Position numbers and translations under genes: made by a program
From: a virus
Strand: one strand, 5' to 3'
Virus record (IMG/VR): IMGVR_UViG_3300017991_000062
Location: 49,078 to 113,077 of that record
DNA: 64,000 nucleotides
Part shown: positions 1-64,000 of the stretch, piece by piece
Numbering within the stretch: position 1 is the first letter of the stretch
Layout of the letters: each line of letters begins with the position of its first letter
Notes under the pieces: generated by a model
Seen by the model: only the letters and a program-made list of their open reading frames with translations
The model's database searches: none
Told to the model about the DNA's origin: nothing

Positions 1-1
1 C

Positions 2-697
2 CCCCACATCCACGGGTTCATCTCACCTGACGGGAACGGCTGGATGATTTTCGATGGCCGGTCGTTTAGTGGTGGTGCTGACGACGAAGAGAATTCGATG
101 GTGTTCCTGTTCACAGGGATGCGAGGACAGGGCGGCAACCTGGCTTTTTCCCCGACGACGATGGTGTGGATGGGCAACGTCGACGGCGCCGAAGGCCCGA
201 GCATCCTCATCACCGACGCGCGGCACAACCGGCTCGTCATCGAAGGCGGCGCAGCCGAGGGTGAGGGGGTTGTCTACCTGCTCACCAATACCGGTCACCG
301 TATCGCTCTACGCGACGACAACAACACCATCGAAATCACACACAAGGACGGCCCGATCTTCAAGCTCACCGACACCGACATCGAGGCCAGGACGCCGAGC
401 GGCGACCGGCTTCTGATCCGGGACGGGAACGACATCCGCATCGAGCAGGCCGGCGGTGAGCTGGTGCAGGTGAGCGCGACCGCTGGTATCCTCATCGGCA
501 GCGGCTCGTCGGAGCCCCTGGTTCTGGGCAACACATTCAGCAACCTGCTCAACACGGCACTCGGCGCGATCCTCGCGCATGTTCATCCGACGCCAGGCGC
601 GGTGATGGGGCCGCCGCAGTATGCCGCGCTCCAGGGAGCGATCAACACGCTCATCACTGGAGCCCACCTTTCCGACTTGGCAAAGACGAAGAAGTGA
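2..697 (+). CDS. Baseplate central spike (gpV/gp5/VgrG-like), 5'-truncated
   Basis: Frame is open from base 2; beta-repeat-rich sequence ending in LVLGN...AHVHP (HxH spike-tip motif); lies upstream of gp25 and baseplate J genes. Confidence 0.75.
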   Translation, partial: PHIHGFISPDGNGWMIFDGRSFSGGADDEENSMVFLFTGMRGQGGNLAFSPTTMVWMGNVDGAEGPSILITDARHNRLVIEGGAAEGEGVVYLLTNTGHRIALRDDNNTIEITHKDGPIFKLTDTDIEARTPSGDRLLIRDGNDIRIEQAGGELVQVSATAGILIGSGSSEPLVLGNTFSNLLNTALGAILAHVHPTPGAVMGPPQYAALQGAINTLITGAHLSDLAKTKK

Positions 698-706
698 GGC
701 TATGAT
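677..706 (+). promoter_or_regulatory. Possible sigma70-type promoter TTGGCA-N18-TATGAT
   Basis: Sits before a GGAGG RBS and the ORF at 745. Confidence 0.35.
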
Positions 707-744
707 AGGGCACCTGACTCCGACCAACCCAGGAGGGAAGTGAG

Positions 745-1191
745 ATGAGCACCGAGACCCAGTTCGAGAAGATCGCGAAGGCCGCGCCCGACTTCGACAA
801 GGAGAGTGTCGATGCCTTCGTCGGGCGCGTGCGGGCCGGCTTCAGCATCGGCATCATCGTCCCCATCGAGGAGGCGAACAAGGCCGAGTCCAAGCTCGGG
901 CGCCTGCGCATGAGCCGCAAGTACCGCGAGGGCGACTACCAGCGCGTCCAGACCTGGTGCCTGTGGCTGAAGCGCATCTTCGGCACCTTCGCCATCATCG
1001 AGAACGACTACGCCTCGAAGCTGTTCAAGGTGCCCTTCTCGGACGACGGCAGCGAGGTCAAGTTCGACCTCGACAAGGCCCAGGAGGTCAAGGAGGACTT
1101 CGTGGCCAAGGCCGGCTTCCACATCGAGCTGACCCCGGCCATCTGGTCGCCGGTCATCTTCGGCACCACGGACACCCCGGCCAAGGAGTAG
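745..1191 (+). CDS. Hypothetical protein (tail module)
   Basis: Strong RBS aggaggg; phage-typical codon usage. Confidence 0.7.
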   Translation: MSTETQFEKIAKAAPDFDKESVDAFVGRVRAGFSIGIIVPIEEANKAESKLGRLRMSRKYREGDYQRVQTWCLWLKRIFGTFAIIENDYASKLFKVPFSDDGSEVKFDLDKAQEVKEDFVAKAGFHIELTPAIWSPVIFGTTDTPAKE

Positions 1192-1194
1192 TCC

Positions 1195-1632
1195 GTGACC
1201 GAGAAGGCCAAGGGCAAGCTCGGCCAGTGGGCCGGCATCCTCACCGGGCTCGCGGCACTCATCGGAGCGCTGGTCGCCGCCTGGACGACGGTGGTGGTGC
1301 CGGCCCTGGACGCGGCCGAGAAGCAGGGCTCCGAGCAGGGCCAGAAGCTCGACGGCTTCTATGGGCTGTTCCGCGACCGGGTGGAAGGCCAGGGCGACAG
1401 CATCGAGGATCTTCGGCGGCAGGTGCACAGCCTGCGCGAGGCCCTCGCGGAACTGCGCTCTGACCTCCGCGATAGGCGGCGACTGCGGAGCCCCACGCGC
1501 CGCACAGAGCCCGAACGAGCCCCGGAGGCTGTGGCAGCCCCTCCCCCGCCACCCGAGGCCCCTGCGTCGTTGCCAGCGAGCCTGGACGTGTTCGTGCAGC
1601 AAGAGGCGGCCGAACCGCCTCCCGGGGAGTAG
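1195..1632 (+). CDS. Membrane protein, N-terminal TM + coiled coil
   Basis: Hydrophobic WAGILTGLAALIGALVAAWTTVVV followed by heptad-like segment. Confidence 0.6.
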   Translation: MTEKAKGKLGQWAGILTGLAALIGALVAAWTTVVVPALDAAEKQGSEQGQKLDGFYGLFRDRVEGQGDSIEDLRRQVHSLREALAELRSDLRDRRRLRSPTRRTEPERAPEAVAAPPPPPEAPASLPASLDVFVQQEAAEPPPGE

Positions 1633-1635
1633 CTC

Positions 1636-2037
1636 ATGGCCGAGCCCCAGGGCATCAGTGTCCCGATCCGGCCCAACCCCCGCGGCGGCCTCGCCCTGGT
1701 CAAGGGCGACGACTACATCCGCGAGATCGTGCTGCGGGCCGTGTCGCCGAACTACAGCGAGCATCCCTTCGAGGTGCTGTTCATGGAGGAGGCCACGGTC
1801 TTCGCGGTGGACAGCCCGGCGATGCGAGCCCAGGCGGTGGACTCCATCAGCAAGGTGTTCGCCTATCTGGAGGGCCGGGGCATCGCCCGGCTCCAGAACG
1901 GCGCGTCGGGCTCGGTCTCCTTCAGCTCGACGCCAGGCACGGGCGAGCTGACCATCACCATCGAGTACCTCGACCTCAAGACCCAGGACCCGGCCGTGGT
2001 CACTCGCACGCTGCGGCCCAGGGCGACGGGGGTGTAG
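1636..2037 (+). CDS. Baseplate wedge gp25/GpW-like protein
   Basis: 133 aa, GISVP...GGLA...ELTITIEY pattern, immediately before baseplate J. Confidence 0.65.
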   Translation: MAEPQGISVPIRPNPRGGLALVKGDDYIREIVLRAVSPNYSEHPFEVLFMEEATVFAVDSPAMRAQAVDSISKVFAYLEGRGIARLQNGASGSVSFSSTPGTGELTITIEYLDLKTQDPAVVTRTLRPRATGV

Positions 2038-2038
2038 C

Positions 2039-4195
2039 GTGGCCACCGTCCCGAGCTTCAAGTTCGCGGTATTTTTCTACCCGGAGATCCTGTCCGAGCT
2101 GCGGACGTGGATGCGGATCAACGTCCCCGAGATCACGAATGAGAACGATTACGAGGTCGCGGTCCAGCTCATCAAGGCGTTCGCCCTGGTCGGGCACCTC
2201 AACAGCGTCCACCTCGATGCCGCTGCCAACGAGGCCATCTACGGCACGGCGAAACTCCTGGAGTCGGTGCGACAGCACCTCAAGCTCATCGGCGTCGAGC
2301 CCGACACGGCCACCCCGTCGACGGCCGGGATGGTGCTCCAGCTCTCGAAGCACTTCGACGTCGCGACGGACGTGGTGCAGCCCTACGCACAGGTGAGCAC
2401 CGAGCCGGCCGACAACGAGCCCGGGGTGGTGTTCGAGTACGTCGCCGACTCGGCCCTCGGCCCGACCAGCAACACGGGACGCCTGACCTACATCTACGCC
2501 GAGGAGGCTGCCGTCTTCTCCGCGAACTACGCGAGTGACGCCGAGTCGGGAACGCCCTGGACACCGTTCGCGAGCCTGGAGGCTGGCGACAAGCTGTACT
2601 TCGGGCACGACTCCGTCCTGTGGTTCGGGATGGCGCTGGAGGTCAACACGCCCGGCGTCGACTACGAGGGTGTCTGGGAGGTCTACATCGGCGACAGCCT
2701 GGCACGGCCGCCGGGCTCCGTCACCGACCTCGGAAGCACCCTCCGCTTCGGCTTGAACGACGTGCTCGGCAGCACCTCGGTCGCCGGGCTGGAGGTGCGG
2801 ATCGCAGTCGCGAAGACCGGCGTCTCCGAAGACCTCGTGGTGCAGTGGGACGGCGTCGATAACTACATCGAGACGACCACGCTGCTCAACCAGGAGAGCC
2901 CGAGCACGGACCCCCTCGACTACCGGCTTTCGATGGAGTGGCTCCCGCAGGGGATCTCGGACGACACCTCCAGCTTCCAGTCTGGCGGCACGAACCAGGT
3001 CCGCATGATTCCGCTCTTCGATTACGGTATCGAGTGGCAGAAGACGGAAGTGAACGGGGTCGAGGGCTACTGGACCCGGTGGCGCTGCACCGGCATCGGG
3101 ACGCCCACCGAGCCCATCCTCGCGGAGATCGACACGTCGTCACTCCCGGCTGTGCTCGCCTTCACCGTCACCCAGGGCCAGCGCGTCACGCAGGAGCCGC
3201 TCGCGACCGGAACCGGCGAGGTGTGGCAGGTGTACACCCTCGCTCGCACCGGCTACATCGGCGGCACCCTGGAGATCACGGTCGACGGTGTGGCTTGGAG
3301 CGAGGTGGAGAACTTCATCAACTCCAGCTCGCTCGACCGGCACTTCACGGTCGAGGTCGGGAGCGAGGACCTGGTGCTGGTCGGGTTCGGCGACGGCGAC
3401 AACGGCGCCATCCCGGCCGCGGGTGCCGTCATCAACGCCTACTACCGCATCGGAGCAGACCAGGACGGCAACGTCGCGGCCCGGTCGATCACGGTCAACC
3501 GCAGCGGCATTCCCTACGTCACGGAGCTGTACAACTGGAGCGCCGGGGTGGGCTGGTCGGAGAAGGAGGGCGCCGACGAGGACAGTCTGGAGCGCCTCAA
3601 GATCGAGGGGCCGGCCGAGATGCGCACCATCGGCCGGGCCTGCACCGAACCGGACTTCGAGCCCGTGGCGAAGCAGTACGTCGGGGCGGGTGGGACGAGC
3701 CCCATCGTGCGGGCGTATCCCATCATCAACGGGCTCGGCCCCAAGACGGTCGCGCTCTACGTCGTCGGCAGCGGCAGCGACTTCCTCACGTCGGCCGTGC
3801 TCGAAGATATCGAGGACTGGTTCAACGGCGACGAGGCCAAGGGCTACGAGTCGCGCATCTTCCTCAACTACCTCCTCGGCGCACAGAACTTCACCCCGCG
3901 CACGATCACGGTCGAGGCCGTGGTTACCGCCCGCGGGGTCACGGCCGGCCAGATCAAGGCGGCCCTGATGACCTACCTTTACCCGACCGCTGTGCATAGC
4001 GACGGGGTGACGTGGCGCTGGGACTTCGGGGAGAAGGTGTCGCGGAATAAGCTCATCGCTGCCATCGACGCGGTCGCGTCCGAGCAGATCGAGGACATCG
4101 TGCTCACGACCCCGGCTGCTGACGTGCTACTCAACCCCGACGAGCTGCCCTACACGACCAACGCCGACCTGACGATTACGGTGGTGGAGCCCTGA
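2039..4195 (+). CDS. Baseplate J-like wedge protein
   Basis: FGDGDNGAIP, YYRIG, GADEDS...RACTEPDF motifs typical of large baseplate J/gp6 proteins. Confidence 0.85.
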   Translation: MATVPSFKFAVFFYPEILSELRTWMRINVPEITNENDYEVAVQLIKAFALVGHLNSVHLDAAANEAIYGTAKLLESVRQHLKLIGVEPDTATPSTAGMVLQLSKHFDVATDVVQPYAQVSTEPADNEPGVVFEYVADSALGPTSNTGRLTYIYAEEAAVFSANYASDAESGTPWTPFASLEAGDKLYFGHDSVLWFGMALEVNTPGVDYEGVWEVYIGDSLARPPGSVTDLGSTLRFGLNDVLGSTSVAGLEVRIAVAKTGVSEDLVVQWDGVDNYIETTTLLNQESPSTDPLDYRLSMEWLPQGISDDTSSFQSGGTNQVRMIPLFDYGIEWQKTEVNGVEGYWTRWRCTGIGTPTEPILAEIDTSSLPAVLAFTVTQGQRVTQEPLATGTGEVWQVYTLARTGYIGGTLEITVDGVAWSEVENFINSSSLDRHFTVEVGSEDLVLVGFGDGDNGAIPAAGAVINAYYRIGADQDGNVAARSITVNRSGIPYVTELYNWSAGVGWSEKEGADEDSLERLKIEGPAEMRTIGRACTEPDFEPVAKQYVGAGGTSPIVRAYPIINGLGPKTVALYVVGSGSDFLTSAVLEDIEDWFNGDEAKGYESRIFLNYLLGAQNFTPRTITVEAVVTARGVTAGQIKAALMTYLYPTAVHSDGVTWRWDFGEKVSRNKLIAAIDAVASEQIEDIVLTTPAADVLLNPDELPYTTNADLTITVVEP

Positions 4196-5634
4196 TGGTT
4201 ACGACCGGCGACACGGCCTTCGAGAGGGACATCTACAAGTTTCTCCCGAAGATGCTGCGCGACATCGACCAGGATGAGGGCATGCGCCTCCTGGAGCGCT
4301 ACCTCCAGGGCATGACCGACGTCTGGGATTCCATCGCGGATCGGATCGAGGACTTGCGCGGCCTGGCAAATCCGCTGAACATCCCCGACGCGGTGCTTCA
4401 GCACATCATGCCACTGCTCGGGTTCGGCGGCGACCTCTCCTACGTCTGGAACGCCCTGTCTCCGACCGACCTGCGCCGACTCGCGTTCGCAGCGGTTTCG
4501 CTGTGGCGGTTCAGCTCCACCGAGCAAGCTGTACGCATCGCAGCCCGGTTCCTCTCCGGGAAGCCGTTCCTAGTACGCAACCTGCACGACTTCCTCCCCG
4601 TCGCTGACGACCTCACATTCGGCATCAGCTACGACACGAAGGCGCTGTGGGTGGTCGGCAGTGACCCGTCGCCGTACAACATGGACAGCGTCGACCTCCA
4701 CATCGTTGACGAGGGCGACCTCGACCACACCCTGCTCCGCAACCTCATCGGCATCACCCGGGCTGCCGGCGAGAAGGTGGTCATCGTCTACGCCCAGTTC
4801 CTTGACCGCTTCCGCGATGCCGAGCTGACGCAGTGGTCGCAGAACGGGCCGGTGACCGCAGCCGGCGACGGCATCGTCAAGCTCGGCCCCGGCAACGCAT
4901 TCATCGTCGCAGAGTCGGTCAACGCGCCTTTCGACAACTTCCTGCTCACCACCACCATGACCAGGCGGGACAGTGGGGCAAGCTCCGACGAGTCGATGAC
5001 CATCTTCCGCCTGACCGATCTGGCCACGGCTCCCTCGGGCTACCTGTTCGGGTTCGAGTCCAGCTACGGGCTCGGCACCGGACCTGCGAGCTGGTTTCTC
5101 GCCAGGCTCGACGCAGGTGTCCCGACGTCGCTCGCTGGCGGGACACACCTGTTCGCAGACGAGCACGAGTACCATTTCGCCATCCACTGCTTCGAGGCGG
5201 GTGCCGGCACCTACATCCGCATCACGGTCGACGGTGCCGTGCTCGCGGAGGTGACCGACGCCTATTCTGGCCGCAACCTGGAAGGCGACATCGGGTTCAG
5301 CAACGAGGGCGGCGACCAGGAGTACACCGAGGTCGGAGTGGTCGAGATCCTGCCGCAGCCGGCAGACCTGGAGCTAGTCGCATCACCGATGAAGCTCACC
5401 CCGACCGCGGTGACTGTGAATGGCGGTGCGACCGTGCCGTTCACAGGCTTCGGCGGTGCCGAGGACTACTACTGGAGCATCCCCGTGAACAACTCGGGTG
5501 CGAGCATCGCGAAGCTCGACACGGACGAGGCCGAGTACACCGCTGGATTCCCTGGGAGCACTGTGGTAGACACGGTGCGCGCGACCGACGTGTTCGGGAA
5601 CTACGCCGAGGCGCAAGTCACGGTCGAGCCGTAG
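4195..5634 (+). CDS. Baseplate wedge/tail protein (P2 gpI-like N-terminus, beta-sandwich C-terminal domains)
   Basis: YKFLP..LR..D...LERYL...NPLNIPDAVLQHI...LG signature; coupled to baseplate J. Confidence 0.7.
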   Translation: MVTTGDTAFERDIYKFLPKMLRDIDQDEGMRLLERYLQGMTDVWDSIADRIEDLRGLANPLNIPDAVLQHIMPLLGFGGDLSYVWNALSPTDLRRLAFAAVSLWRFSSTEQAVRIAARFLSGKPFLVRNLHDFLPVADDLTFGISYDTKALWVVGSDPSPYNMDSVDLHIVDEGDLDHTLLRNLIGITRAAGEKVVIVYAQFLDRFRDAELTQWSQNGPVTAAGDGIVKLGPGNAFIVAESVNAPFDNFLLTTTMTRRDSGASSDESMTIFRLTDLATAPSGYLFGFESSYGLGTGPASWFLARLDAGVPTSLAGGTHLFADEHEYHFAIHCFEAGAGTYIRITVDGAVLAEVTDAYSGRNLEGDIGFSNEGGDQEYTEVGVVEILPQPADLELVASPMKLTPTAVTVNGGATVPFTGFGGAEDYYWSIPVNNSGASIAKLDTDEAEYTAGFPGSTVVDTVRATDVFGNYAEAQVTVEP

Positions 5635-5646
5635 CAGGAGGGCGTC

Positions 5647-8475
5647 ATGGCGACTGGCCAGAAGCTCGTCAACATGTACACGAAGAAGGTCGTCCCGGGT
5701 GACGAGATCCGCGACAACTGGATCGAGTACCAGAACCAGCTCATTGAGGACAACCTCGCCGCGCTCTACCCGACCAGCGGGTTTTTCGGCGCACCTCCCC
5801 CGGTGACGGTCTCAAGCTCGGCCATCGACACCTTCGAGATCAGTAGCTACAACGGGCTCCAGTCGAACGGCGTGGACCCCGTGCGGCGCTACGACTACGC
5901 GGGCGGCGACACCATCCCCTTCGAGAATGCGGCGACCGACTACTGGGTCCAGACGTGGCTCGCGCTCGCCCCAGAGTTCGCGTCGGCCGGGCTGGAGGGC
6001 AGCCCCGAGTTCGGGACCTACCGCTACTCCCACTTCGAGGAGCAGGTGGGGTACTTCACCGAGCCGGACAGCGTCTCCGATCTGGCGCCTGGCGTGCGAC
6101 TCGTCATCGACGACGTGCTCACGGCCGGCGAGGGCACCACCTTCGACCAGAGCGGCCGGCAGGTCACGGTCATGCTGTGGCCGGACCCGATGAGCCTGGA
6201 CCCGGCCGTGGCCTTCCAGACGCTCACGGTGCAGTGGAGCGGGACGAACAACTATGTCGACGCGCCCGACTACCTGGGCGACACCGCGATCCGCGCCGCG
6301 GCGCAGTACCGGGTCTTCGTGCCGGTGTGCACCATCAGCAAGTCCAACCCCACGGGCGACGGCAATTGGGTCGCGAAGATCACGGGCAACCCCGGCGGCT
6401 CGCCCACCGTGTTCGACTACAGCGGTCAGACGGTGCTCGGGTTCAGCCCGTCCACCATCACCGCCGCGTTCCAGCGCGAGCACACCCTGACGGGTGGCTC
6501 CTACGACGGCCTCCATGACAACGTCCACGCCGACAGCTACAGCAACCGCAGCGCGGCCGAGGGCGGCGCTGCGGGAACCAAGCTCTCCTTCCAGGGTGTC
6601 GACGGCAGCGACTACGGTCAGCAGTTCCAGTACTTCGACCACGTCGGCGGCCTGCGCTGGATGAAGGACGGGCACGGCCAGGATTACACCTACTGCAACG
6701 ACTACGACCTGTCGCCCAAGAGCAACCCGTTCCTCGACATACTGTTCGTGGGATACACTGGTGAGGGCTCCAAGGTCGCAACGCAGTACCGGTCCATCGG
6801 ACTCGACGACGAGATGGTGAGTGGCGAGCTTGACGTCGCCATGTATATCGGTGGCGGAAACTACCCGGCCGGGCTCACCTGCACCACGAAGAACGGCGGC
6901 ACCATCGACGTGACGGGCGTGCCCGACATGACGACTGACCCGGTGCTGGTCGCGATGGGTGGTAGCGGGCTCGCCTTGTTCGCGAACGTGCTCGGCACCA
7001 CTACCCGGAATAGCTGGTACGTCGTCGACGTCCTCGATGCTGATACCCTGACGGTCGCGAACCTGGACGGTAGCAGCGTGAGCTGGACCGGCGACGAAGC
7101 CGGCACCATGACCTTCTACCTCATGCGTCGGCAGACGATGGTGAAGCAGGATAGCGCCACCGACGAAGCGCTACACCTGCTCGTCTCCCCGTTCGACACG
7201 GTGATGTGCCAGGGCGACTTCGTGATGGACCGGCCGCCGGATGGTGGGACGAACCAGTTCTTCGGGTGGGGCTTCGCCTACTACGACATCAACCGAGACC
7301 AGTTCATCTTCGAGGCCAGGGCCAGTGGCGCGGCGGCGGGGATGAGCTTCGCCGGGAACGACGAGTGCATCAGCGACCCGGCCGGTATCACCGGGCCGAG
7401 CGAGCGCTGGAGCGGCTTCGGCTCCTTCCAGGCCGCCGACGATGGCGACCTCCTGCTCTACACCGGCAACGACAGCTCGGGCTCCATCTACTTCGGCCGG
7501 CCGCACGAGGGCACGAGCTGGAGCTGGCTGACCTACACCGACCTCTACATGGCACTGACGCCGACCGCCAATTACAGCATGAAGTCGATCCATCCGTGGA
7601 CCGACGGGTTGAGCCTCGGCACCACGACGGGGCCGCTGCGGTGGGACATCGACGCGAAGGATCTCGGGGTCGGCGGAAGCGTCGTGACCAACCTCATCCC
7701 GAGCACGGGCGGCGGGCAGACCATCGGCGACGCGACTTTCACCTGGGACGCCTACTTCCAGGACGTCGAGTTCAAGAGCGGCGGCTCCGTGCTGTTCGAG
7801 GTCAACCCCCAGATCAAACACGCGACCGACCCCTATCTGGAGCTGTGGGATACGGGGGCTTCGACCAACGAGGGCCGGGCATGGCTCCAGGCGGGAGCCG
7901 ACCGGGTGCGCATGGTGCTGGTCAACGATGCTGGTGCGGAGATCGAGGAGGCGTTCTACATCGAGCGTGCAACCTCGACCGGCGCGATGGCCGGAATGTA
8001 CGTCCGCGACAGCCTCTACCCGCTCACCGATGCCGGGAGCGGCAACGCGTACCTCGGCAAGAGTAACTCGCGCTGGGAAGGCTCGTTCAAGACCGCGACC
8101 TTCTGGGACGGCACGGCCGGGACCTACTACTGCGACCTCGAAATGGCGACCTCGGTCGGCACCGACGACTTCCGCATCAAGCCCGGCGGGACGGACGCCT
8201 ACTCCTTCCAGGCCACCGAGTTCAACACGCAGACTATCGCCCCCTTCGCTGCGGGCGACACCATCGGCAAGAGCGGTGACCGATGGTCCACAGCCTACAT
8301 CGACACCATCGTCGGCAACCCGAGCGCCGACGACCGGGTGACGATCCAGAACGTGCTCCGGGTGACGCCGATCTCCAGCGACCCGAGCAGCCCGTCGAAC
8401 GGCGACATCTGGTACAACTCGACCAGCAACGAGCTGAAGGCTCGGGTCAACGGAGCCACTGTGGTCCTCGCATAG
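5647..8475 (+). CDS. Tail fibre / receptor-binding protein
   Basis: 942 aa, G/S/T-rich, repeated (L/I)G....(R)W motifs, C-terminal PSNGDIWYNSTSNELK. Confidence 0.75.
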   Translation: MATGQKLVNMYTKKVVPGDEIRDNWIEYQNQLIEDNLAALYPTSGFFGAPPPVTVSSSAIDTFEISSYNGLQSNGVDPVRRYDYAGGDTIPFENAATDYWVQTWLALAPEFASAGLEGSPEFGTYRYSHFEEQVGYFTEPDSVSDLAPGVRLVIDDVLTAGEGTTFDQSGRQVTVMLWPDPMSLDPAVAFQTLTVQWSGTNNYVDAPDYLGDTAIRAAAQYRVFVPVCTISKSNPTGDGNWVAKITGNPGGSPTVFDYSGQTVLGFSPSTITAAFQREHTLTGGSYDGLHDNVHADSYSNRSAAEGGAAGTKLSFQGVDGSDYGQQFQYFDHVGGLRWMKDGHGQDYTYCNDYDLSPKSNPFLDILFVGYTGEGSKVATQYRSIGLDDEMVSGELDVAMYIGGGNYPAGLTCTTKNGGTIDVTGVPDMTTDPVLVAMGGSGLALFANVLGTTTRNSWYVVDVLDADTLTVANLDGSSVSWTGDEAGTMTFYLMRRQTMVKQDSATDEALHLLVSPFDTVMCQGDFVMDRPPDGGTNQFFGWGFAYYDINRDQFIFEARASGAAAGMSFAGNDECISDPAGITGPSERWSGFGSFQAADDGDLLLYTGNDSSGSIYFGRPHEGTSWSWLTYTDLYMALTPTANYSMKSIHPWTDGLSLGTTTGPLRWDIDAKDLGVGGSVVTNLIPSTGGGQTIGDATFTWDAYFQDVEFKSGGSVLFEVNPQIKHATDPYLELWDTGASTNEGRAWLQAGADRVRMVLVNDAGAEIEEAFYIERATSTGAMAGMYVRDSLYPLTDAGSGNAYLGKSNSRWEGSFKTATFWDGTAGTYYCDLEMATSVGTDDFRIKPGGTDAYSFQATEFNTQTIAPFAAGDTIGKSGDRWSTAYIDTIVGNPSADDRVTIQNVLRVTPISSDPSSPSNGDIWYNSTSNELKARVNGATVVLA

Positions 8476-8526
8476 CAGGACCATCCACTACAGGCCGCTC
8501 GACGCGGCACTGACTGGAGGAACGAC

Positions 8527-9048
8527 ATGGGGAACAAGACCAAGAAGAAGACGGCGACCGCGGCCGGCAGCAAGAAGGCCCGGCAGCGGAAACGACCTGG
8601 CGGCAAGCCGGCCAAGGCCGCGGCCAAGCCGGGAGCCCAGGTGCGGCAGCTCACGCCCGGGATGCTGGGTACGGTATCCTCCAGCGGCGACAAGGAGGTT
8701 GACGGCATCGTTGACCGGCTGCTGAAGACAGACCCGGCCACGGTCGACGACGCGGTACTCTCCCACCTGCTCAAGGGGTGGCAGCCCAAGGCCATCGCCT
8801 TCGGTGGTGTGAATCAGCAGGTGATGCAGCTCAAGGCGCAGCTCAAGCGCGCCGAGGAGGAGGCGGCCAAAAACAGCGGCGGCGTCCAGGCGGTCGAGGC
8901 CATGATTTTCGACCGCGTGCGCGAGATGCTGGAGGCCGGGAAGATCCTGTGCGATGGCTGCGGCACGAGGTTCACGGAAGGACACGTCACGACAGAGGAC
9001 GGGGTGGTGCTCTGCGAGGCGTGCTTCAAGGCGGCGGTTCCCGAGTAG
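8527..9048 (+). CDS. Hypothetical protein, basic N-terminus, coiled coil, C-terminal CxxC..CxxC
   Basis: RBS ggagg; CDGC and CEAC pairs. Confidence 0.6.
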   Translation: MGNKTKKKTATAAGSKKARQRKRPGGKPAKAAAKPGAQVRQLTPGMLGTVSSSGDKEVDGIVDRLLKTDPATVDDAVLSHLLKGWQPKAIAFGGVNQQVMQLKAQLKRAEEEAAKNSGGVQAVEAMIFDRVREMLEAGKILCDGCGTRFTEGHVTTEDGVVLCEACFKAAVPE

Positions 9049-9069
9049 GGGCTGCCCGAGGAGGACGAG

Positions 9070-9423
9070 ATGGAACAGGCAATCACTACGGCTCTCGGAC
9101 GACTGCTCGGGTGGGACGTGCTGTCGCTGGCCGGCGGCATCTACTTCCTGATGGTCGCCCTCAAGGTGGTACTCGGGAACGAGCTGAAGGACAAGCCACT
9201 CGTCAACCGGCTGCTCTTCGTGGCGCCGCTGGTCATCTGCGTGGGCATCGCCTTCATCCCGGGCATGTTCGAGGACGTCACCACGGCCGGCGCGAAGGTG
9301 CGAATGGGCCTGTGGACCGGTGGTGTGTCGATGTGGTTCCACCTCATCCTCAAGTTCATCCTGGGTGACAAGGCGAGGGCTGCTATCGCCGGCAAGGTGA
9401 ACAGCCTGATTCGGAAGGGGTGA
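9070..9423 (+). CDS. Putative holin
   Basis: 117 aa with three hydrophobic segments and a basic C-terminus, after the tail fibre gene. Confidence 0.65.
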   Translation: MEQAITTALGRLLGWDVLSLAGGIYFLMVALKVVLGNELKDKPLVNRLLFVAPLVICVGIAFIPGMFEDVTTAGAKVRMGLWTGGVSMWFHLILKFILGDKARAAIAGKVNSLIRKG

Positions 9424-9427
9424 CGCT

Positions 9428-9619
9428 GTGCCTGCACCGATCCTGAAGTACTTCGAGTTCGAGCACCTGCCTCCTGACCTCCAGGCGTTCAGCAAGCCCC
9501 TTGGCGAGCTGGCGCACAAGCTGGACGCGGACCTGCCCGACTGCGCCGAGAAGTCGGCCGGACTGCGCAAGCTCCTGGAGGCCAAGGACTGCTTCGTGAG
9601 GGCGGCCCTGGACAAGTAG
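9428..9619 (+). CDS. Small helical-hairpin protein, Acb2/Tad1-like candidate
   Basis: F.F.HLP..LQ..S....ELA..LD..LP...EKS.GLRKLLEAKDCFVRA resembles small Acb2/Tad1-hairpin phage proteins (recalled, not searched). Confidence 0.5.
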   Translation: MPAPILKYFEFEHLPPDLQAFSKPLGELAHKLDADLPDCAEKSAGLRKLLEAKDCFVRAALDK

Positions 9620-9646
9620 CTCCAGCGCCAGGCCGCAGGAGGGGAC

Positions 9647-10003
9647 ATGCTCAAGGCCCGACTCACCAACCTCATCCTCCGTGCGAAAACCGGCGGCTGG
9701 AAGGTGTGGCTCGTCCTGGCCCTGGTGCTCGCCGGGGTGGCCCTCGTGCTGAAGCTGGTCTTGACCCCGCGCCCCAAGGGCGGCAGCGGTGGCGCCCCAG
9801 GCGAGCGGGCCACCGACGAGGCCCAGGAGGCGGCCGGCCGGCTGGAGGTTCACATCAAGGCCACCCGCGACCGCATCCGGCAGGCCGAGGCCGAGCTGGA
9901 GTCCCGGCGGGAGGAGCTGGACGAGATCAAGGCCGAGCCCGACAAGGCCGAGAAGCTGCGCAGGCTGGCCGAGCTGTCCAACCGGCAGGCTAGGCGCCCG
10001 TAG
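9647..10003 (+). CDS. Putative inner-membrane spanin (Rz-like)
   Basis: N-terminal TM followed by a long coiled coil, within the lysis cassette. Confidence 0.55.
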   Translation: MLKARLTNLILRAKTGGWKVWLVLALVLAGVALVLKLVLTPRPKGGSGGAPGERATDEAQEAAGRLEVHIKATRDRIRQAEAELESRREELDEIKAEPDKAEKLRRLAELSNRQARRP

Positions 10004-10014
10004 GAGGCCGAACG

Positions 10015-10551
10015 ATGCTCCGGAGGCCCAAGGACCCCCGTTTGGCCCCGTTCGTGCTCCTGGCGGCGGCCTGGGCAGCCCTGTCGGTGCTTCCAGCCGG
10101 CTGCGCAGGGGCGGATCGCACCCCACGGTCTGCCGATGCACTGCGCATCGGTTCAGGTGTCCGCGTGGAGCTGGCCAGCCTGCCCGAGTTCCAACTGCCG
10201 GCCGACCCCGAGCCCGTGCCCGACGCGACCCCTCCGAACGAGGCCCTGGGCCAGGGGAGCCCGGCGCCATTCGACGGCATCCTGGTCACGGCCGAGTGGA
10301 TGACGTGGCACCACGAAGTCGTCCTCCAGCGCGACGAGCTGAAGGTGAAGGCCGCGGCCTGGGCCGACCTGATACCGAAGCTCCACGGCGAATGCCTCGA
10401 CGGGCTGGCCAGGACCGCAGCGGCGGCCGAGCTGAAGTGGTGGGAAGACCCGGCCCTGAACAGGTGGGCCGGCTTCCTGCTCGGTGTCGGGCTCACCATC
10501 GGCGGCATCTTCGCGGCCGACGCTATCGACGACCAGGTCGAGAAGCCGTAG
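10015..10551 (+). CDS. Putative spanin lipoprotein with C-terminal TM
   Basis: Signal peptide with lipobox-like PAGC, APFDGILV motif, C-terminal WAGFLLGVGLTIGGIFAA. Confidence 0.5.
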   Translation: MLRRPKDPRLAPFVLLAAAWAALSVLPAGCAGADRTPRSADALRIGSGVRVELASLPEFQLPADPEPVPDATPPNEALGQGSPAPFDGILVTAEWMTWHHEVVLQRDELKVKAAAWADLIPKLHGECLDGLARTAAAAELKWWEDPALNRWAGFLLGVGLTIGGIFAADAIDDQVEKP

Positions 10552-10552
10552 A

Positions 10553-10580
10553 CCCGACCCCTCGCCCGATCCAGAACTGT
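10553..10580 (+). promoter_or_regulatory. Phage-specific promoter motif copy 1 (CCCG-N17-GAACTGT)
   Basis: Intergenic, upstream of the helicase RBS; one of 7 matched copies. Confidence 0.65.
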
Positions 10581-10615
10581 TGCTCACGGGCTACGCCCGG
10601 GGAGGAGGGTTCGCC

Positions 10616-12082
10616 GTGATCGTGTTGCGAGTGGGCGATAACAAGACCGTCATCGAGGGCGCGGACAAACCGACGATCAAGCTGCTCGACCAGCGCACCT
10701 CATACCGCGTCGAGGGCTTCCAGTTCAGCAGCGGCTTCCGTAACCGGAGCTGGGACGGCAAGGTGCACACCCTGCGCTATTCCGCGACCTACGGGCTGCG
10801 GCTCTACACCGGGCTCGTCCCGGTGGTGACGCAGTACCTCCGCAACCTGGGTCACGAGGTCGTGGTGCACGACGAGCGCCGCGGCTTCACCCGGCGCTTT
10901 ACGGTGGGCTGGTACTCCGACATGGAGCTGCGCGACTACCAGAAGGACGTCATCGAGGACGCCCTGTCGGAGAGCGTGACGTTGCCAGGCCGCGGGATGC
11001 TGTCGATGGCGGTGCGCTCGGGCAAGACCGTCACCGCGGCCGGGCTCATCCACCGCACCGGGGCTCGGACCCTGTTCATCGTCAACCAGGAACGGCAGCT
11101 CACCCAGACGGTGAAGCTGTTCCGGTCCATCTTCAAGCGCGACCGGGTGGGGCAGGTGGGCGGCGGCCAGCGACAGCTCGGACGCCCCGTCACCGTGGCG
11201 ATGGTGCAGACGCTCTTCCGGCGCCGGAAGACGGCCGAGATCCGCGAGTTGATGAAGTCGGTCGACATGCTGTTCGTGGACGAGTGCCACCACCTGCGCT
11301 CGGCCGAGACCTGGAAGCGGCTGGTGCTGATGTGCGATGCCTACTACAAGTTCGGCCTGTCGGCGACCATCTACCTGTCGCACAAGAAGGACGATAACAA
11401 GAAGGGCGCGGTGTGGCTCCACGCCCTGACCGGCCCGCTGCTCAAGACGGTCAGCACGCGCACCCTCATCGGCCGCGGTGTGCTGGTGCCGGCAACCATC
11501 CGCTTCATCCGGGTCAACGGGCCCGAGGTGGCCGGCTCCGACTGGCACCTGCTGAAGCGCGAGGGCATCATCGACCACCGGCAGCGGAACAAGCTCGCGG
11601 CCCTCACCGCTGCGAAGCGGCTGCGGCGCGGCCGGCGCGTGCTGGTCATCGCGCACGAGATCCGGCACATGAACAACCTGGAGGAGGAGCTGTCGAAGGC
11701 CGGTGTCGAGAGCGACCAGATCGCACGGGTCGAAGGCAAGACCAGCCCTGGCCGACGCGACGACCTCATCGGCGACTTCACCAGTGGCCGGAAGCCGCTC
11801 CTGCTCGGCAACGTGTTCAAGGAGGCGGTCGACATCCCGGCCATCGAAGACGTCATCGTCTGCGAGGGTGGCAAGGATCGGAAGGCGGCCATCCAGCGGC
11901 TCCGCAACCTGACGCCCGGCCGTGGCAAGGCCCGGCGCGTGTACCTCTACGACTTCGCCGACATGCACAACCGCATCCTCGCAGCGCACAGCGCGTCCAG
12001 GCTGGCCGCGTACCGCGCCGAGGGCTGTTTCGACTTCGGGGTGGTGGACCACCGCAAGCGGAGGCGACCGCGTAGGGCTTGA
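10616..12082 (+). CDS. Superfamily 2 DNA helicase (UvsW-like)
   Basis: LRDYQ (Q motif), RSGKT (motif I), DECH (motif II), GLSAT (motif III); start chosen at the GTG after ggaggaggg. Confidence 0.9.
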   Translation: MIVLRVGDNKTVIEGADKPTIKLLDQRTSYRVEGFQFSSGFRNRSWDGKVHTLRYSATYGLRLYTGLVPVVTQYLRNLGHEVVVHDERRGFTRRFTVGWYSDMELRDYQKDVIEDALSESVTLPGRGMLSMAVRSGKTVTAAGLIHRTGARTLFIVNQERQLTQTVKLFRSIFKRDRVGQVGGGQRQLGRPVTVAMVQTLFRRRKTAEIRELMKSVDMLFVDECHHLRSAETWKRLVLMCDAYYKFGLSATIYLSHKKDDNKKGAVWLHALTGPLLKTVSTRTLIGRGVLVPATIRFIRVNGPEVAGSDWHLLKREGIIDHRQRNKLAALTAAKRLRRGRRVLVIAHEIRHMNNLEEELSKAGVESDQIARVEGKTSPGRRDDLIGDFTSGRKPLLLGNVFKEAVDIPAIEDVIVCEGGKDRKAAIQRLRNLTPGRGKARRVYLYDFADMHNRILAAHSASRLAAYRAEGCFDFGVVDHRKRRRPRRA

Positions 12083-12107
12083 CCGAGGTGCTGATGTGTC
12101 CTATGGT
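12079..12107 (+). promoter_or_regulatory. sigma70-type promoter TTGACC-N17-TATGGT
   Basis: Correct spacing; upstream of the initiator gene. Confidence 0.55.
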
Positions 12108-12181
12108 GCCACCCCTGCGCTCCGCTCCCTCCCAACTGCACAGGGCGGCGGGGATTGCAGGTTCGAGAGGGACGTGGTGAA

Positions 12182-13648
12182 ATGAAGGCGCGACGGCGTG
12201 ATCCGGTTCGGGTAGGAGCCGGGAGCGGGGAACCCAGGTCGGCACGGCGGCGGCCTGGTCGCAGCGTCCCAACCCGCTCCCGTCCTGTGCAGCCCGACAC
12301 CGACACGCATCCCCCTGACCCCCGTGCTGGTCGCCAGGCCAGCACGGGGGTCGTCCTCCCACCCCAATTCTCCGACCGCACCTGCCAACATCTACTCGAC
12401 AAGCTGCTTGAGGTGACCGCCGCACCTCTCGCGGCTCTCGTCGCGGGCTCGGGCCACTACGCCGGGTCACGGCCGGCCCAGGTGCTCCGACACGCTATCG
12501 AGTCAGCCTTCGCTGGTCGGCCGGTGAACCGTGCCGACCTGGTGCGCGACCTGGGGCTCACTCTCGACAAGGTGCGGGCCGACCGCGACAGGCTGATGAA
12601 CCTGGGGGTTGACCTGCGCTTCCGCCGCGGCACCCGGCACGACTTCCGCATCGTCATCGACACGCAGCGAGCAGTCCGACCCCTGCGAAAATATGCCAGG
12701 AAGAACCCGGACTTGGATGGCCTTTGTGGGGTTTTCCCGGAGCCGGACCCCACAAAGGTCACGCAACCCCTTGATATTACTGGCACCGACCCCACAAAGG
12801 ACCGGCCGCCCAAGTCGAGACCCCACAAAGGCGGCAGGCGCAGCGAGCCCAAGAACCCCACAAAGGGAAAGCAACGTCACAGAAAGACTGGCAAAAAGAA
12901 GCGGACCAAGGCCGGCTCCGCACCCTGCACAGATGCAAGCGTACCCCCGCGCGTAATAGCTACTAGCTACAAAGGGGGTAAGGCTGGTGCTGTGCCCCGT
13001 CCTTGCTCCGCTACGCTCCGCAAGGACGGGGCCGGTCGCGCTGCGACCGCCGGCTCCCGGTCAGCGATTGCCGACCCCGACGAGATGCAAAGGCTGCTCA
13101 CACTCGCCCGGCCCACCGGCTCTGACCTCACCCGGCGTCGGACCCTGGTGCGGGCGCTCTCGGCTCGGTTCAACCTCGCCTATCGAAAGGCGTGGCGGGC
13201 GGCCTACGGAAAGCGGCCGGCCCAGGACTACTCGAAGGCGTTCGAGGAGGTCGCTGTCTGGTGCGCGGTCGAGGGCATCGAGCCGGCCGAGTATATCAAG
13301 GTCAGCAGTGAGACGGCGAAGCGCTTCGCCAACTGGAAGCTCATCCCGGCGTCGGTGCTCGCGTCGGTCAAGACCCGCGATAGGTACGTCGAGGAGGTGG
13401 CCACGCGCAAGCGGGCCAGGTCGAAGCACGCGGGCTTCAGCTACGACTACGATCTAGACGTCGGCGACCTGAAACGACGGCTTGTGGGGGCGAAGCTGCC
13501 AGGCGCCCGCGAGCTGGACGAGAAGACCCTCCACCGTATCGAACGGCTCTGCAAACACGGGCTCGACGGGCGGCTGCCCGTGATGTCGCGCAAGCTGGAA
13601 CCGTTTGTGAGGTGGGCACTGGACCACGTATATCGGAAGCGGAGGTGA
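12182..13648 (+). CDS. Putative replication initiator (lambda O-like organisation)
   Basis: HTH-like segment (NRADLVRDLGLTLDKVRADRDRL), internal iterons, directly upstream of a DnaC-like loader and DnaB; start uncertain. Confidence 0.6.
   Translation: MKARRRDPVRVGAGSGEPRSARRRPGRSVPTRSRPVQPDTDTHPPDPRAGRQASTGVVLPPQFSDRTCQHLLDKLLEVTAAPLAALVAGSGHYAGSRPAQVLRHAIESAFAGRPVNRADLVRDLGLTLDKVRADRDRLMNLGVDLRFRRGTRHDFRIVIDTQRAVRPLRKYARKNPDLDGLCGVFPEPDPTKVTQPLDITGTDPTKDRPPKSRPHKGGRRSEPKNPTKGKQRHRKTGKKKRTKAGSAPCTDASVPPRVIATSYKGGKAGAVPRPCSATLRKDGAGRAATAGSRSAIADPDEMQRLLTLARPTGSDLTRRRTLVRALSARFNLAYRKAWRAAYGKRPAQDYSKAFEEVAVWCAVEGIEPAEYIKVSSETAKRFANWKLIPASVLASVKTRDRYVEEVATRKRARSKHAGFSYDYDLDVGDLKRRLVGAKLPGARELDEKTLHRIERLCKHGLDGRLPVMSRKLEPFVRWALDHVYRKRR
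12721..12866. repeat. Iteron cluster CCCCACAAAGG (putative origin)
   Basis: Direct copies at 12748, 12790, 12821 and 12856; inverted copy at 12721-12731. Confidence 0.8.
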
Positions 13649-13652
13649 GGCG

Positions 13653-14432
13653 GTGCTGAACCTGACCAGGGCCGCGGAGGAGGCCGAGCAGATGAGGGAG
13701 CGGGTGGTCGACGCCTGCGACCTCTGCGGCGGCCAGGGTGCCACCGTGCCTGACGAGGACGACATCGACCCCGACACGATGGAGCCGCGTGTCGTGCCCT
13801 GCACCTGCTACCTGGAGGCCGTGCGGCAGGTGCGGCTCATCGAGGGCAACGTGCCCCGGGAGTTCAGGGAGGAGGCCGAGGCCACATTCAAGGCGTTCGC
13901 GGAGGGGCCGAACGAAGTCGTGGCCGAGCTGCTCTCGGAGTACGTGAACCGGATGGAGGCGGCCCGGCGTCACGGCCTGGGCTTCTTCTTCTACGGCGAG
14001 AACGGGGTCGGGAAGACGCTGTGCGCGACGTGGCTCCTGTCGCAGGCCGTGCGCAAGGGGCTGTCGGTGTTCTACGTCACTGCCGACGAGTGGCTCGAAG
14101 GCGTCCGTGCCGGCTTCCGCGACGAGGAGCTGGTGGAGTGGATGAGGTTGCAGACCGAGGCCGACCTGTTCGTGCTGGACGAGCTAGGCAAGGAGCACCG
14201 TGCGGCCGGCAGCACCTTCGCGCCGGCCGAGTTCGACAAGCTCATCCGGGGTCGGGCCAGCGCACTCAAGCCGACCGTGGTGGTGAGCAACATCCAGGAC
14301 CGTGACCAGGTGCGCGAGGACCTCGGCAGTTCGCTCACCTCGATCCTGTCTGGGCGTCGGTTCCGGTGGGTCGAGTTTGAGCCTGGCGACTTCCGAGGCG
14401 CCGTGACCTGGGAGGAGCTGTTGAATGAGTAG
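13653..14432 (+). CDS. DnaC/IstB-like ATPase (helicase loader)
   Basis: N-terminal CxxC..CxC, Walker A GENGVGKT, LFVLDELGKE, TVVVSN. Confidence 0.85.
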   Translation: MLNLTRAAEEAEQMRERVVDACDLCGGQGATVPDEDDIDPDTMEPRVVPCTCYLEAVRQVRLIEGNVPREFREEAEATFKAFAEGPNEVVAELLSEYVNRMEAARRHGLGFFFYGENGVGKTLCATWLLSQAVRKGLSVFYVTADEWLEGVRAGFRDEELVEWMRLQTEADLFVLDELGKEHRAAGSTFAPAEFDKLIRGRASALKPTVVVSNIQDRDQVREDLGSSLTSILSGRRFRWVEFEPGDFRGAVTWEELLNE

Positions 14433-14646
14433 CCGACGCGACTGCGGCAACTGCGCCTTCGGGCCGGCGATCCGGTGGGTGTGCCCACACTGCGGCATCT
14501 GCCAAACCGAGAGCCGGCATGGCCGTCCACCTCCGTACTGGGCCAAGACGATGACGCGCGAGCTGGCGGCGCGTTCTGGCTGTGGTGCCTGCACCGGCTT
14601 CGGTGACTGTGCAGCGATGCAGAGGGCGGGGGTCGAGCGTGGCTAG
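14425..14646 (+). CDS. Small Cys-rich protein
   Basis: Several CxxC motifs; overlaps both neighbouring genes. Confidence 0.5.
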   Translation: MSSRRDCGNCAFGPAIRWVCPHCGICQTESRHGRPPPYWAKTMTRELAARSGCGACTGFGDCAAMQRAGVERG

Positions 14647-16003
14647 CGTGAAGAAGTTCGATGCTGATATGGAGCGCGCCGTGCTCGCCCGGTGCCTCTC
14701 CGACCTGACGTTCCTGCGCGAGGCTGTCGGCGTGGCCGCGGCTCACGACTTCAGCTCGAAGCCTCTCGGGTGGGTGTTCGGCGAGATGAAGCGCCACTAT
14801 GAGCGGCGGCGCGAGCTGATGTCGGGGCGCACCCTGGTCGGCCGGCTCAAGGCTACGATCAAGGATGCCGACGCTCGCGAGGCGCACGTCCGTTCCATCC
14901 GTGAGGTGCTCGCTGCCGACTCCGCTGATGCCGGTGCTGCCCTGGACCTGCTGACCGACTTCGTTCGCTTCCAGCGCCTTCACGCAACCGGCGCGGCCCT
15001 GGTCGAGAAGCTGGAGGCCGGTGACCTGGAGGCGGCCGAGGCCGCCGTCGCTCGGCAGTACCGGCAACGGGTGGGCGGTCCCGACTACGACCGCCTCGAC
15101 TGGTGGGGAACCTTCGATGAGCGGCAGTCCACCACCCTCGCGGAGATCAAGGCGGGGAAGCGGCTGTCGATCCGCACCGGCATCAGGAAGCTCGACAAGG
15201 TCATCCTCGGGCAGCACGTCGGCGAGCTTGGGATGCTGCTCGGCACCACCGGCAAGGGGAAGACGATCTTCCTGCTCAACTTCACCGTGGCGGCTGCGCT
15301 CCAGGGCTTCGGCGGTATCTTCTTCGCGCTGGAGATGCCGGCCCGGCAGGTGTGCCGGCGCCTGGACGCCCGCATCCTCAAGACGCCCTACACCCGGTTC
15401 CGCAGCCTGGACTTCGATGAGCGCGAGTGGAAGTCGCTGCGGAAGATGATGGTGCGGCGCAAGCGTTCCTTCGAGGGGATGATTGATGTGGTGTCGGTGC
15501 CCGTGGCCAAGTGCACCACGTCGCTCCTGGAGGAGGTGATTGAGGAGCGCCGCGCTGACGGCCTGCCGGTCGACTTCGTGATGTTCGACAGCCTCGACCA
15601 TGTCCGGCCCGAGACCAGGCGCCGCACCGAGAGCAAGCGCATCGAGGCGAGCGACGTGTACTGGTGGGCCAAGGGCCTCGCGATGGGCAGCGGCGACACC
15701 CCAGGCTTCGCGAGCTGGACCACCTGCCACGCTGGTCGGGAGTGGCGCTACCGCATCGCCACCCCGGAGGCTGCGAGTGAAGCCTACGACAAGAGCCGTA
15801 TCTGCGACGACGTGGTCAGCATCAACCAGTCGCGGGCCGAGGAGAAGGTTGGGCTGATGACAGCCTACCTCGCCAAGTACCGCGAAGGCCCGAGCTGGAT
15901 TAAGATCCCGCTGTCCACGAACTACCAACTGATGACGTACCGCGAGCTTCGGGAAGCCGAGCGTGCTGCCATCGCTGGCGAGGAGGAGGAAGACGATGAA
16001 TAG
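14639..16003 (+). CDS. dnaB: Replicative helicase DnaB-like
   Basis: TGIRKLDKVILG, GTTGKGKT, FALEM, MFDSLDHV, AKYREGP. Confidence 0.85.
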   Translation: MASVKKFDADMERAVLARCLSDLTFLREAVGVAAAHDFSSKPLGWVFGEMKRHYERRRELMSGRTLVGRLKATIKDADAREAHVRSIREVLAADSADAGAALDLLTDFVRFQRLHATGAALVEKLEAGDLEAAEAAVARQYRQRVGGPDYDRLDWWGTFDERQSTTLAEIKAGKRLSIRTGIRKLDKVILGQHVGELGMLLGTTGKGKTIFLLNFTVAAALQGFGGIFFALEMPARQVCRRLDARILKTPYTRFRSLDFDEREWKSLRKMMVRRKRSFEGMIDVVSVPVAKCTTSLLEEVIEERRADGLPVDFVMFDSLDHVRPETRRRTESKRIEASDVYWWAKGLAMGSGDTPGFASWTTCHAGREWRYRIATPEAASEAYDKSRICDDVVSINQSRAEEKVGLMTAYLAKYREGPSWIKIPLSTNYQLMTYRELREAERAAIAGEEEEDDE

Positions 16004-16169
16004 CTGGACCTGGAAGCATGTCGTGACGATGTTGATCGTGGCCGGGTTGCTCGGGTGGTTCATGTTCAACGCTCGTGCCTGCGACACGACTAACCGCAAG
16101 ACGAGTGCCGACAAGGAAGTTCGGTTGGAAGAGATCCGGCACGGGTGTCGGGCAGGGAGGCCGCATTGA
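15996..16169 (+). CDS. Small membrane protein
   Basis: RBS ggagga; single TM segment. Confidence 0.45.
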   Translation: MNSWTWKHVVTMLIVAGLLGWFMFNARACDTTNRKTSADKEVRLEEIRHGCRAGRPH

Positions 16170-16364
16170 GCCCGCTGGCGCCTGGCGACGGAGTGTCGCT
16201 CGCCGACCAGCCTTGCGAGCTGGCCAGCGACGGCCCTGGTGACTGGTCCTGCTATGCGGAGCGCAAGTTCTTCGACTCGGAGTATGAGCGCTGTGGGCCT
16301 TGCCAAGCGCGGGCCGACCTGGGCTTCGAGAGCGAGCTGGACTACGCGGAAAGGAGCGGGAGCG

Positions 16365-16757
16365 ATGGCTGATGACCTGTGCGACACCTGTGGAGGCTGC
16401 GGCGATGTTCCTGGCATGGGGCATCGGGTGAGCTGTGACGACTGCGGCGGCACCGGGAAGAAGGGCGGGACGCCCGACACCTGGGTCATCCCCAGGTTCA
16501 CCCCCATCGCGCCGGGCACGAAGCCTGACTTCCCCGTGCCGATGGACGAGTACCCGCGGCTCGCCGTGGGCACCGTGCTCGTCTCGAACGGCATGGTCTT
16601 CAAGGTGGCCGCGGTGAAGGAGGACGGGGGCATGGTCAGCGCCCACTTCTGCGGCATGACCCAGTCCTGGGTGAAGAAGATGCGGCAGAAGTACGGCTCG
16701 CAACGCAAGCGCCGGGCTGAAATGGTCGCCAGGCGCCACAAGGGCGGGAAGCGCTGA
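16365..16757 (+). CDS. Hypothetical protein with DnaJ-type CxxCxGxG repeats
   Basis: CDTCGGCG, CDDCGGTG. Confidence 0.55.
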   Translation: MADDLCDTCGGCGDVPGMGHRVSCDDCGGTGKKGGTPDTWVIPRFTPIAPGTKPDFPVPMDEYPRLAVGTVLVSNGMVFKVAAVKEDGGMVSAHFCGMTQSWVKKMRQKYGSQRKRRAEMVARRHKGGKR

Positions 16758-16996
16758 TGAAGGTGACCGTGAGCTACGCCTGCGACGCTTGCGGCCAGCC
16801 GTGGCCGACCAATGATGAGGCGTTCGCGTTTGCGGAGCTTGCGGTGAGCGGTGAGCCCTATCTCTGCCACGTCTGCGGGCGGCCGATGCGATATGGCTCG
16901 TGCGCTACCTGTGCCGACACCACCTGCGGATTCCAGGGCACCGGCAGCGGTGTCGAGGAGTACACGTGCTGGAAGGAGTCTCCGGGTGAGGATTGA
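16757..16996 (+). CDS. Small Zn-ribbon protein
   Basis: CDAC, CHVC, CATC; translationally coupled (TGATG). Confidence 0.5.
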   Translation: MKVTVSYACDACGQPWPTNDEAFAFAELAVSGEPYLCHVCGRPMRYGSCATCADTTCGFQGTGSGVEEYTCWKESPGED

Positions 16997-17987
16997 CTTC
17001 GAGGAGCACCTCAACACCTTCAGCGAGTGCAAGGAGCGTCCAGGCCGCAGCGGGCCGCAGCTACTCACCCGTGACTGTCCGTTCTGTGGCGATGGAGGCT
17101 GGCACCTCTACGTGAACGCCCGCAACGGGCTGTGGAAGTGCATGAAGTGCAGCGAGGTCGGGAGCTACCTGCGCCTCGCCGCGGCGTTCCTGGGCATTCC
17201 TCTTCACGAGGCTGCGCGCACCATTCGCGGGCTGCCGCCGCGGCGGGCTCCGCGGGTCAACGAGCTTGGCCGGCTGCGCGAGGCTGTCTACGACATCGAC
17301 TGGGACGGGCTGCGCGGAAGTGACCCGGTCACCGTGCCTCTGCCCGAGCGGTTCAAGCCTTGCTACCTGGACGGACGCTATCGCATTCCGAAGGCGCTGA
17401 AGCGGCGCCGGCTGAAGAAGCGCACCATCCGCGAGTTCAACCTGGGCTACTGCGGCCTCGGCACCTACGGCAGGCGCATCATCATCCCAGTGGTGACAGG
17501 CACCGAGCACGCATTCCAGGCCAGGGCCTACGACAGCGACGTGTACGGCCCGAAGTATCTCTCTCCGAAGGTGGACATGGGCCGGCTCCTGTTCGGCGAG
17601 CCGTGGCTCGCTGCGGGCCTGCCGCGGGTGGTGGTGGTCGAGGGTGTCTTCGACGTCATGCGGCTGCACGAGTACGGCATCCCGGCAGTCGCCGTTCTGG
17701 GCAAGTCGGTCAGCGAGCGGCAGATCACGATCCTCTTGAGCCGAGCCCCTCGCGAGGTGGTGCTGATGCTGGATGCCGACGACCCGAGGGCCGAGGGCTC
17801 GGCGTGGGATGCTGTCGACCGGCTGCGCGGCGAGGTGAAGTCGGTCAGGCTGGCGAGCTTGCCGCCAGGCCGCGATCCCGACACGGCCACGGCTCAAGAG
17901 GTGGACGACGCTATCGCTGCGGCCCGTGATGCGAGCCCAGTGTGTTCAACGCTGCGGGGCAGGCTGTCCAAGCTGCGACACGACTGA
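16986..17987 (+). CDS. dnaG: DNA primase (Zn finger + Toprim)
   Basis: CPFC...CMKC, RIIIP, FQAR, PKYL, VVVEGVFD, MLDAD, DPD. Confidence 0.9.
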   Translation: MRIDFEEHLNTFSECKERPGRSGPQLLTRDCPFCGDGGWHLYVNARNGLWKCMKCSEVGSYLRLAAAFLGIPLHEAARTIRGLPPRRAPRVNELGRLREAVYDIDWDGLRGSDPVTVPLPERFKPCYLDGRYRIPKALKRRRLKKRTIREFNLGYCGLGTYGRRIIIPVVTGTEHAFQARAYDSDVYGPKYLSPKVDMGRLLFGEPWLAAGLPRVVVVEGVFDVMRLHEYGIPAVAVLGKSVSERQITILLSRAPREVVLMLDADDPRAEGSAWDAVDRLRGEVKSVRLASLPPGRDPDTATAQEVDDAIAAARDASPVCSTLRGRLSKLRHD

Positions 17988-18061
17988 CCGCCACAAGCTG
18001 CGACAATCAAAGAAGCTGTAACCTACCGCTATCTCTGACGCATTTTCTGCGCATTTTTCGC

Positions 18062-18090
18062 TTGCATTGGATTCTGACCTGTCCTACTAT
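18062..18090 (+). promoter_or_regulatory. sigma70-type promoter TTGCAT-N17-TACTAT
   Basis: AT-rich intergenic region with T-tracts upstream; RBS aggagg before 18124. Confidence 0.65.
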
Positions 18091-18123
18091 TGGTTCCAGC
18101 GTGAGAGGAGTCAGGAGGCTAGC

Positions 18124-19374
18124 ATGGCAACCCGAGAGTTCGACCGTAAAGGGCGCAAGCGGATTCGGTGCATGGAGTGTGGGGAGTTCTTCCACGCCCT
18201 CGCGCCGCACCTGAAGAAGCGCCACGACATGAGCGTGGAGGAGTACCTGGGGAAGAACACCGTCGACGGTGAGCCTCCCCCGCCGACGATCTCCACCTAC
18301 GCAAGCGAGGAGATCGACGCGAGTCGCAAGCGCAAGAAGAAGCGCGAGCGGCCGGCACCGCAGCCCGACACCGCGGTCGCCGGGCCGTCCGACGCCGACT
18401 TCGCGGAGAAGCCGCTCGATGCACTGGTCATCGAAGGGTGGGAGATCCCGATCCGCGACCCCGAGTGCATCCCCGAGCAGGCCCGGCAGCACGTCCCGCC
18501 GCACGACGAGAACTACGAGCCCGACAACGACCTGCTCGGGCGCGTGGCCCAGGCCGTCGAGCTGGACGAGGTGCTCATGCTCACTGGGCCGACCGGCAGC
18601 GGCAAGACGTCGCTCTGCTACACGGTCGGCGCCCTGATGAACATGCCCTGCGTCCGCATCCAGTGCGACGGCGAAACCAGCTACGGCAAGCTCTTCGGCA
18701 AGACCCAGGTGAGGGTCGACTCCGAGAGCGGGAAGCAGGTGACGGTCTTCGAGCAGGGCCTCATCCCGGTGGCCGGCCGTTCCGGCGCGTTCATCATCGT
18801 GGATGAGGCCGACGCCCTGTCGCCCGACGTGCGCATCGCGCTTCACGAGTGTCTGGAGAAGGACGCCCTGGGGCGCCGCAAGTGCACCCTCGAAACCGGG
18901 GCCGAGGGCGACCTCGCCGAGGTGGTGTGGTTCCACCCGATGACGAGGTTCTTCCTCACGGGGAACAACCTCGGTTCCGACCTCGACGGGCTGTACGGTG
19001 GCACCGACAGCGCGCCGAACCTCGCCTTCCTGGACCGCTGCGAGCGCGTCAACGTCGGCTACCCCTCGCAGAAGATCGTCGCGAAGATCGTCGAGGCCAA
19101 GAGTGGCGGGCTGGCGCCGGCCACCTGCAAGCTCATCGCCAAGGCGGTTCACGAGGTGCTCCAGGCCCACGTCACCGCGAGCCTGCCCTGGGTCCTGTCG
19201 CTGCGGCGGGCCGTGGTGCTCGGGACCAAGATGCGCCTCTATGAGGAGCGCGGCATCGACGCGAAGAAGGCGGTGCAGGTGGCGGTCCTGGACAACGTGC
19301 CGGTCGACGACGTGCGCAACGACGTCCGCGGCATCCTCCAGCGTGTCGGCCTGCCGACCCCGAAGGCGGTGTAG
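18124..19374 (+). CDS. MoxR/CobS-like AAA+ ATPase with N-terminal Ros/MucR-type Zn finger
   Basis: CMECG..FHAL..HL..RH.MSVEEY; GPTGSGKT; IIVDEAD; AFLDR. Confidence 0.85.
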   Translation: MATREFDRKGRKRIRCMECGEFFHALAPHLKKRHDMSVEEYLGKNTVDGEPPPPTISTYASEEIDASRKRKKKRERPAPQPDTAVAGPSDADFAEKPLDALVIEGWEIPIRDPECIPEQARQHVPPHDENYEPDNDLLGRVAQAVELDEVLMLTGPTGSGKTSLCYTVGALMNMPCVRIQCDGETSYGKLFGKTQVRVDSESGKQVTVFEQGLIPVAGRSGAFIIVDEADALSPDVRIALHECLEKDALGRRKCTLETGAEGDLAEVVWFHPMTRFFLTGNNLGSDLDGLYGGTDSAPNLAFLDRCERVNVGYPSQKIVAKIVEAKSGGLAPATCKLIAKAVHEVLQAHVTASLPWVLSLRRAVVLGTKMRLYEERGIDAKKAVQVAVLDNVPVDDVRNDVRGILQRVGLPTPKAV

Positions 19375-19375
19375 C

Positions 19376-21490
19376 ATGGCGGTCAAGTCCACCCGGCGCA
19401 TGGTCGCCAGCACGGCCGGCCACTTCGAGACGCTCGCCCGCACCCTCACCCGGGACACGGGTATGCAGGTCATCCCCACGGCCGGCGAGTGCTGCACCGA
19501 CTGCAAGACGTTCATCAAGGTGCCCATCCTGGCCGAGCACCTGCCGAAGCGGGCCAGCGAGATCCTCGACGGGATGCTGGACCACGAGAGCGGTCACGGC
19601 CGGTGCTGCAAGCTGGACGAGGAACTGGGCCGGGTGCCCCTGCACCGGCTCTGGGAGGTGTACGGCAAGCCCTCGGACAAGGTCCACGGCGCCATGAACG
19701 CGGTTATCGACGCCCGGGACGAGGAGAAGATGGAGCGGCTCTACCCGGGCACCGCGGAGAACTTCCAGCGGAGCTTCGAGTTCTGCGCTGGCCGGCGCCG
19801 CGAGCTGGACCCGGTGGCGGCCTCCGATCCGAAGCGGCTTCTGTTCGACGTGCTCTGCGTCGTCAATGCCCGGCTGCGCCGCAAGGACGGCTCTGCCTGG
19901 GGCTCGATGGCGAACCAGGTGGTCGACGAGGTGCTGGAGGAGGAGGTCGAGGACGGACGGGAGCTGGTGGACGACTTCGCCGAGCCGGCTGCGTTCCTGG
20001 ACCTCGCTCGCCGCATCCTGGAGAAGCTGGAGGCTGCCACGGAGGAGCCCGAGCCCGGCGAGGGCGACGGCGAGGGTGGTGAGGGCGACGGCGAGAACGA
20101 GGAGGGCGAGGGCAGCGGCGGCAAGGGTGACGAGGAAGGCGACGACGAGGGCGGCGGGAGCAGCGGCAGCTCGGGCGATGGCGACAAGGACGCAGGATCG
20201 TCGCCAGGCGATGAGAACGAAGACGAGGGCGATGGCAGTGAGGACGACTCCTCGAACGGCTCGGACAGCGAGGATGGCGCTCCCACATCGCCCGAGTCGG
20301 GTGATGGCGGCTCCGCGGATAGCAGTGGCGCGGACGACGACCCCGAGCCGGGCAAGGCCGGCGACAGCCCCGACAGCCCCGACGAGAGTGACGGCAAGGC
20401 CGAGCAGTGCGAGGCCGGGCTGCCCGAGGGCACCCGCGAGGAGCTGGAGAAGACGCTCGACTCGAAGCTCGGTGACGACCCCGACCCCGTGAAGGAGTTC
20501 GAGCGCGAGGAGCTGGAGCGCGAGGCGAAGCGCGTCAAGCCGAAGATGGATGGCATCCACATCCCCGACCCCAAGGCGAAGGCCGCGGACAGGGTGCTCG
20601 ACGCCCAGACCCAGGGCAGCCCCGAGGTCGGGTTCAGGACGTACAACGAGGCACGCAACCGGGCTCGCCGGGAGATCGGTGCGCTGCGGGCCAAGCTCTA
20701 CCGGGCGCTCTGCTCCAAGCGGGCGAAGCGGCTGCGCGTGGAGCAGGAGGACGGCCCGCGGCTGCACGAGGCCAGCCTGCACAAGCTCGTCAGCAGCCGG
20801 CACGACACGCGGGTTTTCCGCAAGACGCTCCCCGGCATCGAGGTCGAGACCGCGGTCAGCATCCTGGTGGACCAGAGCGGGTCGATGAGCGGCTCGGGCA
20901 AGATCGGCAAGGCCAGGATCGCGACGACGGCACTGGCCGAGACGCTCAACAGCCTGGGCATCCCGTTCGAGGTGCTCGGCTGGTGGACGAACGACCTGGG
21001 GCGCCCGAAGGTGACAGGCGAGGAGCGTGACTGGCACACCCGCTTCAATCGCTGCTATCCTCAAGTCTACTACGTCTACAAGGCGTTCAACGAGCCCTTC
21101 GGCAAGGTGCAGAAGTCGCGCATCGGCGTGATGGACGCGCACAACCAGAATTGCGATTCGGAGGCCGTGGCCTGGGCCGCTGACCGGCTGGCCACGCGCC
21201 GCGAGCGCCGCAAGATCCTCATCGTGATGTCGGATGGCCAGCCCTGCTCGCCGGGCACCGACAGCGCGGTGGACGGCGGCAACATCCGCAAGGTCGTGAA
21301 CCGCTGCTTCGACATGGGGCTGGAGGTCATCGGCCTGGGCATCCTGACCGATGCGCCGGCCTACTACTACCCCGTCAGCGTGGTGCTGCACGACATCAGC
21401 GACCTCGCGACGAAGCTGGTGAAGATCCTGGAGGCGCTGCTCCACAAGGGTAAGCGCCTCGCCAAGGTCGGGACCGGGAAGGTGGTGTGA
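19376..21490 (+). CDS. CobT-like vWA protein
   Basis: HESGH motif, acidic G/D/E linker, MIDAS DQSGSM, KILIVMSDGQP. Confidence 0.85.
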   Translation: MAVKSTRRMVASTAGHFETLARTLTRDTGMQVIPTAGECCTDCKTFIKVPILAEHLPKRASEILDGMLDHESGHGRCCKLDEELGRVPLHRLWEVYGKPSDKVHGAMNAVIDARDEEKMERLYPGTAENFQRSFEFCAGRRRELDPVAASDPKRLLFDVLCVVNARLRRKDGSAWGSMANQVVDEVLEEEVEDGRELVDDFAEPAAFLDLARRILEKLEAATEEPEPGEGDGEGGEGDGENEEGEGSGGKGDEEGDDEGGGSSGSSGDGDKDAGSSPGDENEDEGDGSEDDSSNGSDSEDGAPTSPESGDGGSADSSGADDDPEPGKAGDSPDSPDESDGKAEQCEAGLPEGTREELEKTLDSKLGDDPDPVKEFEREELEREAKRVKPKMDGIHIPDPKAKAADRVLDAQTQGSPEVGFRTYNEARNRARREIGALRAKLYRALCSKRAKRLRVEQEDGPRLHEASLHKLVSSRHDTRVFRKTLPGIEVETAVSILVDQSGSMSGSGKIGKARIATTALAETLNSLGIPFEVLGWWTNDLGRPKVTGEERDWHTRFNRCYPQVYYVYKAFNEPFGKVQKSRIGVMDAHNQNCDSEAVAWAADRLATRRERRKILIVMSDGQPCSPGTDSAVDGGNIRKVVNRCFDMGLEVIGLGILTDAPAYYYPVSVVLHDISDLATKLVKILEALLHKGKRLAKVGTGKVV

Positions 21491-21566
21491 CGTGGGCGCC
21501 GCTCTCACGCAAGCTAGCCTCGCCCACGTCGGGCGCCCCGGGGCGGCACTCGCCCCGGGGCTGCCC
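21489..21566 (+). terminator. Double GC-rich stem-loop (terminator or processing site)
   Basis: gacgtgggcg/cgcccacgtc (21489-21530) and gccccggggcg/cgccccggggc (21535-21561); no U-tract. Confidence 0.5.
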
Positions 21567-21586
21567 ACTTCCAGGGAGGGATGACG

Positions 21587-22171
21587 ATGGCACCGTCACT
21601 CGCAGAGATGAGGGACCGCTTCAGCAAGGGCGCTGCCGAGCAGCGTGCGCAGGAGGAGGCCGAGCGCAGGGCACGCGAGGCGGCCGAGGCCAAGCGGAAG
21701 CGCGAGGAGCAGGAGAAGAAGGACCGCGAGCGCAAGGCCGCGGCCGAGGCCGAGGCGAAGCGGCAGCGGGCCAAGCGCGCGGCCGAGGAAGCCCGGCGGG
21801 CCAAGCTCCACGAGGACATGATGAAGGAGGCCGCCAGGCCCGGGAGAGGCCGAGCCGACCTGCGTGACGACGAGTATGAGGTCGAGTTCGACCACCTGGA
21901 GTATCGCCGCCGCGGCTCGCGGAAGTTCTGGATGGGCGCGGTCATCAACGACGGCGCCCGGGGCATCTACGGCTTTGTTCGTCGGTGGGGCCGTATCGGC
22001 ACCACCGGTCAGGGCAAGTGGGTTGACTTCGTGACGGCCGGCCATGCCATCGAGAACGCCGGGAAGGTGATGGACGAGAAGCTCGGCAAGGGCTACAGCC
22101 GGGTCGGGACGGTGCGCTGCGCGGTGCGGCTGGACCCGAGCGGTGCGATTTCATGGCGCCCGCTGCGGTAG
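21587..22171 (+). CDS. WGR-domain protein with N-terminal coiled coil
   Basis: SRKFW...RRWGRIGTTGQ...EKLGKGY. Confidence 0.8.
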   Translation: MAPSLAEMRDRFSKGAAEQRAQEEAERRAREAAEAKRKREEQEKKDRERKAAAEAEAKRQRAKRAAEEARRAKLHEDMMKEAARPGRGRADLRDDEYEVEFDHLEYRRRGSRKFWMGAVINDGARGIYGFVRRWGRIGTTGQGKWVDFVTAGHAIENAGKVMDEKLGKGYSRVGTVRCAVRLDPSGAISWRPLR

Positions 22172-22180
22172 GAGGGGAGA

Positions 22181-22363
22181 ATGAACGACCTGGAGCAGTT
22201 CAAGGCCATGCTCGACGACTGGGGTGTCGACTATGCCAGCGCGGTTAGCTCGGGCGGGGAGGTCGCCCTCCACGTCTACGTCGGTGTCGAGCCCGACGAG
22301 CAGGTGCAGCAGTACGAGTTCAAGGACGGTCGGCTGACCATGTTTGCCGGCCGAAAGGTCTGA
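22181..22363 (+). CDS. Hypothetical protein
   Basis: RBS ggagggg. Confidence 0.5.
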   Translation: MNDLEQFKAMLDDWGVDYASAVSSGGEVALHVYVGVEPDEQVQQYEFKDGRLTMFAGRKV

Positions 22364-22376
22364 CAGGAGGAGCCCG

Positions 22377-22706
22377 ATGCGATATACGAAGTGCTCGAAC
22401 TGCGGACACGCAGTCGCCATCCCCCACGTTCGGCCCAAGGTGCCGTCGCGGCGGATCGAGGGCGTGCCTGGGCTGTGGCGGCCGACGGCCTACGGCGGCG
22501 TCCACCGCGGCGACGAGGTGCTCATCATGCTCAACACCATCACCGGCAAGCGGGCGGCCCGCTACCACCGGGGCTTCGTGGTGAGGAAGTACCAGGGCCT
22601 TGCGATGCGGGTGGTCGGCACCCGGCGCGGCGGTCAGATGTTCGTTGACAAGGCTACGGTGAGCAACGCTGCGGCCATCTTCGTGCGAGTGAGGGACGAG
22701 GGATGA
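22377..22706 (+). CDS. Hypothetical protein
   Basis: RBS aggagga; N-terminal CSNC. Confidence 0.5.
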   Translation: MRYTKCSNCGHAVAIPHVRPKVPSRRIEGVPGLWRPTAYGGVHRGDEVLIMLNTITGKRAARYHRGFVVRKYQGLAMRVVGTRRGGQMFVDKATVSNAAAIFVRVRDEG

Positions 22707-23377
22707 AGCAGGTTCGACGGGTGCGCCCCGAGCTGGCGCCGACCGAAGCGAATGTGATGCGCTTCGTGAACATGATGGCTGACCGCGCTCGCAAGCTGGC
22801 CGCGGCCCAGGGTATCGGGCTCGACGACGCGCGGCAGGAGATCGCGCTCATGGTCATGGAGGCCCTGGACACCTACGAGCCCAGGAAGGGGCCGCTGAAG
22901 TACTGGGTCAAGCTCGTCGTGAGCTGCGAGGTGAGCACCAGAACCACGCGCGAGGGCTGCGCCAAGTCGCGGCCCTGGAACTGGTCGTATGACCAGGTGG
23001 AGGGGTGGCAGCGCGAGCGGAGCCGGGTGGTGTCCGACCTGGGCGTGCTGGATGACCTGCCCGAGCCCGAGGGCGACAGCCCGGCGACCCCCGAGGAGGA
23101 GTTGCTCCAGCGTGAGCGCCGCGAACGCTTCGCGTCGGCTATCATGGCGGCCGAGGCTGCCCTGGTGGAGCAGACCCCGGAGGCCTCCCGCGGCCTGGCG
23201 GCGAGAATCTTCCGAGCCCGCGTGAGCGAGGCCATGAGCAGCGGGAATCAGAAGTACGACGGCCTGACCGAGCACTTGCAAAAGAACCTCGGCGTGAGTC
23301 GCTATGTCGAGCGCCGGCATTGGCACATCGGCCGCCGACTGCTCGAACGCGAGCTGAAGGATCGGGGTGAGCGGTAG
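22703..23377 (+). CDS. Phage RNA polymerase sigma-factor-like protein
   Basis: Region-2-like DDARQEIALMVMEALDTYEPRKGPLKYW; TPEEELLQRE linker; C-terminal HTH-like NLGVSRYVERR. Confidence 0.65.
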   Translation: MKQVRRVRPELAPTEANVMRFVNMMADRARKLAAAQGIGLDDARQEIALMVMEALDTYEPRKGPLKYWVKLVVSCEVSTRTTREGCAKSRPWNWSYDQVEGWQRERSRVVSDLGVLDDLPEPEGDSPATPEEELLQRERRERFASAIMAAEAALVEQTPEASRGLAARIFRARVSEAMSSGNQKYDGLTEHLQKNLGVSRYVERRHWHIGRRLLERELKDRGER

Positions 23378-23384
23378 TTACTCG

Positions 23385-23412
23385 CCCGCTCGGTAGCGCG
23401 ACCCAGAACTGT
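23385..23412 (+). promoter_or_regulatory. Phage-specific promoter motif copy 2
   Basis: CCCG-N17-GAACTGT, intergenic. Confidence 0.65.
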
Positions 23413-23461
23413 ATGAGGACGACAAGGTGCACGGAGCACCACAAGACGAGGAGGTTCTGCG

Positions 23462-24613
23462 ATGGCGAAGAAGGACCCGAAGGACAAAGTCGCGGAGATC
23501 GAGGCGCCGAACTGCCTCGGGTTCCATGACGAGGACCCCACCTGCGACGGCGACCCGGAGGCGGCCGACGCCGAGATGCGCAAGGGGTGCCCGACGCGGG
23601 ATACGTGCATCCGGCTCCAGCAGTACGCGGCCGGCACCGACGAGGATGCCGATGCGCTGCTCAAGGATGCCGGGCTCACCGGGGCGAAGGTGGGCAAGGT
23701 GGACGAGTGGCTGGAGGCCCAGGCCGAGGCCGAGGAGGAGCCCGAGGCCGAGGAGGAGCCCGAGGCCGAGGAGGAGCCCGAGGCCGAGGAGGAGCCCGAG
23801 GCCGAGCCCGAGGAGGAGCCCGAGGAGCCCGAGGCCGAGGAGGAGCCCGAGGAGCCCGAGGCCGAGGAGGAGCCCCCCAAGCCGAAGGCCAAGCCCAAGT
23901 CGAAGTCCAAGTCGAAGTCCAAGAAGAAGAGCGCCTCGAAGAAGGCGGCCAAGCCCGAGGCCAAGCCCAAGGGCAAGGGCAAGCCCAAGGGCAACGGCGG
24001 TGCCCAGGTGCCCGAGGGCGCGCCCGAGTGCTACGCCGACGAGGAGGTGCTCGATCCCAAGAGCGACCAGTGCAAGGCGTGCCCCGTGGCGAAGAAGTGC
24101 CGGACCCGGGTGTACAACGTCCGCGCCGACCGCAAGCGCAAGGAGGCGGCCGGCGACGAGTCCGAGCCGGCCAAGGCCAAGCCCAAGCCGAAGGCCAAGC
24201 CCAAGCCGAAGGCCGAGTCCAAGCCCGAGCCGAAGCCGGCACCCGCGGCCAAGCCCAAGGCGAAGCCCGCGGCCGAGCAGAAGCCGGCACCGACCAAGCC
24301 CAAGCCCAAGGCGCGCAAGGTGAAGGACCCCATCACCGCCATCGCCAAGAGCAAGGGCTGGCCGCTCACCGTCTACTCCGACCACTACGAGGTCAGCCGG
24401 GTCGTCGGCTCCCAGGTGCGCCCGTTCATGCGGGTGTTCACCACCGAGCCCCTCATCCGGGTCAGCGGTCTGCGCGCGAGCCCCGACGTCCTGGCCGGCC
24501 TGGGCGCCGAGGAGAGCGTGGCCCAGGGCTTCGACCACGACCTGTCGCTCACCAGCAAGACGGCGATGGCTCGGTTCCTCAAGGCGCTCGACGCCGAGCC
24601 GAACATCATCTAG
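23462..24613 (+). CDS. Low-complexity acidic/basic protein with two Cys4 modules
   Basis: EEEPEA repeats, PK/AK repeats, PxC[LY]...C modules; RBS gaggagg. Confidence 0.75.
   Translation: MAKKDPKDKVAEIEAPNCLGFHDEDPTCDGDPEAADAEMRKGCPTRDTCIRLQQYAAGTDEDADALLKDAGLTGAKVGKVDEWLEAQAEAEEEPEAEEEPEAEEEPEAEEEPEAEPEEEPEEPEAEEEPEEPEAEEEPPKPKAKPKSKSKSKSKKKSASKKAAKPEAKPKGKGKPKGNGGAQVPEGAPECYADEEVLDPKSDQCKACPVAKKCRTRVYNVRADRKRKEAAGDESEPAKAKPKPKAKPKPKAESKPEPKPAPAAKPKAKPAAEQKPAPTKPKPKARKVKDPITAIAKSKGWPLTVYSDHYEVSRVVGSQVRPFMRVFTTEPLIRVSGLRASPDVLAGLGAEESVAQGFDHDLSLTSKTAMARFLKALDAEPNII
23724..23876 (+). repeat. Imperfect 18-bp coding tandem repeat (gaggccgaggaggagccc; EAEEEP)
   Basis: Visible tandem units. Confidence 0.85.
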
Positions 24614-24620
24614 CGACCCC

Positions 24621-25172
24621 GTGAAGCTCACCGACCTCCGCAAGCGCTACAGCAAGGGCAAGCGCCCGAAGCGCACCCCGGCAGGCTCCAAGCCGAGAGC
24701 GACGGGCCTGCCGGGGCAGAAGGCGTGCCGGAACTGCGACGGGACCGGGAAGGTGCTGGTGGACGGTGGCCCGAGCGGGAGGCCACCGAGGGAAGTCACC
24801 TGCTCGCGTTGCGACGGCACCGGCATCGCGGTCGACCCCGACACGAAGGGTCCGCGCAAGCGGCACGTCGCTATCGAGGAAGAACACCCCGGCCTCGCAG
24901 GTGGTGAGCGCGATGGCACCACAAAGAAAAAGCTCGACCTGAAGAAGATAGCGGAACGCCGGGCCAAGGTGGGGCGTGCGAAGTACACCTTGGTCACCGA
25001 CGTCGCTGGCCGCGAGGATGCGATCCTGCTCTTCGGTAAGCACAAGGGCAGCAAGGTGTCAGCGCTCGCTGCTAGTAGAGAGACGCGGGGATACCTGATG
25101 TGGATGCTCGACGAGGGCTTTGACGATGAGCTGAAGCGGGCGGTGCTCGTTCAGCTCGGGATGGATTCGTGA
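24621..25172 (+). CDS. DnaJ-type Zn finger + FGKHKG (ExoX C-terminal/DUF3820-like) domain protein
   Basis: CRNCDGTG, CSRCDGTG, FGKHKG...GYLMWML. Confidence 0.7.
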   Translation: MKLTDLRKRYSKGKRPKRTPAGSKPRATGLPGQKACRNCDGTGKVLVDGGPSGRPPREVTCSRCDGTGIAVDPDTKGPRKRHVAIEEEHPGLAGGERDGTTKKKLDLKKIAERRAKVGRAKYTLVTDVAGREDAILLFGKHKGSKVSALAASRETRGYLMWMLDEGFDDELKRAVLVQLGMDS

Positions 25173-28100
25173 TGGCGCGCGACCCCTGGGCCAACCTCCA
25201 CGTCCACAGCATGTTCAGCCTCCTGGACGGTGTGGGCTCATATGCCGACTACGCGAAGCGACTCAAGGCCGACCTGGAACGGCGTGACGACGACTCGCCA
25301 GGCGCGCTCGCAGCGACCGAGCACGGTAGCATGAGGGGCATCGTCCAGCTCCAGAAGGCGGCCGACGAGCACGAGCTGAAGCCGGTGTTTGGTGTCGAGC
25401 TGTACGTGTCGGCTGACCACCGGGTCAAGGCCCTCTCCGAGGAGGACAAGGCCCTGGTGAAGGAGCAGCCGGCAAAGGAGCGGCGCTCGTTCCAGGTGGC
25501 CCTGGAAACCTACCGCGGCATCCGGCCGCGCTGGCACCTGACCGCCTGGGCGCTGAACAACGTCGGCCTGCGCAACCTCATCAGGCTGTCGAGCGCGGCC
25601 TGGGTCGACGGGTTCTACTACAAGCCACGGGTCGACTTGAAGTTGCTGGAGCAGTACTCGGAAGGCGTGGCCGTGGGCACCGCCTGCCTCGGCGGCATCC
25701 TCGCAGAGCCGCTGCTCAAGGACGAGCCCGCGCTGGCCGTCGAACACGCCCACTGGCTCCGCGACGTGTTCGGTGACCGCGCCTATGTTGAGCTGATGCC
25801 GAATGGCCTCGCGGATCAGAAGCGGGTGAACCGCGGGCTTCTGAAGCTGGCGCGCTCGGTGGGGCTCACGCCCATCGCCACGGTCGACACCCACTATACG
25901 AAGCCGAAGGACTGGAGGCTTCAAGACACGCTGCTCGCGGTGCAGACCAACGACCGCATGAGCAATCCCCACCGCTGGACCATCCCGGCCCGCGACTTCT
26001 GGTACATGACCGCGGCCGAGGTGCGCAAGCTGTTCCGGCGGAACCACCCGTCGCTGAAGCACAGCACCATCGACAGCCTCATCCGCAACGCTGCCGAGCT
26101 GGCCGGCCGGTGCGAGGCGCGTCTGGAGTTCGACCGCTTCGCTGCCCTCCTGCCGAGCCCCACCGGACGGGACACCACTCCCGAGGAGGACTTCAACGAG
26201 CTGAAGAAGCTGTGCGTCGAGGGCTGGCACTGGCGCGACATCCACACCCGAGCGGCCTGGGTCGCCGGCCGCGACGGACGCAAGACCGAGCGAGTGGTGA
26301 CGCAGTATCGCGAGCGGCTGAAGCGCGAGCTGCGGGTGTTCCGCGACATGAAGTTCTCCCGCTATGCCTTGGTCGTTCGCGACCAAGTGGACTGGGCCAG
26401 AGGCGAGGGCATCCTGGTCGGCCCAGGCCGCGGCAGTGCAGGCGGCAGCCTGGTCGTCTACCTGCTCGGTATCACCAGCATCGATCCCATCGAGCACGAC
26501 CTGCTCTTCGAGCGTTTCATCGCGCCTGGCAGAATCGATCTCCCAGACATCGACATCGACTTCGAGAAGGAACGCCGGCAGGAGGTCATCGCGTACATGG
26601 TCGAGAAGTACGGCCGCGAGCAGACCGCACAGCTCACCACCTACAGCTCGATGAAGGGACGCGGCTGCTTCCGCGACGTGGCGCGGGTGCACGAGGTGCC
26701 ACCGCGCGAGCTGAACGCGACGGCCAGTGCCATCCTCCAACGGCTGCCCGGCCACGAGCGCGAGGACAAGTGCATCGCTGACTCGCTGGCCACCTCGCCC
26801 CAGTGCAAGGCGTTCGCGAAGAAGCGGCCTGTCGTGTTCAGCGTGGCCGAGCGCCTGGAGGGCACCATCCGGCAGGTCGGGCTCCACGCGGGCGGTGTCG
26901 TGGTGGCGCCGATGCCCCTGGACGAGGTGGTGCCCCTGGAGAGCCGTGCTGACAAGGACGGCGGTGGACGGGTGCCGGTCATCGCGCTCGACTACCGTGA
27001 CGCCCAGGAGTGCGGCCTGGTGAAGTTGGACGACCTCGGACTCACGAACCTGACGGTGGTGCGCTACGCCCTGGAGGCTATCGCGGAGCACCACGACGCC
27101 GAGCTGACGCTGGCCGACCTGGAGGCGAGTCACTACGACGACCGCGACGTCCTGGACGCATTCAACGAGCCGTCCAACCTCACCGGCATCTTCCAGTTCG
27201 ACTCGACCAGCATGGTCGGCATCATGCAATTCAAGGTCGAGCGCTTCGAGGACCTGATGGTGCTCAACGCGCTGAACCGGCCCGGCCCGATGCGCAGCGG
27301 CCTGGCGAACATCTACGCGGCGAGGGCCACCGGCAAGAAGAAGCGGAAGAAGGAGCACCCTATCGTCGAGCGGATCACGGCGTCCACCCTGGGCGCCCTG
27401 GTGTACCAGGAGCAGGTCGCGCGGCTGTTCGTGGACCTCGCCGGCTACAGCGCGGGCGATGCGGACAAGATTCGGAAGAAGATCGGCAAGAGCGAGGGTG
27501 AGAAGGCCATCGCCCCCGAGGAGGCCAAGTTCATCGACGGCGCTGTGCGCAACGGCATGAGGGCCGAGGTCGCTGCGAAGCTGTTCAAGCGAGTGTTGAA
27601 GTTCGGCGGCTACGGCTTCAACCGCTCCCACGCTGCCGAGTACTCCGCGCTCGGGTATTGGGAGATGCTGCTCAAGGTGCGCTACCCCGGCCCGTTCTAC
27701 CTGGGCGTCTTGCAGGCGGCCAAGGATGACGCCGACAGAGCCCGCTACATCGAGGCGGCCCACCGCGACGGGGTGGAGGTGCTGACGCCCGACGTGAATG
27801 AGAGCCGGCGCGCCTACGCCCTGTCGGTGTCAGGCTCCATCCGGCCACCGTTGGAGGGCATCAAGGGTGTCGGTCCGAAGGCGAGCCTCGCTCTGCTGGA
27901 GGGGCAGCCCTACACGTCCTTCACCGACCTGGTGAGCCGTACCGACTCCCGGCAGGTGCACCGCGGCATCGTGACCGCCCTCGCCGAGGCTGGCGCTCTG
28001 GACACCATCATCCCGAACCGGCGCTTCGCGGTGGAGAACGCCGAGGAGTTGATGAAGCGGGCTCGCAAGGGCGATGCTGCCGTGGACTTGGACATCGAGG

Positions 28101-28888
28101 TGAGCAAGACGGCGACCGATTGGGACGAGCGCGAGCGCGCCAGGCGTTCTATCGAGTTGGGAGTGTTCGGGCCAGGAGCTAGCATCCTCGACGCCTATGC
28201 CGACCTCTGGGAGGCCATCGAGTCGGCAGGTGTGGAGCTGACCACCCTGGGCGGCATCCAGTGGAACGAGTCCCTGGGCTGGTTCAAGGTGGTGGCACGC
28301 GAGTCGAAGGTCATCACGACCGACGACGGCCGGGTCGCCTCGCTGGTGCTCACGGATGGCACCGGCCCTGACCTGCGCGCTCGGATGGAGAGCAACGAGC
28401 TGGACCGCTACGAGAAGGCGGTGAGCCGTGCCTCCGGGAAGGCCGTGCTGGTGCGGGCCAGCTTCAACGCGAAGACGAAGCAACTGCGAGCCCTGAAGGT
28501 GTACGACGCGGCGGCGCTCCACAAGGCATGGAGAACGGACGAGTTGTCCGACGATGAGGCGCAGGTGTTCGTGAACCCGCTGGCCGCGGTGAAACCGCGG
28601 CATGACCTGCGCAAGTCGCTCGCTGGCGAGCCCTCGCTGCTCAAGTTCGTTGGCCGCGTCGAGGCGATGAAGCTGTGGAAGGATCGCAAGAAGAACACGA
28701 TGGCGTTCTTCGATGTGCAGGCGTACCGCGGCAGCGTGCCGGCGGTGTGCTTCGCGTCGTCGTTCCGTCACTACCGTTCGGACCTGTATGTCGGGGCCGT
28801 GGTGCGGATCGAGTTGATACGAACCGAGGGCGGCGGGTGGGCGCTCGACCATGAGAGCGGCTGCGAGCTGGAGAACATCGGGGAATGA
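25169..28888 (+). CDS. dnaE: DNA polymerase III alpha subunit
   Basis: PHP NLHVHSMFSLLDG, GPGRGSAGGSLV, LLFERF, PDIDIDF, GIFQF, YGFNRSH, C-terminal OB fold MAFF. Confidence 0.97.
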   Translation: MMARDPWANLHVHSMFSLLDGVGSYADYAKRLKADLERRDDDSPGALAATEHGSMRGIVQLQKAADEHELKPVFGVELYVSADHRVKALSEEDKALVKEQPAKERRSFQVALETYRGIRPRWHLTAWALNNVGLRNLIRLSSAAWVDGFYYKPRVDLKLLEQYSEGVAVGTACLGGILAEPLLKDEPALAVEHAHWLRDVFGDRAYVELMPNGLADQKRVNRGLLKLARSVGLTPIATVDTHYTKPKDWRLQDTLLAVQTNDRMSNPHRWTIPARDFWYMTAAEVRKLFRRNHPSLKHSTIDSLIRNAAELAGRCEARLEFDRFAALLPSPTGRDTTPEEDFNELKKLCVEGWHWRDIHTRAAWVAGRDGRKTERVVTQYRERLKRELRVFRDMKFSRYALVVRDQVDWARGEGILVGPGRGSAGGSLVVYLLGITSIDPIEHDLLFERFIAPGRIDLPDIDIDFEKERRQEVIAYMVEKYGREQTAQLTTYSSMKGRGCFRDVARVHEVPPRELNATASAILQRLPGHEREDKCIADSLATSPQCKAFAKKRPVVFSVAERLEGTIRQVGLHAGGVVVAPMPLDEVVPLESRADKDGGGRVPVIALDYRDAQECGLVKLDDLGLTNLTVVRYALEAIAEHHDAELTLADLEASHYDDRDVLDAFNEPSNLTGIFQFDSTSMVGIMQFKVERFEDLMVLNALNRPGPMRSGLANIYAARATGKKKRKKEHPIVERITASTLGALVYQEQVARLFVDLAGYSAGDADKIRKKIGKSEGEKAIAPEEAKFIDGAVRNGMRAEVAAKLFKRVLKFGGYGFNRSHAAEYSALGYWEMLLKVRYPGPFYLGVLQAAKDDADRARYIEAAHRDGVEVLTPDVNESRRAYALSVSGSIRPPLEGIKGVGPKASLALLEGQPYTSFTDLVSRTDSRQVHRGIVTALAEAGALDTIIPNRRFAVENAEELMKRARKGDAAVDLDIEVSKTATDWDERERARRSIELGVFGPGASILDAYADLWEAIESAGVELTTLGGIQWNESLGWFKVVARESKVITTDDGRVASLVLTDGTGPDLRARMESNELDRYEKAVSRASGKAVLVRASFNAKTKQLRALKVYDAAALHKAWRTDELSDDEAQVFVNPLAAVKPRHDLRKSLAGEPSLLKFVGRVEAMKLWKDRKKNTMAFFDVQAYRGSVPAVCFASSFRHYRSDLYVGAVVRIELIRTEGGGWALDHESGCELENIGE

Positions 28889-28894
28889 CCTCGG

Positions 28895-28922
28895 CCCACT
28901 TGCTGCGGCGATTGGGAACTGT
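28895..28922 (+). promoter_or_regulatory. Phage-specific promoter motif copy 3
   Basis: CCCA-N17-GAACTGT, intergenic after dnaE. Confidence 0.6.
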
Positions 28923-28949
28923 GGTGAGGCAACAGAAAGGGGGTCCGTA

Positions 28950-29444
28950 GTGGACCAGGTAATCGTGAACATCCGTGGCGAAGAGGTGGACGTCAGCGGG
29001 GAGCTGCGCATCGGCGGCGACCTCGGCAAGGAGATGAGCCGGCTGCCCGGTCAGGTCGCCTACTACGGCGGCGCGCTCGCCGAGGCCCAGGCGCTCGAAG
29101 CCCAGGTCACCGCCCAGTACCGGGCCTGGCGAGCGAAGCAGATCGAGGCCGTGCTGGAGAGCGAGCCCAAGCTGGCCGAGTGGAAGGTCAAGGCCAAGCT
29201 GGAGGCGCTGCCCCAGTTCATGCAGCACAAGGAGGCCATCGCCAGGACGGAGAAGGTCGTCCGCGACCTGTGGGCCGTCTACGAGGCGTTCCTGCGCAAG
29301 GCCGACATGCTGCGCAGCAAGGGCGCCCGGCAGCGTGCCGAGCTGGAGGCCAGCGGCGGCATCAGCACCAGCCTCGACCCCGACGAGAAGGCAACCCGGG
29401 CCGGCAAGGTGGTCAAGCGCCACCGCGCCCGCCCGAAGAAGTAG
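28950..29444 (+). CDS. UvsY-like recombination mediator
   Basis: Helical; LAEWKVKAKLEA..Y/F...AFLRKADML pattern; precedes SSB and RecA. Confidence 0.55.
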   Translation: MDQVIVNIRGEEVDVSGELRIGGDLGKEMSRLPGQVAYYGGALAEAQALEAQVTAQYRAWRAKQIEAVLESEPKLAEWKVKAKLEALPQFMQHKEAIARTEKVVRDLWAVYEAFLRKADMLRSKGARQRAELEASGGISTSLDPDEKATRAGKVVKRHRARPKK

Positions 29445-29464
29445 GACCAGAAGGAGGAACCGGC

Positions 29465-30646
29465 ATGCCGAAGACGAAGAAGAAGGTGGATCTGGACCGT
29501 CTGCGCCAGTACAAGCGCGACCGGGCCACGGGGAAGTTCCTGAACATCCCCGAGGGCGACTCGCTCGTGTACCTGGCACCCCCGGCCCGCGACGACTGGG
29601 ACCTGCCGTTCCTGGAGACGGCGGTTCACTACGGGCTCGGCGGGACCATCATGTGTCTCAACCCCGACAAGAACCCACTCCTCCAGGACGAGGAGTTCCT
29701 GCGCCTGTGCAAGAAGCTGAAGATCGACGTCAGCGGCCCGTGCCCGGTGTGCCAGGTGCTCCAGGGCAAGCCGGGGCAGCCCGGCCTCTGGGACACCGAC
29801 AAGGACGCGGCCCGCAAGATCAAGGTCAGCCCGCGCTTCCTGCTCGCCGCGGCCATCATGTACACCCGCAAGGACTCGACCGACGCCTGGTCGGCGCGCG
29901 AGAGCTTCGACCTCAAGCCCTTCTCCATCGGGAAGAAGGTGTGGGAGGCCATCGTCGACCAGTTCCTCGACCAGGACGCCGACCTCACCGACCCGCTGGA
30001 GGCGGTGCTGGTCATGATCCATCGCGAGGGCACCGGCATCAGCTCCCAGTACAACGTGAAGATCGACCCCAAGAGCAGCAAGAAGCCGCTCCGCATGTCC
30101 AAGGCGGCCCGCGCCGACCTGCGCGACATGCTCGCCTCGGGTGCCGAGTGCGACCCCTACACCCTGGCCCTCGACTGGGTGAAGCCGGCCGACGGGATGA
30201 GCGCGCTGCTCGACGGGCTCGACGTGGACGAGGACGAGGAGGAGGACGAGGAGGAGCCTCCGCGTGGCCGTGGCCGCTCCACCCGCCGCACCCGCCGCGA
30301 GGAGGACGAGGACGAGGACGAGGAGGACGAGGACGAGCCCGAGGACGACGACGCGGGCGAGCGCCCCTCCTGCTTCGGCCTGGACTACGAGGCCGACGAC
30401 GAGGACTGCCAGGAGTGCGGCCACAAGGGGCCGTGCGCCAAGAAGTCGGGCGCCGAGGAGCCCGAGGACGACGAGGCCGAGGAGGAGCCCGAGGACGACG
30501 GCGAGGAGGAGGACGACGAGGACCTCGCCGACCTGGAGGCCGCGCTGGACGAGAAGGCCGGCAAGAAGAAGGGCAAGGGCAAGCCCAAGAAGAAGGGCGC
30601 CAAGGGCAAGGGCGGCAAGGGCCGCACCCGGCGCCGGCCGTCGTAG
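29465..30646 (+). CDS. gp32-like single-stranded DNA-binding protein
   Basis: VHY...C...CPVC, IGKKVW, DLTDP, I.REGTG...YNV; long acidic tail. Confidence 0.75.
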   Translation: MPKTKKKVDLDRLRQYKRDRATGKFLNIPEGDSLVYLAPPARDDWDLPFLETAVHYGLGGTIMCLNPDKNPLLQDEEFLRLCKKLKIDVSGPCPVCQVLQGKPGQPGLWDTDKDAARKIKVSPRFLLAAAIMYTRKDSTDAWSARESFDLKPFSIGKKVWEAIVDQFLDQDADLTDPLEAVLVMIHREGTGISSQYNVKIDPKSSKKPLRMSKAARADLRDMLASGAECDPYTLALDWVKPADGMSALLDGLDVDEDEEEDEEEPPRGRGRSTRRTRREEDEDEDEEDEDEPEDDDAGERPSCFGLDYEADDEDCQECGHKGPCAKKSGAEEPEDDEAEEEPEDDGEEEDDEDLADLEAALDEKAGKKKGKGKPKKKGAKGKGGKGRTRRRPS

Positions 30647-30664
30647 GCCACACCCTCCCCCACT

Positions 30665-30704
30665 GGGCGCCCCGGTCGGCCGCTGTGCCGACCGGGGCTT
30701 GCCC
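30665..30704 (+). terminator. GC-rich stem-loop between SSB and recA
   Basis: gccccggtcggc/gccgaccggggc stem; no U-tract. Confidence 0.5.
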
Positions 30705-30718
30705 GTCAAGGAGCACGC

Positions 30719-31789
30719 ATGGCACCACGGAAAAAGACGGCTCGCAAGCGGCCGTCCAGCTCGAAGTCCCTCGCCCGCGAATTGGTCGACGCCGATGCCA
30801 GCCTGCTCGTCGGCGCCACTGCGAAGGAGGCCCTGGCCCTGCGCGGTGTCATCCCCACCGGCATCGTCACGCTCGACATCGCCACTGGCATCGGCGGCCT
30901 TCCGATGGGTCGCCTGTCTATGATTCAGGGCGCCGAGGGTGGCGGGAAGACGACGTTCGCCCTGTCGTGCTGCGCGTCGGTGCAGCAGATGGGCGGTGTC
31001 GCGGTCTACTACGATCCCGAGCGCAAGCTGCTCGGTTCCTTCGCGGAGAACATCGGCGTCGACCTGGATGCGGTGGTGTACCACAAGCCGTTGACGATGG
31101 AGGCGATGGCGCTCAAGCTGGTGCAGGTGCTCAACCGCACGAAGAACATGAGCCGCGACCGGGGCAAGGACGTCCCGGTGCTCGTGGTGGTGGACAGCAT
31201 CACTGCGCTGAAGACCGGCCTCGACACCAGCCTGGAGAAGATGGTGGACGAGGGCACCGCGCCCCGGGTCGGTGCGCTGGCGGCCATCATGTCGGCCACC
31301 CTGCGCGACGTGCTGCCGGCCCTGGAGAACAGCCCGGTCGCCCTCCTGTTCGTGTCGCAGCTCCGCACGAAGCTGACCAGCTTCGGCGCACAGCAAGACA
31401 CCACCTGCGGCAACGCGCCCAAGTTCTACAGCACCGTCATCATCCAGGCGCGCCCCGACATCGCCCGGGAGAGCGGGAAGAAGGTGGGCCACCGTGTCGA
31501 GTGCGAGGTGGTGAAGAACCAGGTGGCGGCACCGTTCCGCCGCGGCTACTTCGAGATCCTGGGCAAGCGGGGCATCGACAAGGAGCGGGCGCTGCTCGAT
31601 GCCTCTGTCGAGTTGGGCCTGGCAAAGAAGTCGAAGAAGGGGGGCTGGTTCACCTACGGGACCGCCCTGGACGAGCTGAAGGTGCAGGGCTCGCGCGGGC
31701 TGCGGGTGAAGTCCCGCAAGGAGCCTGACGCTGACTGGCCCGGCCGCATCCGCAAGGCGGTCATGGAGGCCGCCGAGGAGGAGCGATGA
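30719..31789 (+). CDS. recA: RecA recombinase
   Basis: PTGIVTLDIATGIGGLPMGR, GAEGGGKTT, VVVDSITAL, SQLR, KFYS, VVKNQVAAPFR. Confidence 0.95.
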   Translation: MAPRKKTARKRPSSSKSLARELVDADASLLVGATAKEALALRGVIPTGIVTLDIATGIGGLPMGRLSMIQGAEGGGKTTFALSCCASVQQMGGVAVYYDPERKLLGSFAENIGVDLDAVVYHKPLTMEAMALKLVQVLNRTKNMSRDRGKDVPVLVVVDSITALKTGLDTSLEKMVDEGTAPRVGALAAIMSATLRDVLPALENSPVALLFVSQLRTKLTSFGAQQDTTCGNAPKFYSTVIIQARPDIARESGKKVGHRVECEVVKNQVAAPFRRGYFEILGKRGIDKERALLDASVELGLAKKSKKGGWFTYGTALDELKVQGSRGLRVKSRKEPDADWPGRIRKAVMEAAEEER

Positions 31790-32994
31790 AGCGCGACCGC
31801 CGGTTTCTGGTATTCAGCGACCTCCATGCCGATAACAACCTGCCGATGAGCACCTACGACGCGGCCGGGGTCAGTAACCGGCTGCACGACACCATCGAGA
31901 CGCTGACCCAGGTGTGGCGGCTGGCCGAAGAGCAGAAGGTCGAGGCGATCCTGTTCCTCGGTGACCTGTTCAACCGGCCGCGCCCCGACGCGACCACGGT
32001 GACGCTCATCTCGCGCGCCCTGGCCGACCTCCAAGGCATGTACGCTGCGCCCCTGGTGATGCTGCCTGGGAACCACGACGCCGGCACCCGCCGGTCGCTG
32101 TTCACCACGGTCGACTTCTTCGGTGCCGTGCGCCTCCCGAACACCGTGGTCATCCGCGACCTCGATCCCGACGACCCCCACGCGCCTCTCGGGTGGGAGT
32201 CAGAGAAGCTCTACTTCGTGGGCAAGCGCTACGACCGCCCCGACGAGTCTCTCGCCAGGCTGCGCGAGCTGTTCACGCAGGTCGGTTCCGACATGGGTTC
32301 GACGGTGCTGCTCCTGCACCACGACATCGCAGGCGGCCGGGTCGGATCGTGGTCGCCGACCGACGCGCTGCCCCTGGAGCTGTTCAAGGGCTTCCCCCTG
32401 GTGTTGTCGGGCCACTACCATCAGCCCCAGGTCATCTACCCCGACGGTGAGCGGGTGTGGCCCGCAGCCGACGAGGAGCTGGTGGAGTTTGGTCCGCTGG
32501 AGCCCGGGACGGTGGTGTACGTCGGCTCGCCGCAGCAACACGACTTCGGGGACTGCGGCGGTGCCCGAGGGGCGTGGGTGCTCACGCATAGCCGGCGTGG
32601 AAAGCTCAAGCTCGACTTCCACAACCTGTTCCGCCCCACCTTCGCAGAGGCCAGCTTCGCGCACACCGACCCGCCGGCCAAGGTGGCGCGCATGTTCGAG
32701 GAGGCTGCCGACTACGTGAAGCTGAAGGTGGTCGGCCCGAAGCACGGGCTCGACAGCCTGGAGCGTGGCGCCTACGAGGCCGCGGTGCGGGCGGCCATCG
32801 ACCACGACCCACGCTCCTTCAAGTGGGAGCTACAGGTGGAGGCCCACCACACGAAGCGGGCTGACCTGGACTCGCACCTCGGGATCGACGCCCTGCTCGA
32901 CGCCTACGTCAACAGCGGCTCCGTGAACCTGGGCGACCTGGACCCGGCCGACGTGCTCGCCTACGGCCGGGCGATGCTGGAGGAGGTGCGCTGA
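31786..32994 (+). CDS. sbcD: SbcD/Mre11 (gp47-like) nuclease
   Basis: SDLH, GDLF, PGNHD, SGHYH, YVGSP.QHDFGD. Confidence 0.9.
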   Translation: MKRDRRFLVFSDLHADNNLPMSTYDAAGVSNRLHDTIETLTQVWRLAEEQKVEAILFLGDLFNRPRPDATTVTLISRALADLQGMYAAPLVMLPGNHDAGTRRSLFTTVDFFGAVRLPNTVVIRDLDPDDPHAPLGWESEKLYFVGKRYDRPDESLARLRELFTQVGSDMGSTVLLLHHDIAGGRVGSWSPTDALPLELFKGFPLVLSGHYHQPQVIYPDGERVWPAADEELVEFGPLEPGTVVYVGSPQQHDFGDCGGARGAWVLTHSRRGKLKLDFHNLFRPTFAEASFAHTDPPAKVARMFEEAADYVKLKVVGPKHGLDSLERGAYEAAVRAAIDHDPRSFKWELQVEAHHTKRADLDSHLGIDALLDAYVNSGSVNLGDLDPADVLAYGRAMLEEVR

Positions 32995-34952
32995 TGCTGC
33001 GGCTACTCGAAGTTCGGTTCAGTGGCTTCCTGGCCTATTACGAGCAGCAACGGCAGCGGCTCTCTGACCTGGGGCTGTGCCTCATCATCGGGGAGAACCG
33101 CCAGGCCGGCGGCTCGGACTCCAACGGGGCCGGCAAGACCACCATCTACGACGCGGTGACCTGGGCGCTCTACGGCGAAACCGTCACCGGGGAGAAGACG
33201 GAGGAGGTGCTGCACCGCGAGGCGGCATCGGCGCAGGTGGACCTCGACATTGAGGACGAGACGGCGGGGCGGCAGTATCGCATCACCAGGGTCCGCAAGC
33301 GCAAGGGCGGCGGTGAACTGGGGCTGCGCGACATCACCGACCTCGACGACGTGGTGGACCTCACCGAGTCCACGATGGCGGCAACGCAGGAGCGCATCAT
33401 CTCCATCGTGGGGCTCGACTCGCTGGCCTTCCGCACCTGTATCCTCTTCGGGCAGGGCGAGTCCAAGCGGTTCGGCTCCGACGCGACCACGGACGGCGAG
33501 CGCAAGGCCATCTTCCGGTCGGTGACCAGGATGGGGGTGTGCGAGGACGCCCGCAAGGCGACCGCGACCAAGCGGCGCGAGCTGGAGAACCGGCTCGCCG
33601 ACCTGGAGCAGGAGAAGCGGCACCTGAATGACCAGTTCGACCAGGCGAGCGACGACCTGGAACGGACCCGCGAGCAGCACGAGGACTGGAACGCTGGTGC
33701 CGACGAGCGGGTCGCCGCCGACCAGGCCAAGCTCGACCGGCTCCTGGAGCGCGTGGACGAGGCCGACGGGGTGGACGACGAGCTGGCCGAGCTGGACGAG
33801 GCGGTCGAGGCGGCCGAAGCGCGGGTGGAACGGCTGGACGCCCTCAACGCCCGGTACGAGGAGGCTCGGGAGCAGGTGCGGGCGGCCGACAAGGTCATCA
33901 ACGATGCCGAGCTGGAGGGTCGCACGGCTACGGCCGACCTCCGCGCGGCCAAGGCCAGCCTGACCGAGTTGCTGGAGCAGGCCAAGGCCGGCCGGTGTGG
34001 CACCTGTGGCTCCGACCTGGCCGACGAGGACAATACCGGCTTCATCCTGGAGCAGAAGCGGCGCAAGGACGCGGTCGAGGCTGCGATGGACGCCCTGGTG
34101 GAGGCCAACGAGGCAATCGAGGCGGCGCAGGACGCCGGAAAGGGGTGTACGGCTGCCGCATCCTCGCTGTGGGAGGAGATCGAGGCTCTGGACGACCCCA
34201 AGGCCGAGTTGACCCGGCTCGGGCGGCAGCGGGCGGATCTGGCGGCCAAGGCCGGCCAACTCGACGCGCTGCGTCAGCAGGCCGACGAGCTGGAGCAGCG
34301 CATCAAGGAGGAGCGGGCGCGCCCGAGCCCCCACAAGGAGGCCATCACCCGGCTCAAGACCAGGCGTGGCAAGCTGCGCCGCAAGCTCGGCCGGGCCGAG
34401 GCCCTGGCCAGCGAGGTCACGGCCGAGCTGGAGCTGGCGACCTTCTGGTCGAAGGGGTTCAGCACCCGCGGCGTCCAGAGCTTCGCCATCGATCACATCC
34501 TGCCGCGGCTCACCAGCGCGAGTCAGGAGTACCTGGACGCCCTGTCCAGCGGCGACCTCCAGATCGAGTTCGACACCGTGGCCAAGCTGAAGTCGCGCAA
34601 GGACGAGGTGAGGGACAAGTTCAGCATCAACACCCGCATCGAGGGCCACCTGGGCATGAAGGTGAGTGGGGCGCAGAAGACCAAGGTGGCGCTCTCCGCG
34701 TCGTTCGGGTTGTCGGACCTGGTAGCCGAGCGCGAGGGCGCGGCTCTCGATTGCTACTTCCTGGACGAGGTGTTCGACGGGCTCGATCCCACTGGCAAGG
34801 ATCGGCTCCTGGAGCTGCTCCAACTGCTCCGCAGCCGGCGGTCTACGATCCTCGCCGTGTCGCACGACCCCGACGTCGCCAGGCACTTTGACCACGTCAT
34901 CCGCGTGGTGCGCGAGGACGGCCGCTCACGGCTGGAGGGAGGCCCGAAGTGA
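32994..34952 (+). CDS. sbcC: SbcC/Rad50 (gp46-like) ATPase
   Basis: NGAGKTT, coiled coil with CGTCG hook, SGAQ signature, LDEVFDGLD, VSH. Confidence 0.92.
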   Translation: MLRLLEVRFSGFLAYYEQQRQRLSDLGLCLIIGENRQAGGSDSNGAGKTTIYDAVTWALYGETVTGEKTEEVLHREAASAQVDLDIEDETAGRQYRITRVRKRKGGGELGLRDITDLDDVVDLTESTMAATQERIISIVGLDSLAFRTCILFGQGESKRFGSDATTDGERKAIFRSVTRMGVCEDARKATATKRRELENRLADLEQEKRHLNDQFDQASDDLERTREQHEDWNAGADERVAADQAKLDRLLERVDEADGVDDELAELDEAVEAAEARVERLDALNARYEEAREQVRAADKVINDAELEGRTATADLRAAKASLTELLEQAKAGRCGTCGSDLADEDNTGFILEQKRRKDAVEAAMDALVEANEAIEAAQDAGKGCTAAASSLWEEIEALDDPKAELTRLGRQRADLAAKAGQLDALRQQADELEQRIKEERARPSPHKEAITRLKTRRGKLRRKLGRAEALASEVTAELELATFWSKGFSTRGVQSFAIDHILPRLTSASQEYLDALSSGDLQIEFDTVAKLKSRKDEVRDKFSINTRIEGHLGMKVSGAQKTKVALSASFGLSDLVAEREGAALDCYFLDEVFDGLDPTGKDRLLELLQLLRSRRSTILAVSHDPDVARHFDHVIRVVREDGRSRLEGGPK

Positions 34953-35118
34953 TGTGCAAGTACCTGAAGATGATGCTCGGCCTGGGCGCCATGTCGGCCG
35001 CGGCGACGGCGTTCATGCTGGCCGAGGTGGTGGAGCGCGTGGCCCAGGCCATCGCGGACGGTGCCGACGTGGTGGATTACATCCTCGACGGCAAGTATGA
35101 CGACTGGAGGGTCCAGCG

Positions 35119-35766
35119 GTGAGCCCGACCCGCAAGCGGCCGAAGAAGCCCAAGGGCAGGGCGCAACCCAGGTCGGCGGCCACCACCGGCACCGGCAAGG
35201 GCGGCGTCTTCGAGCGAGCTGTCGCGCTCGCCCTGTCGCTGTGGTGGGGCGACGAGAAGGGCCTCCACCATACCGAGCGGAGCTTCCGTCGCACGCCCGG
35301 CAGCGGCGGCATCGACCCGCACGAGTGGCCCGGCGATGTGATGCCCACCCGGCGCTTCGCCCACCTGTGGCCGCTCGTGATCGAGTGCAAGGCCCGCGAC
35401 AGCGAGTTCGGCGACCTCATCGAGCTACTGACCGCGCCCGGCCACAAGCTCTTCGAGTGGATGGACCAGGCGCAGCGGGACGCCCAAGGCGTCGGCCGGT
35501 GGTGGTGGCTCGTGGTGCGCCGTGTTCACTATCCGTGGCTCCTGTTCCAGGACTGGAGGACGTGGCAGCGGCTCACCGGAGAGATGAGCGAGGGGAGCCC
35601 GATGGACGGCGAGCCATTCTTTCGGTTCAGGCGGCCGGGGCCTAGCGCCAGATTCGTGTCTATCTGCCGGTTCGATCCGTTCCTTGAGTCGATCACACCA
35701 GACGCCCTGTGCAGGGCGCTTCCGATCCGGGAGACGAGATATGAGCAGCCGCGACGACGGAGGTAG
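35119..35766 (+). CDS. Holliday junction resolvase (Hjc-like PD-(D/E)xK)
   Basis: KG..FER.VA...TPGSG...GD...IECK. Confidence 0.75.
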   Translation: MSPTRKRPKKPKGRAQPRSAATTGTGKGGVFERAVALALSLWWGDEKGLHHTERSFRRTPGSGGIDPHEWPGDVMPTRRFAHLWPLVIECKARDSEFGDLIELLTAPGHKLFEWMDQAQRDAQGVGRWWWLVVRRVHYPWLLFQDWRTWQRLTGEMSEGSPMDGEPFFRFRRPGPSARFVSICRFDPFLESITPDALCRALPIRETRYEQPRRRR

Positions 35767-36760
35767 GCGGCCCGCGATCCTGGTCGACGGGCTCAATGTG
35801 CTCTACCGCGGGGCATTCGCGATGCTCCACGGCGGGACTGGGCTATCGGTCGCGCTCGACGGGGAGGAGACCGCCACCGGGGCGGCCTACCGGATGCTCC
35901 GTACCCTGGTCGAAGTGGCGGCCAGCTACGGCGCCCTCCCGGTGGTCTGTTGGGACCCCATCGGCGGCCGGGAGTCGCTGGTGCGGCACAAGCGCTGCAA
36001 GGACTACAAGGCCGGCCGCGAGCCCAAGAACGAACTCGACCGCGACTTCCACCGCGAGGTCCACGACCAGCGGCGGCTCCTGAACGACCTGCTCATCAAG
36101 ATGGGGGTGTGGCAGGCTGTAGCGACGAAGGGGTGGGAGGCTGACGACGTCATCGCCACGCTGGCCCGCCGGCTGCACCGAGGCGGCCCGGTGTTCATCC
36201 TGTCGAACGATAAGGACATGCTCCCGCTGATACAGCTCGACGGCGTCAGCGTCATCAACATCGGCTCGAAGAAGGCGCAGCCCGGCGAGCGCTACGAGCG
36301 CCGTGACCGGGCGTGGTGGGATGAGAAGTACCCCGACACGGCGCCGGGGCAGTGGCTCCAGATGCGGGCGCTGATGGGCGACCGGAGCGACGGCATCGCC
36401 GGGGTGAAGGGCATCGGCGAGGTGTGGGCCTACAAGCTCATCCGTGCCTACGGCAACGCGGTCACGGCGGTGGACTTCGCGGAGAGTATCGAGGCCGACG
36501 ACGGCACGAGCACCGGCCACTTGTCCGGCCCGCTCAAGACGGCGAAGGGCGTCAGGAAGAAGCTGCTCGGGCAGCGGCCCACGGTGGAGTCGGCGCTGGA
36601 CCTGCTGAAGCTGAACGAGAAGGCGCCGTTCACCTGGTATGACCGCGAGCATGACCGCAAGGCGGCGACCCGCGAGCTGCGCCGGCTGCGCTTCAAGTCG
36701 TTCCTCGCCGGCACGCTGCGCCGGCAGTTCGCAGACCTGCTCGCAGCCTGCGCGGCGTAG
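35741..36760 (+). CDS. 5'-3' exonuclease (Pol I 5' nuclease/FEN family)
   Basis: LVDG, YKAGR, EADDVI, SNDKD, LMGDRSDGIAGVKGIG. Confidence 0.92.
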   Translation: MSSRDDGGRRPAILVDGLNVLYRGAFAMLHGGTGLSVALDGEETATGAAYRMLRTLVEVAASYGALPVVCWDPIGGRESLVRHKRCKDYKAGREPKNELDRDFHREVHDQRRLLNDLLIKMGVWQAVATKGWEADDVIATLARRLHRGGPVFILSNDKDMLPLIQLDGVSVINIGSKKAQPGERYERRDRAWWDEKYPDTAPGQWLQMRALMGDRSDGIAGVKGIGEVWAYKLIRAYGNAVTAVDFAESIEADDGTSTGHLSGPLKTAKGVRKKLLGQRPTVESALDLLKLNEKAPFTWYDREHDRKAATRELRRLRFKSFLAGTLRRQFADLLAACAA

Positions 36761-36773
36761 GGAGGCACAGACG

Positions 36774-37382
36774 ATGGAACCGATGGAGCTGGACAAGCTC
36801 GACCGGGTGCGCGCCATGTTGCAGGGCTGCCAGCTCTGCGGCGAGCTGGCCTCGCACCGTCGCCGGGTGGTGTTCGGCGAGGGGCCGCACGACGCCCGCT
36901 GGATGGTGCTCGGTGAGGCGCCGGGCAAGGACGAGGACTTTCGTGGCATCCCGTTCATCGGCCGGGCTGGTCGTAAGGTGTGCCTGGCGATGGACGACGT
37001 GGGGCTCGATGCTGACGACGCCTTCTGGTTCAACGTGCTGTGCTGCCACCCGCCGAAGAACCGCAACCCGAGGGCCGATGAGGTGGCCAACTGTCGTGAG
37101 CGGCTGGAGCTGACGGTCTGCCTGGTGCAGCCCGACGTCATCCTCACCCTGGGCTTGCCGGCTGCTCGCGCGGTGCTCGGACCGGTGGCCAAGGGCCAGT
37201 CGATGCACAAGCTGCGAGGCAAGTTGGTCGATGCCGAGTTCCGCACTCGCAAGCGCGAACACTACTGCCGGATCTTGCCGACATACCATCCAGCGTATAT
37301 CCTACGGCCTGACGGTCGAAGAGAGGAGTCGGTGTGGCGAGAAGACCTCGCACGGCTCCGCGAGCTGGTGGAGGGGAGATGA
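36774..37382 (+). CDS. Uracil-DNA glycosylase, family 4
   Basis: CxxC, VFGEG, GEAPG..ED..G.PF.GRAG, TYHPAY. Confidence 0.9.
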   Translation: MEPMELDKLDRVRAMLQGCQLCGELASHRRRVVFGEGPHDARWMVLGEAPGKDEDFRGIPFIGRAGRKVCLAMDDVGLDADDAFWFNVLCCHPPKNRNPRADEVANCRERLELTVCLVQPDVILTLGLPAARAVLGPVAKGQSMHKLRGKLVDAEFRTRKREHYCRILPTYHPAYILRPDGRREESVWREDLARLRELVEGR

Positions 37383-37672
37383 GATACAAGGTCATCGCCG
37401 AGCGGCTGGCACCGCGCGACCAGGACACGCTCCGGGAGTTGCGGCAGGCCAAGGCCGAGGCCGAGGCTGCTACGGCCAAGGTGACCGCAACTCGGGCGCG
37501 ACTGTGGCGCGACCTCCAGGCTACCTTCGACCTCGACCTGGACACCTTCCACTATCGCATCGACGCGGCTGGCCGGTTGGTGCAGGTGGGAAGTGACTCG
37601 GTTGACGCGACCGAGGAGCAGAGCACCGCTGTCGCCGCCATGCTCGCGCTGGACAGCGAATCGAGGCACTAG
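37379..37672 (+). CDS. Hypothetical protein
   Basis: Overlapping start/stop with UDG; RBS present. Confidence 0.5.
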   Translation: MRYKVIAERLAPRDQDTLRELRQAKAEAEAATAKVTATRARLWRDLQATFDLDLDTFHYRIDAAGRLVQVGSDSVDATEEQSTAVAAMLALDSESRH

Positions 37673-37681
37673 GAGGGCAAC

Positions 37682-38428
37682 GTGCACACCGACATCGTTC
37701 GCGAGCTAGAGGCGAGGCTGGTTGACCTGGGCGCGGTGTGGATGCCGACCCCGAATGTGGGCGGCCGGTTCCTTGCCTCGGACCCCATCGGCATCGTCAT
37801 CCACTACACGGGCGGTCCTCATGGCACCGCTGCGAAGTGGCTCTGCAACCCGAAGGCAAAGGCGAGTGCTACCCTGGTCATCCAGCGCGACGGTGGTCTG
37901 TACTGGCTCGTCAACCTGGACCGGATCGCGTGGCACGCTGGTCGGTCGGAGCTTCACGGCCGCTACGGCTGCAATGACTTCACCTGGGGTATCGAGCTGG
38001 AGAACTGGGGACCGATTGTGCGGCGCGGTGATGGATACTACGTCTGGCCGCCTGTGAAGGACGGGGTGCCCCAGTTCCAGCGGCGCTTCAGCGGTGGCGA
38101 GGTGCGCCACTACCCCGAGCATCGCGAGTACGAGTTCTGGGAGGGCTACACCGAGGCCCAGATCGGCAAGCTCAACCAGGTGCTTCAGGCGCTCCTGTGG
38201 CCGTCGCTTATCAACGGCCCGCTCTTTCCCCGCGAGAGCATCGTCGGGCACGAGCACGTCTCGCCAGGCCGCAAGCTCGACCCTGGTCCGGCCTTCCCGT
38301 GGCGCGATGTGCTGCGCGAGGCGTACCACGGAAGCATCGCCGTCGCTGACCTGGACAAGGCCCTGGACGACGAGAGCGACGAAGCGTTCTTCGCCGCGAT
38401 GGGTGCCAAGCCAATCGACCGGAGATGA
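37682..38428 (+). CDS. N-acetylmuramoyl-L-alanine amidase (Amidase_2; probable endolysin)
   Basis: IVIHYT, AWHAG.S, GIELEN, VGHEHVSPGRKLDPGP.FPW. Confidence 0.9.
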   Translation: MHTDIVRELEARLVDLGAVWMPTPNVGGRFLASDPIGIVIHYTGGPHGTAAKWLCNPKAKASATLVIQRDGGLYWLVNLDRIAWHAGRSELHGRYGCNDFTWGIELENWGPIVRRGDGYYVWPPVKDGVPQFQRRFSGGEVRHYPEHREYEFWEGYTEAQIGKLNQVLQALLWPSLINGPLFPRESIVGHEHVSPGRKLDPGPAFPWRDVLREAYHGSIAVADLDKALDDESDEAFFAAMGAKPIDRR

Positions 38429-38543
38429 GGCGAGGGGGGTAGCAGAGTAGAGGTCGCTTGGAATGGGTGCAGGCCGTGGGGGCTGTGCTCTGTGCACTCT
38501 GCTCATTTGTCGGGATCTGGTTACTGACGGGAGGGAATAGAAG

Positions 38544-39938
38544 GTGAAGCGCAGCCGGCCACAACTTCAGCGCGGGACGTGCCTGTTCGACCTGCACACT
38601 TGGGCCGGCGGCAAGCCTCCCCTCTCGGTGCAGTACTTCGTCAACCGGCATTCGCTGCCTGTGGTGACCGACCCTTCCGACCTGGGCGAGTTCCGAACCG
38701 TGCTGTTCTCCCTGCACACTGCCCGCGACGCGCTCAAGGTGGCGCGGCTCGCTCACCACAAGGCCCCGGGTCAGGAGTGGATTGCCGGCGGCGGCGCCGC
38801 GGTGAACCCGACGCCCGTGTCGTGGCTGATGGACTATGTGCTCGTCGGTGATGGCTTCGAGGCGTTCCCGCTCCTGCTCCAGGGTGAGCGTGAGCTAGAG
38901 GGCCTGTTCGATTGCCAAGCCCGCGACCCGGTGCGCTACCGGGACGAGGGGATCTTCCCCGAGCCGTATGCTCCGCGCAACCTGCTCCTGACCGTGGGCT
39001 GCCGGCATCGGTGCGCGTTCTGCATCAGCCCTTGGAGGCGTCAGTACCGCGAGCAGAGCCCGGCCGTGGTGCAGCGCTTCATCGCTGACGCGCCTTGCTC
39101 GCAGCTCGGGCTCACCACGACCAGCGCGGTCGACGTGTCCTACCACGCCGACCTCCTGGAGTGGCTTCGCGAGCACGGCCGCATCAACAACTCGATGAGC
39201 AACACGGTTCGCGGCGTCTCTGAGGGCGCCCTCACCGGCTGGAAGGGCAACATCCTCTTCGGCCTGGAGGGCATGCGCGAGGAGGTGCGCGGCTTCGTCA
39301 ACAAGCCCATCCCGGAGTCGCTGGCCCTGGAGAAGGTGTTGCTCGCGCTGCGGCACGGGTGGAAGGTGCGGCTCACCTATCAGTTCAACCTCCCGGGCGA
39401 CCGCCCCTCCGGCGTGGAGAACGTGCGCAGCCTGGTCGAGAAGGTACGCCGCGAGCTGCGCAAGGGCCAGCTCGAAGTCTCGTTTATCCCGCATCAGCCG
39501 TCGCCATTCACTCCGATGCAGTGGGAGCGGCCACGGTGGGACGAGGAGACGCGACGGGCGATCCTGGACATGCGCAAGTCCTACTTCGGCAGCGGTAAGA
39601 CCGGCGTGAGCGTGTTCGTGCCGACGCCGCTCGGCGCCCCGAGGTGGGTGACCCAGATCGTGTCCGAGCGCATCCCGGTGACGCCCGGCGTGGTGAAGGC
39701 GATGGATGCCATCCCGGCCACGGCCAGCTTCGAGAAAGCGGTGGACGTGCTGGAGTCCCACGGTGTCGATGCTGCGCGCTGGTTCAGGCGCCAGAGCACG
39801 AACGAGGCGCTCCCCTGGGAGTATGTCGAGGTCCATACCAGTCGCGAGCGTCTGCTCGCGGAGTTCAACAAATTGCGGCGCCGTGTCCAGCGGCGTGAAC
39901 GTCAACGGCCAACTGCGGGGGAATCCGATGCCGCGTAG
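38544..39938 (+). CDS. Radical SAM protein with B12-binding-like N-terminal domain
   Basis: GCRHRCAFC (CxxxCxxC), IAGG...NP......D.VLVGDG, FGLEG, LPG, FIP..PFTPMQW. Confidence 0.85.
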   Translation: MKRSRPQLQRGTCLFDLHTWAGGKPPLSVQYFVNRHSLPVVTDPSDLGEFRTVLFSLHTARDALKVARLAHHKAPGQEWIAGGGAAVNPTPVSWLMDYVLVGDGFEAFPLLLQGERELEGLFDCQARDPVRYRDEGIFPEPYAPRNLLLTVGCRHRCAFCISPWRRQYREQSPAVVQRFIADAPCSQLGLTTTSAVDVSYHADLLEWLREHGRINNSMSNTVRGVSEGALTGWKGNILFGLEGMREEVRGFVNKPIPESLALEKVLLALRHGWKVRLTYQFNLPGDRPSGVENVRSLVEKVRRELRKGQLEVSFIPHQPSPFTPMQWERPRWDEETRRAILDMRKSYFGSGKTGVSVFVPTPLGAPRWVTQIVSERIPVTPGVVKAMDAIPATASFEKAVDVLESHGVDAARWFRRQSTNEALPWEYVEVHTSRERLLAEFNKLRRRVQRRERQRPTAGESDAA

Positions 39939-41328
39939 GAGTGAGGGCCTGTCTGCGGGCCTGGCGGAAAGATACGACGAGGCGATGGTGGTGTTGCTGG
40001 AGCACGAGCCCCCCGAGGGCTACCACCTCGCATTCAGTGGCGGCAAGGACAGCATCGTCCTCAAGGCCCTGGCCGACGACGCGATGGTGCGGTACGACGC
40101 CCACTACAACGTCACCACCATCGACCCCCCGGAGGTGACTGCCTTCATCCGCGAGCACCACCCCGACGTCGTGTGGGACCGCCCCTCGCGTTCGTTCTTC
40201 CGGTGGATGCAGACGCAGGGCTTCCCCCTGCGTCACAAGCGCTGGTGTTGTCGCAAGCTGAAGGAGCGCAAGGCGCCCGGTCGCACGGTGCTGCTCGGGC
40301 TGCGCCACGAGGAGAGTTTCGGGCGGTCGGGCAAGGAGGTCGTCGACACCCGCGGCGACGAGGTACACGTCCACCCGATCCTGGAGTGGTCGAGCGACGA
40401 GGTGTGGGAGTTCATCAGGGCGCGCGGGCTGCCGTATCCGTCGCCCTATGACGAGGGCTTCCACCGGCTCGGCTGTCTGTTCTGCCCGTTCAAGTCGCAG
40501 GCGGTGCGGGATGCCGAGGCGGCTCGCTACCCGAAGTTCGTGCGGGCCTTCGAGCGGGCCTTCGTCCGAGCCTGGACCCGTGGCCAGGAGCGGGGCCTCA
40601 AGGGCTTCGCCCGGTGGCGGTCGGGCGAGGAGATGTTCGCCTGGTGGATGCAGCGCGACGAGAAGCTGCCCCCCATCATCCAGCCCGAGCCCCGGGTGCT
40701 CCCGCCCGTGAAGCGCCGGGTGCTGACCAGCGTGGTGAGCTACCCTGACCGCGGGCCGTGGGGCGACCACGCCTTCCGGGGCAACTGCTCCGGTCACCTG
40801 CTCGTGGACCTGTGCTGCTACTTCGCCCCGGCGTGCGTCATGGACCCGATGGAGGGCAGTGGCACCACCCGCGATGTCTGTGCCGACCTGGGTATCGACT
40901 ACACCGGCTTCGACCTGTCCAATGGCGAGGACCAGAACGTGTTCAAGCAGCCGTGGCAACCGGAGCGGTTCGACCTGGTGTTCTGTCACCCGCCCTACGC
41001 AGACATGATTCCCTATGGCGAGGAACCGCCCTGCCTCTCGACGTTGAAGCCCGCGCAGTTCGGCAAGGTGCTCGTCAAGCTGGCCGAGCTGCTACTCACC
41101 CACGCTGTAGCCGAGGGCGGCCACCTCGCGATCCTGGTCGGCTCGCTGCGGCGCGGTGGGCGCATCTGGAACTTCGCCCGCGACCTCATCGAGTGGCGTG
41201 AGCCGAGCGAGCCAGAGATTATCAAGGTGCAGCACCACGTCACCAGCTCGGCCACGCGCACCGGGATGATGTACGGCAACCCGTTCATCCCCATCGTGGA
41301 CGAGCGCGTCTTGATCTGGAGGAAGTGA
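39928..41328 (+). CDS. PAPS-reductase-family domain fused to amino-DNA methyltransferase
   Basis: FSGGKDS, RWCC..LKE, GLR.EES..R, PILEW, RLGCLFCP; then WGD..FRGNCSG, DPMEGSGTT (motif I), HPPY (motif IV). Confidence 0.85.
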   Translation: MPRRSEGLSAGLAERYDEAMVVLLEHEPPEGYHLAFSGGKDSIVLKALADDAMVRYDAHYNVTTIDPPEVTAFIREHHPDVVWDRPSRSFFRWMQTQGFPLRHKRWCCRKLKERKAPGRTVLLGLRHEESFGRSGKEVVDTRGDEVHVHPILEWSSDEVWEFIRARGLPYPSPYDEGFHRLGCLFCPFKSQAVRDAEAARYPKFVRAFERAFVRAWTRGQERGLKGFARWRSGEEMFAWWMQRDEKLPPIIQPEPRVLPPVKRRVLTSVVSYPDRGPWGDHAFRGNCSGHLLVDLCCYFAPACVMDPMEGSGTTRDVCADLGIDYTGFDLSNGEDQNVFKQPWQPERFDLVFCHPPYADMIPYGEEPPCLSTLKPAQFGKVLVKLAELLLTHAVAEGGHLAILVGSLRRGGRIWNFARDLIEWREPSEPEIIKVQHHVTSSATRTGMMYGNPFIPIVDERVLIWRK

Positions 41329-41510
41329 TGCCCGTCATCGGCCGGCACAGCTTCGGCGCTAAGTGCATCCGCTGCGGTGCTCCGGGCGCCGAGGAAAGCA
41401 AGGTGCGCGCCCCGAGCACTGCGGACAAGCCCGCGAAGATCGGGGCCGGCTACTTCCACGTCGTCCGCAAGTGCAAGCGCTGCGGCTTCACCTGGAAGAA
41501 GAAACAATGA
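41325..41510 (+). CDS. Small Zn-ribbon protein
   Basis: CIRC...CKRC. Confidence 0.5.
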   Translation: MMPVIGRHSFGAKCIRCGAPGAEESKVRAPSTADKPAKIGAGYFHVVRKCKRCGFTWKKKQ

Positions 41511-41806
41511 GGGCCGCGGCTGTCGCCCTGCTTCTGGTGCTCGTGGGCTGCTATCCCGAGCCGCGGCCATGCCCCGACGTGGCGGCCCTGCGCGAGCGTC
41601 TGAAAGCGCTGGAGGCCGAGGTCGCTGCGATGCACTCCGGGTCGATTCGGTCCTGTGCCATCCTGGCCGAGCGGTGCGAGAGCATGGCGGCCCTCGTGGA
41701 CGGTTCGCTGCGGAGCTTCATCGAGGCTCACGTCGACCCCGCCGAGCGCGCCAGGCGTGAAAACCGGGTGAGCGAGTTCCGAGGCGTCGGTGGTGGCTCG
41801 GACTGA
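41507..41806 (+). CDS. Putative lipoprotein
   Basis: MRAAAVALLLVLVGC lipobox, coiled coil. Confidence 0.55.
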   Translation: MRAAAVALLLVLVGCYPEPRPCPDVAALRERLKALEAEVAAMHSGSIRSCAILAERCESMAALVDGSLRSFIEAHVDPAERARRENRVSEFRGVGGGSD

Positions 41807-41813
41807 CCTGATG

Positions 41814-41841
41814 CCCGACAGCCGACCGGATCTGGAACTGT
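41814..41841 (+). promoter_or_regulatory. Phage-specific promoter motif copy 4
   Basis: CCCG-N17-GAACTGT, intergenic. Confidence 0.65.
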
Positions 41842-41878
41842 CCTGTGCCGACCCGCTGCGAGCGGGTGGAGGAAGACG

Positions 41879-42208
41879 ATGCTGAACAGCGCACAGCTCA
41901 AGGAGGCACTCCAGGCCGCGGCCGAGCCGACGATGCTGACGCCTGCCGAGCGGCGCGGTGCGAACAAGCTGCTCGCGAGCACCGGCTTCGTCCGACGCCT
42001 ACACAAAGCGCTGGACGAGCACACGAAGGAGCGAGTGGTGCGCGCCCCGACGCTGGCGAGTGAGCTGGCCGAGTTGTTCAGTAGCACCACGACCACGGCC
42101 ATCAAGGCGGCCGAACGCCTGTGCGAGCTGTACCTGGTGCTCCCCGCCTTCCCTGACGTGAGATACCTGCGAAGCCCGAAGGCACGGGCGAAGAAGAGGA
42201 GGAGATGA
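41879..42208 (+). CDS. Hypothetical protein
   Basis: RBS ggagga. Confidence 0.55.
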   Translation: MLNSAQLKEALQAAAEPTMLTPAERRGANKLLASTGFVRRLHKALDEHTKERVVRAPTLASELAELFSSTTTTAIKAAERLCELYLVLPAFPDVRYLRSPKARAKKRRR

Positions 42209-43074
42209 TGGACTACGACCGCTTCCTGGGCGGCTGGATTGGCGCGGCCCTGGGCAGTGCCCTCGGCCGGTTCACCGAGGGCCAGTCGCCGCAGTGGGTG
42301 GAGGACCAGTACCCCCGCGGCCTGCGCCGCTTCCCCGAGGAGAGCCGGCCCGGCGCCGATGCGATCCTCGCCTACGACACCAGCGACGTCATCTCCAGCC
42401 GGCGCGAGTTCCCGCGGGCGGTCGGCTCCATCGCCAACCCCTACTCGGCCTTCCTGCGCGTCCTGCCGGCCGGCCTCGCCGCCGCGGCGGCCGGGCTCAC
42501 CGAGGCCGAGCTGGACGACATCGCCGTCGAGGCCATGCTCCAGGACCGCGAGCCCAAGCCGGCCGCGGCCATCCTTGGCGCGCTGCTCTACGCCCGGCTC
42601 CTGCGGCAGCTCGTGCTCGGGATGCCGGCCGACGAGGAGATCGACCAGTGTCTCTTCGGCCCCATCGAGCACATCGAGCGGCCGTCGCCGGCCCTGGTGC
42701 TCACCGAGCCCGGCGAGACGCAGACCGAGGCGTGGGGCGTGGCCCGCATCACCGTCACCGAGGGCGTCGGTGCTGGCCTGCGCAGCCTGGAGCGCTTCGA
42801 CTTCCTGGACGACCTGCTCGACCCGAACCTGCTCGCGATGGCGGTCGTCGCCTGGGCGCTCACCACCGACAAGGCGGTCGACCGTGGTCTGGAATACCTC
42901 ATCGCCCGCGGCGGTTCGGCCAGCGACCTCGGCATGATTGGCGGCGCCGTCATCGGCGCCCGCGACGGCTTCAAGGACATCCCCCAGGGCTTCCTCCGGG
43001 GCCTGTCCGAGCTGCCGAGCATGGTCGAGGCCGGGAATCGCCTGTTCAAGGCGGCCGAGGACTACCGGCGGTGA
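42205..43074 (+). CDS. ADP-ribosylglycohydrolase (DraG/ARH) fold protein, catalytic motifs degenerate
   Basis: DRFLGGWIGAALGSALG; GG.ASDLGMIGGAVIGARDG..DIP. Confidence 0.7.
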   Translation: MMDYDRFLGGWIGAALGSALGRFTEGQSPQWVEDQYPRGLRRFPEESRPGADAILAYDTSDVISSRREFPRAVGSIANPYSAFLRVLPAGLAAAAAGLTEAELDDIAVEAMLQDREPKPAAAILGALLYARLLRQLVLGMPADEEIDQCLFGPIEHIERPSPALVLTEPGETQTEAWGVARITVTEGVGAGLRSLERFDFLDDLLDPNLLAMAVVAWALTTDKAVDRGLEYLIARGGSASDLGMIGGAVIGARDGFKDIPQGFLRGLSELPSMVEAGNRLFKAAEDYRR

Positions 43075-43173
43075 GGGCTTGGCTCCTGCGGGCTGCGCTC
43101 GTGGCGGCCGTAGCAGCGGCCGGCGCGGGCTGGACGCTGCTACTCGGACGCATGCTGGAGGGATGCTGGAGGG

Positions 43174-43506
43174 ATGCTGATGGCGAAGTACCGACCATGC
43201 GACAACTGCGGAGCGGTTCGCAAGCGCGAGCGCGACCAGGGTATCTGTATCGCGGCGCGCCCCAAGGGCAAGCCGACGCGCTACTACTGCGCGAAGCCGG
43301 GCTGTCAGGCCGCGGCCTCGGCCTACCTGGGCGTCCTGGGCACGACCGACCTCATCCCGAAGTCGGTGCGTGACCGCAGAGCGCGTGAGGCGCGGGAGAA
43401 CCGCGAGGCCGCGGCTGTGCCTGCGCCGGCCGCACCGAAGCCGAAGAAGGCCGTGAAGCGGGCGCGCCCCAAGCCCATCCGGCAGCGGCCGGTCCTGGCG
43501 AGCTGA
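43174..43506 (+). CDS. Hypothetical Zn-binding basic protein
   Basis: CDNC...CAKPGC. Confidence 0.5.
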   Translation: MLMAKYRPCDNCGAVRKRERDQGICIAARPKGKPTRYYCAKPGCQAAASAYLGVLGTTDLIPKSVRDRRAREARENREAAAVPAPAAPKPKKAVKRARPKPIRQRPVLAS

Positions 43507-44171
43507 TGGGCAAGGCGATTATGAAGCGCTCGGCCGAGGAGCGCCGGCTCCTGGTCGAGCTGACCCGGCAGGCTCTCGCCGAGCACAAGGGCGACCAGGA
43601 GATTCTGAACGAGGTGCTCGCGCGGTTCGACCTCGACGGTATCCGCGAGCTGACTACCCTGAAGCGCATGGTCCGCGACGAGGAGCGTGGCGAGATCGAG
43701 GGTCGGTCTGCGATGGACTCGTTCCTGGACTACCGCCGCGACATGCTGGCCGTCGCCCGCAAGCTGGATGAGTTCGTGGAGGACCTGTCGGGCAAGGACG
43801 TTCACCAGGGCGCCATCCCGACAGCGCTGCGGGCCAAGGCCGACATCATCGACAAGGTGTTCACCCGTGGCCAGGAGGCCGGCGTCATCCAGGGCCGCGC
43901 CGCGGGGCCTGGCGGTGTCCTGGTCGGTGGGCTCATCATCGGCGACTTGTCCGACGCCGACATCGTGAAACACCTGCACGAGCTGCAAGCCGGCTTCCGA
44001 GAGCTGGTGAAGCGGGTGAGCGCCCCGATGTTGCCCGGCGGCTACAGGTTCACCAAGTCGCCCGAGGAGCTTGGCGAGGATGTGGTGGATGTATCCCCTG
44101 CCCCGGCCAAGGCCGAGCCCGAGAAGAAGCGCAGCCGCAGGAAGCGGCCTGTGCGCAGGAGGCCCGTCTGA
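43506..44171 (+). CDS. Hypothetical helical protein (terminase small subunit-like possible)
   Basis: Helical, with DLSDADI C-terminal motif; assignment weak. Confidence 0.35.
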   Translation: MGKAIMKRSAEERRLLVELTRQALAEHKGDQEILNEVLARFDLDGIRELTTLKRMVRDEERGEIEGRSAMDSFLDYRRDMLAVARKLDEFVEDLSGKDVHQGAIPTALRAKADIIDKVFTRGQEAGVIQGRAAGPGGVLVGGLIIGDLSDADIVKHLHELQAGFRELVKRVSAPMLPGGYRFTKSPEELGEDVVDVSPAPAKAEPEKKRSRRKRPVRRRPV

Positions 44172-45250
44172 TGCTGGTGCGCCTGCCGTGGGAGTGGGAA
44201 GTCGCCATCTGCTGCGCCCTCAACCTCGCCGAGATGTGGTCGCTCCGACCGGAGCAGCGGCCATCGAGCCAGGAGATTTCGGACGACGAGGGGCTCGGCA
44301 GGACGCCCCACTACCTGTCGCGCTCGATCCTGCCCAACCTGGTCAAGGCCGGGGTGCTCACTCACCAGCGGAAGCAGCCGATGGGCTACCGGCTCGCTCG
44401 TACCCCGTCGCGCATCACGCTCTATGACATCGTCGCCGGGGTGTTCAACTACCGTGGCGAGGGCGTCGTCAACCACCTGTCCAAGCGCCTGCCGAGGGCA
44501 GAGATCCGACGCTACCGCTCTTCGCGCGGCCTGCGCTGCCCCGGGGAGTATGCCTTCGGCGGCCTGGACGAGTTCGTGACTGCCTACCTGAAGCGGATTA
44601 CGCTGTCGAAGATGCTCGCGGCCAACCTGGGCCTGACGGCGAAGGTGCTGTATCGGGACGCCTATGCGAAGTCCCGCTACCCCGTGTCGCTGCTCGACAG
44701 GGTGCGCCCGGTGCTCTTGGAGTTCTGTCCGCTGGTCGAGAATTGGAGAGGCTCCATCATCGCCTGGGCGCACAGCCCGGTCGCTGACCCGCTGCTCAAC
44801 GGGTTCGAGATGTGGATGCGCGCTCTTCACAAGCGCTACCTGACCGCACCGCGCCGTATCGGGTCGCAGCAACTCTACGAGCTGCGCCTGGAGGTGCAGA
44901 GCTTCGCAGGGCGAACCGAGCCTGGCGCCACCTTCGGGAAGTACCGGATCTGGGAACGCAACCTCGCGACTCACCACTGCCACGACCGGGCCGGCTACAT
45001 CGCCGCGGTCCAGGTGCAGCCGTGGCGAGGCTACGAGTCCTTCCAGGTGTTCTGCACCGACAGGGAGCGGCTACTCGACTTCGCTGCGTCGGTGCGCTTC
45101 AAGGACACGGACGGCATCACCGAGGATGGCCCAGGCGCGCCGCTGCCACCGGCTGACGTGGGCCAGCTCACCGCGGATGGATGCTGGAGCTACATCGACC
45201 GGCGCAGGGACGCGAACGACATCTACCGGGGGCTGGCAGGTGAAGGCTGA
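44171..45250 (+). CDS. Rrf2-family wHTH fused to an unknown C-terminal region
   Basis: HYLSRSILPNLVKAGVL...GYRLAR.P..ITLYDIV; LKRITLSKML. Confidence 0.7.
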   Translation: MLVRLPWEWEVAICCALNLAEMWSLRPEQRPSSQEISDDEGLGRTPHYLSRSILPNLVKAGVLTHQRKQPMGYRLARTPSRITLYDIVAGVFNYRGEGVVNHLSKRLPRAEIRRYRSSRGLRCPGEYAFGGLDEFVTAYLKRITLSKMLAANLGLTAKVLYRDAYAKSRYPVSLLDRVRPVLLEFCPLVENWRGSIIAWAHSPVADPLLNGFEMWMRALHKRYLTAPRRIGSQQLYELRLEVQSFAGRTEPGATFGKYRIWERNLATHHCHDRAGYIAAVQVQPWRGYESFQVFCTDRERLLDFAASVRFKDTDGITEDGPGAPLPPADVGQLTADGCWSYIDRRRDANDIYRGLAGEG

Positions 45251-46328
45251 CGAGCTACGACGGCGCTTCGCCAAGCGGCCCTCCTGCTTCGGCCAGTACG
45301 AGGAGCACCGGGAGGGGGACGGTTGCCTCGTGTGCGCATCGTTTGGCGAGTGCCTGGAGGAGAGTGCTGGTGAAGCCGAGGAGCCCGATCCCGAGATAGT
45401 CGAAGCGCAGTGCGGTCACTGCCGCCACTTCCAACTCGAAATCGATGGCGGCCCTGTCGGGCACTGCACCGGCCACGGCAAGGCCGTCTTCTCGGCGGAT
45501 ACCCCGTGCCCCACGTTCCACCCTGCGGATGTCCCTCCTATGCTGCGGGCCGATGCCCGGTGCAAGGACTGCGCGCACCTACAGTTCGACGGGCATGCTC
45601 TCCTCAAGTTCTGTGAGCTGCGGTCGATGGACCGCCACGGCGACGACAGAGCGTGCGACCGCTTCAACCCGCGCGAGCCGAAGCATGCTGCCGGTCAGAC
45701 CCCGATCAACCTGCCGGGGTGTTTCGCCACCTACAACCCGGGGCGCACGGACGGCAAGGACTGCACCGACTGTGAGTTCAGTCGGCAGTGCGAGGGCGTG
45801 CGCCGCAGAGCTTTCGAGCACCCGCCACCGAAGCGGGTTATCAAGTTCGACCGTGGCGAGTTGGACGACGAGGCCATCGAGCGTGTCAGGGAGTTTGTCG
45901 AGCAGCAGAGGCGGGGGATGTCCGATGCGCTTGTGGTCCCGAAGGGGATGCTAGCAGAACCGATCCCGCCTGTCAGCGCGCCAGAGCCAGAGCCCGACAA
46001 AGAGCCGCGCGAAGAGACGGCCATGTTCAAGTCGCGGGCTGGCGACGAGAGCTACGTCGTGCCGGCTATCGCGCTCACTAGCCGTGCCCAGGGCACAGCC
46101 CACAAGATAGCGAGCTACGCTTGCGGCGACTACCCTGACCCGGCCGTGCTTCAGCTCGCGAACTACGCGATCCGGTGCCTCGCTGCCACGTCCGACAGCG
46201 TAGATGCCGCGGCACAGCGGCTCGATGTGGTGGTGCAGCGGCAAGTTCCCGCCACGACATCGCAGCCGCACCGGCAGCGGCAGGTCGTGTCGATCCTGGC
46301 CAGCGTTATCAAGACCAGAGCCCTGTGA
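45240..46328 (+). CDS. Multi-Cys-module protein
   Basis: Two PxCF..CxxC modules plus two CxxCxH..C..C modules; GTG start overlapping the previous gene. Confidence 0.65.
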   Translation: MKADELRRRFAKRPSCFGQYEEHREGDGCLVCASFGECLEESAGEAEEPDPEIVEAQCGHCRHFQLEIDGGPVGHCTGHGKAVFSADTPCPTFHPADVPPMLRADARCKDCAHLQFDGHALLKFCELRSMDRHGDDRACDRFNPREPKHAAGQTPINLPGCFATYNPGRTDGKDCTDCEFSRQCEGVRRRAFEHPPPKRVIKFDRGELDDEAIERVREFVEQQRRGMSDALVVPKGMLAEPIPPVSAPEPEPDKEPREETAMFKSRAGDESYVVPAIALTSRAQGTAHKIASYACGDYPDPAVLQLANYAIRCLAATSDSVDAAAQRLDVVVQRQVPATTSQPHRQRQVVSILASVIKTRAL

Positions 46329-46338
46329 GGAGGAACCG

Positions 46339-47202
46339 ATGAGTGAGCACAAGCCGACCGTCGTGGTCGACCTGCTCGGTGTGCTGTGCGTGACCGAGAC
46401 CGACCTCGAACTGGATGACCCGGCCATCTTGCGGCCTGGCGCGCGAGCCTTTCTCGTGGCGCTGAACGCGAAGGGCTATCAGGTGCAGGTGCACTCCCTG
46501 CTCCCTGCCCCGGTGGCCAAGGAGTTCCTCAAGCAACACAACCTCGTCGGCTTGGTCGCCACGGTGACGGAGGGCAAGGCTCCCCTCACCCGCTATCTGG
46601 ACCCGCTCGCTGTGCGGTTCGAGGGTGACTTCAACGCGGTCTACTCGGCGCTCGATGCCGAGCCGTTCTGGGCTGGCAAGCCGTCCGCGGCCAAGGGGCC
46701 GTTCAAGAAGACCGAGACGGTCCAGAGCTTGCGGATCAAGCTCCTGGAGGCCGAGCAACGCATGGCGACGACGCTGCGGGTGCAGCTCCATCGGTGGGCC
46801 GAGGAGATGGGGTGGCCGGATGACATGCTGGAGGCCCTGGTGGAGCTGCTCTCCGCGAAGCTGGTGCCCGGCCGGGACTGGTCCGTGTTCGAGATTGCCC
46901 GCGAGGAGGCGGCCGGCTACAAGGCGCTCATCGCAGACCTCGGCCGGCGCCTCTCCGAGCTGATGCAGATGTATCGGGAGCGTGATGCCCAGTGCACCGC
47001 GCTTCGCCAGGCCGTCCCGGCTGACCGCGAGGCCCAGGCCAAGACCGAGGCCGAGCTGGAGGTGGCGAACGCGACCATCGAAGCCCTCCGACACGAGATT
47101 AGCATTCTGAAGCGTGGCCCGCTCGCGGTGGCAGATGAGAACTGTAGTGGTGAGGAGCTGGACGACGTGGTCGCAGACGCGATGGAAGAGGAGCAACAGT
47201 GA
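46339..47202 (+). CDS. HAD-like N-terminal domain + coiled coil
   Basis: VVVDLLGVL...PGARAFL..L...GY.V.VHS (degenerate DxD motif). Confidence 0.55.
   Translation: MSEHKPTVVVDLLGVLCVTETDLELDDPAILRPGARAFLVALNAKGYQVQVHSLLPAPVAKEFLKQHNLVGLVATVTEGKAPLTRYLDPLAVRFEGDFNAVYSALDAEPFWAGKPSAAKGPFKKTETVQSLRIKLLEAEQRMATTLRVQLHRWAEEMGWPDDMLEALVELLSAKLVPGRDWSVFEIAREEAAGYKALIADLGRRLSELMQMYRERDAQCTALRQAVPADREAQAKTEAELEVANATIEALRHEISILKRGPLAVADENCSGEELDDVVADAMEEEQQ
47118..47145 (+). promoter_or_regulatory. Phage-specific promoter motif copy 5 (inside the 3' end of the upstream gene)
   Basis: CCCG-N17-GAACTGT, about 54 nt before the start at 47199. Confidence 0.55.
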
Positions 47203-48158
47203 AGGAAGCGTACCTCCGCAAACGGTTCAAGCCCGAGACGCGCCGACTGATTAGCCAGGCCGACGCCATCATCGACGAGTACCTCGCGGATGGGCTCAAG
47301 CTCTCCCTCCGTCAGCTCTACTACCAGTTCGTCGCCCGGGGCATCCTGGAGAACAACTTCCGAAACTACAAGCGGCTCGGCAGCATCATCAGCGATGCCC
47401 GGCTGGCCGGCCTCATCGACTGGGACGCCATCGAGGACCGCGGCCGGGAAACCGACCGCGCCACCCGCGTCTTCTGGGACGGGCCGCAGTCGATCCTCGA
47501 AGCCTGCGCCGAGCAGTTCAAGATCGACCGGTGGCTTCCGCAGCCTCACCACGTCGAGGTGATGGCGGAGAAGGCCGCGCTGGAGGGCGTGCTCATCCCG
47601 GTGTGTGCCGAGCTGGGGGTGCGCTTCACCGCGAACAAGGGCTACAGCTCCCAGAGCTTCATGCGGGAGAAGGGCGAGGAGCTGGCGCGCTGGCGACGTG
47701 GTGGGTTCGAGGTGGCCGGCCGGCTCGTGCCGCCGAAGTACATCCACGTCCTTTACCTGGGCGACCACGACCCGAGCGGGATGGACATGGACCGCGACGT
47801 GGTCGAGCGGCTGGAGCTGTTCAGCCGTGGCCCGGTGAAGGTGAAGCGCCTTTGCCTCACGATGGACCAGATCGATGACTGGGGGCCGCCTCCGAACTAC
47901 GCGAAGCCCACCGACAGCCGCTCGAAGGAATACCGGGCGCTGTACGGTGACGACTCGTGGGAGCTGGACGCGGCCGAGCCGCGTGAGCTGGTGAAGATCG
48001 TGCGCGAGGCCGTGGTGCGGCTGCGCGATGACGAGCTGTGGGAAGCCGAATGCGAGCGTCAGGCCAAGATGCGCGCCGACCTGCGCGACATGGCGCTGGA
48101 GTATGAGTACCGCGAGGCCGAGGCCAGTGCGGGCGACGAGGACGACGAGGAGGAGTGA
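47199..48158 (+). CDS. Topo VI-A/Spo11-like wHTH-Toprim protein
   Basis: LRQLYYQ, EVMAEK, GYSS, YLGDHDPSG, WELDA. Confidence 0.8.
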   Translation: MKEAYLRKRFKPETRRLISQADAIIDEYLADGLKLSLRQLYYQFVARGILENNFRNYKRLGSIISDARLAGLIDWDAIEDRGRETDRATRVFWDGPQSILEACAEQFKIDRWLPQPHHVEVMAEKAALEGVLIPVCAELGVRFTANKGYSSQSFMREKGEELARWRRGGFEVAGRLVPPKYIHVLYLGDHDPSGMDMDRDVVERLELFSRGPVKVKRLCLTMDQIDDWGPPPNYAKPTDSRSKEYRALYGDDSWELDAAEPRELVKIVREAVVRLRDDELWEAECERQAKMRADLRDMALEYEYREAEASAGDEDDEEE

Positions 48159-48391
48159 TGGCGAGCAAGCCGACCCAGGACCAGATCGACCAGGTGCTCA
48201 ACGCCTGCTCGGTGCTGACCGACGCGAACGAGAACCCGTACTTCGGTATGACGTACACCCAGGGCGTCGAGGACGGCATCAACTGGGTCTTGGGCTACAT
48301 CGACGCGCAGCCCTTCGATGATGAGCAGGGGGCCGAGGCCATCGCCCGCGCCGAGGAGGCGATGGGCGAGCGCGAGGAGGAGATGGACTGA
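48155..48391 (+). CDS. Hypothetical protein
   Basis: YFGMTYTQGV; coupled to neighbours. Confidence 0.55.
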   Translation: MMASKPTQDQIDQVLNACSVLTDANENPYFGMTYTQGVEDGINWVLGYIDAQPFDDEQGAEAIARAEEAMGEREEEMD

Positions 48392-48750
48392 TGTGGATCT
48401 TCAGCGAGCACGGGTTCGTCAGCATCGTGGTTAACCGCTACGGCGACGATCAGAACGAGTTCCTTGTCCGCGCCCGCTGCCGGGCCGACCTGGAGCGCTT
48501 CGAGGAGCTGCTTCCGGCCGGGTGGGCGAAGGAGCCCTGGCACGCGCCCCCCGCCGACTACCGCTGGCGCGCCCTGGCCAATCGCGGTGACGTCGCCGAG
48601 GCCCTGGTCGCGATGATGCGTGAGCACGAGTACACCAACTTCAAGGCCCGGGTGATGCAGACGCCCTCGGGCATGGACCCGGGTCGGCTCCACGCCCTCC
48701 ATGAGGTGTGGGCTGTCATGCGCGAGTTCGGCGCGCAGAACGACGGCTGA
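48391..48750 (+). CDS. Conserved phage hypothetical protein (MWIF...GFVSIV...VRAR...DYRWR...YTNFK)
   Basis: Recognisable phage protein pattern; function unknown. Confidence 0.6.
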   Translation: MWIFSEHGFVSIVVNRYGDDQNEFLVRARCRADLERFEELLPAGWAKEPWHAPPADYRWRALANRGDVAEALVAMMREHEYTNFKARVMQTPSGMDPGRLHALHEVWAVMREFGAQNDG

Positions 48751-48753
48751 CCG

Positions 48754-49122
48754 ATGCCGACGCCCCACCCTGCCGACCGCTACCAGACGGCGCGCGAGCG
48801 CGTGTTGGAGCTGCTCACCGACCAGCGCTGGCACGGCTACCGACAGCTCGTCAGGGTCGGCGGGGTGAGGGCGACAGGCCGGGTGAGCGAGTTGCGCCGC
48901 ATCGGCTACCCCATTCGCTCGCGGCCCGACCCGAGCGGTCACGGGAAGCAGTACCAGCTCACGTCGCTGCACCCGGTAGGCAAGCGCCCGAAGCGCGTCC
49001 GCGTCTACCTGGCCGAGTGTGATGCAGCCCTGATGGAGCACGACGAGAACGTGCCTGTCGGTGCCCGGCGCGCCATCCGCAAGGCGCTCGCGTCGTTCAG
49101 GCGCAACCGGGGGAAGCCATGA
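48754..49122 (+). CDS. HTH DNA-binding protein
   Basis: RVSELRRIGYPI wHTH pattern. Confidence 0.55.
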   Translation: MPTPHPADRYQTARERVLELLTDQRWHGYRQLVRVGGVRATGRVSELRRIGYPIRSRPDPSGHGKQYQLTSLHPVGKRPKRVRVYLAECDAALMEHDENVPVGARRAIRKALASFRRNRGKP

Positions 49123-49363
49123 GTGCCGAGAGCATCCTGGACCTCGCACACCGCGCCGAGTGGTCGTGGAACGATGTGCCCAGGGCCGAGCGCAGATTCC
49201 TCATCGCAGCGGCCAAGGCCGGTGTTGAAGCGGGCCTGGACCCCGGCCGCGAATGCTGGTGCTCTGCCCACAACGCGGACGACGGTCCTTGCGCCCTCTG
49301 CGAGCTGCGTGCGATGCTCGGTGTGCGGCAGCCGGCCGAGAGCCGGTATCACAGGGAGAGGCC

Positions 49364-49840
49364 ATGAGTGCAACGCACGGGCCGGAAGCTCCCCCGGTCA
49401 TCGCGCTGTGGTGGCGACCAGGCGCGCTGTACCTGCCCAGGGGAGCCGAACAGACCATCGGGAGCATCAACATCGCGGCCCAGGCCGCGGTCGCGGAGGC
49501 GCTCGAACTGGGCGGCGAGGCGGGGTGGGCGAAGATGTGCACCAACCTCGCCTCGCTCGCCAGGCTGCGGCGCAGCCTGATGAAGGAGGACGGGATGCCG
49601 AACGGGACGCTGTCGCTGCGCGAGTTGCTTGAGGGTGCCTCGGGCGCCATGTTCGACACGGTGGTTCGCGAGACGGCGGCCGACACCGGCCTCAACGAGG
49701 ACCTGGTGCGCCGCTCCTTCGACCCACCTGCGTCGTCCGACCCGCCCGAGCTGACCGCGGCCCGGGAGCGCGTCGTGCTGTACTTCAGCCACGGCAGCCG
49801 CGGGGAGGCTCGGACTGCGATGCGGGGCGAGTCTGACTGA
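49364..49840 (+). CDS. Hypothetical protein
   Basis: RBS ggagagg; coupled to the next gene. Confidence 0.5.
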   Translation: MSATHGPEAPPVIALWWRPGALYLPRGAEQTIGSINIAAQAAVAEALELGGEAGWAKMCTNLASLARLRRSLMKEDGMPNGTLSLRELLEGASGAMFDTVVRETAADTGLNEDLVRRSFDPPASSDPPELTAARERVVLYFSHGSRGEARTAMRGESD

Positions 49841-50394
49841 TGCCTACCCTGGACGAGCTGCGGAGTCTGTTCAGCAAGGCCAGGGATGCCGAGCGGCTTG
49901 CAGCTCTGGACGATGGTGAGTCGCTCGTCAGTGCCGAGTTCACCGCGGCGTTCGCCGTTGCCGATACCGACAAGACGGTCTTGATGCGCCTGGTGCTACT
50001 TACCGAGCGCGTTCTTGAGAAGCTGCCCCGCGACCGTGCTGCGGACCCAGAAGAGGAGATGATCGCAGTGAAGTTGGCGGCCCGCGAGAAGCTGCGCGAG
50101 CTGACCGGCGTCGGCTACCCGGCGAGCGGCCTGGTCCCGGAGCAGGTCACGAACCTGCCCGACTTCGATGGGCCGCCCCAGATCCGGGTCGAGCTGCGGG
50201 TGCCTCGTGTGCTCGCCGACCAGGTGAAGGCCATCCTCGGCCGCAAGGAGCGCGACGAGGGTATCCACTTCAACGACGAGCCGAGCTACACCTGTCCACA
50301 CTGCGGGAAGACGTCACACCACCCGGTCGACGTCGAGCGCAAGTTCTGCGGCGCCTGTGGCCGCTTTGAAGAAGCACTGGAGGGGATCGAATGA
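49840..50394 (+). CDS. Hypothetical protein with C-terminal Zn ribbon
   Basis: CPHCG.TS.HP.DV...FCGAC. Confidence 0.6.
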   Translation: MPTLDELRSLFSKARDAERLAALDDGESLVSAEFTAAFAVADTDKTVLMRLVLLTERVLEKLPRDRAADPEEEMIAVKLAAREKLRELTGVGYPASGLVPEQVTNLPDFDGPPQIRVELRVPRVLADQVKAILGRKERDEGIHFNDEPSYTCPHCGKTSHHPVDVERKFCGACGRFEEALEGIE

Positions 50395-51038
50395 CCGAGA
50401 TCGTTGTCGCCGTCCTGGCCGTGGCCGCGCTTGTGCTGCTCCTGGCCTCCCGCTACCGCTGGCGCCGTGCCGAGCGCTACCAGCCGCCGGTCGACCCTGG
50501 GCCTCGGCAGGAAGATCCTCGCCAGGCCGTCCGGCTGCGGCTGCTCGCCGCGACCCAGGCCCTCACCACGTCGAAGCAGCTCATCGCGAAGCGGCTGCGG
50601 GGGAAGATGTCGCAGCGCAAGGCCAACGAGCTGAAGAACCGGCTCGGGACCGAGCTGTCGGTGGCGCAGACCGTGCTCGCCGAGCTGATGCTGGCCGTGC
50701 GCCCCGAGCGGGCCACGGCCGAGGAGATGCACGAGGAGCTTGACGAGGTGACGCCCCACGCGGTCGAGCCCGAGGACAACGTGGTCAGCATCGGGCGGCC
50801 GGCTGGCGACCTGCCGGCTATCGAGGACGGGTTGTGCTCCCTGTGTGGGAAGCTGCCCTGCCGACACTACCCGGCCGAAGAGGAGAAGGGCACCGAGCGG
50901 CGTCCGCAGTGCCCGCAGTGCGGCTCCTACCAGACGAAGCGCGACGACCAGGCCAAGGCCAGCGAGCCGGGCTTCGGGGTGTGGAGCTGCGCCCGCTGCG
51001 GTTGCCCCTTCGAGTGGCAGGAGGACAAGCAGGCATGA
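50391..51038 (+). CDS. Membrane-anchored protein with Zn ribbons
   Basis: N-terminal TM; CPQC, CARC. Confidence 0.55.
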   Translation: MTEIVVAVLAVAALVLLLASRYRWRRAERYQPPVDPGPRQEDPRQAVRLRLLAATQALTTSKQLIAKRLRGKMSQRKANELKNRLGTELSVAQTVLAELMLAVRPERATAEEMHEELDEVTPHAVEPEDNVVSIGRPAGDLPAIEDGLCSLCGKLPCRHYPAEEEKGTERRPQCPQCGSYQTKRDDQAKASEPGFGVWSCARCGCPFEWQEDKQA

Positions 51039-51277
51039 GGCTGACAAGCTCGATGCCGCGTATCCTGACCGAGCTGCGACGGCGACCCGACCGCTGGTTC
51101 ACATTCAGGGAACTGCGAGCACTCACCGGGCTCCCAGAGACCACGCTGCGGTCCAACCTGTGCCGGCTCGTGAAGCGTGGCCGCATCGCCCAGTCCAAGA
51201 GGCCGGTGTGGCGGCAGTGCGGGTCGGTCACCAGGCTGTTCAACGTCAACGCCTGGAAGAGGATGGCGGATGGGTGA
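51035..51277 (+). CDS. Small wHTH protein
   Basis: TFRELRALTGLPETTLRSNLCRLVKRG. Confidence 0.65.
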   Translation: MRLTSSMPRILTELRRRPDRWFTFRELRALTGLPETTLRSNLCRLVKRGRIAQSKRPVWRQCGSVTRLFNVNAWKRMADG

Positions 51278-51647
51278 AGCGAAGACCGAGCGCGAGCAGG
51301 ATCGCGAGCTGGTGAGGCGCGTGGTGTCCAGGCTCTACCCGCTGGCCAAAGAGCGGACTCTCCTGCCAGGGAGGCCGGTGCGGTTCGAGGTGAGCCCCGA
51401 CGTGCTGCGGGAGACGGCCGAGGCGTGCGCCGCTGCGAAGTACCCCAGGCCCCACACGAGCGAGGCATACGGCTCGCTCAAGCTGGCTGTGGTGCTGGCC
51501 CGGCAGGCGCACGAGGCCGACACGATGCGCGAGCCACTGGTGGACCTCATCGTGAGGGGCGTGGAACCGCTGTCCATGTTCGGAATCCCAGTCGTGGTCG
51601 ACGGCAGTCTGCCGCCAGGCACGGCAGAGCTTCGGGAAGTGAGGTGA
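51270..51647 (+). CDS. Hypothetical protein
   Basis: C-terminal MFGIPVVVD..LP. Confidence 0.5.
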   Translation: MGEAKTEREQDRELVRRVVSRLYPLAKERTLLPGRPVRFEVSPDVLRETAEACAAAKYPRPHTSEAYGSLKLAVVLARQAHEADTMREPLVDLIVRGVEPLSMFGIPVVVDGSLPPGTAELREVR

Positions 51648-51650
51648 CCG

Positions 51651-52391
51651 ATGGAGTTGCTACACGTCAGCGACCTGCACATCACGGAGCAGGGTCAGCA
51701 CCCGCGCCTCGCCTACGAGCATCGCACCGTCATCGCGACGGGCGACGTGACCGACAACGGCACCCGCGAGGAGTACGAGGCCGCGACCAGGGTGCTCGCG
51801 CCGCTGGTCGTCACCGGGCTGCACCTGTGCCCGGGGAACCACGACCACGGCTACCTCGGCAACCTGTGGACGCCGAGCTGCGAGCGTCGGTGGTGGGAGT
51901 TCGCCTCGCTGATGGGGAACGCCTGGTACACCGAGCTGGAGGAGAAGCGCGGCGGTGAGGTGGTGAGCCGGGTGCACCTGTTCTGCCTCGACTCATGCCT
52001 GCCGACGACGCACCCGCTCGACTTCGCGTGCGGCGAGGTGGGCCAGCGGCAGCTCCAGGCGCTCGACATGATGCTGACCACCATCGAGGTCGCACGCCGC
52101 AGCGTGCCCGGTCACGACATCGACAAGGTCATTGTCGCCCTGCACCACCACCCCTTCATCCACACCGACCCGACGATGAAGCTGATGGACGACGAGGCCT
52201 TCTTCCGCGTGCTGGCCGGCCGGGTCGACCTGGTGTTGTTCGGTCACAAGCATGCGCAGCGGGTCTACTACCACCGGCACGGCGTCAGGATGTGGCTCGC
52301 CGCTGCGAAGTACCCGAAGGGCCAGTGGGCCATCACCATCCACGGCGACCATCTGGGCATCGAGAAAGAGGAGAGCGACGGCTGTGGATAA
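51651..52391 (+). CDS. Calcineurin-like metallophosphoesterase (CpdA-like)
   Basis: HVSDLH, TGDVTDNG, PGNHD, LHHHP, FGHKH. Confidence 0.9.
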   Translation: MELLHVSDLHITEQGQHPRLAYEHRTVIATGDVTDNGTREEYEAATRVLAPLVVTGLHLCPGNHDHGYLGNLWTPSCERRWWEFASLMGNAWYTELEEKRGGEVVSRVHLFCLDSCLPTTHPLDFACGEVGQRQLQALDMMLTTIEVARRSVPGHDIDKVIVALHHHPFIHTDPTMKLMDDEAFFRVLAGRVDLVLFGHKHAQRVYYHRHGVRMWLAAAKYPKGQWAITIHGDHLGIEKEESDGCG

Positions 52392-52908
52392 CCTGTTGAC
52401 GCCGAGGGAGGTGGCGGCACGCTGTCGCCTCAAGAACGAGCGCACCGTGCGCCGCTGGTGTCGAGCTGGCAAGCTGCCCGGTGCGGTTCGCATCGGCCGC
52501 GGCCGTGGCCGCTGGCGCATCCCGGAGTCGGCTGTGGAAAACATGCTCGGGAGGAAGGCGATGGCAGAGGAAGCGAAGCCCTACGATGGCGACATCGAGT
52601 CGCGCCCGCCCGCGCGCTGGCAGCGGCTCCAGCGCAACGGTAAGCCGCGCACCGGGCGGAAGATGAGCTTCATGTCGAAGCACGGCGAGGTCTGCCTCAA
52701 GGACGCGGCCGAGCTTGGTCCCTGGCACGAGGTCGCCTGGGACGAGATCGAGGTCGGCATGGTCATCCGTCTGCATCCCGACGACCCGAACGTCGGTCGG
52801 TGCTGTTGCTGCGGCGGCGAGCTTCACGAGGGGAGCGGTATCTACCTGGTGGAGGAGCTGACCTCGCCCGGCGACTGCGTGGCCGTCGAGCTGGACCTGG
52901 AGGGCTGA
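52384..52908 (+). CDS. Excisionase/MerR-like HTH protein (possible second in-frame start at 52561)
   Basis: LLTPREVA.....ERTVRRWCRAGKLPG.......WRIP. Confidence 0.75.
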   Translation: MDNLLTPREVAARCRLKNERTVRRWCRAGKLPGAVRIGRGRGRWRIPESAVENMLGRKAMAEEAKPYDGDIESRPPARWQRLQRNGKPRTGRKMSFMSKHGEVCLKDAAELGPWHEVAWDEIEVGMVIRLHPDDPNVGRCCCCGGELHEGSGIYLVEELTSPGDCVAVELDLEG

Positions 52909-53369
52909 AGTGATGCTCTGCTCGCGCTGCGGCCTGGCGACAGATGCGCCGGCTACTGACGAGCGCTGGGCGAAGGGCAAGCTGTGTCCGGTGTGCGTCA
53001 CGGTGCTGGACGATGCCGACATCACGAGCCCCGAGGAGCGTGAGGCCGCGGCCGAGGTGCTGAACCGGGCCGTGGCGAACATGAGCAAGCCGCGGGGGCT
53101 CCGCGTGAAGACGGAGGACGGGTGAAGACGATGGCAATACCGGAGGTGAGGGTGGACTTCAGCAGGCGCAACCCGGTCACGAAGCGGGTGCCCCTGTCGG
53201 TGGAGCCGGCTGCCAGTGAGATCCTCAAGCTCGGCCTGGGCCACGGCGACCGGGTCTTCCTCTGTGACGACGAGCGCGGGGCCGTGGCCGATATCGAGCA
53301 GGATGGTGAGTTCCTGTTCGGCAGCCTGGTGACCGAGCCCTTCGCCCTCGATGCCGAACAGGAGGAGCC

Positions 53370-54188
53370 ATGAAGCGAGCGCTGATGGTGCTCTTGCTGG
53401 TCGCCGGCTGCGCTGCCGATGGCCAAGACGGGGAGCCCGGCGAGCCGGGTGACAGCGGGGCGGTAGGCGAGCCCGGCCCGGCTGGCGAGCAGGGGCCACC
53501 GGGTCCGCAGGGCGAGCCCGGCCCGGCTGGTGAGCGCGGCCCTGCCGGCGAGCAGGGGCCAGAGGGTGCCCCAGGCTCGCGAGGAGAGCCCGGCCCGGCT
53601 GGAGAGGCCGGGGAACCTGGACCGTCTGGCGAACGCGGTCCACAGGGCGAACCAGGGCCGGCAGGCCCCCGAGGCGAGCAGGGGCCGGCAGGGGAACGAG
53701 GCCCGACAGGGCCTCAAGGCGCGCCTGGCGATGCCGGCCCGGCCGGGTCACCGTCGCCGGCCGTGGTGTGGTGCGATGCCTCTGGCTCGTTTGTGGGCTT
53801 CGGTGATGTGACAGCGGCCCGGGTGTGGTACTGCGACGGCGACGGTATTTTCTGGCGCCTGGGTGTCGGGTCGCTGATGCACGAGCCCGAGGAGCCTGTG
53901 GTGTACTGGACCGAGCCCGGCTGTGGTGGCGAGGCTGTCTTCCAGGAGCGACCGCCCCGGGTCGCGCTGCGGCTGCTCGGGGAGTTCCGAGTGCGCCTGG
54001 ACGACACCCAGAGCTTGCTCGACATCACCACGGCCTCGCTGACCGAGTGGAACGGCACCTGCACCGACAGGGATGTCGCCCTGCCGAGGGCGGTGCCGAT
54101 GAACGGGACCGTCGTGGTGCCTGGGCCTGGGCTGCCGTTCAGCCGGCCGCTGCACCCGGCGGTCGGGCAGTGCGAGGAGGGGCCGTGA
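53370..54188 (+). CDS. Collagen-like lipoprotein
   Basis: [14 protein letters not shown] lipobox; about 37 Gly-X-Y triplets; Cys-containing C-terminal domain. Confidence 0.85.
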
Positions 54189-54589
54189 AGAAGAAGGTGA
54201 CCAAGGCCGAGCTGGAGGAGCTGTGCGCACAGCTCGAAATCAGGAACAAGACGCAGATGAAGGAGATCCGGGAGCTGCGCCGGGAGCTGCGGCAGGAGCG
54301 GCGCGAGCCCACCGTCAACCGGTTGCGCCGCGAGGTGTTCGAGGTGACGGTGCCGTTGCCGGTCGACGTCTCCTACAAGGACGGCCACGGCCCGTCGCGC
54401 GACCGCATCGAGAAGGCCGAGCGACGGGCCGAGCGTGCGGTCGGTCGGTGCACCGGCCACCGTGGCACCCGGGCCACCTGCGAGGTCCGAGGCGACTACG
54501 ACACCTTCAAGCACGCGATCCGGTTCGTCTACCTGGTCGACTACCGCGAAGGCGATGCGGAGGAACCCTGTGACGCAGCGTCGAGCTGA
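54185..54589 (+). CDS. Hypothetical protein
   Basis: RBS gaggaggg; coiled coil. Confidence 0.5.
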
Positions 54590-54917
54590 CTCCCACGACG
54601 ACGGGCTCATTCACCTCCGAGTCGCCTACCGAACCGGTGACGAACCTCTGCGGCCAGGCCATCAGGTCGGCATCGCGTGCGGCGCCCCGGTCACGGCCCG
54701 GTGGACCGGGAAGCACGAGCACGTCACCTGTCCCGACTGCTCCCACTGGGCAGCGACCCACCCGGCCGAAGCGAACGCGAGCCTGCGCTTCCTCAACGCC
54801 CGCTACCACGGCCGGAAGGCCCGGCAGAAGGCAGAAAAGGAAGCGCTCCGTGCGCGGGCCGCGTACCCAGACCTCCCCACGTATAGCGGCCAGGGCGACT
54901 ACGAATAAAAACAATCG

Positions 54918-55136
54918 CTTACAACTTTTTGTAGCGTAACCCGACGTTATACCTCCAGGTTTAGAAAGCGAAGTGCTGTTCAGCCTGGCTCTGCCGCCAG
55001 GCCGCAAAAAAAGTGCACCTGGAACACGACGGTATTCATTGGGAAACAGATTAAGTTAAACTTCGGGGTTGACAAGGTGTTCGGGCCGTCATACCTTTGG
55101 TTCATGGCTAACGGAACCCACAACACGGAGCGGAAG
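54918..55136 (+). promoter_or_regulatory. Early promoter cassette A (TTGACA 55069, TACCTT 55092)
   Basis: AT-rich; conserved blocks shared at identical spacing with cassette B. Confidence 0.75.
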
Positions 55137-55520
55137 ATGAACAGCGCGAACCAGGGTGGGAAGTGGATTCGGCAGGACAAGCGCCTCGCCATCTACCTCC
55201 GCGACGGCCTCTGCTGCACCTACTGCGGGGCCACCGTGGAGGACGGCGCGGTGCTCACCCTCGACCACGTCAAGCCCCAGTCCAAGGGCGGCTCGAACCA
55301 CGAGACGAACCTCGTCACCGCCTGCAAGCGCTGCAACTCGGCGCGGGGCAACCGGCCGCTCGCCACCTTCGCCCGCGCCGTGGCCGACTACGTCAACGAC
55401 GGCCGCACCGGCAAAGACATCGTCCGCGAGGTCAACCGGCTGCGCCGCCGCAAGCTGGACCGGGCCGAGGCCAAGGCCGTCATCGCCCGGCGCGGCTCCG
55501 CTGCCGCGGCCGGTTGCTAG
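55137..55520 (+). CDS. HNH endonuclease
   Basis: RDG..C.YCG...LDHVKP...GG....NLVTACKRCN..RG; alternative start at 55104. Confidence 0.9.
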   Translation: MNSANQGGKWIRQDKRLAIYLRDGLCCTYCGATVEDGAVLTLDHVKPQSKGGSNHETNLVTACKRCNSARGNRPLATFARAVADYVNDGRTGKDIVREVNRLRRRKLDRAEAKAVIARRGSAAAAGC

Positions 55521-55689
55521 GAGGCCACGGTGAGGCGCACCCGCCGGAAGACGACCTGCCCCTACTTCCGCAACCTGCGAGCACAGCCCGCGTCCGAGGC
55601 GCGGCGCTGCACGTACTGCAAGGACCACTTCGTCTGTATCGTGAAGCCCGAGCGGCCGGTGCTGCCGGCCAAGAAGGAGGAGGACTAGG

Positions 55690-56610
55690 ATGTACATGAC
55701 CCCCGAGCGCGACAGCAAGGGCGAGTGGCGCTGCCCGAACTGTGACCACCCGCTGCTCCACGGCGAGCCCGAGTGCCCCGAGTGCACCTGTGGGCTCGAC
55801 TGGGACGACGCCGACGAGAACGACGAGCACGAGGATTCCGAGACGGCGCCCGAGGCGCCCGCAACCGACCCCGAGGAGGGACAGACCATGACCACGAAGA
55901 CCACCGAGACCGCCGAGACCATGAAGGCCCGCATCGTGCGTTACTCCGACGAGCTGGTGACCCGCGGCAAGCGGAAGGGCCTGCCGAAGATCGAGAAGGT
56001 CGGCACCCGCAAGGTCACCATCACCGACACCCGGGCCGAGCCCGCGGACGGCACCCTGGTCCGCTTCGCCACGGCCACCGTCAAGGGCGAGCCGGCGTTC
56101 CTCGTCCAGCTCGACGACTGCGCCTTCCGCGTGGTGGACGAGGCCACGTACAACGACCGCATCCTGGCCACCCTGCCGCCCGAGCAGTACGCCATCGACG
56201 AGGCGCAGCGCAAGGCCGAGGCCGAGGCGAGCGCGGCCAAGCCCAAGGCGAAGCCCGCGGCCAAGGCCAAGGCCCGGCCCAAGGCGAAGCCGGCGCCGGC
56301 CGAGGGGAAGAAGGAGCGCGCCCCGTCCGTGGTGCTGCCCAAGGACGAGCGCGACATCCTGGACGCCCTGGTGCTGGTCGCCGTGGCCAGCCTGGAGGCC
56401 GCGCCCAACGACGCCACCGCGGCGGCCGTGAACGAGAACATCCAGGGCAGCCCCACCGCGATGAAGAAGCTGCCGACCTTCCAGGGCCAGATCGAGGCCG
56501 GCTCCTGGTGCTACATCCGCGTCTTCGACGCCCTCAAGCGGCAGGAGAAGGCCGGGAAGGTGGTCGCGGCCAAGGACGGCAAGCGCACCGTGTACGGCCT
56601 GGCGGGCTAG
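55690..56610 (+). CDS. Protein with N-terminal Zn ribbon and C-terminal wHTH module (probable second start at 55888)
   Basis: CPNC/CPEC; RBS gaggaggg before the ATG at 55888; VVLPKDERD...RVFD.LKR...G. Confidence 0.65.
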   Translation: MYMTPERDSKGEWRCPNCDHPLLHGEPECPECTCGLDWDDADENDEHEDSETAPEAPATDPEEGQTMTTKTTETAETMKARIVRYSDELVTRGKRKGLPKIEKVGTRKVTITDTRAEPADGTLVRFATATVKGEPAFLVQLDDCAFRVVDEATYNDRILATLPPEQYAIDEAQRKAEAEASAAKPKAKPAAKAKARPKAKPAPAEGKKERAPSVVLPKDERDILDALVLVAVASLEAAPNDATAAAVNENIQGSPTAMKKLPTFQGQIEAGSWCYIRVFDALKRQEKAGKVVAAKDGKRTVYGLAG

Positions 56611-56646
56611 TTCGAGCCGAGCTGAATTCCTCAAGTATCTACCTCC

Positions 56647-56866
56647 CTTACAACTTTCTGTAGCCCAACCAAGCGCAATCATTCCGCTTTCTGGCACCGA
56701 GCAACGAATCCGCCGTTCGGCACAGATCCGTCAAGTAAAATCGTGATCTGGAAGTATGCGGGTTTCATTGGGAATAAAAGAAAGTTAAACTTTGAGGTTG
56801 ACACCCTCCGCGCGTGGGTCTTACTGTGGGGCCATGCTTAACACACACCACAACACGGAGCGCGGG
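56647..56866 (+). promoter_or_regulatory. Early promoter cassette B (TTGACA 56798, TACTGT 56822)
   Basis: Paralogous to cassette A. Confidence 0.75.
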
Positions 56867-57238
56867 ATGGACACGGCGAAGACCTGGGACGTGAACTGGA
56901 CGGACTTCCGCTTCGGCAGCCGTACCCTGAAGGCCGAGGCCCGCACCGACGTCAGCCGCCCGGGGTTGCACCTCGCCCCGGTGCTGCTCCGCGGTGAGCG
57001 CGGCGCCCTCTACGCCCTGGTCCGCACCGACGAGGGCAGCGCGGCATTCCACGCCCTGAACCTGCGCACCGGCAAGGCCGACCTCCGCTGCGTCTGGTTC
57101 GTGCGGCCGATGGCGCCGGTCGACGGTGTGATGCAGTTCGACATCCGGCGCGTCGGGCATGCCGAGTGCCCGTTGCGGCCGACCCCGTTCATGTTCGGCA
57201 ACGCCTCCCGGGCCGGCGCGCTGCCGGCCGCGGCGTAG
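56867..57238 (+). CDS. Hypothetical early protein
   Basis: RBS ggag; alternative start at 56834. Confidence 0.55.
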   Translation: MDTAKTWDVNWTDFRFGSRTLKAEARTDVSRPGLHLAPVLLRGERGALYALVRTDEGSAAFHALNLRTGKADLRCVWFVRPMAPVDGVMQFDIRRVGHAECPLRPTPFMFGNASRAGALPAAA

Positions 57239-57248
57239 GGAGTAGACG

Positions 57249-58706
57249 ATGACGACGACCCCGAAGTGGATGGTGTTCTCCTACGGGATGGGTGTGGACA
57301 GCACGGCGATCCTCCTTCGCTACCTGGCCGAGCCCCACACCTGCCCGGTCCCGCTGGACCACGTCATTCTCCTCACGGCCCAGGTGGGCAACGAGTTCCC
57401 CACGACGGGCGAGCTGGTCACCGAGCACATCCTGCCCAGGCTGCGCGAGGCCGGCGTCCGGTTCGTGCAGGTGGGCAAGGCCGGCCCGAGCGGCGCCGCG
57501 GCCGAGGTGCTGGAGGACAGCACGAGCCCTGCCGAGTGCCACCTCGCAGGCGCCTACCCCATCGCCGCCGAGATGAAGGGCGCGGCGACCATCCCGACGA
57601 CCGGGGGCTGCCGCAAGTGCTCGCTCAAGTTCAAGGGCGCCGTGCTGGACCACTGGGTCGCGCGCGAGCTTGGCGACGAGCCCTACCTCCACGTCATCGG
57701 CTTCAACGCCGACGAGCTGCGTCGGGTCGAGAAGGACCAGGTGTTCGGCAAGGCTGGCTCCCGGGTGGCCTGCTACCCGCTGGTCGAGTGGGGCTGGGAC
57801 CGGGCCAAGTGCCACGACTACATCACCGAGCAGACCGGCGTCCGCTGGCTCAAGAGCGCGTGCTCGTTCTGCCCCTTCAGCCAGGGCAAGGGCACGGTCG
57901 TTGACCGCTACCTGGCCGAGCCCGAGGCCGCGGCCGAGGCCCTGGTCATCGAAGAGGTGGCGCTGCGCTTCAACCCCCGGATGAAGCTGTTCAAGAGCCG
58001 CACACTGCGCGGCGTCCTGGAGGCCAGCGGCAACACCGAGGCGCTCGCCTTGGCCGACTCGATGCTGGACGCGGTGCCCTGGGCGGTCTTCCGCATGCGC
58101 CGGGCGATGATGCCGGCCAAGGCGAACCCGGCCAAGCGCGGCTTCGGCATGCGGGCCATTGAGCGCACCACCGACACCATGACCCGCGCCGAGGCCGAGG
58201 CCACCCTGGGCGGCGCCCGGCAGGTGGTGCTCGACACGGGCGAGGGCTTCCCGCGGCGCGAGGAGTCCCTGGTCGCTGCCCCGGCCTGGGTCCAGGAGAA
58301 GGCTGGCCGCTACGGCATCGAGCGCTTCACCGAGCTGTGGAACGACGCCGCCGCGGCCCAGGGTGAGCCCCAGGTCGCCACCACGGCCGAAACGACCCAG
58401 GCCCCGACCCAGGCAGAGGCCGAGGCTCCTGCGGCTCGCAGGGCGGGCGTGGTCCTGCCCAAGGACGAGCGCGATGCCCTGGGCGAGGCCGCCCGGGTGG
58501 CGCTCGCGGCAGCCGGCCCGCTCACGGCCGCCGAGGTGCACGCGGCCATCACTCGCCAGGCCCCGGCCGAGCTAAAGACCTGGGCAGCCCAGGACCACGG
58601 CTGGCAGTACACGCGGGTCTTCGATAGCTTGCGCCGGCTCGCCAAGGCCGGCGACCTGACCGCGACCAAGACCGGACGGACGACCCGCTACGGCGTGGCC
58701 GTCTAG
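57249..58706 (+). CDS. PP-loop (PAPS reductase/adenine-nucleotide alpha-hydrolase-like) enzyme with C-terminal wHTH
   Basis: SYGMGVDS, CS.KFK, IGFNADE..R, YPLVEWGWDR..C, KSACSFCPF. Confidence 0.75.
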   Translation: MTTTPKWMVFSYGMGVDSTAILLRYLAEPHTCPVPLDHVILLTAQVGNEFPTTGELVTEHILPRLREAGVRFVQVGKAGPSGAAAEVLEDSTSPAECHLAGAYPIAAEMKGAATIPTTGGCRKCSLKFKGAVLDHWVARELGDEPYLHVIGFNADELRRVEKDQVFGKAGSRVACYPLVEWGWDRAKCHDYITEQTGVRWLKSACSFCPFSQGKGTVVDRYLAEPEAAAEALVIEEVALRFNPRMKLFKSRTLRGVLEASGNTEALALADSMLDAVPWAVFRMRRAMMPAKANPAKRGFGMRAIERTTDTMTRAEAEATLGGARQVVLDTGEGFPRREESLVAAPAWVQEKAGRYGIERFTELWNDAAAAQGEPQVATTAETTQAPTQAEAEAPAARRAGVVLPKDERDALGEAARVALAAAGPLTAAEVHAAITRQAPAELKTWAAQDHGWQYTRVFDSLRRLAKAGDLTATKTGRTTRYGVAV

Positions 58707-58712
58707 AACTGT
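58684..58712 (+). promoter_or_regulatory. Phage-specific promoter motif copy 6 (N18 spacer)
   Basis: CCCG-N18-GAACTGT just before the RBS ggagggagg. Confidence 0.55.
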
Positions 58713-58727
58713 ATGGAGGGAGGCACA

Positions 58728-59741
58728 GTGGACCTCAACGAATTCCGACACCGCTACCGCAAGGGGCGCCCCAGGCCGAAGCCGAAGAAGAAGCCCAGGC
58801 CGCACCTCAACGGGTCGGCGCAGGGTCGCATCTTCACCCTGGCCGAGGAGGCGTGCGTCCAGGCCGCGGCGAGCCTCGCCCACGTCGGGACGGCGCTCAT
58901 CGACAACCGGGAGACCGACCAGTGGCGCATCCGCTTCAGGGTGCCGATGGGCACTGAGCTGACCGCGGCGAACGAGGAGGCCGCCCGGCTCATGGGTGAC
59001 GCCCCGAACGGCGCCCCGGAGACCCTGGGCGAGCTGGCGGCCGGGCTCGCCCTCGCCCGGTCGCACGACGACGGGTACGTCCCGACCGCCGCGGACCACG
59101 CGACCAGCCGCATCCAGAACCCGGAGTACAACTCGTCTCGCAACGCCCTCGTCTTCCGGGTGCACGGGCCTCGCCGCTTCATCGCCAGCATGTCGGAGCC
59201 AAACGACCCCATCCGCGGCAAGGACGCCGAACGAGGCGTGAGGCTCCCGCACTCCGTCCTCCCGGCCGGTCGCTTCCCCAAGGGCGCCCACCGGGCCGAC
59301 AGGCGCATCCCGGAGATCGAGGCCACGACCAGGCTCGCAGCCGCGGCGAACATCGGCACGCTCCGGGGCATCAACGGCTTCGGCGGCGAGTGGGACCACC
59401 TGCGCTTCATCACGGTCAGCGTGCTCAAGAGCCGGTGGGAGCAGGCCCTCGGCGCCCTGGAACTCAAGGAACTCCGCGAAAACCCTCGGGCCAAGGACGC
59501 CGCCGCCAGGCGCAAAAAGAGGCCTCGAAAGCTGGCCTGCGCCATCACGGCCAAGCTCTTCGACGAGGCCGGCACCCTGGGCAGCACCTACGAGATCCCG
59601 CCCGGTGGCGCTGCGCCCCTGGCCTACACCGTTCCGACCGAGCACCTGCCCGGCTACATCACCTTCAAGGTTTACGGCCCGAAGGCGATGCTGTCGAAGC
59701 TGACTGCCCTGCGCCGGCTGCCACACCACCGGCCGAGCTGA
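58728..59741 (+). CDS. Hypothetical protein with shared N-terminal motif
   Basis: MDLNEFRHRYRKG; strong RBS. Confidence 0.65.
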   Translation: MDLNEFRHRYRKGRPRPKPKKKPRPHLNGSAQGRIFTLAEEACVQAAASLAHVGTALIDNRETDQWRIRFRVPMGTELTAANEEAARLMGDAPNGAPETLGELAAGLALARSHDDGYVPTAADHATSRIQNPEYNSSRNALVFRVHGPRRFIASMSEPNDPIRGKDAERGVRLPHSVLPAGRFPKGAHRADRRIPEIEATTRLAAAANIGTLRGINGFGGEWDHLRFITVSVLKSRWEQALGALELKELRENPRAKDAAARRKKRPRKLACAITAKLFDEAGTLGSTYEIPPGGAAPLAYTVPTEHLPGYITFKVYGPKAMLSKLTALRRLPHHRPS

Positions 59742-60649
59742 TGAAGCTGCGCGACCTGCGACGGCTGTTCAGGCGCGGCCGGTGGAAGCCGGCCGAGCCC
59801 GAGCCAAAGAAGGCGGCAGTCGTCACCAAAGAGGACGCGAAGAGGCTCGCGCATGCGTTCGAGCTGGCCAAGGCCATCCGTGCGGAGAACCCACACCACC
59901 CGTCACGCGGCATCCCGAAGGCCCTCCCGCTCGCGAGGGGCATCGAGGAGCTATCGCGGCGCCTGGGCGTCACCCTGGACACGGCCGCGACCGCGCTCGA
60001 CACGGAGATCCGCGCAGCTCTCGACGCTGTTCCAGGGGCGCGCCTGCCGAAGCTGGAGGTGCTGGTCACGGTCGCGGCGACCAGGACGCTGACCGAGGCC
60101 GGTGTGAAGATGCCTCCGACGCCGACGAAGGTCATGCGCAAGGAGTTCATCATCATCGACGACATCCCAGGCCCAGGCGGGGTCAAGTTCAGAGACCCCG
60201 ACGCGCTGCCGCCACACCCGGCCATCGAGAGCGGGCCTATTGAAGACCCGGAGGAGCGTGAGCGGGAGGTGCGGGCGGCCCTGAAGCGCTGGCACGAGCG
60301 CGAGCTGACCGACAAGGGCGTCGAGCGATTCAGCGTCCACCTCCCGGCCAGCGCTGTCGAGGAGGCGACCAGCCGGCTCGCGTCAAAGGTCGGTTGGCCG
60401 CCTCCACCGCCGAAGCCAGACGACATCGAGATCCGGCCGATGACCAGAGAGGAGATCGAGGAGGTCGCCAGGCTTTACGACATCGACCGGCCACCCGTGA
60501 AGCCGGTGAAGCTGAAGAAGGCCAGGACGAGCGAGGAGCTGATGCGTGATATCGAGGCCGGCATTGCGGGCATCCCTGACGAGGTGGTGGACCGCGTCAT
60601 GGCCAGGGCTATTTTCGGAGACGACAACCCAGAGGGTGACGACGAATGA
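59741..60649 (+). CDS. Hypothetical protein with shared N-terminal motif
   Basis: MKLRDLRRLFRRG; TGATG coupling. Confidence 0.65.
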   Translation: MKLRDLRRLFRRGRWKPAEPEPKKAAVVTKEDAKRLAHAFELAKAIRAENPHHPSRGIPKALPLARGIEELSRRLGVTLDTAATALDTEIRAALDAVPGARLPKLEVLVTVAATRTLTEAGVKMPPTPTKVMRKEFIIIDDIPGPGGVKFRDPDALPPHPAIESGPIEDPEEREREVRAALKRWHERELTDKGVERFSVHLPASAVEEATSRLASKVGWPPPPPKPDDIEIRPMTREEIEEVARLYDIDRPPVKPVKLKKARTSEELMRDIEAGIAGIPDEVVDRVMARAIFGDDNPEGDDE

Positions 60650-61500
60650 AGCTCAACGAGCTGCGCCACCGCTACCGCAAGGGCAGGCCCAAGCGTCGGC
60701 CACGGCCAAGCCCCCGGGCCTGGATAGCAGAAGAGGCGAAGAAGGGCCGCCCTCTGAACGTGGCCGAGGCCACCCGGGCAGCAGAGCAGCTCTCGGCAGC
60801 GTTCGGCATCACCAAGGACCACGCCTCCGGTATACTGGCGCGGGTGGTGAACGGTCTGGAGCGAGACAAAGGCGGGAAGGAGTATGTGACGGCGGCCGAG
60901 CTGGAAGCGACAACCGAGGGGTTGATACTCACGAGCAGCCCGAGGCCCGACAGCCGCCGCGGCAGGCGCAAGGCAGACCTGGAGACCCTGAAGCGGGCCA
61001 GGGCAGACAGACGGGAGAGCAGGAAGACCAGACGCACCAGAGCCACGTTCCCAGGGCTGCGCCACCCGAGCAAGGCCGCGGAGGAGCTACTGCTAGCAGC
61101 GGACGGCCGCTGGACCAGGAGCAGCACCGACGCAGCGACCGCGGTGCTGACGCTGGACCTGTGGCCCAGGAAAGCGATGCTGGAAAGCCTGCGCGAGCTG
61201 AACAGGAAGTATCGACCAAGGCCACTGGGCAGGATAGTGTCGAGGACCGTGGAGGACACGATAGCCACGCTGGCGATACGGCACCTGGTCAAGCTGGCCG
61301 GGCTACGACTCGCAGCCCCGACGACGATGACCAGGGTAGCCGGCATCCGAGCAGAGGAACACCCGAGACACCCGGAGCGAGGACACATCCAGCTCACCTA
61401 TACGGGGAGCCCGAAGCAGGTAGCTGAAGCAGCGCACGCGCTGAAGGTGCTACAGGGAAGAAAGGCTCTAGATGACCTCACGAGCACACCCGCAGAGTAG
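60646..61500 (+). CDS. Hypothetical protein with shared N-terminal motif, atypical codons
   Basis: MKLNELRHRYRKG; ATGA overlap. Confidence 0.6.
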   Translation: MKLNELRHRYRKGRPKRRPRPSPRAWIAEEAKKGRPLNVAEATRAAEQLSAAFGITKDHASGILARVVNGLERDKGGKEYVTAAELEATTEGLILTSSPRPDSRRGRRKADLETLKRARADRRESRKTRRTRATFPGLRHPSKAAEELLLAADGRWTRSSTDAATAVLTLDLWPRKAMLESLRELNRKYRPRPLGRIVSRTVEDTIATLAIRHLVKLAGLRLAAPTTMTRVAGIRAEEHPRHPERGHIQLTYTGSPKQVAEAAHALKVLQGRKALDDLTSTPAE

Positions 61501-61543
61501 GAACGACCAGAGCACCCACTTCAGGCCCACGTGATACGAGCTA

Positions 61544-61646
61544 CCCCACAAAGGCAGAACCCCACAAAGGGGAGCTAACCCCAGGGAACCACGAGAACCA
61601 CCCCACAAAGGCAGAGCCCAGACACACCAGTAGAACCCCACAAAGG
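61544..61646. repeat. Second CCCCACAAAGG iteron cluster (non-coding)
   Basis: Direct copies at 61544, 61560, 61601 and 61636. Confidence 0.85.
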
Positions 61647-61862
61647 GCAGTAGAACAGAGGGCAGGGCAGGAAGTAGGATAGGCGAGCGAGTATCACAGA
61701 ATCCAACAGGGGGCAGAGACAGGGGGAGAGGTAGCGATAGAGGGGTGTGCAGGGGGAGGAAGAGCAAGGGGTGCCCCAAGCCCCGGGGAGGTGGGGAGGT
61801 CTACACCGCTCGCTATCGAGCCTCATCGCCCTGAACAGCCTGGCGGATGATTCCTGGACAGC

Positions 61863-62293
61863 GAGCATCCCCGAGCATCCGTGAGCATCCCCCAGGCCCC
61901 GAAGTGAGCACCACCGAGCACCCCGGAACCTACACGAGCCCTCGATAGCTACCAGGGCAGCACACCTCCCCCGAGCCTCCCCAGGCCCAGGCCCCAGGAT
62001 CACAGCCCACCCCCACAAGCCGAAGCCCAGGACACCGGCCAGGAAGCATCCGAGCTACCACGACGACCGATAGTCGTTCGTGCTCTGGTGCGAGGATTAG
62101 CGAGCCGATTTTGTAGCCCTGGAGGTTGCCACCCTGACCAAGGCCACCACCACCGGCAATCGAGCTGCCCAGGCCCAGGCCCACGGCCCAGGGCTGTCAG
62201 TGGGGGGCAACCGAGCTGCCCGGCCCGGTCGGGAGGTGTGACGTGCCTGACCGCATCCAACTTCCAACCTCGTCAGGGATGCTCGGGGATGCT
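61863..62293. repeat. GAGCATCC tandem units and a 17-bp inverted repeat
   Basis: agcatccccgagcatcc at 61864-61880 is the reverse complement of 62277-62293. Confidence 0.75.
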
Positions 62294-62391
62294 AGCAGCG
62301 ATTCGACCCCCCTTACCCGCACCCGGGCGGGCGGGCGCGTGTACGTGATTGCCTGACCGCCTCCAGAAACGCGCTCTATTTCTGAACCCCC

Positions 62392-62443
62392 TTAAACCTG
62401 GAGGTTGACACTCTGCCCCTTGCCGCTGACGACCTGGAACTGT
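62392..62443 (+). promoter_or_regulatory. Composite site: TTAAACCTGGAGGTTGACA plus phage promoter motif copy 7
   Basis: TTGACA at 62405; CCCC(62416)-N17-GAACTGT(62437); RBS aggagg follows. Confidence 0.55.
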
Positions 62444-62462
62444 AGAGCAGGAGGTGCGAAGC

Positions 62463-62615
62463 ATGAAGCCCGAGACCATCCGCGAGGCCCTGGAAGAAAT
62501 CCGACAGCTCGCGCGGCTCCACGCCCGGCACGGGCGCTCGCCGTCCGAAATGAACGACCTCGCAGACCGGGTGGATGACGCCCTGGAGCTGGTCGCAGAG
62601 GAGAAGACCAGGTGA
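62463..62615 (+). CDS. Small hypothetical protein (MKPETIREAL...)
   Basis: 50 aa ORF not in the supplied track; strong RBS; GTGA overlap with the next gene. Confidence 0.55.
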   Translation: MKPETIREALEEIRQLARLHARHGRSPSEMNDLADRVDDALELVAEEKTR

Positions 62616-62893
62616 CCAGGAAGCTCACGAACATCGACGTCGCCCGAGCCCAGGAGCTAGTCACCATCTGCGAGGAGCGTGGGCTCATCCACAGGGCCTA
62701 CCACCCACTCAACGAGGTGCTGGAGCTGTTCCCCCTGCTCGTGGATGCGGTGGTGGTCATGCGGGACGAAGACCCCACCCCGGAGAGCAGGGCGCTCGCC
62801 GAGGTCTGGGGGCACACCCGCAAGGCACACGAGCTGATGGAGTCCATCCGGCCGCCTGGCGGCTGGCCGCAGAAAAAGGAAGGTGAGCGATGA
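62612..62893 (+). CDS. Hypothetical protein
   Basis: Coupled ORF. Confidence 0.5.
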   Translation: MTRKLTNIDVARAQELVTICEERGLIHRAYHPLNEVLELFPLLVDAVVVMRDEDPTPESRALAEVWGHTRKAHELMESIRPPGGWPQKKEGER

Positions 62894-63099
62894 AGCTCTA
62901 CAGGACCAGCTTCGACGGCCCGGTGACGGGCGGAACCGCGGTGGTGCTCGCGGCCAACCGGCCCCACGCCCTGCGCATGCTCCACGCGCAGCACGGCGAC
63001 GACCTGTTCGACGATGGGCAGCCCATCACCGCGAGCGACCTCAAGGAGGTCCCGCTCGACGCGGCCTGCGTCGTCCACTACGACTCCGGGGATTACTGA
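62890..63099 (+). CDS. Small hypothetical protein (KLYR...VVLAA module)
   Basis: Similar to the C-terminus of 63359-63790. Confidence 0.55.
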   Translation: MKLYRTSFDGPVTGGTAVVLAANRPHALRMLHAQHGDDLFDDGQPITASDLKEVPLDAACVVHYDSGDY

Positions 63100-63362
63100 T
63101 GGCCAAGCGGCGCCCCAGAATCATCACCCTCCTGCGCCGGGCGTTCTCGGGCCGGTGGGACTACAACTGGCTTCTACACAGGTGGGAGCACGAGGACGGG
63201 TGGGCCGTCGAGCCGAGAGCCGCGCTCGCGCCGAAGTTCGACGGCGACGACGACAGCTTCGTCACCCGCTACTACCGCACCGACAACGGCGAGGAGGTGT
63301 GCCTCGGCGACACCTTTTCACAGGCCGGGATGATGCTGGCCAAGACAAGGAGGAAGGCGTGA
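63099..63362 (+). CDS. Hypothetical protein
   Basis: TGATG coupling. Confidence 0.5.
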   Translation: MAKRRPRIITLLRRAFSGRWDYNWLLHRWEHEDGWAVEPRAALAPKFDGDDDSFVTRYYRTDNGEEVCLGDTFSQAGMMLAKTRRKA

Positions 63363-63790
63363 ACGACACCGAATACCCCCTGCTCGTGGTCAGCGTGTCC
63401 GGCGGCCAGCTCACCATCCCGAGCATCGAGCGCCTCACCCAGTTCGTGAATGGTGTGGCCAAGGGCGACAAGAGAGCCCGCGCCCTGGTGCTGGAGTCCG
63501 ACGACCCCGAGGCCGAGGTCACCGTCACGCCCCTGTTCAGCCGCGCCTACTCCAAGCTCTACCGCCTGCGCTACGCGACCAGGCCAGGGGCCAACCGGCG
63601 CGAGGTGGTCGTGGCCGCGGCCAGCCGCGAGGAGGCGTGGCGCTTCATCGTCGAGCACGTCAACGGCGGCGTGGAGCCCATCGGGCCCGACGCGAGCTGG
63701 CTCGAAGAGCTGGAGGACTGCGACAAGGGCGGCGTCCTGGTCTACCTGGGCGACGTGGACGAGTACTTCACCAAGCGGAGGAAGCGATGA
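63359..63790 (+). CDS. Hypothetical protein
   Basis: RBS aggagga, GTG start. Confidence 0.55.
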   Translation: MNDTEYPLLVVSVSGGQLTIPSIERLTQFVNGVAKGDKRARALVLESDDPEAEVTVTPLFSRAYSKLYRLRYATRPGANRREVVVAAASREEAWRFIVEHVNGGVEPIGPDASWLEELEDCDKGGVLVYLGDVDEYFTKRRKR

Positions 63791-64000
63791 GGGGCAAGCT
63801 GAAGGTGTTCCCGTCACCGGCCCACGACAACCCGGGCAAGGAGCCGCTCGCAGAGTCGGACTGGTTCCGCATCGAGACGCCTGGCGGCGACCGCTTCGAC
63901 ATCCAACCGGCCGAGCACGGGCGCGGGTTGCGCGTGCGCCGAATCGACGGCTCCATCTACGTCCTGCCCGACTGCTCCAACGTCGTCGAGCTGGTGCCGC

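Follow-up and report, generated by a model that had tools for sequence, protein, structure and literature searches.

A candidate portable docking tag: one short peptide at the N-terminus of eight unrelated phage proteins

Introduction

Why should unrelated proteins, encoded by genes scattered over one phage genome, open with the same short peptide, and to what might that peptide bind? The question is raised by a 64,000-nt stretch of a 113-kb phage (G000), positions 49,078 to 113,077 of IMG/VR record IMGVR_UViG_3300017991_000062, which we call the window. An initial annotation had proposed that about seven of its proteins share a tag that sends diverse cargo to one destination, either into the capsid or onto a hub such as the replisome. 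Phages rarely have targeting or docking peptides of this shared kind, and such peptides are useful once their action is understood; the T4 capsid-targeting sequence (CTS), for instance, has since served to load proteins into phage heads.

Results

All seven N-termini are confirmed by translation (Table 1), and in each of the seven genes the motif L-x-[DE]-[LMFI]-R-x-[RL]-[FY]-x-[KR]-G begins 2–4 codons past the start codon. Searched in all six frames, the strict pattern first proposed has exactly seven sites in the window, which are these seven genes, and one extra site elsewhere in the genome (g314, at position 314, outside the window; VKLDELRKRYARGRPRPK); all matches lie on the plus strand, 2–4 codons after a start codon, and eight unrelated proteins of this phage open with the same 11-residue tag. 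Enrichment at N-termini is stronger than first reported: with a leave-one-out PSSM every held-out tag ranks first among 190,962 six-frame positions, and with a second PSSM, built from 16 tag sites in three phages, the true tags score 21–35 bits against a background maximum of ~16 bits. All 16 of these tags are N-terminal. Within the tag, positions 4, 7 and 11 are hydrophobic, positions 5/6 are acidic and Arg8 is invariant.

Table 1. Tagged genes of the window and the neighboring replication and AAA+/vWA genes (window coordinates).
Feature	Position	Strand	Start codon	Description
AAA_5 (MoxR/CobS-like) ATPase	18067..19374	+		Pfam AAA_5; conserved across the super-group; candidate partner machinery
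CobT-like vWA protein	19376..21490	+		Pfam CobT_C, 91 bits; intact MIDAS signature (DxSGS)
Tagged protein 1	21587..22171	+	ATG	Tag MAPSLAEMRDRFSKG, charged coiled-coil linker, WGR domain (Pfam WGR, 52.7 bits); gene directly follows the CobT-like vWA gene
Tagged protein 2	24621..25172	+	GTG	Tag, basic Pro-rich linker, CxxCxGxG zinc finger, ExoX-like_C (FGKHKG)
DnaE-type DNA polymerase III alpha	25169..28888	+
Tagged protein 3	45240..46328	+	GTG	Tag MKADELRRRFAKR, Cys-rich module protein (18 Cys)
Tagged protein 4	49840..50394	+	ATG	Tag MPTLDELRSLFSKA, acidic body, C-terminal zinc ribbon
Tagged protein 5	58728..59741	+	GTG	Tag MDLNEFRHRYRKG, RPRPKPKKKPRP linker, ORFan body
Tagged protein 6	59741..60649	+	ATG	Tag MKLRDLRRLFRRG, ORFan body; start overlaps the upstream stop codon
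Tagged protein 7	60646..61500	+	ATG	Tag MKLNELRHRYRKG, RPKRRPRPSPR linker, ORFan body; start overlaps the upstream stop (ATGA)

The bodies behind the tags are clearly different, as had been claimed for at least four of them, with no similarity in any pair by BLASTP or shuffle-calibrated Smith–Waterman alignment; these comparisons, and the lack of hidden ExoX-like_C domains (see below), leave a paralogous family with diverged bodies without support, while the tandem trio (w58728–w60646) may be a very old duplication. The ORFan bodies return nothing from PHROGs, Pfam, NCBIfam or the ESM Atlas (for tagged protein 5, no Pfam, PHROG or NCBIfam match). Among the 16 cargo proteins, 12 have a pI of at least 9, and several carry WGR or zinc-finger modules. 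The DNA upstream of the tagged genes is not conserved and the invariant arginine is encoded by CGC, CGA, CGG and AGG, which shows selection on the tag peptide; a DNA- or RNA-level element was rejected on the same grounds.

Looser candidates were discarded: w53131 scores at background level, w26012 and w28040, both internal to the polymerase, do so too and align to ordinary DnaE elements, and a RecA-internal match in G004 was rejected with them (background score or ordinary DnaE/RecA element).

Orthologues in related phages keep the tag, as the annotation's proposal demanded. Two related phages (G001 and G002, polymerase 62–68% identical) carry four tags each, and G000 carries eight; across orthologues at 38–42% identity M1, L5, E7, R9, R11, F12 and K14 are invariant. 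The WGR-bearing tagged protein 1 has tagged orthologues in G001, G002, P0003 and P0004. Tagged protein 3 has a partial homologue (G002_96181) that is likewise tagged, and its gene is missing from G001 at the syntenic site. Tagged protein 4 has a positional orthologue (G001_33885), set between orthologous flanks, that keeps the tag though the two bodies are no more alike than shuffled sequence (z = 0.3), and in the P0007 orthologue the tag is 13/13 identical in a protein that is 61% identical overall, the linker beside it having changed. With purifying selection on a peptide borne by such unrelated bodies, the proposed portability of the module is well founded.

Among GenBank phages this phage has no close relative, and Streptomyces phage Danzina has a DnaE but lacks the tagged-gene arrangement. 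As negative controls, 155 kb of unrelated loci with WGR genes and 250 kb of loci with exonuclease-type ExoX-like_C genes contain no N-terminal tags. In 1.36 Mb of vWA loci, clear tags are confined to this phage super-group; another five matches anchored at a start codon, in four other loci (L140, L155, L162 and L166), look spurious or doubtful. The tag-bearing phages span 46–75% GC, and their hosts probably differ. With tag plus linker as the query, a search of 5.8 billion proteins returned nothing beyond that query or a single orthologue. The tag is not covered by any Pfam or NCBIfam model, and the motif strings are absent from the literature searched. The motif thus appears to be undescribed so far. 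Within that literature the annotation was right that the consensus is not described for any system, but the motif does head a large protein family.

This family is the one to which tagged protein 2 belongs. Its C-terminal domain has the FGK[HY]xG...YLxW pattern of PF20600 and scores 80.5 bits with a domain HMM made here, as the only copy in the genome; the NCBIfam ExoX C-terminal match is weak, and Pfam reports nothing for it (w24621) at E < 0.1. A profile search with its orthologues retrieved 262 relatives, and proteins retrieved in this way pass PF20600. The family has a layout of helix, disordered linker and ExoX-like_C domain; it is widespread and has no name. In 76 of 150 diverse representatives the tag lies at residues 3–8, and in only two is it found elsewhere; in a 26-sequence alignment of 21% mean identity, Arg8 is one of five invariant columns. 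On this basis, judged from sequence, small ExoX-like_C proteins, a large family, typically begin with the tag, which is not peculiar to this phage; it is this assignment that is new here. The other tagged proteins carry no ExoX-like_C domain: each genome has one match at E < 10, so their bodies are not hidden paralogues.

AlphaFold2 models place a short helix at residues 3–11 (or 4–11), followed by a low-confidence linker. In tagged protein 2 the predicted helix spans residues 3–11 and the C-terminal domain reaches a pLDDT of 95–98. One model gives the helix a pLDDT of 87 with ~110 low-confidence residues between it and the domain, and a minimal family member gives about 65 (pTM 0.57). The ExoX-like_C models have no Foldseek match in the PDB.

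The tagged ExoX-like_C gene immediately precedes DnaE in 8/8 phages of one syntenic super-group; in the window the two genes overlap by 4 nt, at the stop of the tagged gene and the start of DnaE. All eight tag-bearing loci also encode the AAA_5 and CobT-like vWA proteins, the latter with a DxSGS MIDAS whose residues are invariant in all five genomes; in five of five complete genomes the vWA gene is followed directly by a tagged gene, despite three different bodies, with a gap of only 2 nt in G003. The cases of this vWA adjacency are not independent observations, because they come from one syntenic lineage, and of 80 phage loci that have a CobT-like vWA gene most have no tag. The gene of tagged protein 5 opens a tagged operon of three translationally coupled genes, preceded by a GAACTGT promoter-like motif that is found in the non-structural arm only. 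The virion arm has no tagged gene. A phage β-clamp (PF00712) is matched in G000–G002, and not in G003 (82% complete) or G004 (91% complete).

Discussion

Because eight unrelated proteins share the tag, and because it is also the conserved N-terminus of a polymerase-adjacent family, it is probably a portable docking peptide. In its full form, to which we give about even credence, this reading holds that the tag folds on binding and ties whatever body follows it to one shared partner, likely in the replication/DNA-metabolism module; the motif, its confinement to N-termini, its conservation and portability, the predicted helix and the gene contexts are observations, whereas both the binding as such and the identity of the partner are what we infer. 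The tag would be a short N-terminal amphipathic helix (about residues 3–13) on a flexible linker, and its original carrier a small helix–linker–ExoX-like_C protein whose gene is translationally coupled to the phage DnaE. In this lineage the 5′ segment, tag and linker, may have been copied onto the WGR gene, the Cys-module gene and several fast-evolving ORFan genes, whose products would then bind the same partner as the original carrier. That partner would most likely be found in the phage replication/DNA-metabolism module, the best candidates being the CobS/CobT-like AAA+/vWA motor, whose downstream neighbor is always tagged, and the DnaE polymerase complex.

Several observations sit less easily with docking. 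It does not need a strictly N-terminal position, and a tag that is terminal in 16 cases out of 16 can be read at least as readily as a targeting signal, degron or AAA+ handle. Furthermore, most loci with CobT-like vWA genes are untagged, nothing evident ties the variable ORFan cargo of the right arm to replication, and the well-predicted helix in one model could reflect packing in cis on the ExoX-like_C domain.

The strongest of the alternatives, a more specific form of the docking idea which we nonetheless consider rather unlikely, makes tag and linker the client handle of a phage CobS/CobT-like MoxR-type AAA+/vWA motor that remodels, loads or activates tagged DNA-binding proteins. The acidic residue 5 or 6 would bind the vWA MIDAS and the free N-terminus would be offered to the ATPase; clients of AAA+ machines are usually laid out in just this way, with a tag at one end and a flexible region for initiation behind it. 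Co-occurrence of both motor genes with every tag-bearing locus, the invariant MIDAS and the constantly tagged neighbor of the vWA gene all suit such a handle, and MoxR/VWA pairs grip their clients via the VWA domain (bioRxiv 10.64898/2026.10.09.757910). [quoted passage not shown]

Capsid targeting of the T4 type, in which the tag would bind the scaffold core and the tagged proteins would be packed in proheads and injected with the DNA, the tag possibly being cleaved, is in our judgment improbable. The strict N-terminal position speaks for it, as does cargo that is diverse, fast-evolving, mostly basic and variable in number between genomes. The targeting determinants of the T4 CTS lie at residues 4 and 7 (PMC9026906), which are conserved hydrophobic positions of the tag. 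The context, from which capsid loading as first proposed gains nothing, points elsewhere: in all eight phages the carrier that is ancestral and best conserved is coupled to DnaE in translation, a second conserved carrier lies in the replication module, and both the tagged genes and the promoter-like motif before the tagged operon keep to the non-structural side of the genome. No conserved protease site is apparent behind the tag; an [LIA]-x-[DE] triplet does lie inside it, not at its end. The gene context therefore favors docking in the replication module, the other destination first proposed, over T4-style targeting, with the partner so far a candidate.

We also weighed, and find quite improbable, that the helix binds the ExoX-like_C domain itself, either within one molecule, as an autoinhibitory lid, or in trans, in which case the DnaE-attached ExoX-like_C protein would be the hub for the other tagged proteins. 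Helix and domain do occur together in about half of the family representatives (76/150), with a similar degree of conservation, each tag-bearing genome has exactly one such domain, and the helix is predicted with confidence in one model despite the long disordered stretch before the domain. The helix of the minimal member is, however, predicted less confidently, and ExoX-like_C proteins fused to an exonuclease have no helix.

An N-terminal degron or other translation-linked signal, by which all tagged proteins would have the same lifetime or be under common expression control, is very unlikely. Host ClpX and related proteases recognize N-terminal motifs, and the strict position and the flexible linker behind the tag would suit them, but the motif is kept across phages with probably different hosts, which argues against dependence on one host factor, and the synonymous codon variation excludes an mRNA-level role. 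Finally, a Tat signal was rejected, since what comes after the tag is a charged or Pro-rich linker and not a hydrophobic h-region.

The tag matters in two settings, as the head of a large uncharacterized DnaE-coupled family and as the common element of a changing set of 4–8 proteins in one lineage. Its partner, once named, could suggest a role for the small ExoX-like_C proteins and possibly explain the phage cobS/cobT-like genes, and the tag gives a potential functional handle on about six ORFans. If the client-handle alternative were true, the phage replication module would hold a modular tag-and-motor system, in which one motor serves a changeable set of DNA-binding proteins.

Comparison with known systems

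The T4 CTS of IPI–III and Alt is likewise a peptide of ~10 residues at the extreme N-terminus, with key hydrophobics at 4 and 7, found on mostly basic, fast-evolving proteins that are otherwise unrelated and whose genes lie scattered over the genome; here, too, a short N-terminal peptide is common to otherwise unrelated proteins of one phage. The two have no sequence homology, and for our tag cleavage and packaging are putative. Unlike the CTS, it has its conserved carriers in the replication module, one translationally coupled to DnaE, and beyond this phage it stands at the head of a very large family.

The ExoX-like_C / QSregVF_b domain (PF20600, PF12843; FGK[HY]xG ... YLxW) is the same domain that ends the tag's putative ancestral carrier. 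The Pfam entry covers the C-terminal domain alone, and in the literature searched we found no description of the N-terminal helix, the helix–linker–domain layout or the DnaE coupling for this family.

Replisome hub motifs (the β-clamp-binding QL[SD]LF, the PIP box and the SSB C-terminal tail) are also short tethered peptides that recruit many proteins to one hub, are likewise found on DNA-metabolism proteins and are portable between bodies. The tag differs in its helical pattern (i, i+3, i+7), central arginine, lack of glutamine and strictly N-terminal position. A β-clamp-binding motif (QL[SD]LF or QLxLxL) was rejected as its identity, since all 16 tags lack Gln where the motif requires it and their hydrophobic residues are spaced differently; a clamp motif at the internal DnaE site is unsupported as well, the tag-like segment preceding the expected DnaE clamp site. 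The phage β-clamp is detectable in three of five tag-bearing genomes; in the other two a host clamp could serve instead.

To our knowledge, CobS/CobT-like genes are common in phages with no role known for them there, and MoxR/VWA remodelers are not known to use such a client handle. As in the MoxR-type AAA+/VWA remodelers CobST–CobN, CbbQO–Rubisco and NorQD, an AAA_5 gene here adjoins a VWA gene with an intact MIDAS, and a conserved gene neighbor could be the client. The known clients are enzymes, whereas the candidates here are a set of proteins with a common peptide tag.

A start-anchored peptide motif on unrelated proteins

The virus record is a single sequence of 113,077 bp (67% GC) whose right 64 kb form the window, and almost all genes lie on the + strand. 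Baseplate genes occupy the left part of the window and are followed by the replication module: a helicase, DnaB, a Toprim primase, an AAA_5 ATPase, a CobT-like vWA protein, a DnaE-type polymerase, SSB, RecA, and SbcCD. The seven N-termini that the initial annotation had singled out were all found as described, three of them starting with GTG. In a six-frame translation of the window, the strict pattern of this “tag,” L-x-[DE]-[LMFI]-R-x-[RL]-[FY]-x-[KR]-G, matches exactly those seven sites and no others; outside the window there is one further match, at genome position 314 (VKLDELRKRYARG...). Every match is on the + strand, 2–4 codons past a start codon.

To avoid circularity, a PSSM was trained on seven sites and the eighth was held out and sought genome-wide; in 8/8 trials the held-out tag scored highest of the 190,962 windows. 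With a later PSSM built on 16 sites from three phages, tags score 21–35 bits and all other positions 16.4 bits or less. This clean separation, and the start anchoring of all strict matches, bears out the proposed N-terminal enrichment over background. Two kinds of candidate were dropped: the gene w53131 (named, like others below, by its start in the window), considered as a looser member, falls on the background side of the score split, and two polymerase-internal matches fall below it and align with conserved DnaE elements of the Thermus enzyme.

No pairwise similarity is detectable among the bodies, that is, the remainders of the tagged proteins. In tagged genes the DNA ahead of the start codon shows no conservation, and the invariant arginine of the tag is encoded by four different codons, so it is the peptide that is constrained.

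Conservation in related phages

No close relative was found among GenBank phages. IMG/VR holds two, G001 (107 kb, polymerase 68% identical) and G002 (108 kb, 62%), each with four tags, every one N-terminal. As had been expected of orthologues, the tag is kept throughout three orthologous groups from these phages and the phage under study (G000): the WGR protein, the zinc-finger/FGKHKG protein before DnaE, and the Cys-module protein. It is also retained in metagenomic WGR orthologues of ~40% identity; the remaining tagged proteins have no homologues in the two sister genomes. G000_98917 and G001_33885 have orthologous genes on both flanks; the similarity of their bodies does not exceed that of shuffled sequence (z = 0.3), with 9/14 tag residues identical. 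Similarly, the protein P0007, an orthologue of G001_38547 (61% identical), has identical first 13 residues and an altered adjoining linker. The tag is therefore the part of these proteins under most constraint, acting like a module of its own. The original proposal, a portable tag carried by diverse cargo, holds.

The ExoX-like_C family and predicted structure

An exhaustive profile search of the DnaE-adjacent tagged protein against 1.84 billion representative proteins gave 262 relatives, which have in common a C-terminal domain, Pfam ExoX-like_C (PF20600; QSregVF_b also matches). Among the best 150 of the 262, each standing for one cluster at 50% identity, the motif starts at residue 3–8 in 76 and elsewhere in only 2. 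The family has two tag flavours, MPTLDELRxRF... and MPSLEELRRWLRGEDVEG, and Arg8 of the tag is among only five invariant columns in a 26-sequence alignment (mean identity 21%). All members looked up are unnamed metagenomic proteins, and no occurrence of the motif strings turned up in the literature that could be searched. The tag long predates the phage under study and has a far wider distribution. In each of the five complete genomes (G000–G004) the ExoX-like_C domain occurs exactly once, which rules out hidden paralogues among the other tagged proteins.

Given the family alignment, AlphaFold2 predicts residues 3–11 to be helical, followed by a long low-confidence linker and a very confident C-terminal domain (pLDDT 95–98), for which no resembling solved structure was found. 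The tag helix has a pLDDT of 87 in w24621, the DnaE-adjacent protein, versus ~65 in a minimal 93-aa family member (model pTM 0.57), so that the models do not consistently support a helix packed in cis against the domain. On a helical wheel L4, L7, R8, and F11 would share one face, with acidic 5/6 and basic 9/10/13 opposite, a pattern typical of a helix folding upon binding.

Gene neighborhood

Further members of the syntenic super-group were reached through an ExoX-like_C protein (G003, 74% GC; G004, 62% GC) or the vWA protein (loci L090, L091, and L095). Their common gene order is helicase, DnaB, primase, AAA_5, CobT-vWA, a variable stretch, ExoX-like_C, DnaE, SSB. The tagged ExoX-like_C gene is directly 5′ of DnaE in 8/8 members, which form one super-group and are not phylogenetically independent; in G000 the stop codon of this gene and the start codon of DnaE overlap. 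The gene directly after vWA is tagged in 5/5 complete genomes, again a single syntenic group rather than independent cases, and its body differs: WGR in G000–G002, an unrelated protein of 212 aa in G004, and in G003 the ExoX-like_C protein itself. All five vWA proteins keep the MIDAS motif without variation. The tag is missing from most other vWA loci of phages, so the tag–vWA association is specific to this lineage.

The more distant L090 and L091 have two tagged ExoX-like_C proteins apiece, one two genes past vWA with a Cys module, the other directly 5′ of DnaE with a diverged tag (MSTKEQIRRMLQKG). A weak Sigma70_r2 match (E = 0.003) lies between the two conserved tagged genes. The phage-encoded beta clamp has orthologues in G001 and G002, and PF00712 was not detected in G003 and G004. 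Directly 3′ of DnaE, a 197-aa protein without Pfam or NCBIfam match occurs throughout the super-group (37–57% identity); this protein could be an accessory subunit of the polymerase and is a possible tag partner.

The tagged operon and companion modules

The ORFan-bodied w58728, w59741, and w60646 make up a tight operon with overlapping stop/start codons (TGATG, ATGA). Directly 5′ of it are a promoter-like motif, RCCCR-N17-GAACTGT, confined to the non-structural arm, and a strong GGAGG ribosome-binding site. The w58728 and w60646 tags are very similar in DNA too, which suggests a recent copying of the 5′ end. Were the genome circularly permuted, the eighth tagged gene would lie close to this right-end cluster.

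Several tagged proteins have a Cys mini-module, P-x-C-F-G ... C-x2-C ... C, in common: the Cys-module proteins of G000 and G002, the second ExoX-like_C protein in both L090 and L091, and the WGR orthologue of G002, which carries it as an insertion between tag and WGR domain. The mini-module may be another portable unit travelling with the tag. Right behind several tags are AT-hook-like linkers (RGRPRPK, KGRPRPKPKKKPRP, KGRPKRRPRP), suggesting that the minor groove of DNA is contacted beside the putative docking helix.

Locations of further features
Feature	Location	Remark
Eighth tagged protein	L045:314-907 (genome 314-907)	VKLDELRKRYARGRPRPK, 197 aa; outside window, far left end of record
Beta sliding clamp	L045:1667-2839 (genome 1667-2839)	PF00712, 30.5 bits; outside window
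Sigma70_r2 match	window 22703-23377	
197-aa protein	window 28851-29444	
Tagged operon	window 58700-61500	
Tagged ExoX-like_C pair	L090:2705-3373 and L090:9802-10278	
Tagged ExoX-like_C pair	L091:11267-11968 and L091:18567-19049	
Cys mini-module proteins	window 45240-46328; L042:15552-16409; L090:2705-3373	
AT-hook-like linkers	window 24660-24700, 58767-58810, 60685-60730	

Possible function of the tag

The coupling of the ancestral carrier to DnaE, with a second conserved carrier after vWA, favors docking on a component of the replication module, to which we would give about an even chance. Its most specific version, in which the tag would serve the CobS/CobT-like AAA+/vWA motor as a handle on its clients, is doubtful. 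Capsid loading, the other destination first proposed, is improbable, gene context giving it no support. That the tag binds the ExoX-like_C domain itself is quite improbable too, and a role as degron is very improbable.

Capsid loading by a shared sequence on diverse proteins does have a clear precedent in the capsid targeting sequence of T4, the only sequence that its diverse internal proteins have in common, its determinants being residues 4 and 7 (PMC3012670, PMC9026906).

Follow-up and report, generated by a model that had tools for sequence, protein, structure and literature searches.

The window, a 64,000-nucleotide stretch of the genome of a large uncultured phage (IMG/VR record IMGVR_UViG_3300017991_000062, positions 49,078 to 113,077), carries on its plus strand a radical SAM gene (38544-39938) followed by a single open reading frame (39928-41328) that joins a PP-loop ATP-pyrophosphatase domain of the PAPS-reductase family (39928-40707, residues 1-260) to an HPPY-type amino-methyltransferase domain (40708-41328, residues 261-466). 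On the left, a spacer of 115 bp (38429-38543, plus strand) lies between the stop codon of an amidase gene and the radical SAM start. On the right, a small gene on the same strand (41325-41510) encodes a Cys-rich protein of 61 amino acids with a CxxC...CxxC pattern, and its start overlaps the stop of the fusion (GTGATG). The most likely start of the fusion is ATG 39928, which has GGGGGA upstream; in the preliminary description the frame ran from 39706 to 41328. With this start, the end of the radical SAM gene overlaps the fusion by 11 nt. That description had reported a radical SAM gene overlapping one frame that combines a PAPS-reductase-family domain with an amino-methyltransferase; both frames were confirmed, and every motif it named (CxxxCxxC, SGGKDS, WCC, GCLFCP, DPMEGSGT and HPPY) was located. 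Third-position GC was 0.87-0.88 in both frames, which is a strong coding signal, and the catalytic motifs are intact in all three domains.

Domains of the radical SAM and fusion proteins

The radical SAM frame is intact, with a GTG start preceded by GGGAGGG, and encodes 464 amino acids, in which a B12-binding-like Rossmann domain at the N-terminus is followed by a radical SAM barrel and, at the C-terminus, a helical domain. Its single cluster motif, CRHRCAFC, spans residues 153-160 (nt 39000-39023), and C153, C157 and C160 are invariant in 33 aligned sequences. A GxEG motif occupies residues 240-243, and the pattern GG...NP...DY..GDG is kept in the N-terminal domain across the family alignment. 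The protein has six cysteines in total (residues 13, 124, 153, 157, 160 and 185), and no cysteine outside CxxxCxxC is conserved in that alignment. The PF04055 model scored 27.8 bits, slightly below its cut-off of 29.5 bits; the B12-binding radical SAM model TIGR03960 (1.8e-11) and the B12-type model TIGR04013 (1e-5) matched far below their cut-offs, and the Pfam B12-binding domain PF02310 was not detected in the protein.

The AlphaFold2 model of the radical SAM protein (pLDDT 92) was closest among solved folds to the cobalamin-dependent methylase MgmA (PDB 9ccb; Z 21.7, rmsd 3.9, 342 residues); the next family scored about 4 Z units lower, and the identity is only about 15%. MgmA, CysS and TsrM all align from residue 8-11 onward with Z of 15-22. 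In common with the cobalamin-dependent (class B) radical SAM methylases, such as MgmA, TsrM, CysS and TokK, the protein has the radical SAM barrel and a candidate N-terminal Rossmann domain of B12 type; cobalamin binding and methyl transfer are putative here. The class B architecture also supports non-methylating chemistry, as in AprD4 and OxsB. The methylthiotransferases MiaB, RimO and MtaB likewise matched the model (Z 16-17); this identity was rejected because the three N-terminal cysteines of their auxiliary [4Fe-4S] cluster are absent.

In the fusion protein, PF01507 matched residues 34-187 (5.4e-22, 79 bits). The SGGKDS motif lies at residues 37-42 (nt 40036-40053), WCC at residues 106-108 (CC codons 40246-40251) and GCLFCP at residues 182-187 (CxxC at nt 40474-40485), and S37-S42, C107, C108, C183 and C186 are invariant in 20 PP-loop sequences. 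This CC...CxxC set of four cysteines is of the kind that binds [4Fe-4S], and a cluster is predicted for the domain. The best match in the PADLOC defence library was BrxP (7.7e-19), followed by SspD (3.5e-06), and the domain matched phrog_424 at 2.1e-31. As the four cysteines resemble those of APS reductases, and the PF01507 match is accompanied by weak hits to models of cysH and APS reductase, the domain could in principle be a CysH that boosts assimilatory sulfate reduction of the host during infection, making it an auxiliary metabolic gene. However, there is no cysteine after C186 in the domain and none is conserved there in 19 homologues, and all NCBIfam CysH/APS model scores fall far under their cut-offs (52 against 165 bits for TIGR00434, 39 against 254 bits for TIGR02057). 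A role in sulfate assimilation was rejected because the ECGLH motif with its catalytic cysteine is missing and because of these scores; the gene is moreover fused to a methyltransferase, coupled to a radical SAM gene and embedded in a DNA-metabolism module, so that we regard this explanation as barely credible.

The C-terminal 205 residues of the fusion belong to a family of stand-alone proteins of 260-300 amino acids in which HPPY is invariant. Motif I, DPMEGSGT (residues 306-313, nt 40843-40866), resembles the C-terminal motif of PF01555 enzymes; in motif IV, HPPY (residues 354-357, nt 40987-40998), the first residue is non-canonical compared with (D/N/S)PP(Y/F), and the order from motif I to motif IV is gamma-like. 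PF05869 (Dam) gave no match in this domain. Its model (pLDDT 83.6) has a class I methyltransferase fold, and the nearest solved folds are those of TrmN (Z 12.9), Trm11 (Z 12.5) and METTL5 (Z 11.9), which are tRNA or rRNA amino-methyltransferases.

The fusion junction and its relatives

Two syntenic relatives (G001 and G002, 95-100% complete) encode the methyltransferase alone at the same site, starting 4-5 bp past the amidase stop, and have neither the radical SAM gene nor the PP-loop gene. In the junction comparison with L005 and L006, the 115-bp spacer forms the left border of the additional DNA. GTG 40708 occupies the position of the ATG start of the relatives' stand-alone gene, and the natural C-terminus of the PP-loop gene abuts this ancestral start with no linker. 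The 61-aa gene is kept downstream of the methyltransferase gene in relatives and is therefore resident backbone rather than part of the insert. Neither a sigma-70-like promoter nor a terminator was found in the spacer, and no flanking repeats, promoter or terminator that might mark a mobile insert stood out.

The single frame could be an artefact of a frameshift in sequencing or assembly, the true genome having two separate genes. The fusion protein cluster has one member on one metagenome contig, and GTG 40708 is overlapped by a +1-frame TGA, giving GTGA, the usual stop/start overlap motif. However, no indel is needed at the junction, because the PAPS-reductase frame tracks its homologues to their natural C-terminus (...VL-FE vs ...VLPPV) in frame with the methyltransferase, and an artefact is very unlikely.

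Searches of a 5.8-billion-protein collection with the whole fusion and with residues 262-466 returned no second protein (256-816 aa) that has both halves. Across 80 viral loci that carry the closest PAPS reductases (A1 type), no fusion to a methyltransferase occurs, and in INPHARED phages the two halves match separate genes. P0097, which was considered as a second fusion, proved to be an unfused methyltransferase whose N-terminal extension is unrelated. As judged from sequence, the PAPS-methyltransferase fusion is unique to this genome among the proteins searched.

A protein of the same layout has been described in vibriophages. Protein p0018 of phage P5a_red is a 479-aa chimera of PAPS reductase and Dam, sister phages of which carry Dam alone (Piel et al., bioRxiv 10.1101/2021.05.05.442762). 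In the same study, transfer of the two-gene region p0018-p0019, in which p0019 is described as being of unknown function, led to infection of a Dnd-carrying host (bioRxiv 10.1101/2021.05.05.442762). Compared by described architecture, p0018 and the fusion are each one protein of about 470-480 aa (here 466) with an N-terminal PAPS-reductase domain and a C-terminal DNA amino-methyltransferase, the latter putative here; both are chimeric where sister phages have the methylase alone at the same place, and both lie among recombination and replication genes. They differ in that the methylase of p0018 is Dam (PF05869), whereas the one here belongs to the HPPY family with its weak PF01555 likeness. 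The PAPS-reductase halves are distant (no V. crassostreae phage was among the tblastn matches), and the PP-loop gene is coupled here to a radical SAM gene, whereas the companion of p0018 is p0019.

These results bear on whether the fusion means anything. It may have been incidental to insertion of a mobile accessory cassette of radical SAM and PP-loop genes beside an unrelated resident anti-restriction methylase, the stop codon having been lost at a stop/start overlap, and the methyltransferase may still be made separately, and uncoupled, from GTG 40708. The relatives that have only the methyltransferase, the missing linker with the ancestral start kept as an in-frame GTG, and the failure to find a further fused protein agree with such a history, as does the observation that HPPY methyltransferases never adjoin an A1-type PAPS reductase in 18 viral loci. 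On the other hand, GTG 40708 is not preceded by a Shine-Dalgarno-like sequence, about 30 of the 80 A1-type PAPS reductases have a same-strand DNA methylase no more than 2.5 kb away, and a PAPS reductase became fused to the N-terminus of a methylase independently in the vibriophages. Since this architecture evolved separately in a vibriophage, there within a two-gene region that provides anti-Dnd activity, the join is probably functional and not meaningless, and we consider an incidental fusion fairly unlikely.

The radical SAM and PP-loop gene pair in viruses

Among 185,579 species genomes, the radical SAM family is all but missing, with one weak match, and its clusters in the ESM Atlas are 73-100% viral; INPHARED phages gave no match. 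From this distribution the family is virus-only. On contigs from viruses and metagenomes, the radical SAM gene has a PF01507 gene as its immediate neighbour in 28 of 36 loci, which represent 17 of 21 lineages (clusters of the radical SAM at 90% identity). The gaps are typically 0-60 bp, with the genes overlapping or abutting in most loci, and the gene order goes either way. The radical SAM proteins are 35-75% identical to one another, and the PP-loop partners come from at least four very divergent PAPS-reductase subfamilies, such that even where the radical SAM proteins share 60% identity or more, that between their partners is only about 27%. In one radical SAM lineage (L023/L064/L072), a PP-loop gene is missing from the neighbourhood. 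Other neighbours of the pair are genes for an N6/N4 methylase, MT-A70, a primase and a DHH protein.

The A1-type PAPS reductases are usually solitary proteins of about 257 aa, and 79 of the 80 loci have no radical SAM gene of this family. Near them were found N6/N4 methylases (13 loci), C5 methylases (10 loci), Dam (7 loci) and SSB (8 loci). A second family of small (about 285 aa) radical SAM proteins adjoins them in 8 of the 80 loci; it is unrelated, since hhalign against the 464-aa family gave 60% probability and an E value of 8.5e-05 over the core only.

Taken together, adjacency and spacing support coupling of the radical SAM gene and the PP-loop gene into one unit. We found no description of a phage system of a radical SAM enzyme and a PAPS reductase in the literature. 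The preliminary description had proposed a coupled multi-step modification of phage DNA, to be checked by recurrence of the fusion and its neighbourhood, and had counted a fusion unique to this assembly against it. The coupling of the radical SAM and PP-loop genes and the DNA-metabolism setting are in line with that proposal, and their neighbourhood does recur. The fusion recurs nowhere else among the proteins searched, and because it is unique to this assembly it no longer serves as evidence for a pathway.

Because the nearest solved folds of the methyltransferase domain act on tRNA or rRNA, an RNA target was also considered. The module would then modify tRNA or rRNA, for example by thiolation plus methylation of a tRNA base, which could adjust translation, or shield or substitute for tRNAs hit by host anticodon nucleases. 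TtcA, TtuA and Ncs6 are Fe-S PP-loop enzymes that thiolate tRNA. All three are listed in PMC12914056. The structural matches point the same way, with tRNA m2G enzymes and METTL5 at the top for the methyltransferase domain and MiaB, RimO and MtaB among those of the radical SAM protein, but the latter lacks the auxiliary cluster of the methylthiotransferases. HPPY family members bear precomputed PF01555 (DNA methylase) matches and HTH domains, and the genomic setting, at this locus and elsewhere, consists throughout of DNA replication, recombination and DNA methylase genes. The sole tested PAPS-methylase chimera also counters a DNA-based defence. On balance, we regard an RNA target as unlikely.

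Known sulfur and deazaguanine systems and a proposed role

Known phosphorothioation systems require a P-loop NTPase partner (DndD, SspC or BrxC), and we know of none that uses a radical SAM enzyme. The phage 'PAPS reductases' (lambda NinC, PHROG 424 and relatives) are, to our knowledge, among the commonest phage accessory genes that have no known reaction, and the vibriophage chimera linked to anti-Dnd activity is the sole functional clue to them that we know of. They are common in early, replication and methylase regions; the one here differs in being fused and coupled to a radical SAM gene. BrxP, DndC and SspD are PP-loop enzymes of DNA phosphorothioation (PMC12914056). These enzymes, BrxP being that of BREX type 4, act on DNA and share the PAPS_reduct PP-loop, SGGKDS and Fe-S-type cysteines with the domain described here. 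DndC and BrxP are much longer, however, and the NTPases DndD, SspC and BrxC, DUF4007 and DndA/E are absent in and next to this cassette. An SbcC-like ATPase gene (32994-34952) has an SbcD-like gene as its partner and occurs in relatives without the cassette as well. No cysteine desulfurase (PF00266) is encoded in the phage.

In the QueC/QueE 7-deazaguanine pathway, too, a PP-loop ATPase and a radical SAM enzyme act as a pair to modify phage DNA. This identity was rejected for the pair because the protein families differ: the PP-loop domain is PF01507 and not QueC, and the radical SAM protein is a 464-aa enzyme, putatively of B12 type, and not QueE. The same phage encodes a genuine Gat-QueC elsewhere in its genome, and TGT/DpdA was not detected in the phage with PF01702.

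Our preferred reading, to which we give about an even chance, is that the locus is a two-layered island for nucleic-acid (most likely DNA) modification and counter-defence. The structure of the genes, their motifs and folds, the conserved adjacency, the swapping of partners and the distribution among relatives were observed; substrate, chemistry and anti-defence role are our inference. The first layer would be a conserved, virus-only module of two translationally coupled genes, a radical SAM enzyme of class B methylase architecture and a putative Fe-S PP-loop ATP-pyrophosphatase that belongs with the phage 'PAPS reductases' and is a relative of DndC, SspD and BrxP. The second would be the resident orphan HPPY amino-methyltransferase of the lineage, to whose start the end of the PP-loop gene has been joined in this genome only. 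The methyltransferase domain would bind DNA, might still methylate it, and would thereby tether the PP-loop domain. The PP-loop domain would use ATP to adenylate an oxygen of the substrate (of a phosphate or a base carbonyl), which may then be replaced via the Fe-S cluster, most plausibly by sulfur, and the radical SAM enzyme would act on this substrate or intermediate in a further step, by radical chemistry or methyl transfer. As an outcome, the phage DNA may escape host defences that depend on or sense modification, such as Dnd, Ssp and BREX type 4. Points against this reading are that the fusion is a singleton, that the cassette has no P-loop NTPase of its own and the phage no cysteine desulfurase, that A1-type PAPS reductases mostly occur apart from this radical SAM and one radical SAM lineage apart from a PP-loop gene, and that the methyltransferase has its nearest solved folds among tRNA and rRNA enzymes.

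Beyond this, we tentatively raise the less probable idea that the pair is a virus-exclusive two-enzyme system installing an undescribed DNA modification, in which the PP-loop activity would be generic and could be supplied by several PAPS-reductase subfamilies, with the methyltransferase recruited here as a DNA-targeting module. The mark might be, for example, a base that is thiolated first and methylated afterwards, an S-alkylated phosphorothioate, or a base C-methylated via an adenylated intermediate.

The locus provides a second, independent PAPS-methylase fusion, and it links a PP-loop enzyme to a dedicated radical SAM partner, virus-only and putatively of B12 type, in a tie that is conserved across many lineages and tolerates partner swaps. 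This partnership suggests that the reaction of phage PAPS reductases includes a radical or methyl-transfer step, and the two or three proteins form a compact set that lends itself to direct expression and assay. Should a new DNA mark prove to be the product, the repertoire of phage DNA modifications and of counters to sulfur-based defences would widen.

The radical SAM gene and the fusion gene in their genomic setting

The virus record (113,077 bp, of which the window is the final 64 kb) is rated complete by CheckV; G+C in the window is 66-70% and the + strand carries nearly all real genes. Both ORFs of the cassette lie within the DNA replication/recombination block of the phage genome, preceded by Pol III alpha, RecA, SbcD-like and SbcC-like genes, a PD-(D/E)XK nuclease, a 5'-3' exonuclease, a family-4 UDG and an Amidase_2 gene, and followed by a small Cys-rich gene, an ADP-ribosylglycohydrolase-like gene and an Rrf2-like gene. 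The endolysin-type Amidase_2 gene (37682-38428; PF01510 at 5.9e-23) lies amid the replication/recombination module, immediately 5' of the cassette, and its position is kept in two related phage records, G001 and G002. The Cys-rich gene (41325-41510) encodes a zinc-ribbon-like protein of 61 aa with two CxxC pairs and overlaps the stop codon of the fusion; since each of the three related phages also has it 3' of its methyltransferase gene, it may encode a methyltransferase-associated small protein.

The radical SAM ORF of the preliminary description is real (38544-39938, 464 aa, with CRHRCAFC at residues 153-160), and its matches to the Pfam radical SAM model and to B12-binding radical SAM models are weak. 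The AlphaFold2 model (pLDDT 92, 33 aligned sequences) best matched MgmA, a cobalamin-dependent radical SAM methylase, with Z 21.7 over 342 residues starting at residue 11, followed by CysS, MiaB, AprD4 and TsrM (Z 15-18). The three cysteines of the cluster are the sole conserved ones in the family alignment, which indicates that there is no auxiliary cluster, and a methylthiotransferase was therefore rejected. A full-library HMMER search returned about ten full-length relatives (31-41% identity) and, beyond these, nothing but generic B12-type radical SAMs. When the family alignment was used for scanning, 2 loci were recovered from viruses and 34, at family level, from metagenomes, whereas 185,579 species genomes gave a single weak match; the nearest ESM Atlas clusters were 73-100% viral.

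The overlapping ORF (39928-41328) does join a PAPS_reduct domain to a methyltransferase domain, as had been proposed. It most plausibly starts at ATG 39928, which is preceded by GGGGGA and gives an 11-nt overlap with the radical SAM ORF. Residues 1-260 form the PAPS_reduct (PP-loop) domain (5.4e-22), in which SGGKDS and the CC...CxxC cysteine set are invariant in 20 sequences. No cysteine lies beyond this set in the PP-loop domain, which therefore lacks ECGLH, the catalytic motif of true CysH. Every score with the CysH and APS models was far under cut-off, and the best defence-library match was BrxP, the BREX type 4 phosphorothioation enzyme (7.7e-19). That the PAPS_reduct match marks a CysH AMG is extremely improbable. 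Residues 261-466 belong to a stand-alone family of 260-300 aa with invariant HPPY and motif I of the DPMEGSGT type, many members of which have precomputed PF01555 matches or additional HTH domains. The model of this domain (pLDDT 83.6) has a class I methyltransferase fold closest to amino-group N-methyltransferases (TrmN, Z 12.9; Trm11, 12.5; METTL5, 11.9; HemK2, 11.6; T4 Dam, 10.9), with a small margin over generic methyltransferases.

Origin of the fusion

The recurrence of the fusion in other phages, raised in the preliminary description, was not borne out, as a second two-half protein was not found. In a collection of 5.8 billion proteins, the best 120 matches to the whole protein were without exception stand-alone PAPS reductases, about 257 aa long, those to residues 262-466 were stand-alone methyltransferases, and no protein with both halves was among the matches listed for either query. 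Three IMG/VR contigs of related phages (L004 and L005 of G001, 107 kb, with terminal repeats and 100% complete; L006 of G002, 107.7 kb, 95% complete) show synteny from SbcC to Rrf2, their proteins being 45-73% identical to those here. The methyltransferase gene of each begins a few bases past the amidase stop, and the radical SAM and PF01507 genes are both absent across the whole G001 and G002 records. The junction in the window reads ...RVLPP-V(GTG 40708)-KRRVLTSVVSYP and its counterpart in L005 is ATG-AAG-CGC-AAG... (MKRKPLTTVVSYP); in the alignment, the C-terminus of stand-alone PAPS reductases, ...VLFE, falls exactly at the fusion junction. Because the junction matches both this C-terminus and the methyltransferase start of the relatives, the sequences indicate that an incoming PP-loop gene was joined, end to start and without a linker, to the methyltransferase gene already resident. 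It is very unlikely that an assembly artefact lies behind this singleton. The approximately 2.2 kb holding the radical SAM and PP-loop genes was either gained here or lost from the relatives.

Pairing of radical SAM and PP-loop genes across loci

Recurrence of the radical SAM/PP-loop neighbourhood was confirmed. A PF01507-matching ORF directly adjoins the radical SAM gene in 28 of 36 loci, usually with a gap of 0-60 bp, upstream in most loci and downstream in some. When radical SAMs were collapsed at 90% identity, 17 of 21 lineages had such a neighbour, and in two of the other four the flank is too short to judge. At least four subfamilies can be distinguished among the partners: SGGRTS...SNCDGC...PCNCTD, FSCGAAS...NNCLGC...DCGC, the L022 type, and the A1 type, to which the PP-loop domain in the window belongs. 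They are scarcely alignable to one another, and the adjoining radical SAMs are still 35-75% identical; between L047 and L048, the radical SAMs share 61% identity and the partners 27%. Since divergent partners stand beside similar radical SAMs, this comparison argues for a functional dependence of the radical SAM on a PAPS-reductase-type activity and disfavors hitch-hiking. One radical SAM lineage (L023/L064/L072) has no PP-loop gene and is preceded instead by a RecD2-type helicase; PF01507 has no match in its 59-kb record, which is 67% complete. Neighbours of the pair in other contigs include an N6/N4 methylase (L047:2207-3319, about 300 bp upstream), an MT-A70 gene (L057:3737-5206, on the opposite strand), a primase-polymerase and a DHH protein.

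Viewed from their own side, A1 PP-loop genes are usually solitary in 80 viral loci. A distant relative of this radical SAM family occurs at one (L087), and an unrelated radical SAM (about 285 aa, with CxxxCxxC and a GGPA motif) abuts the A1 gene, in either order, at eight IMG/VR loci (L089, L101, L105, L110, L120, L127, L131 and L147). In phages of Bacteroides and Phocaeicola, distant relatives of this small protein are labelled 'radical SAM domain protein'. Within 2.5 kb on the same strand, A1 genes are most often accompanied by a DNA methylase gene (N6/N4 type at 13 loci, C5 at 10 and Dam at 7), by SSB or by a DnaC-like gene; RNA as the target of the module is improbable.

Known systems and a candidate DNA-modification island

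The PAPS-reductase-domain proteins DndC, SspD and BrxP are ATP-pyrophosphatase components of DNA phosphorothioation systems and require a P-loop NTPase partner (PMC12914056), and what phage PAPS reductases do is considered an open question (PMC11437467). Unlike a canonical phosphorothioation system, the cassette has no specific DndD/SspC/BrxC-type partner, no DUF4007 and no cysteine desulfurase, which argues against such a system here. We found no literature description of a radical SAM partner for a phage PAPS reductase. The vibriophage protein p0018 (479 aa) joins a PAPS domain (4-175) to a Dam domain (299-470) sharing 96% identity with a stand-alone methylase in sister phages, and transfer of the two-gene p0018-p0019 region enabled infection of a Dnd-carrying host (Piel et al., 10.1101/2021.05.05.442762). 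The fusion shares its architecture and evolutionary route, but its methyltransferase half is from a different family. Although a singleton, the fusion mirrors a chimera already published and linked to anti-Dnd activity; that the locus is instead a patchwork with an incidental fusion seems rather unlikely.

Elsewhere in the phage's own genome record, a 513-aa Gat-QueC fusion of glutamine amidotransferase and QueC is encoded (G000:C1:3601-5142, or L168:3601-5142, + strand, outside the window; PF06508, 2.7e-42). Genes of this type are found in phages that place archaeosine-type 7-deazaguanine bases in their DNA, so that a DNA modification of a known type may be present in the phage as a second one. 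Of the two relatives only G002 encodes a QueC, of the plain kind, and PF01702 (TGT/DpdA) was not detected in the phage, G001 or G002. Across the complete phage genome, PF01507 matched only the fusion and, weakly, Gat-QueC. A second PP-loop enzyme at 57249-58706 of the window is not supported by Pfam, which has no match there at E <= 0.001.

From the gene structure, motifs, folds and co-occurrence established here, we infer that a DNA-modification or counter-defence island is the most economical reading, with about an even chance of being correct. The methyltransferase domain would tether the PP-loop domain to DNA, the PP-loop domain would adenylate a DNA oxygen and then replace it through an Fe-S cluster, and the B12-type radical SAM would contribute a radical or methyl-transfer step. 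The DNA-modification pathway first proposed is supported in part: the radical SAM/PP-loop coupling holds across lineages, whereas the methyltransferase fusion stands as a singleton. Taken together, the conserved, virus-only radical SAM/PP-loop module is a more robust result than the fusion.
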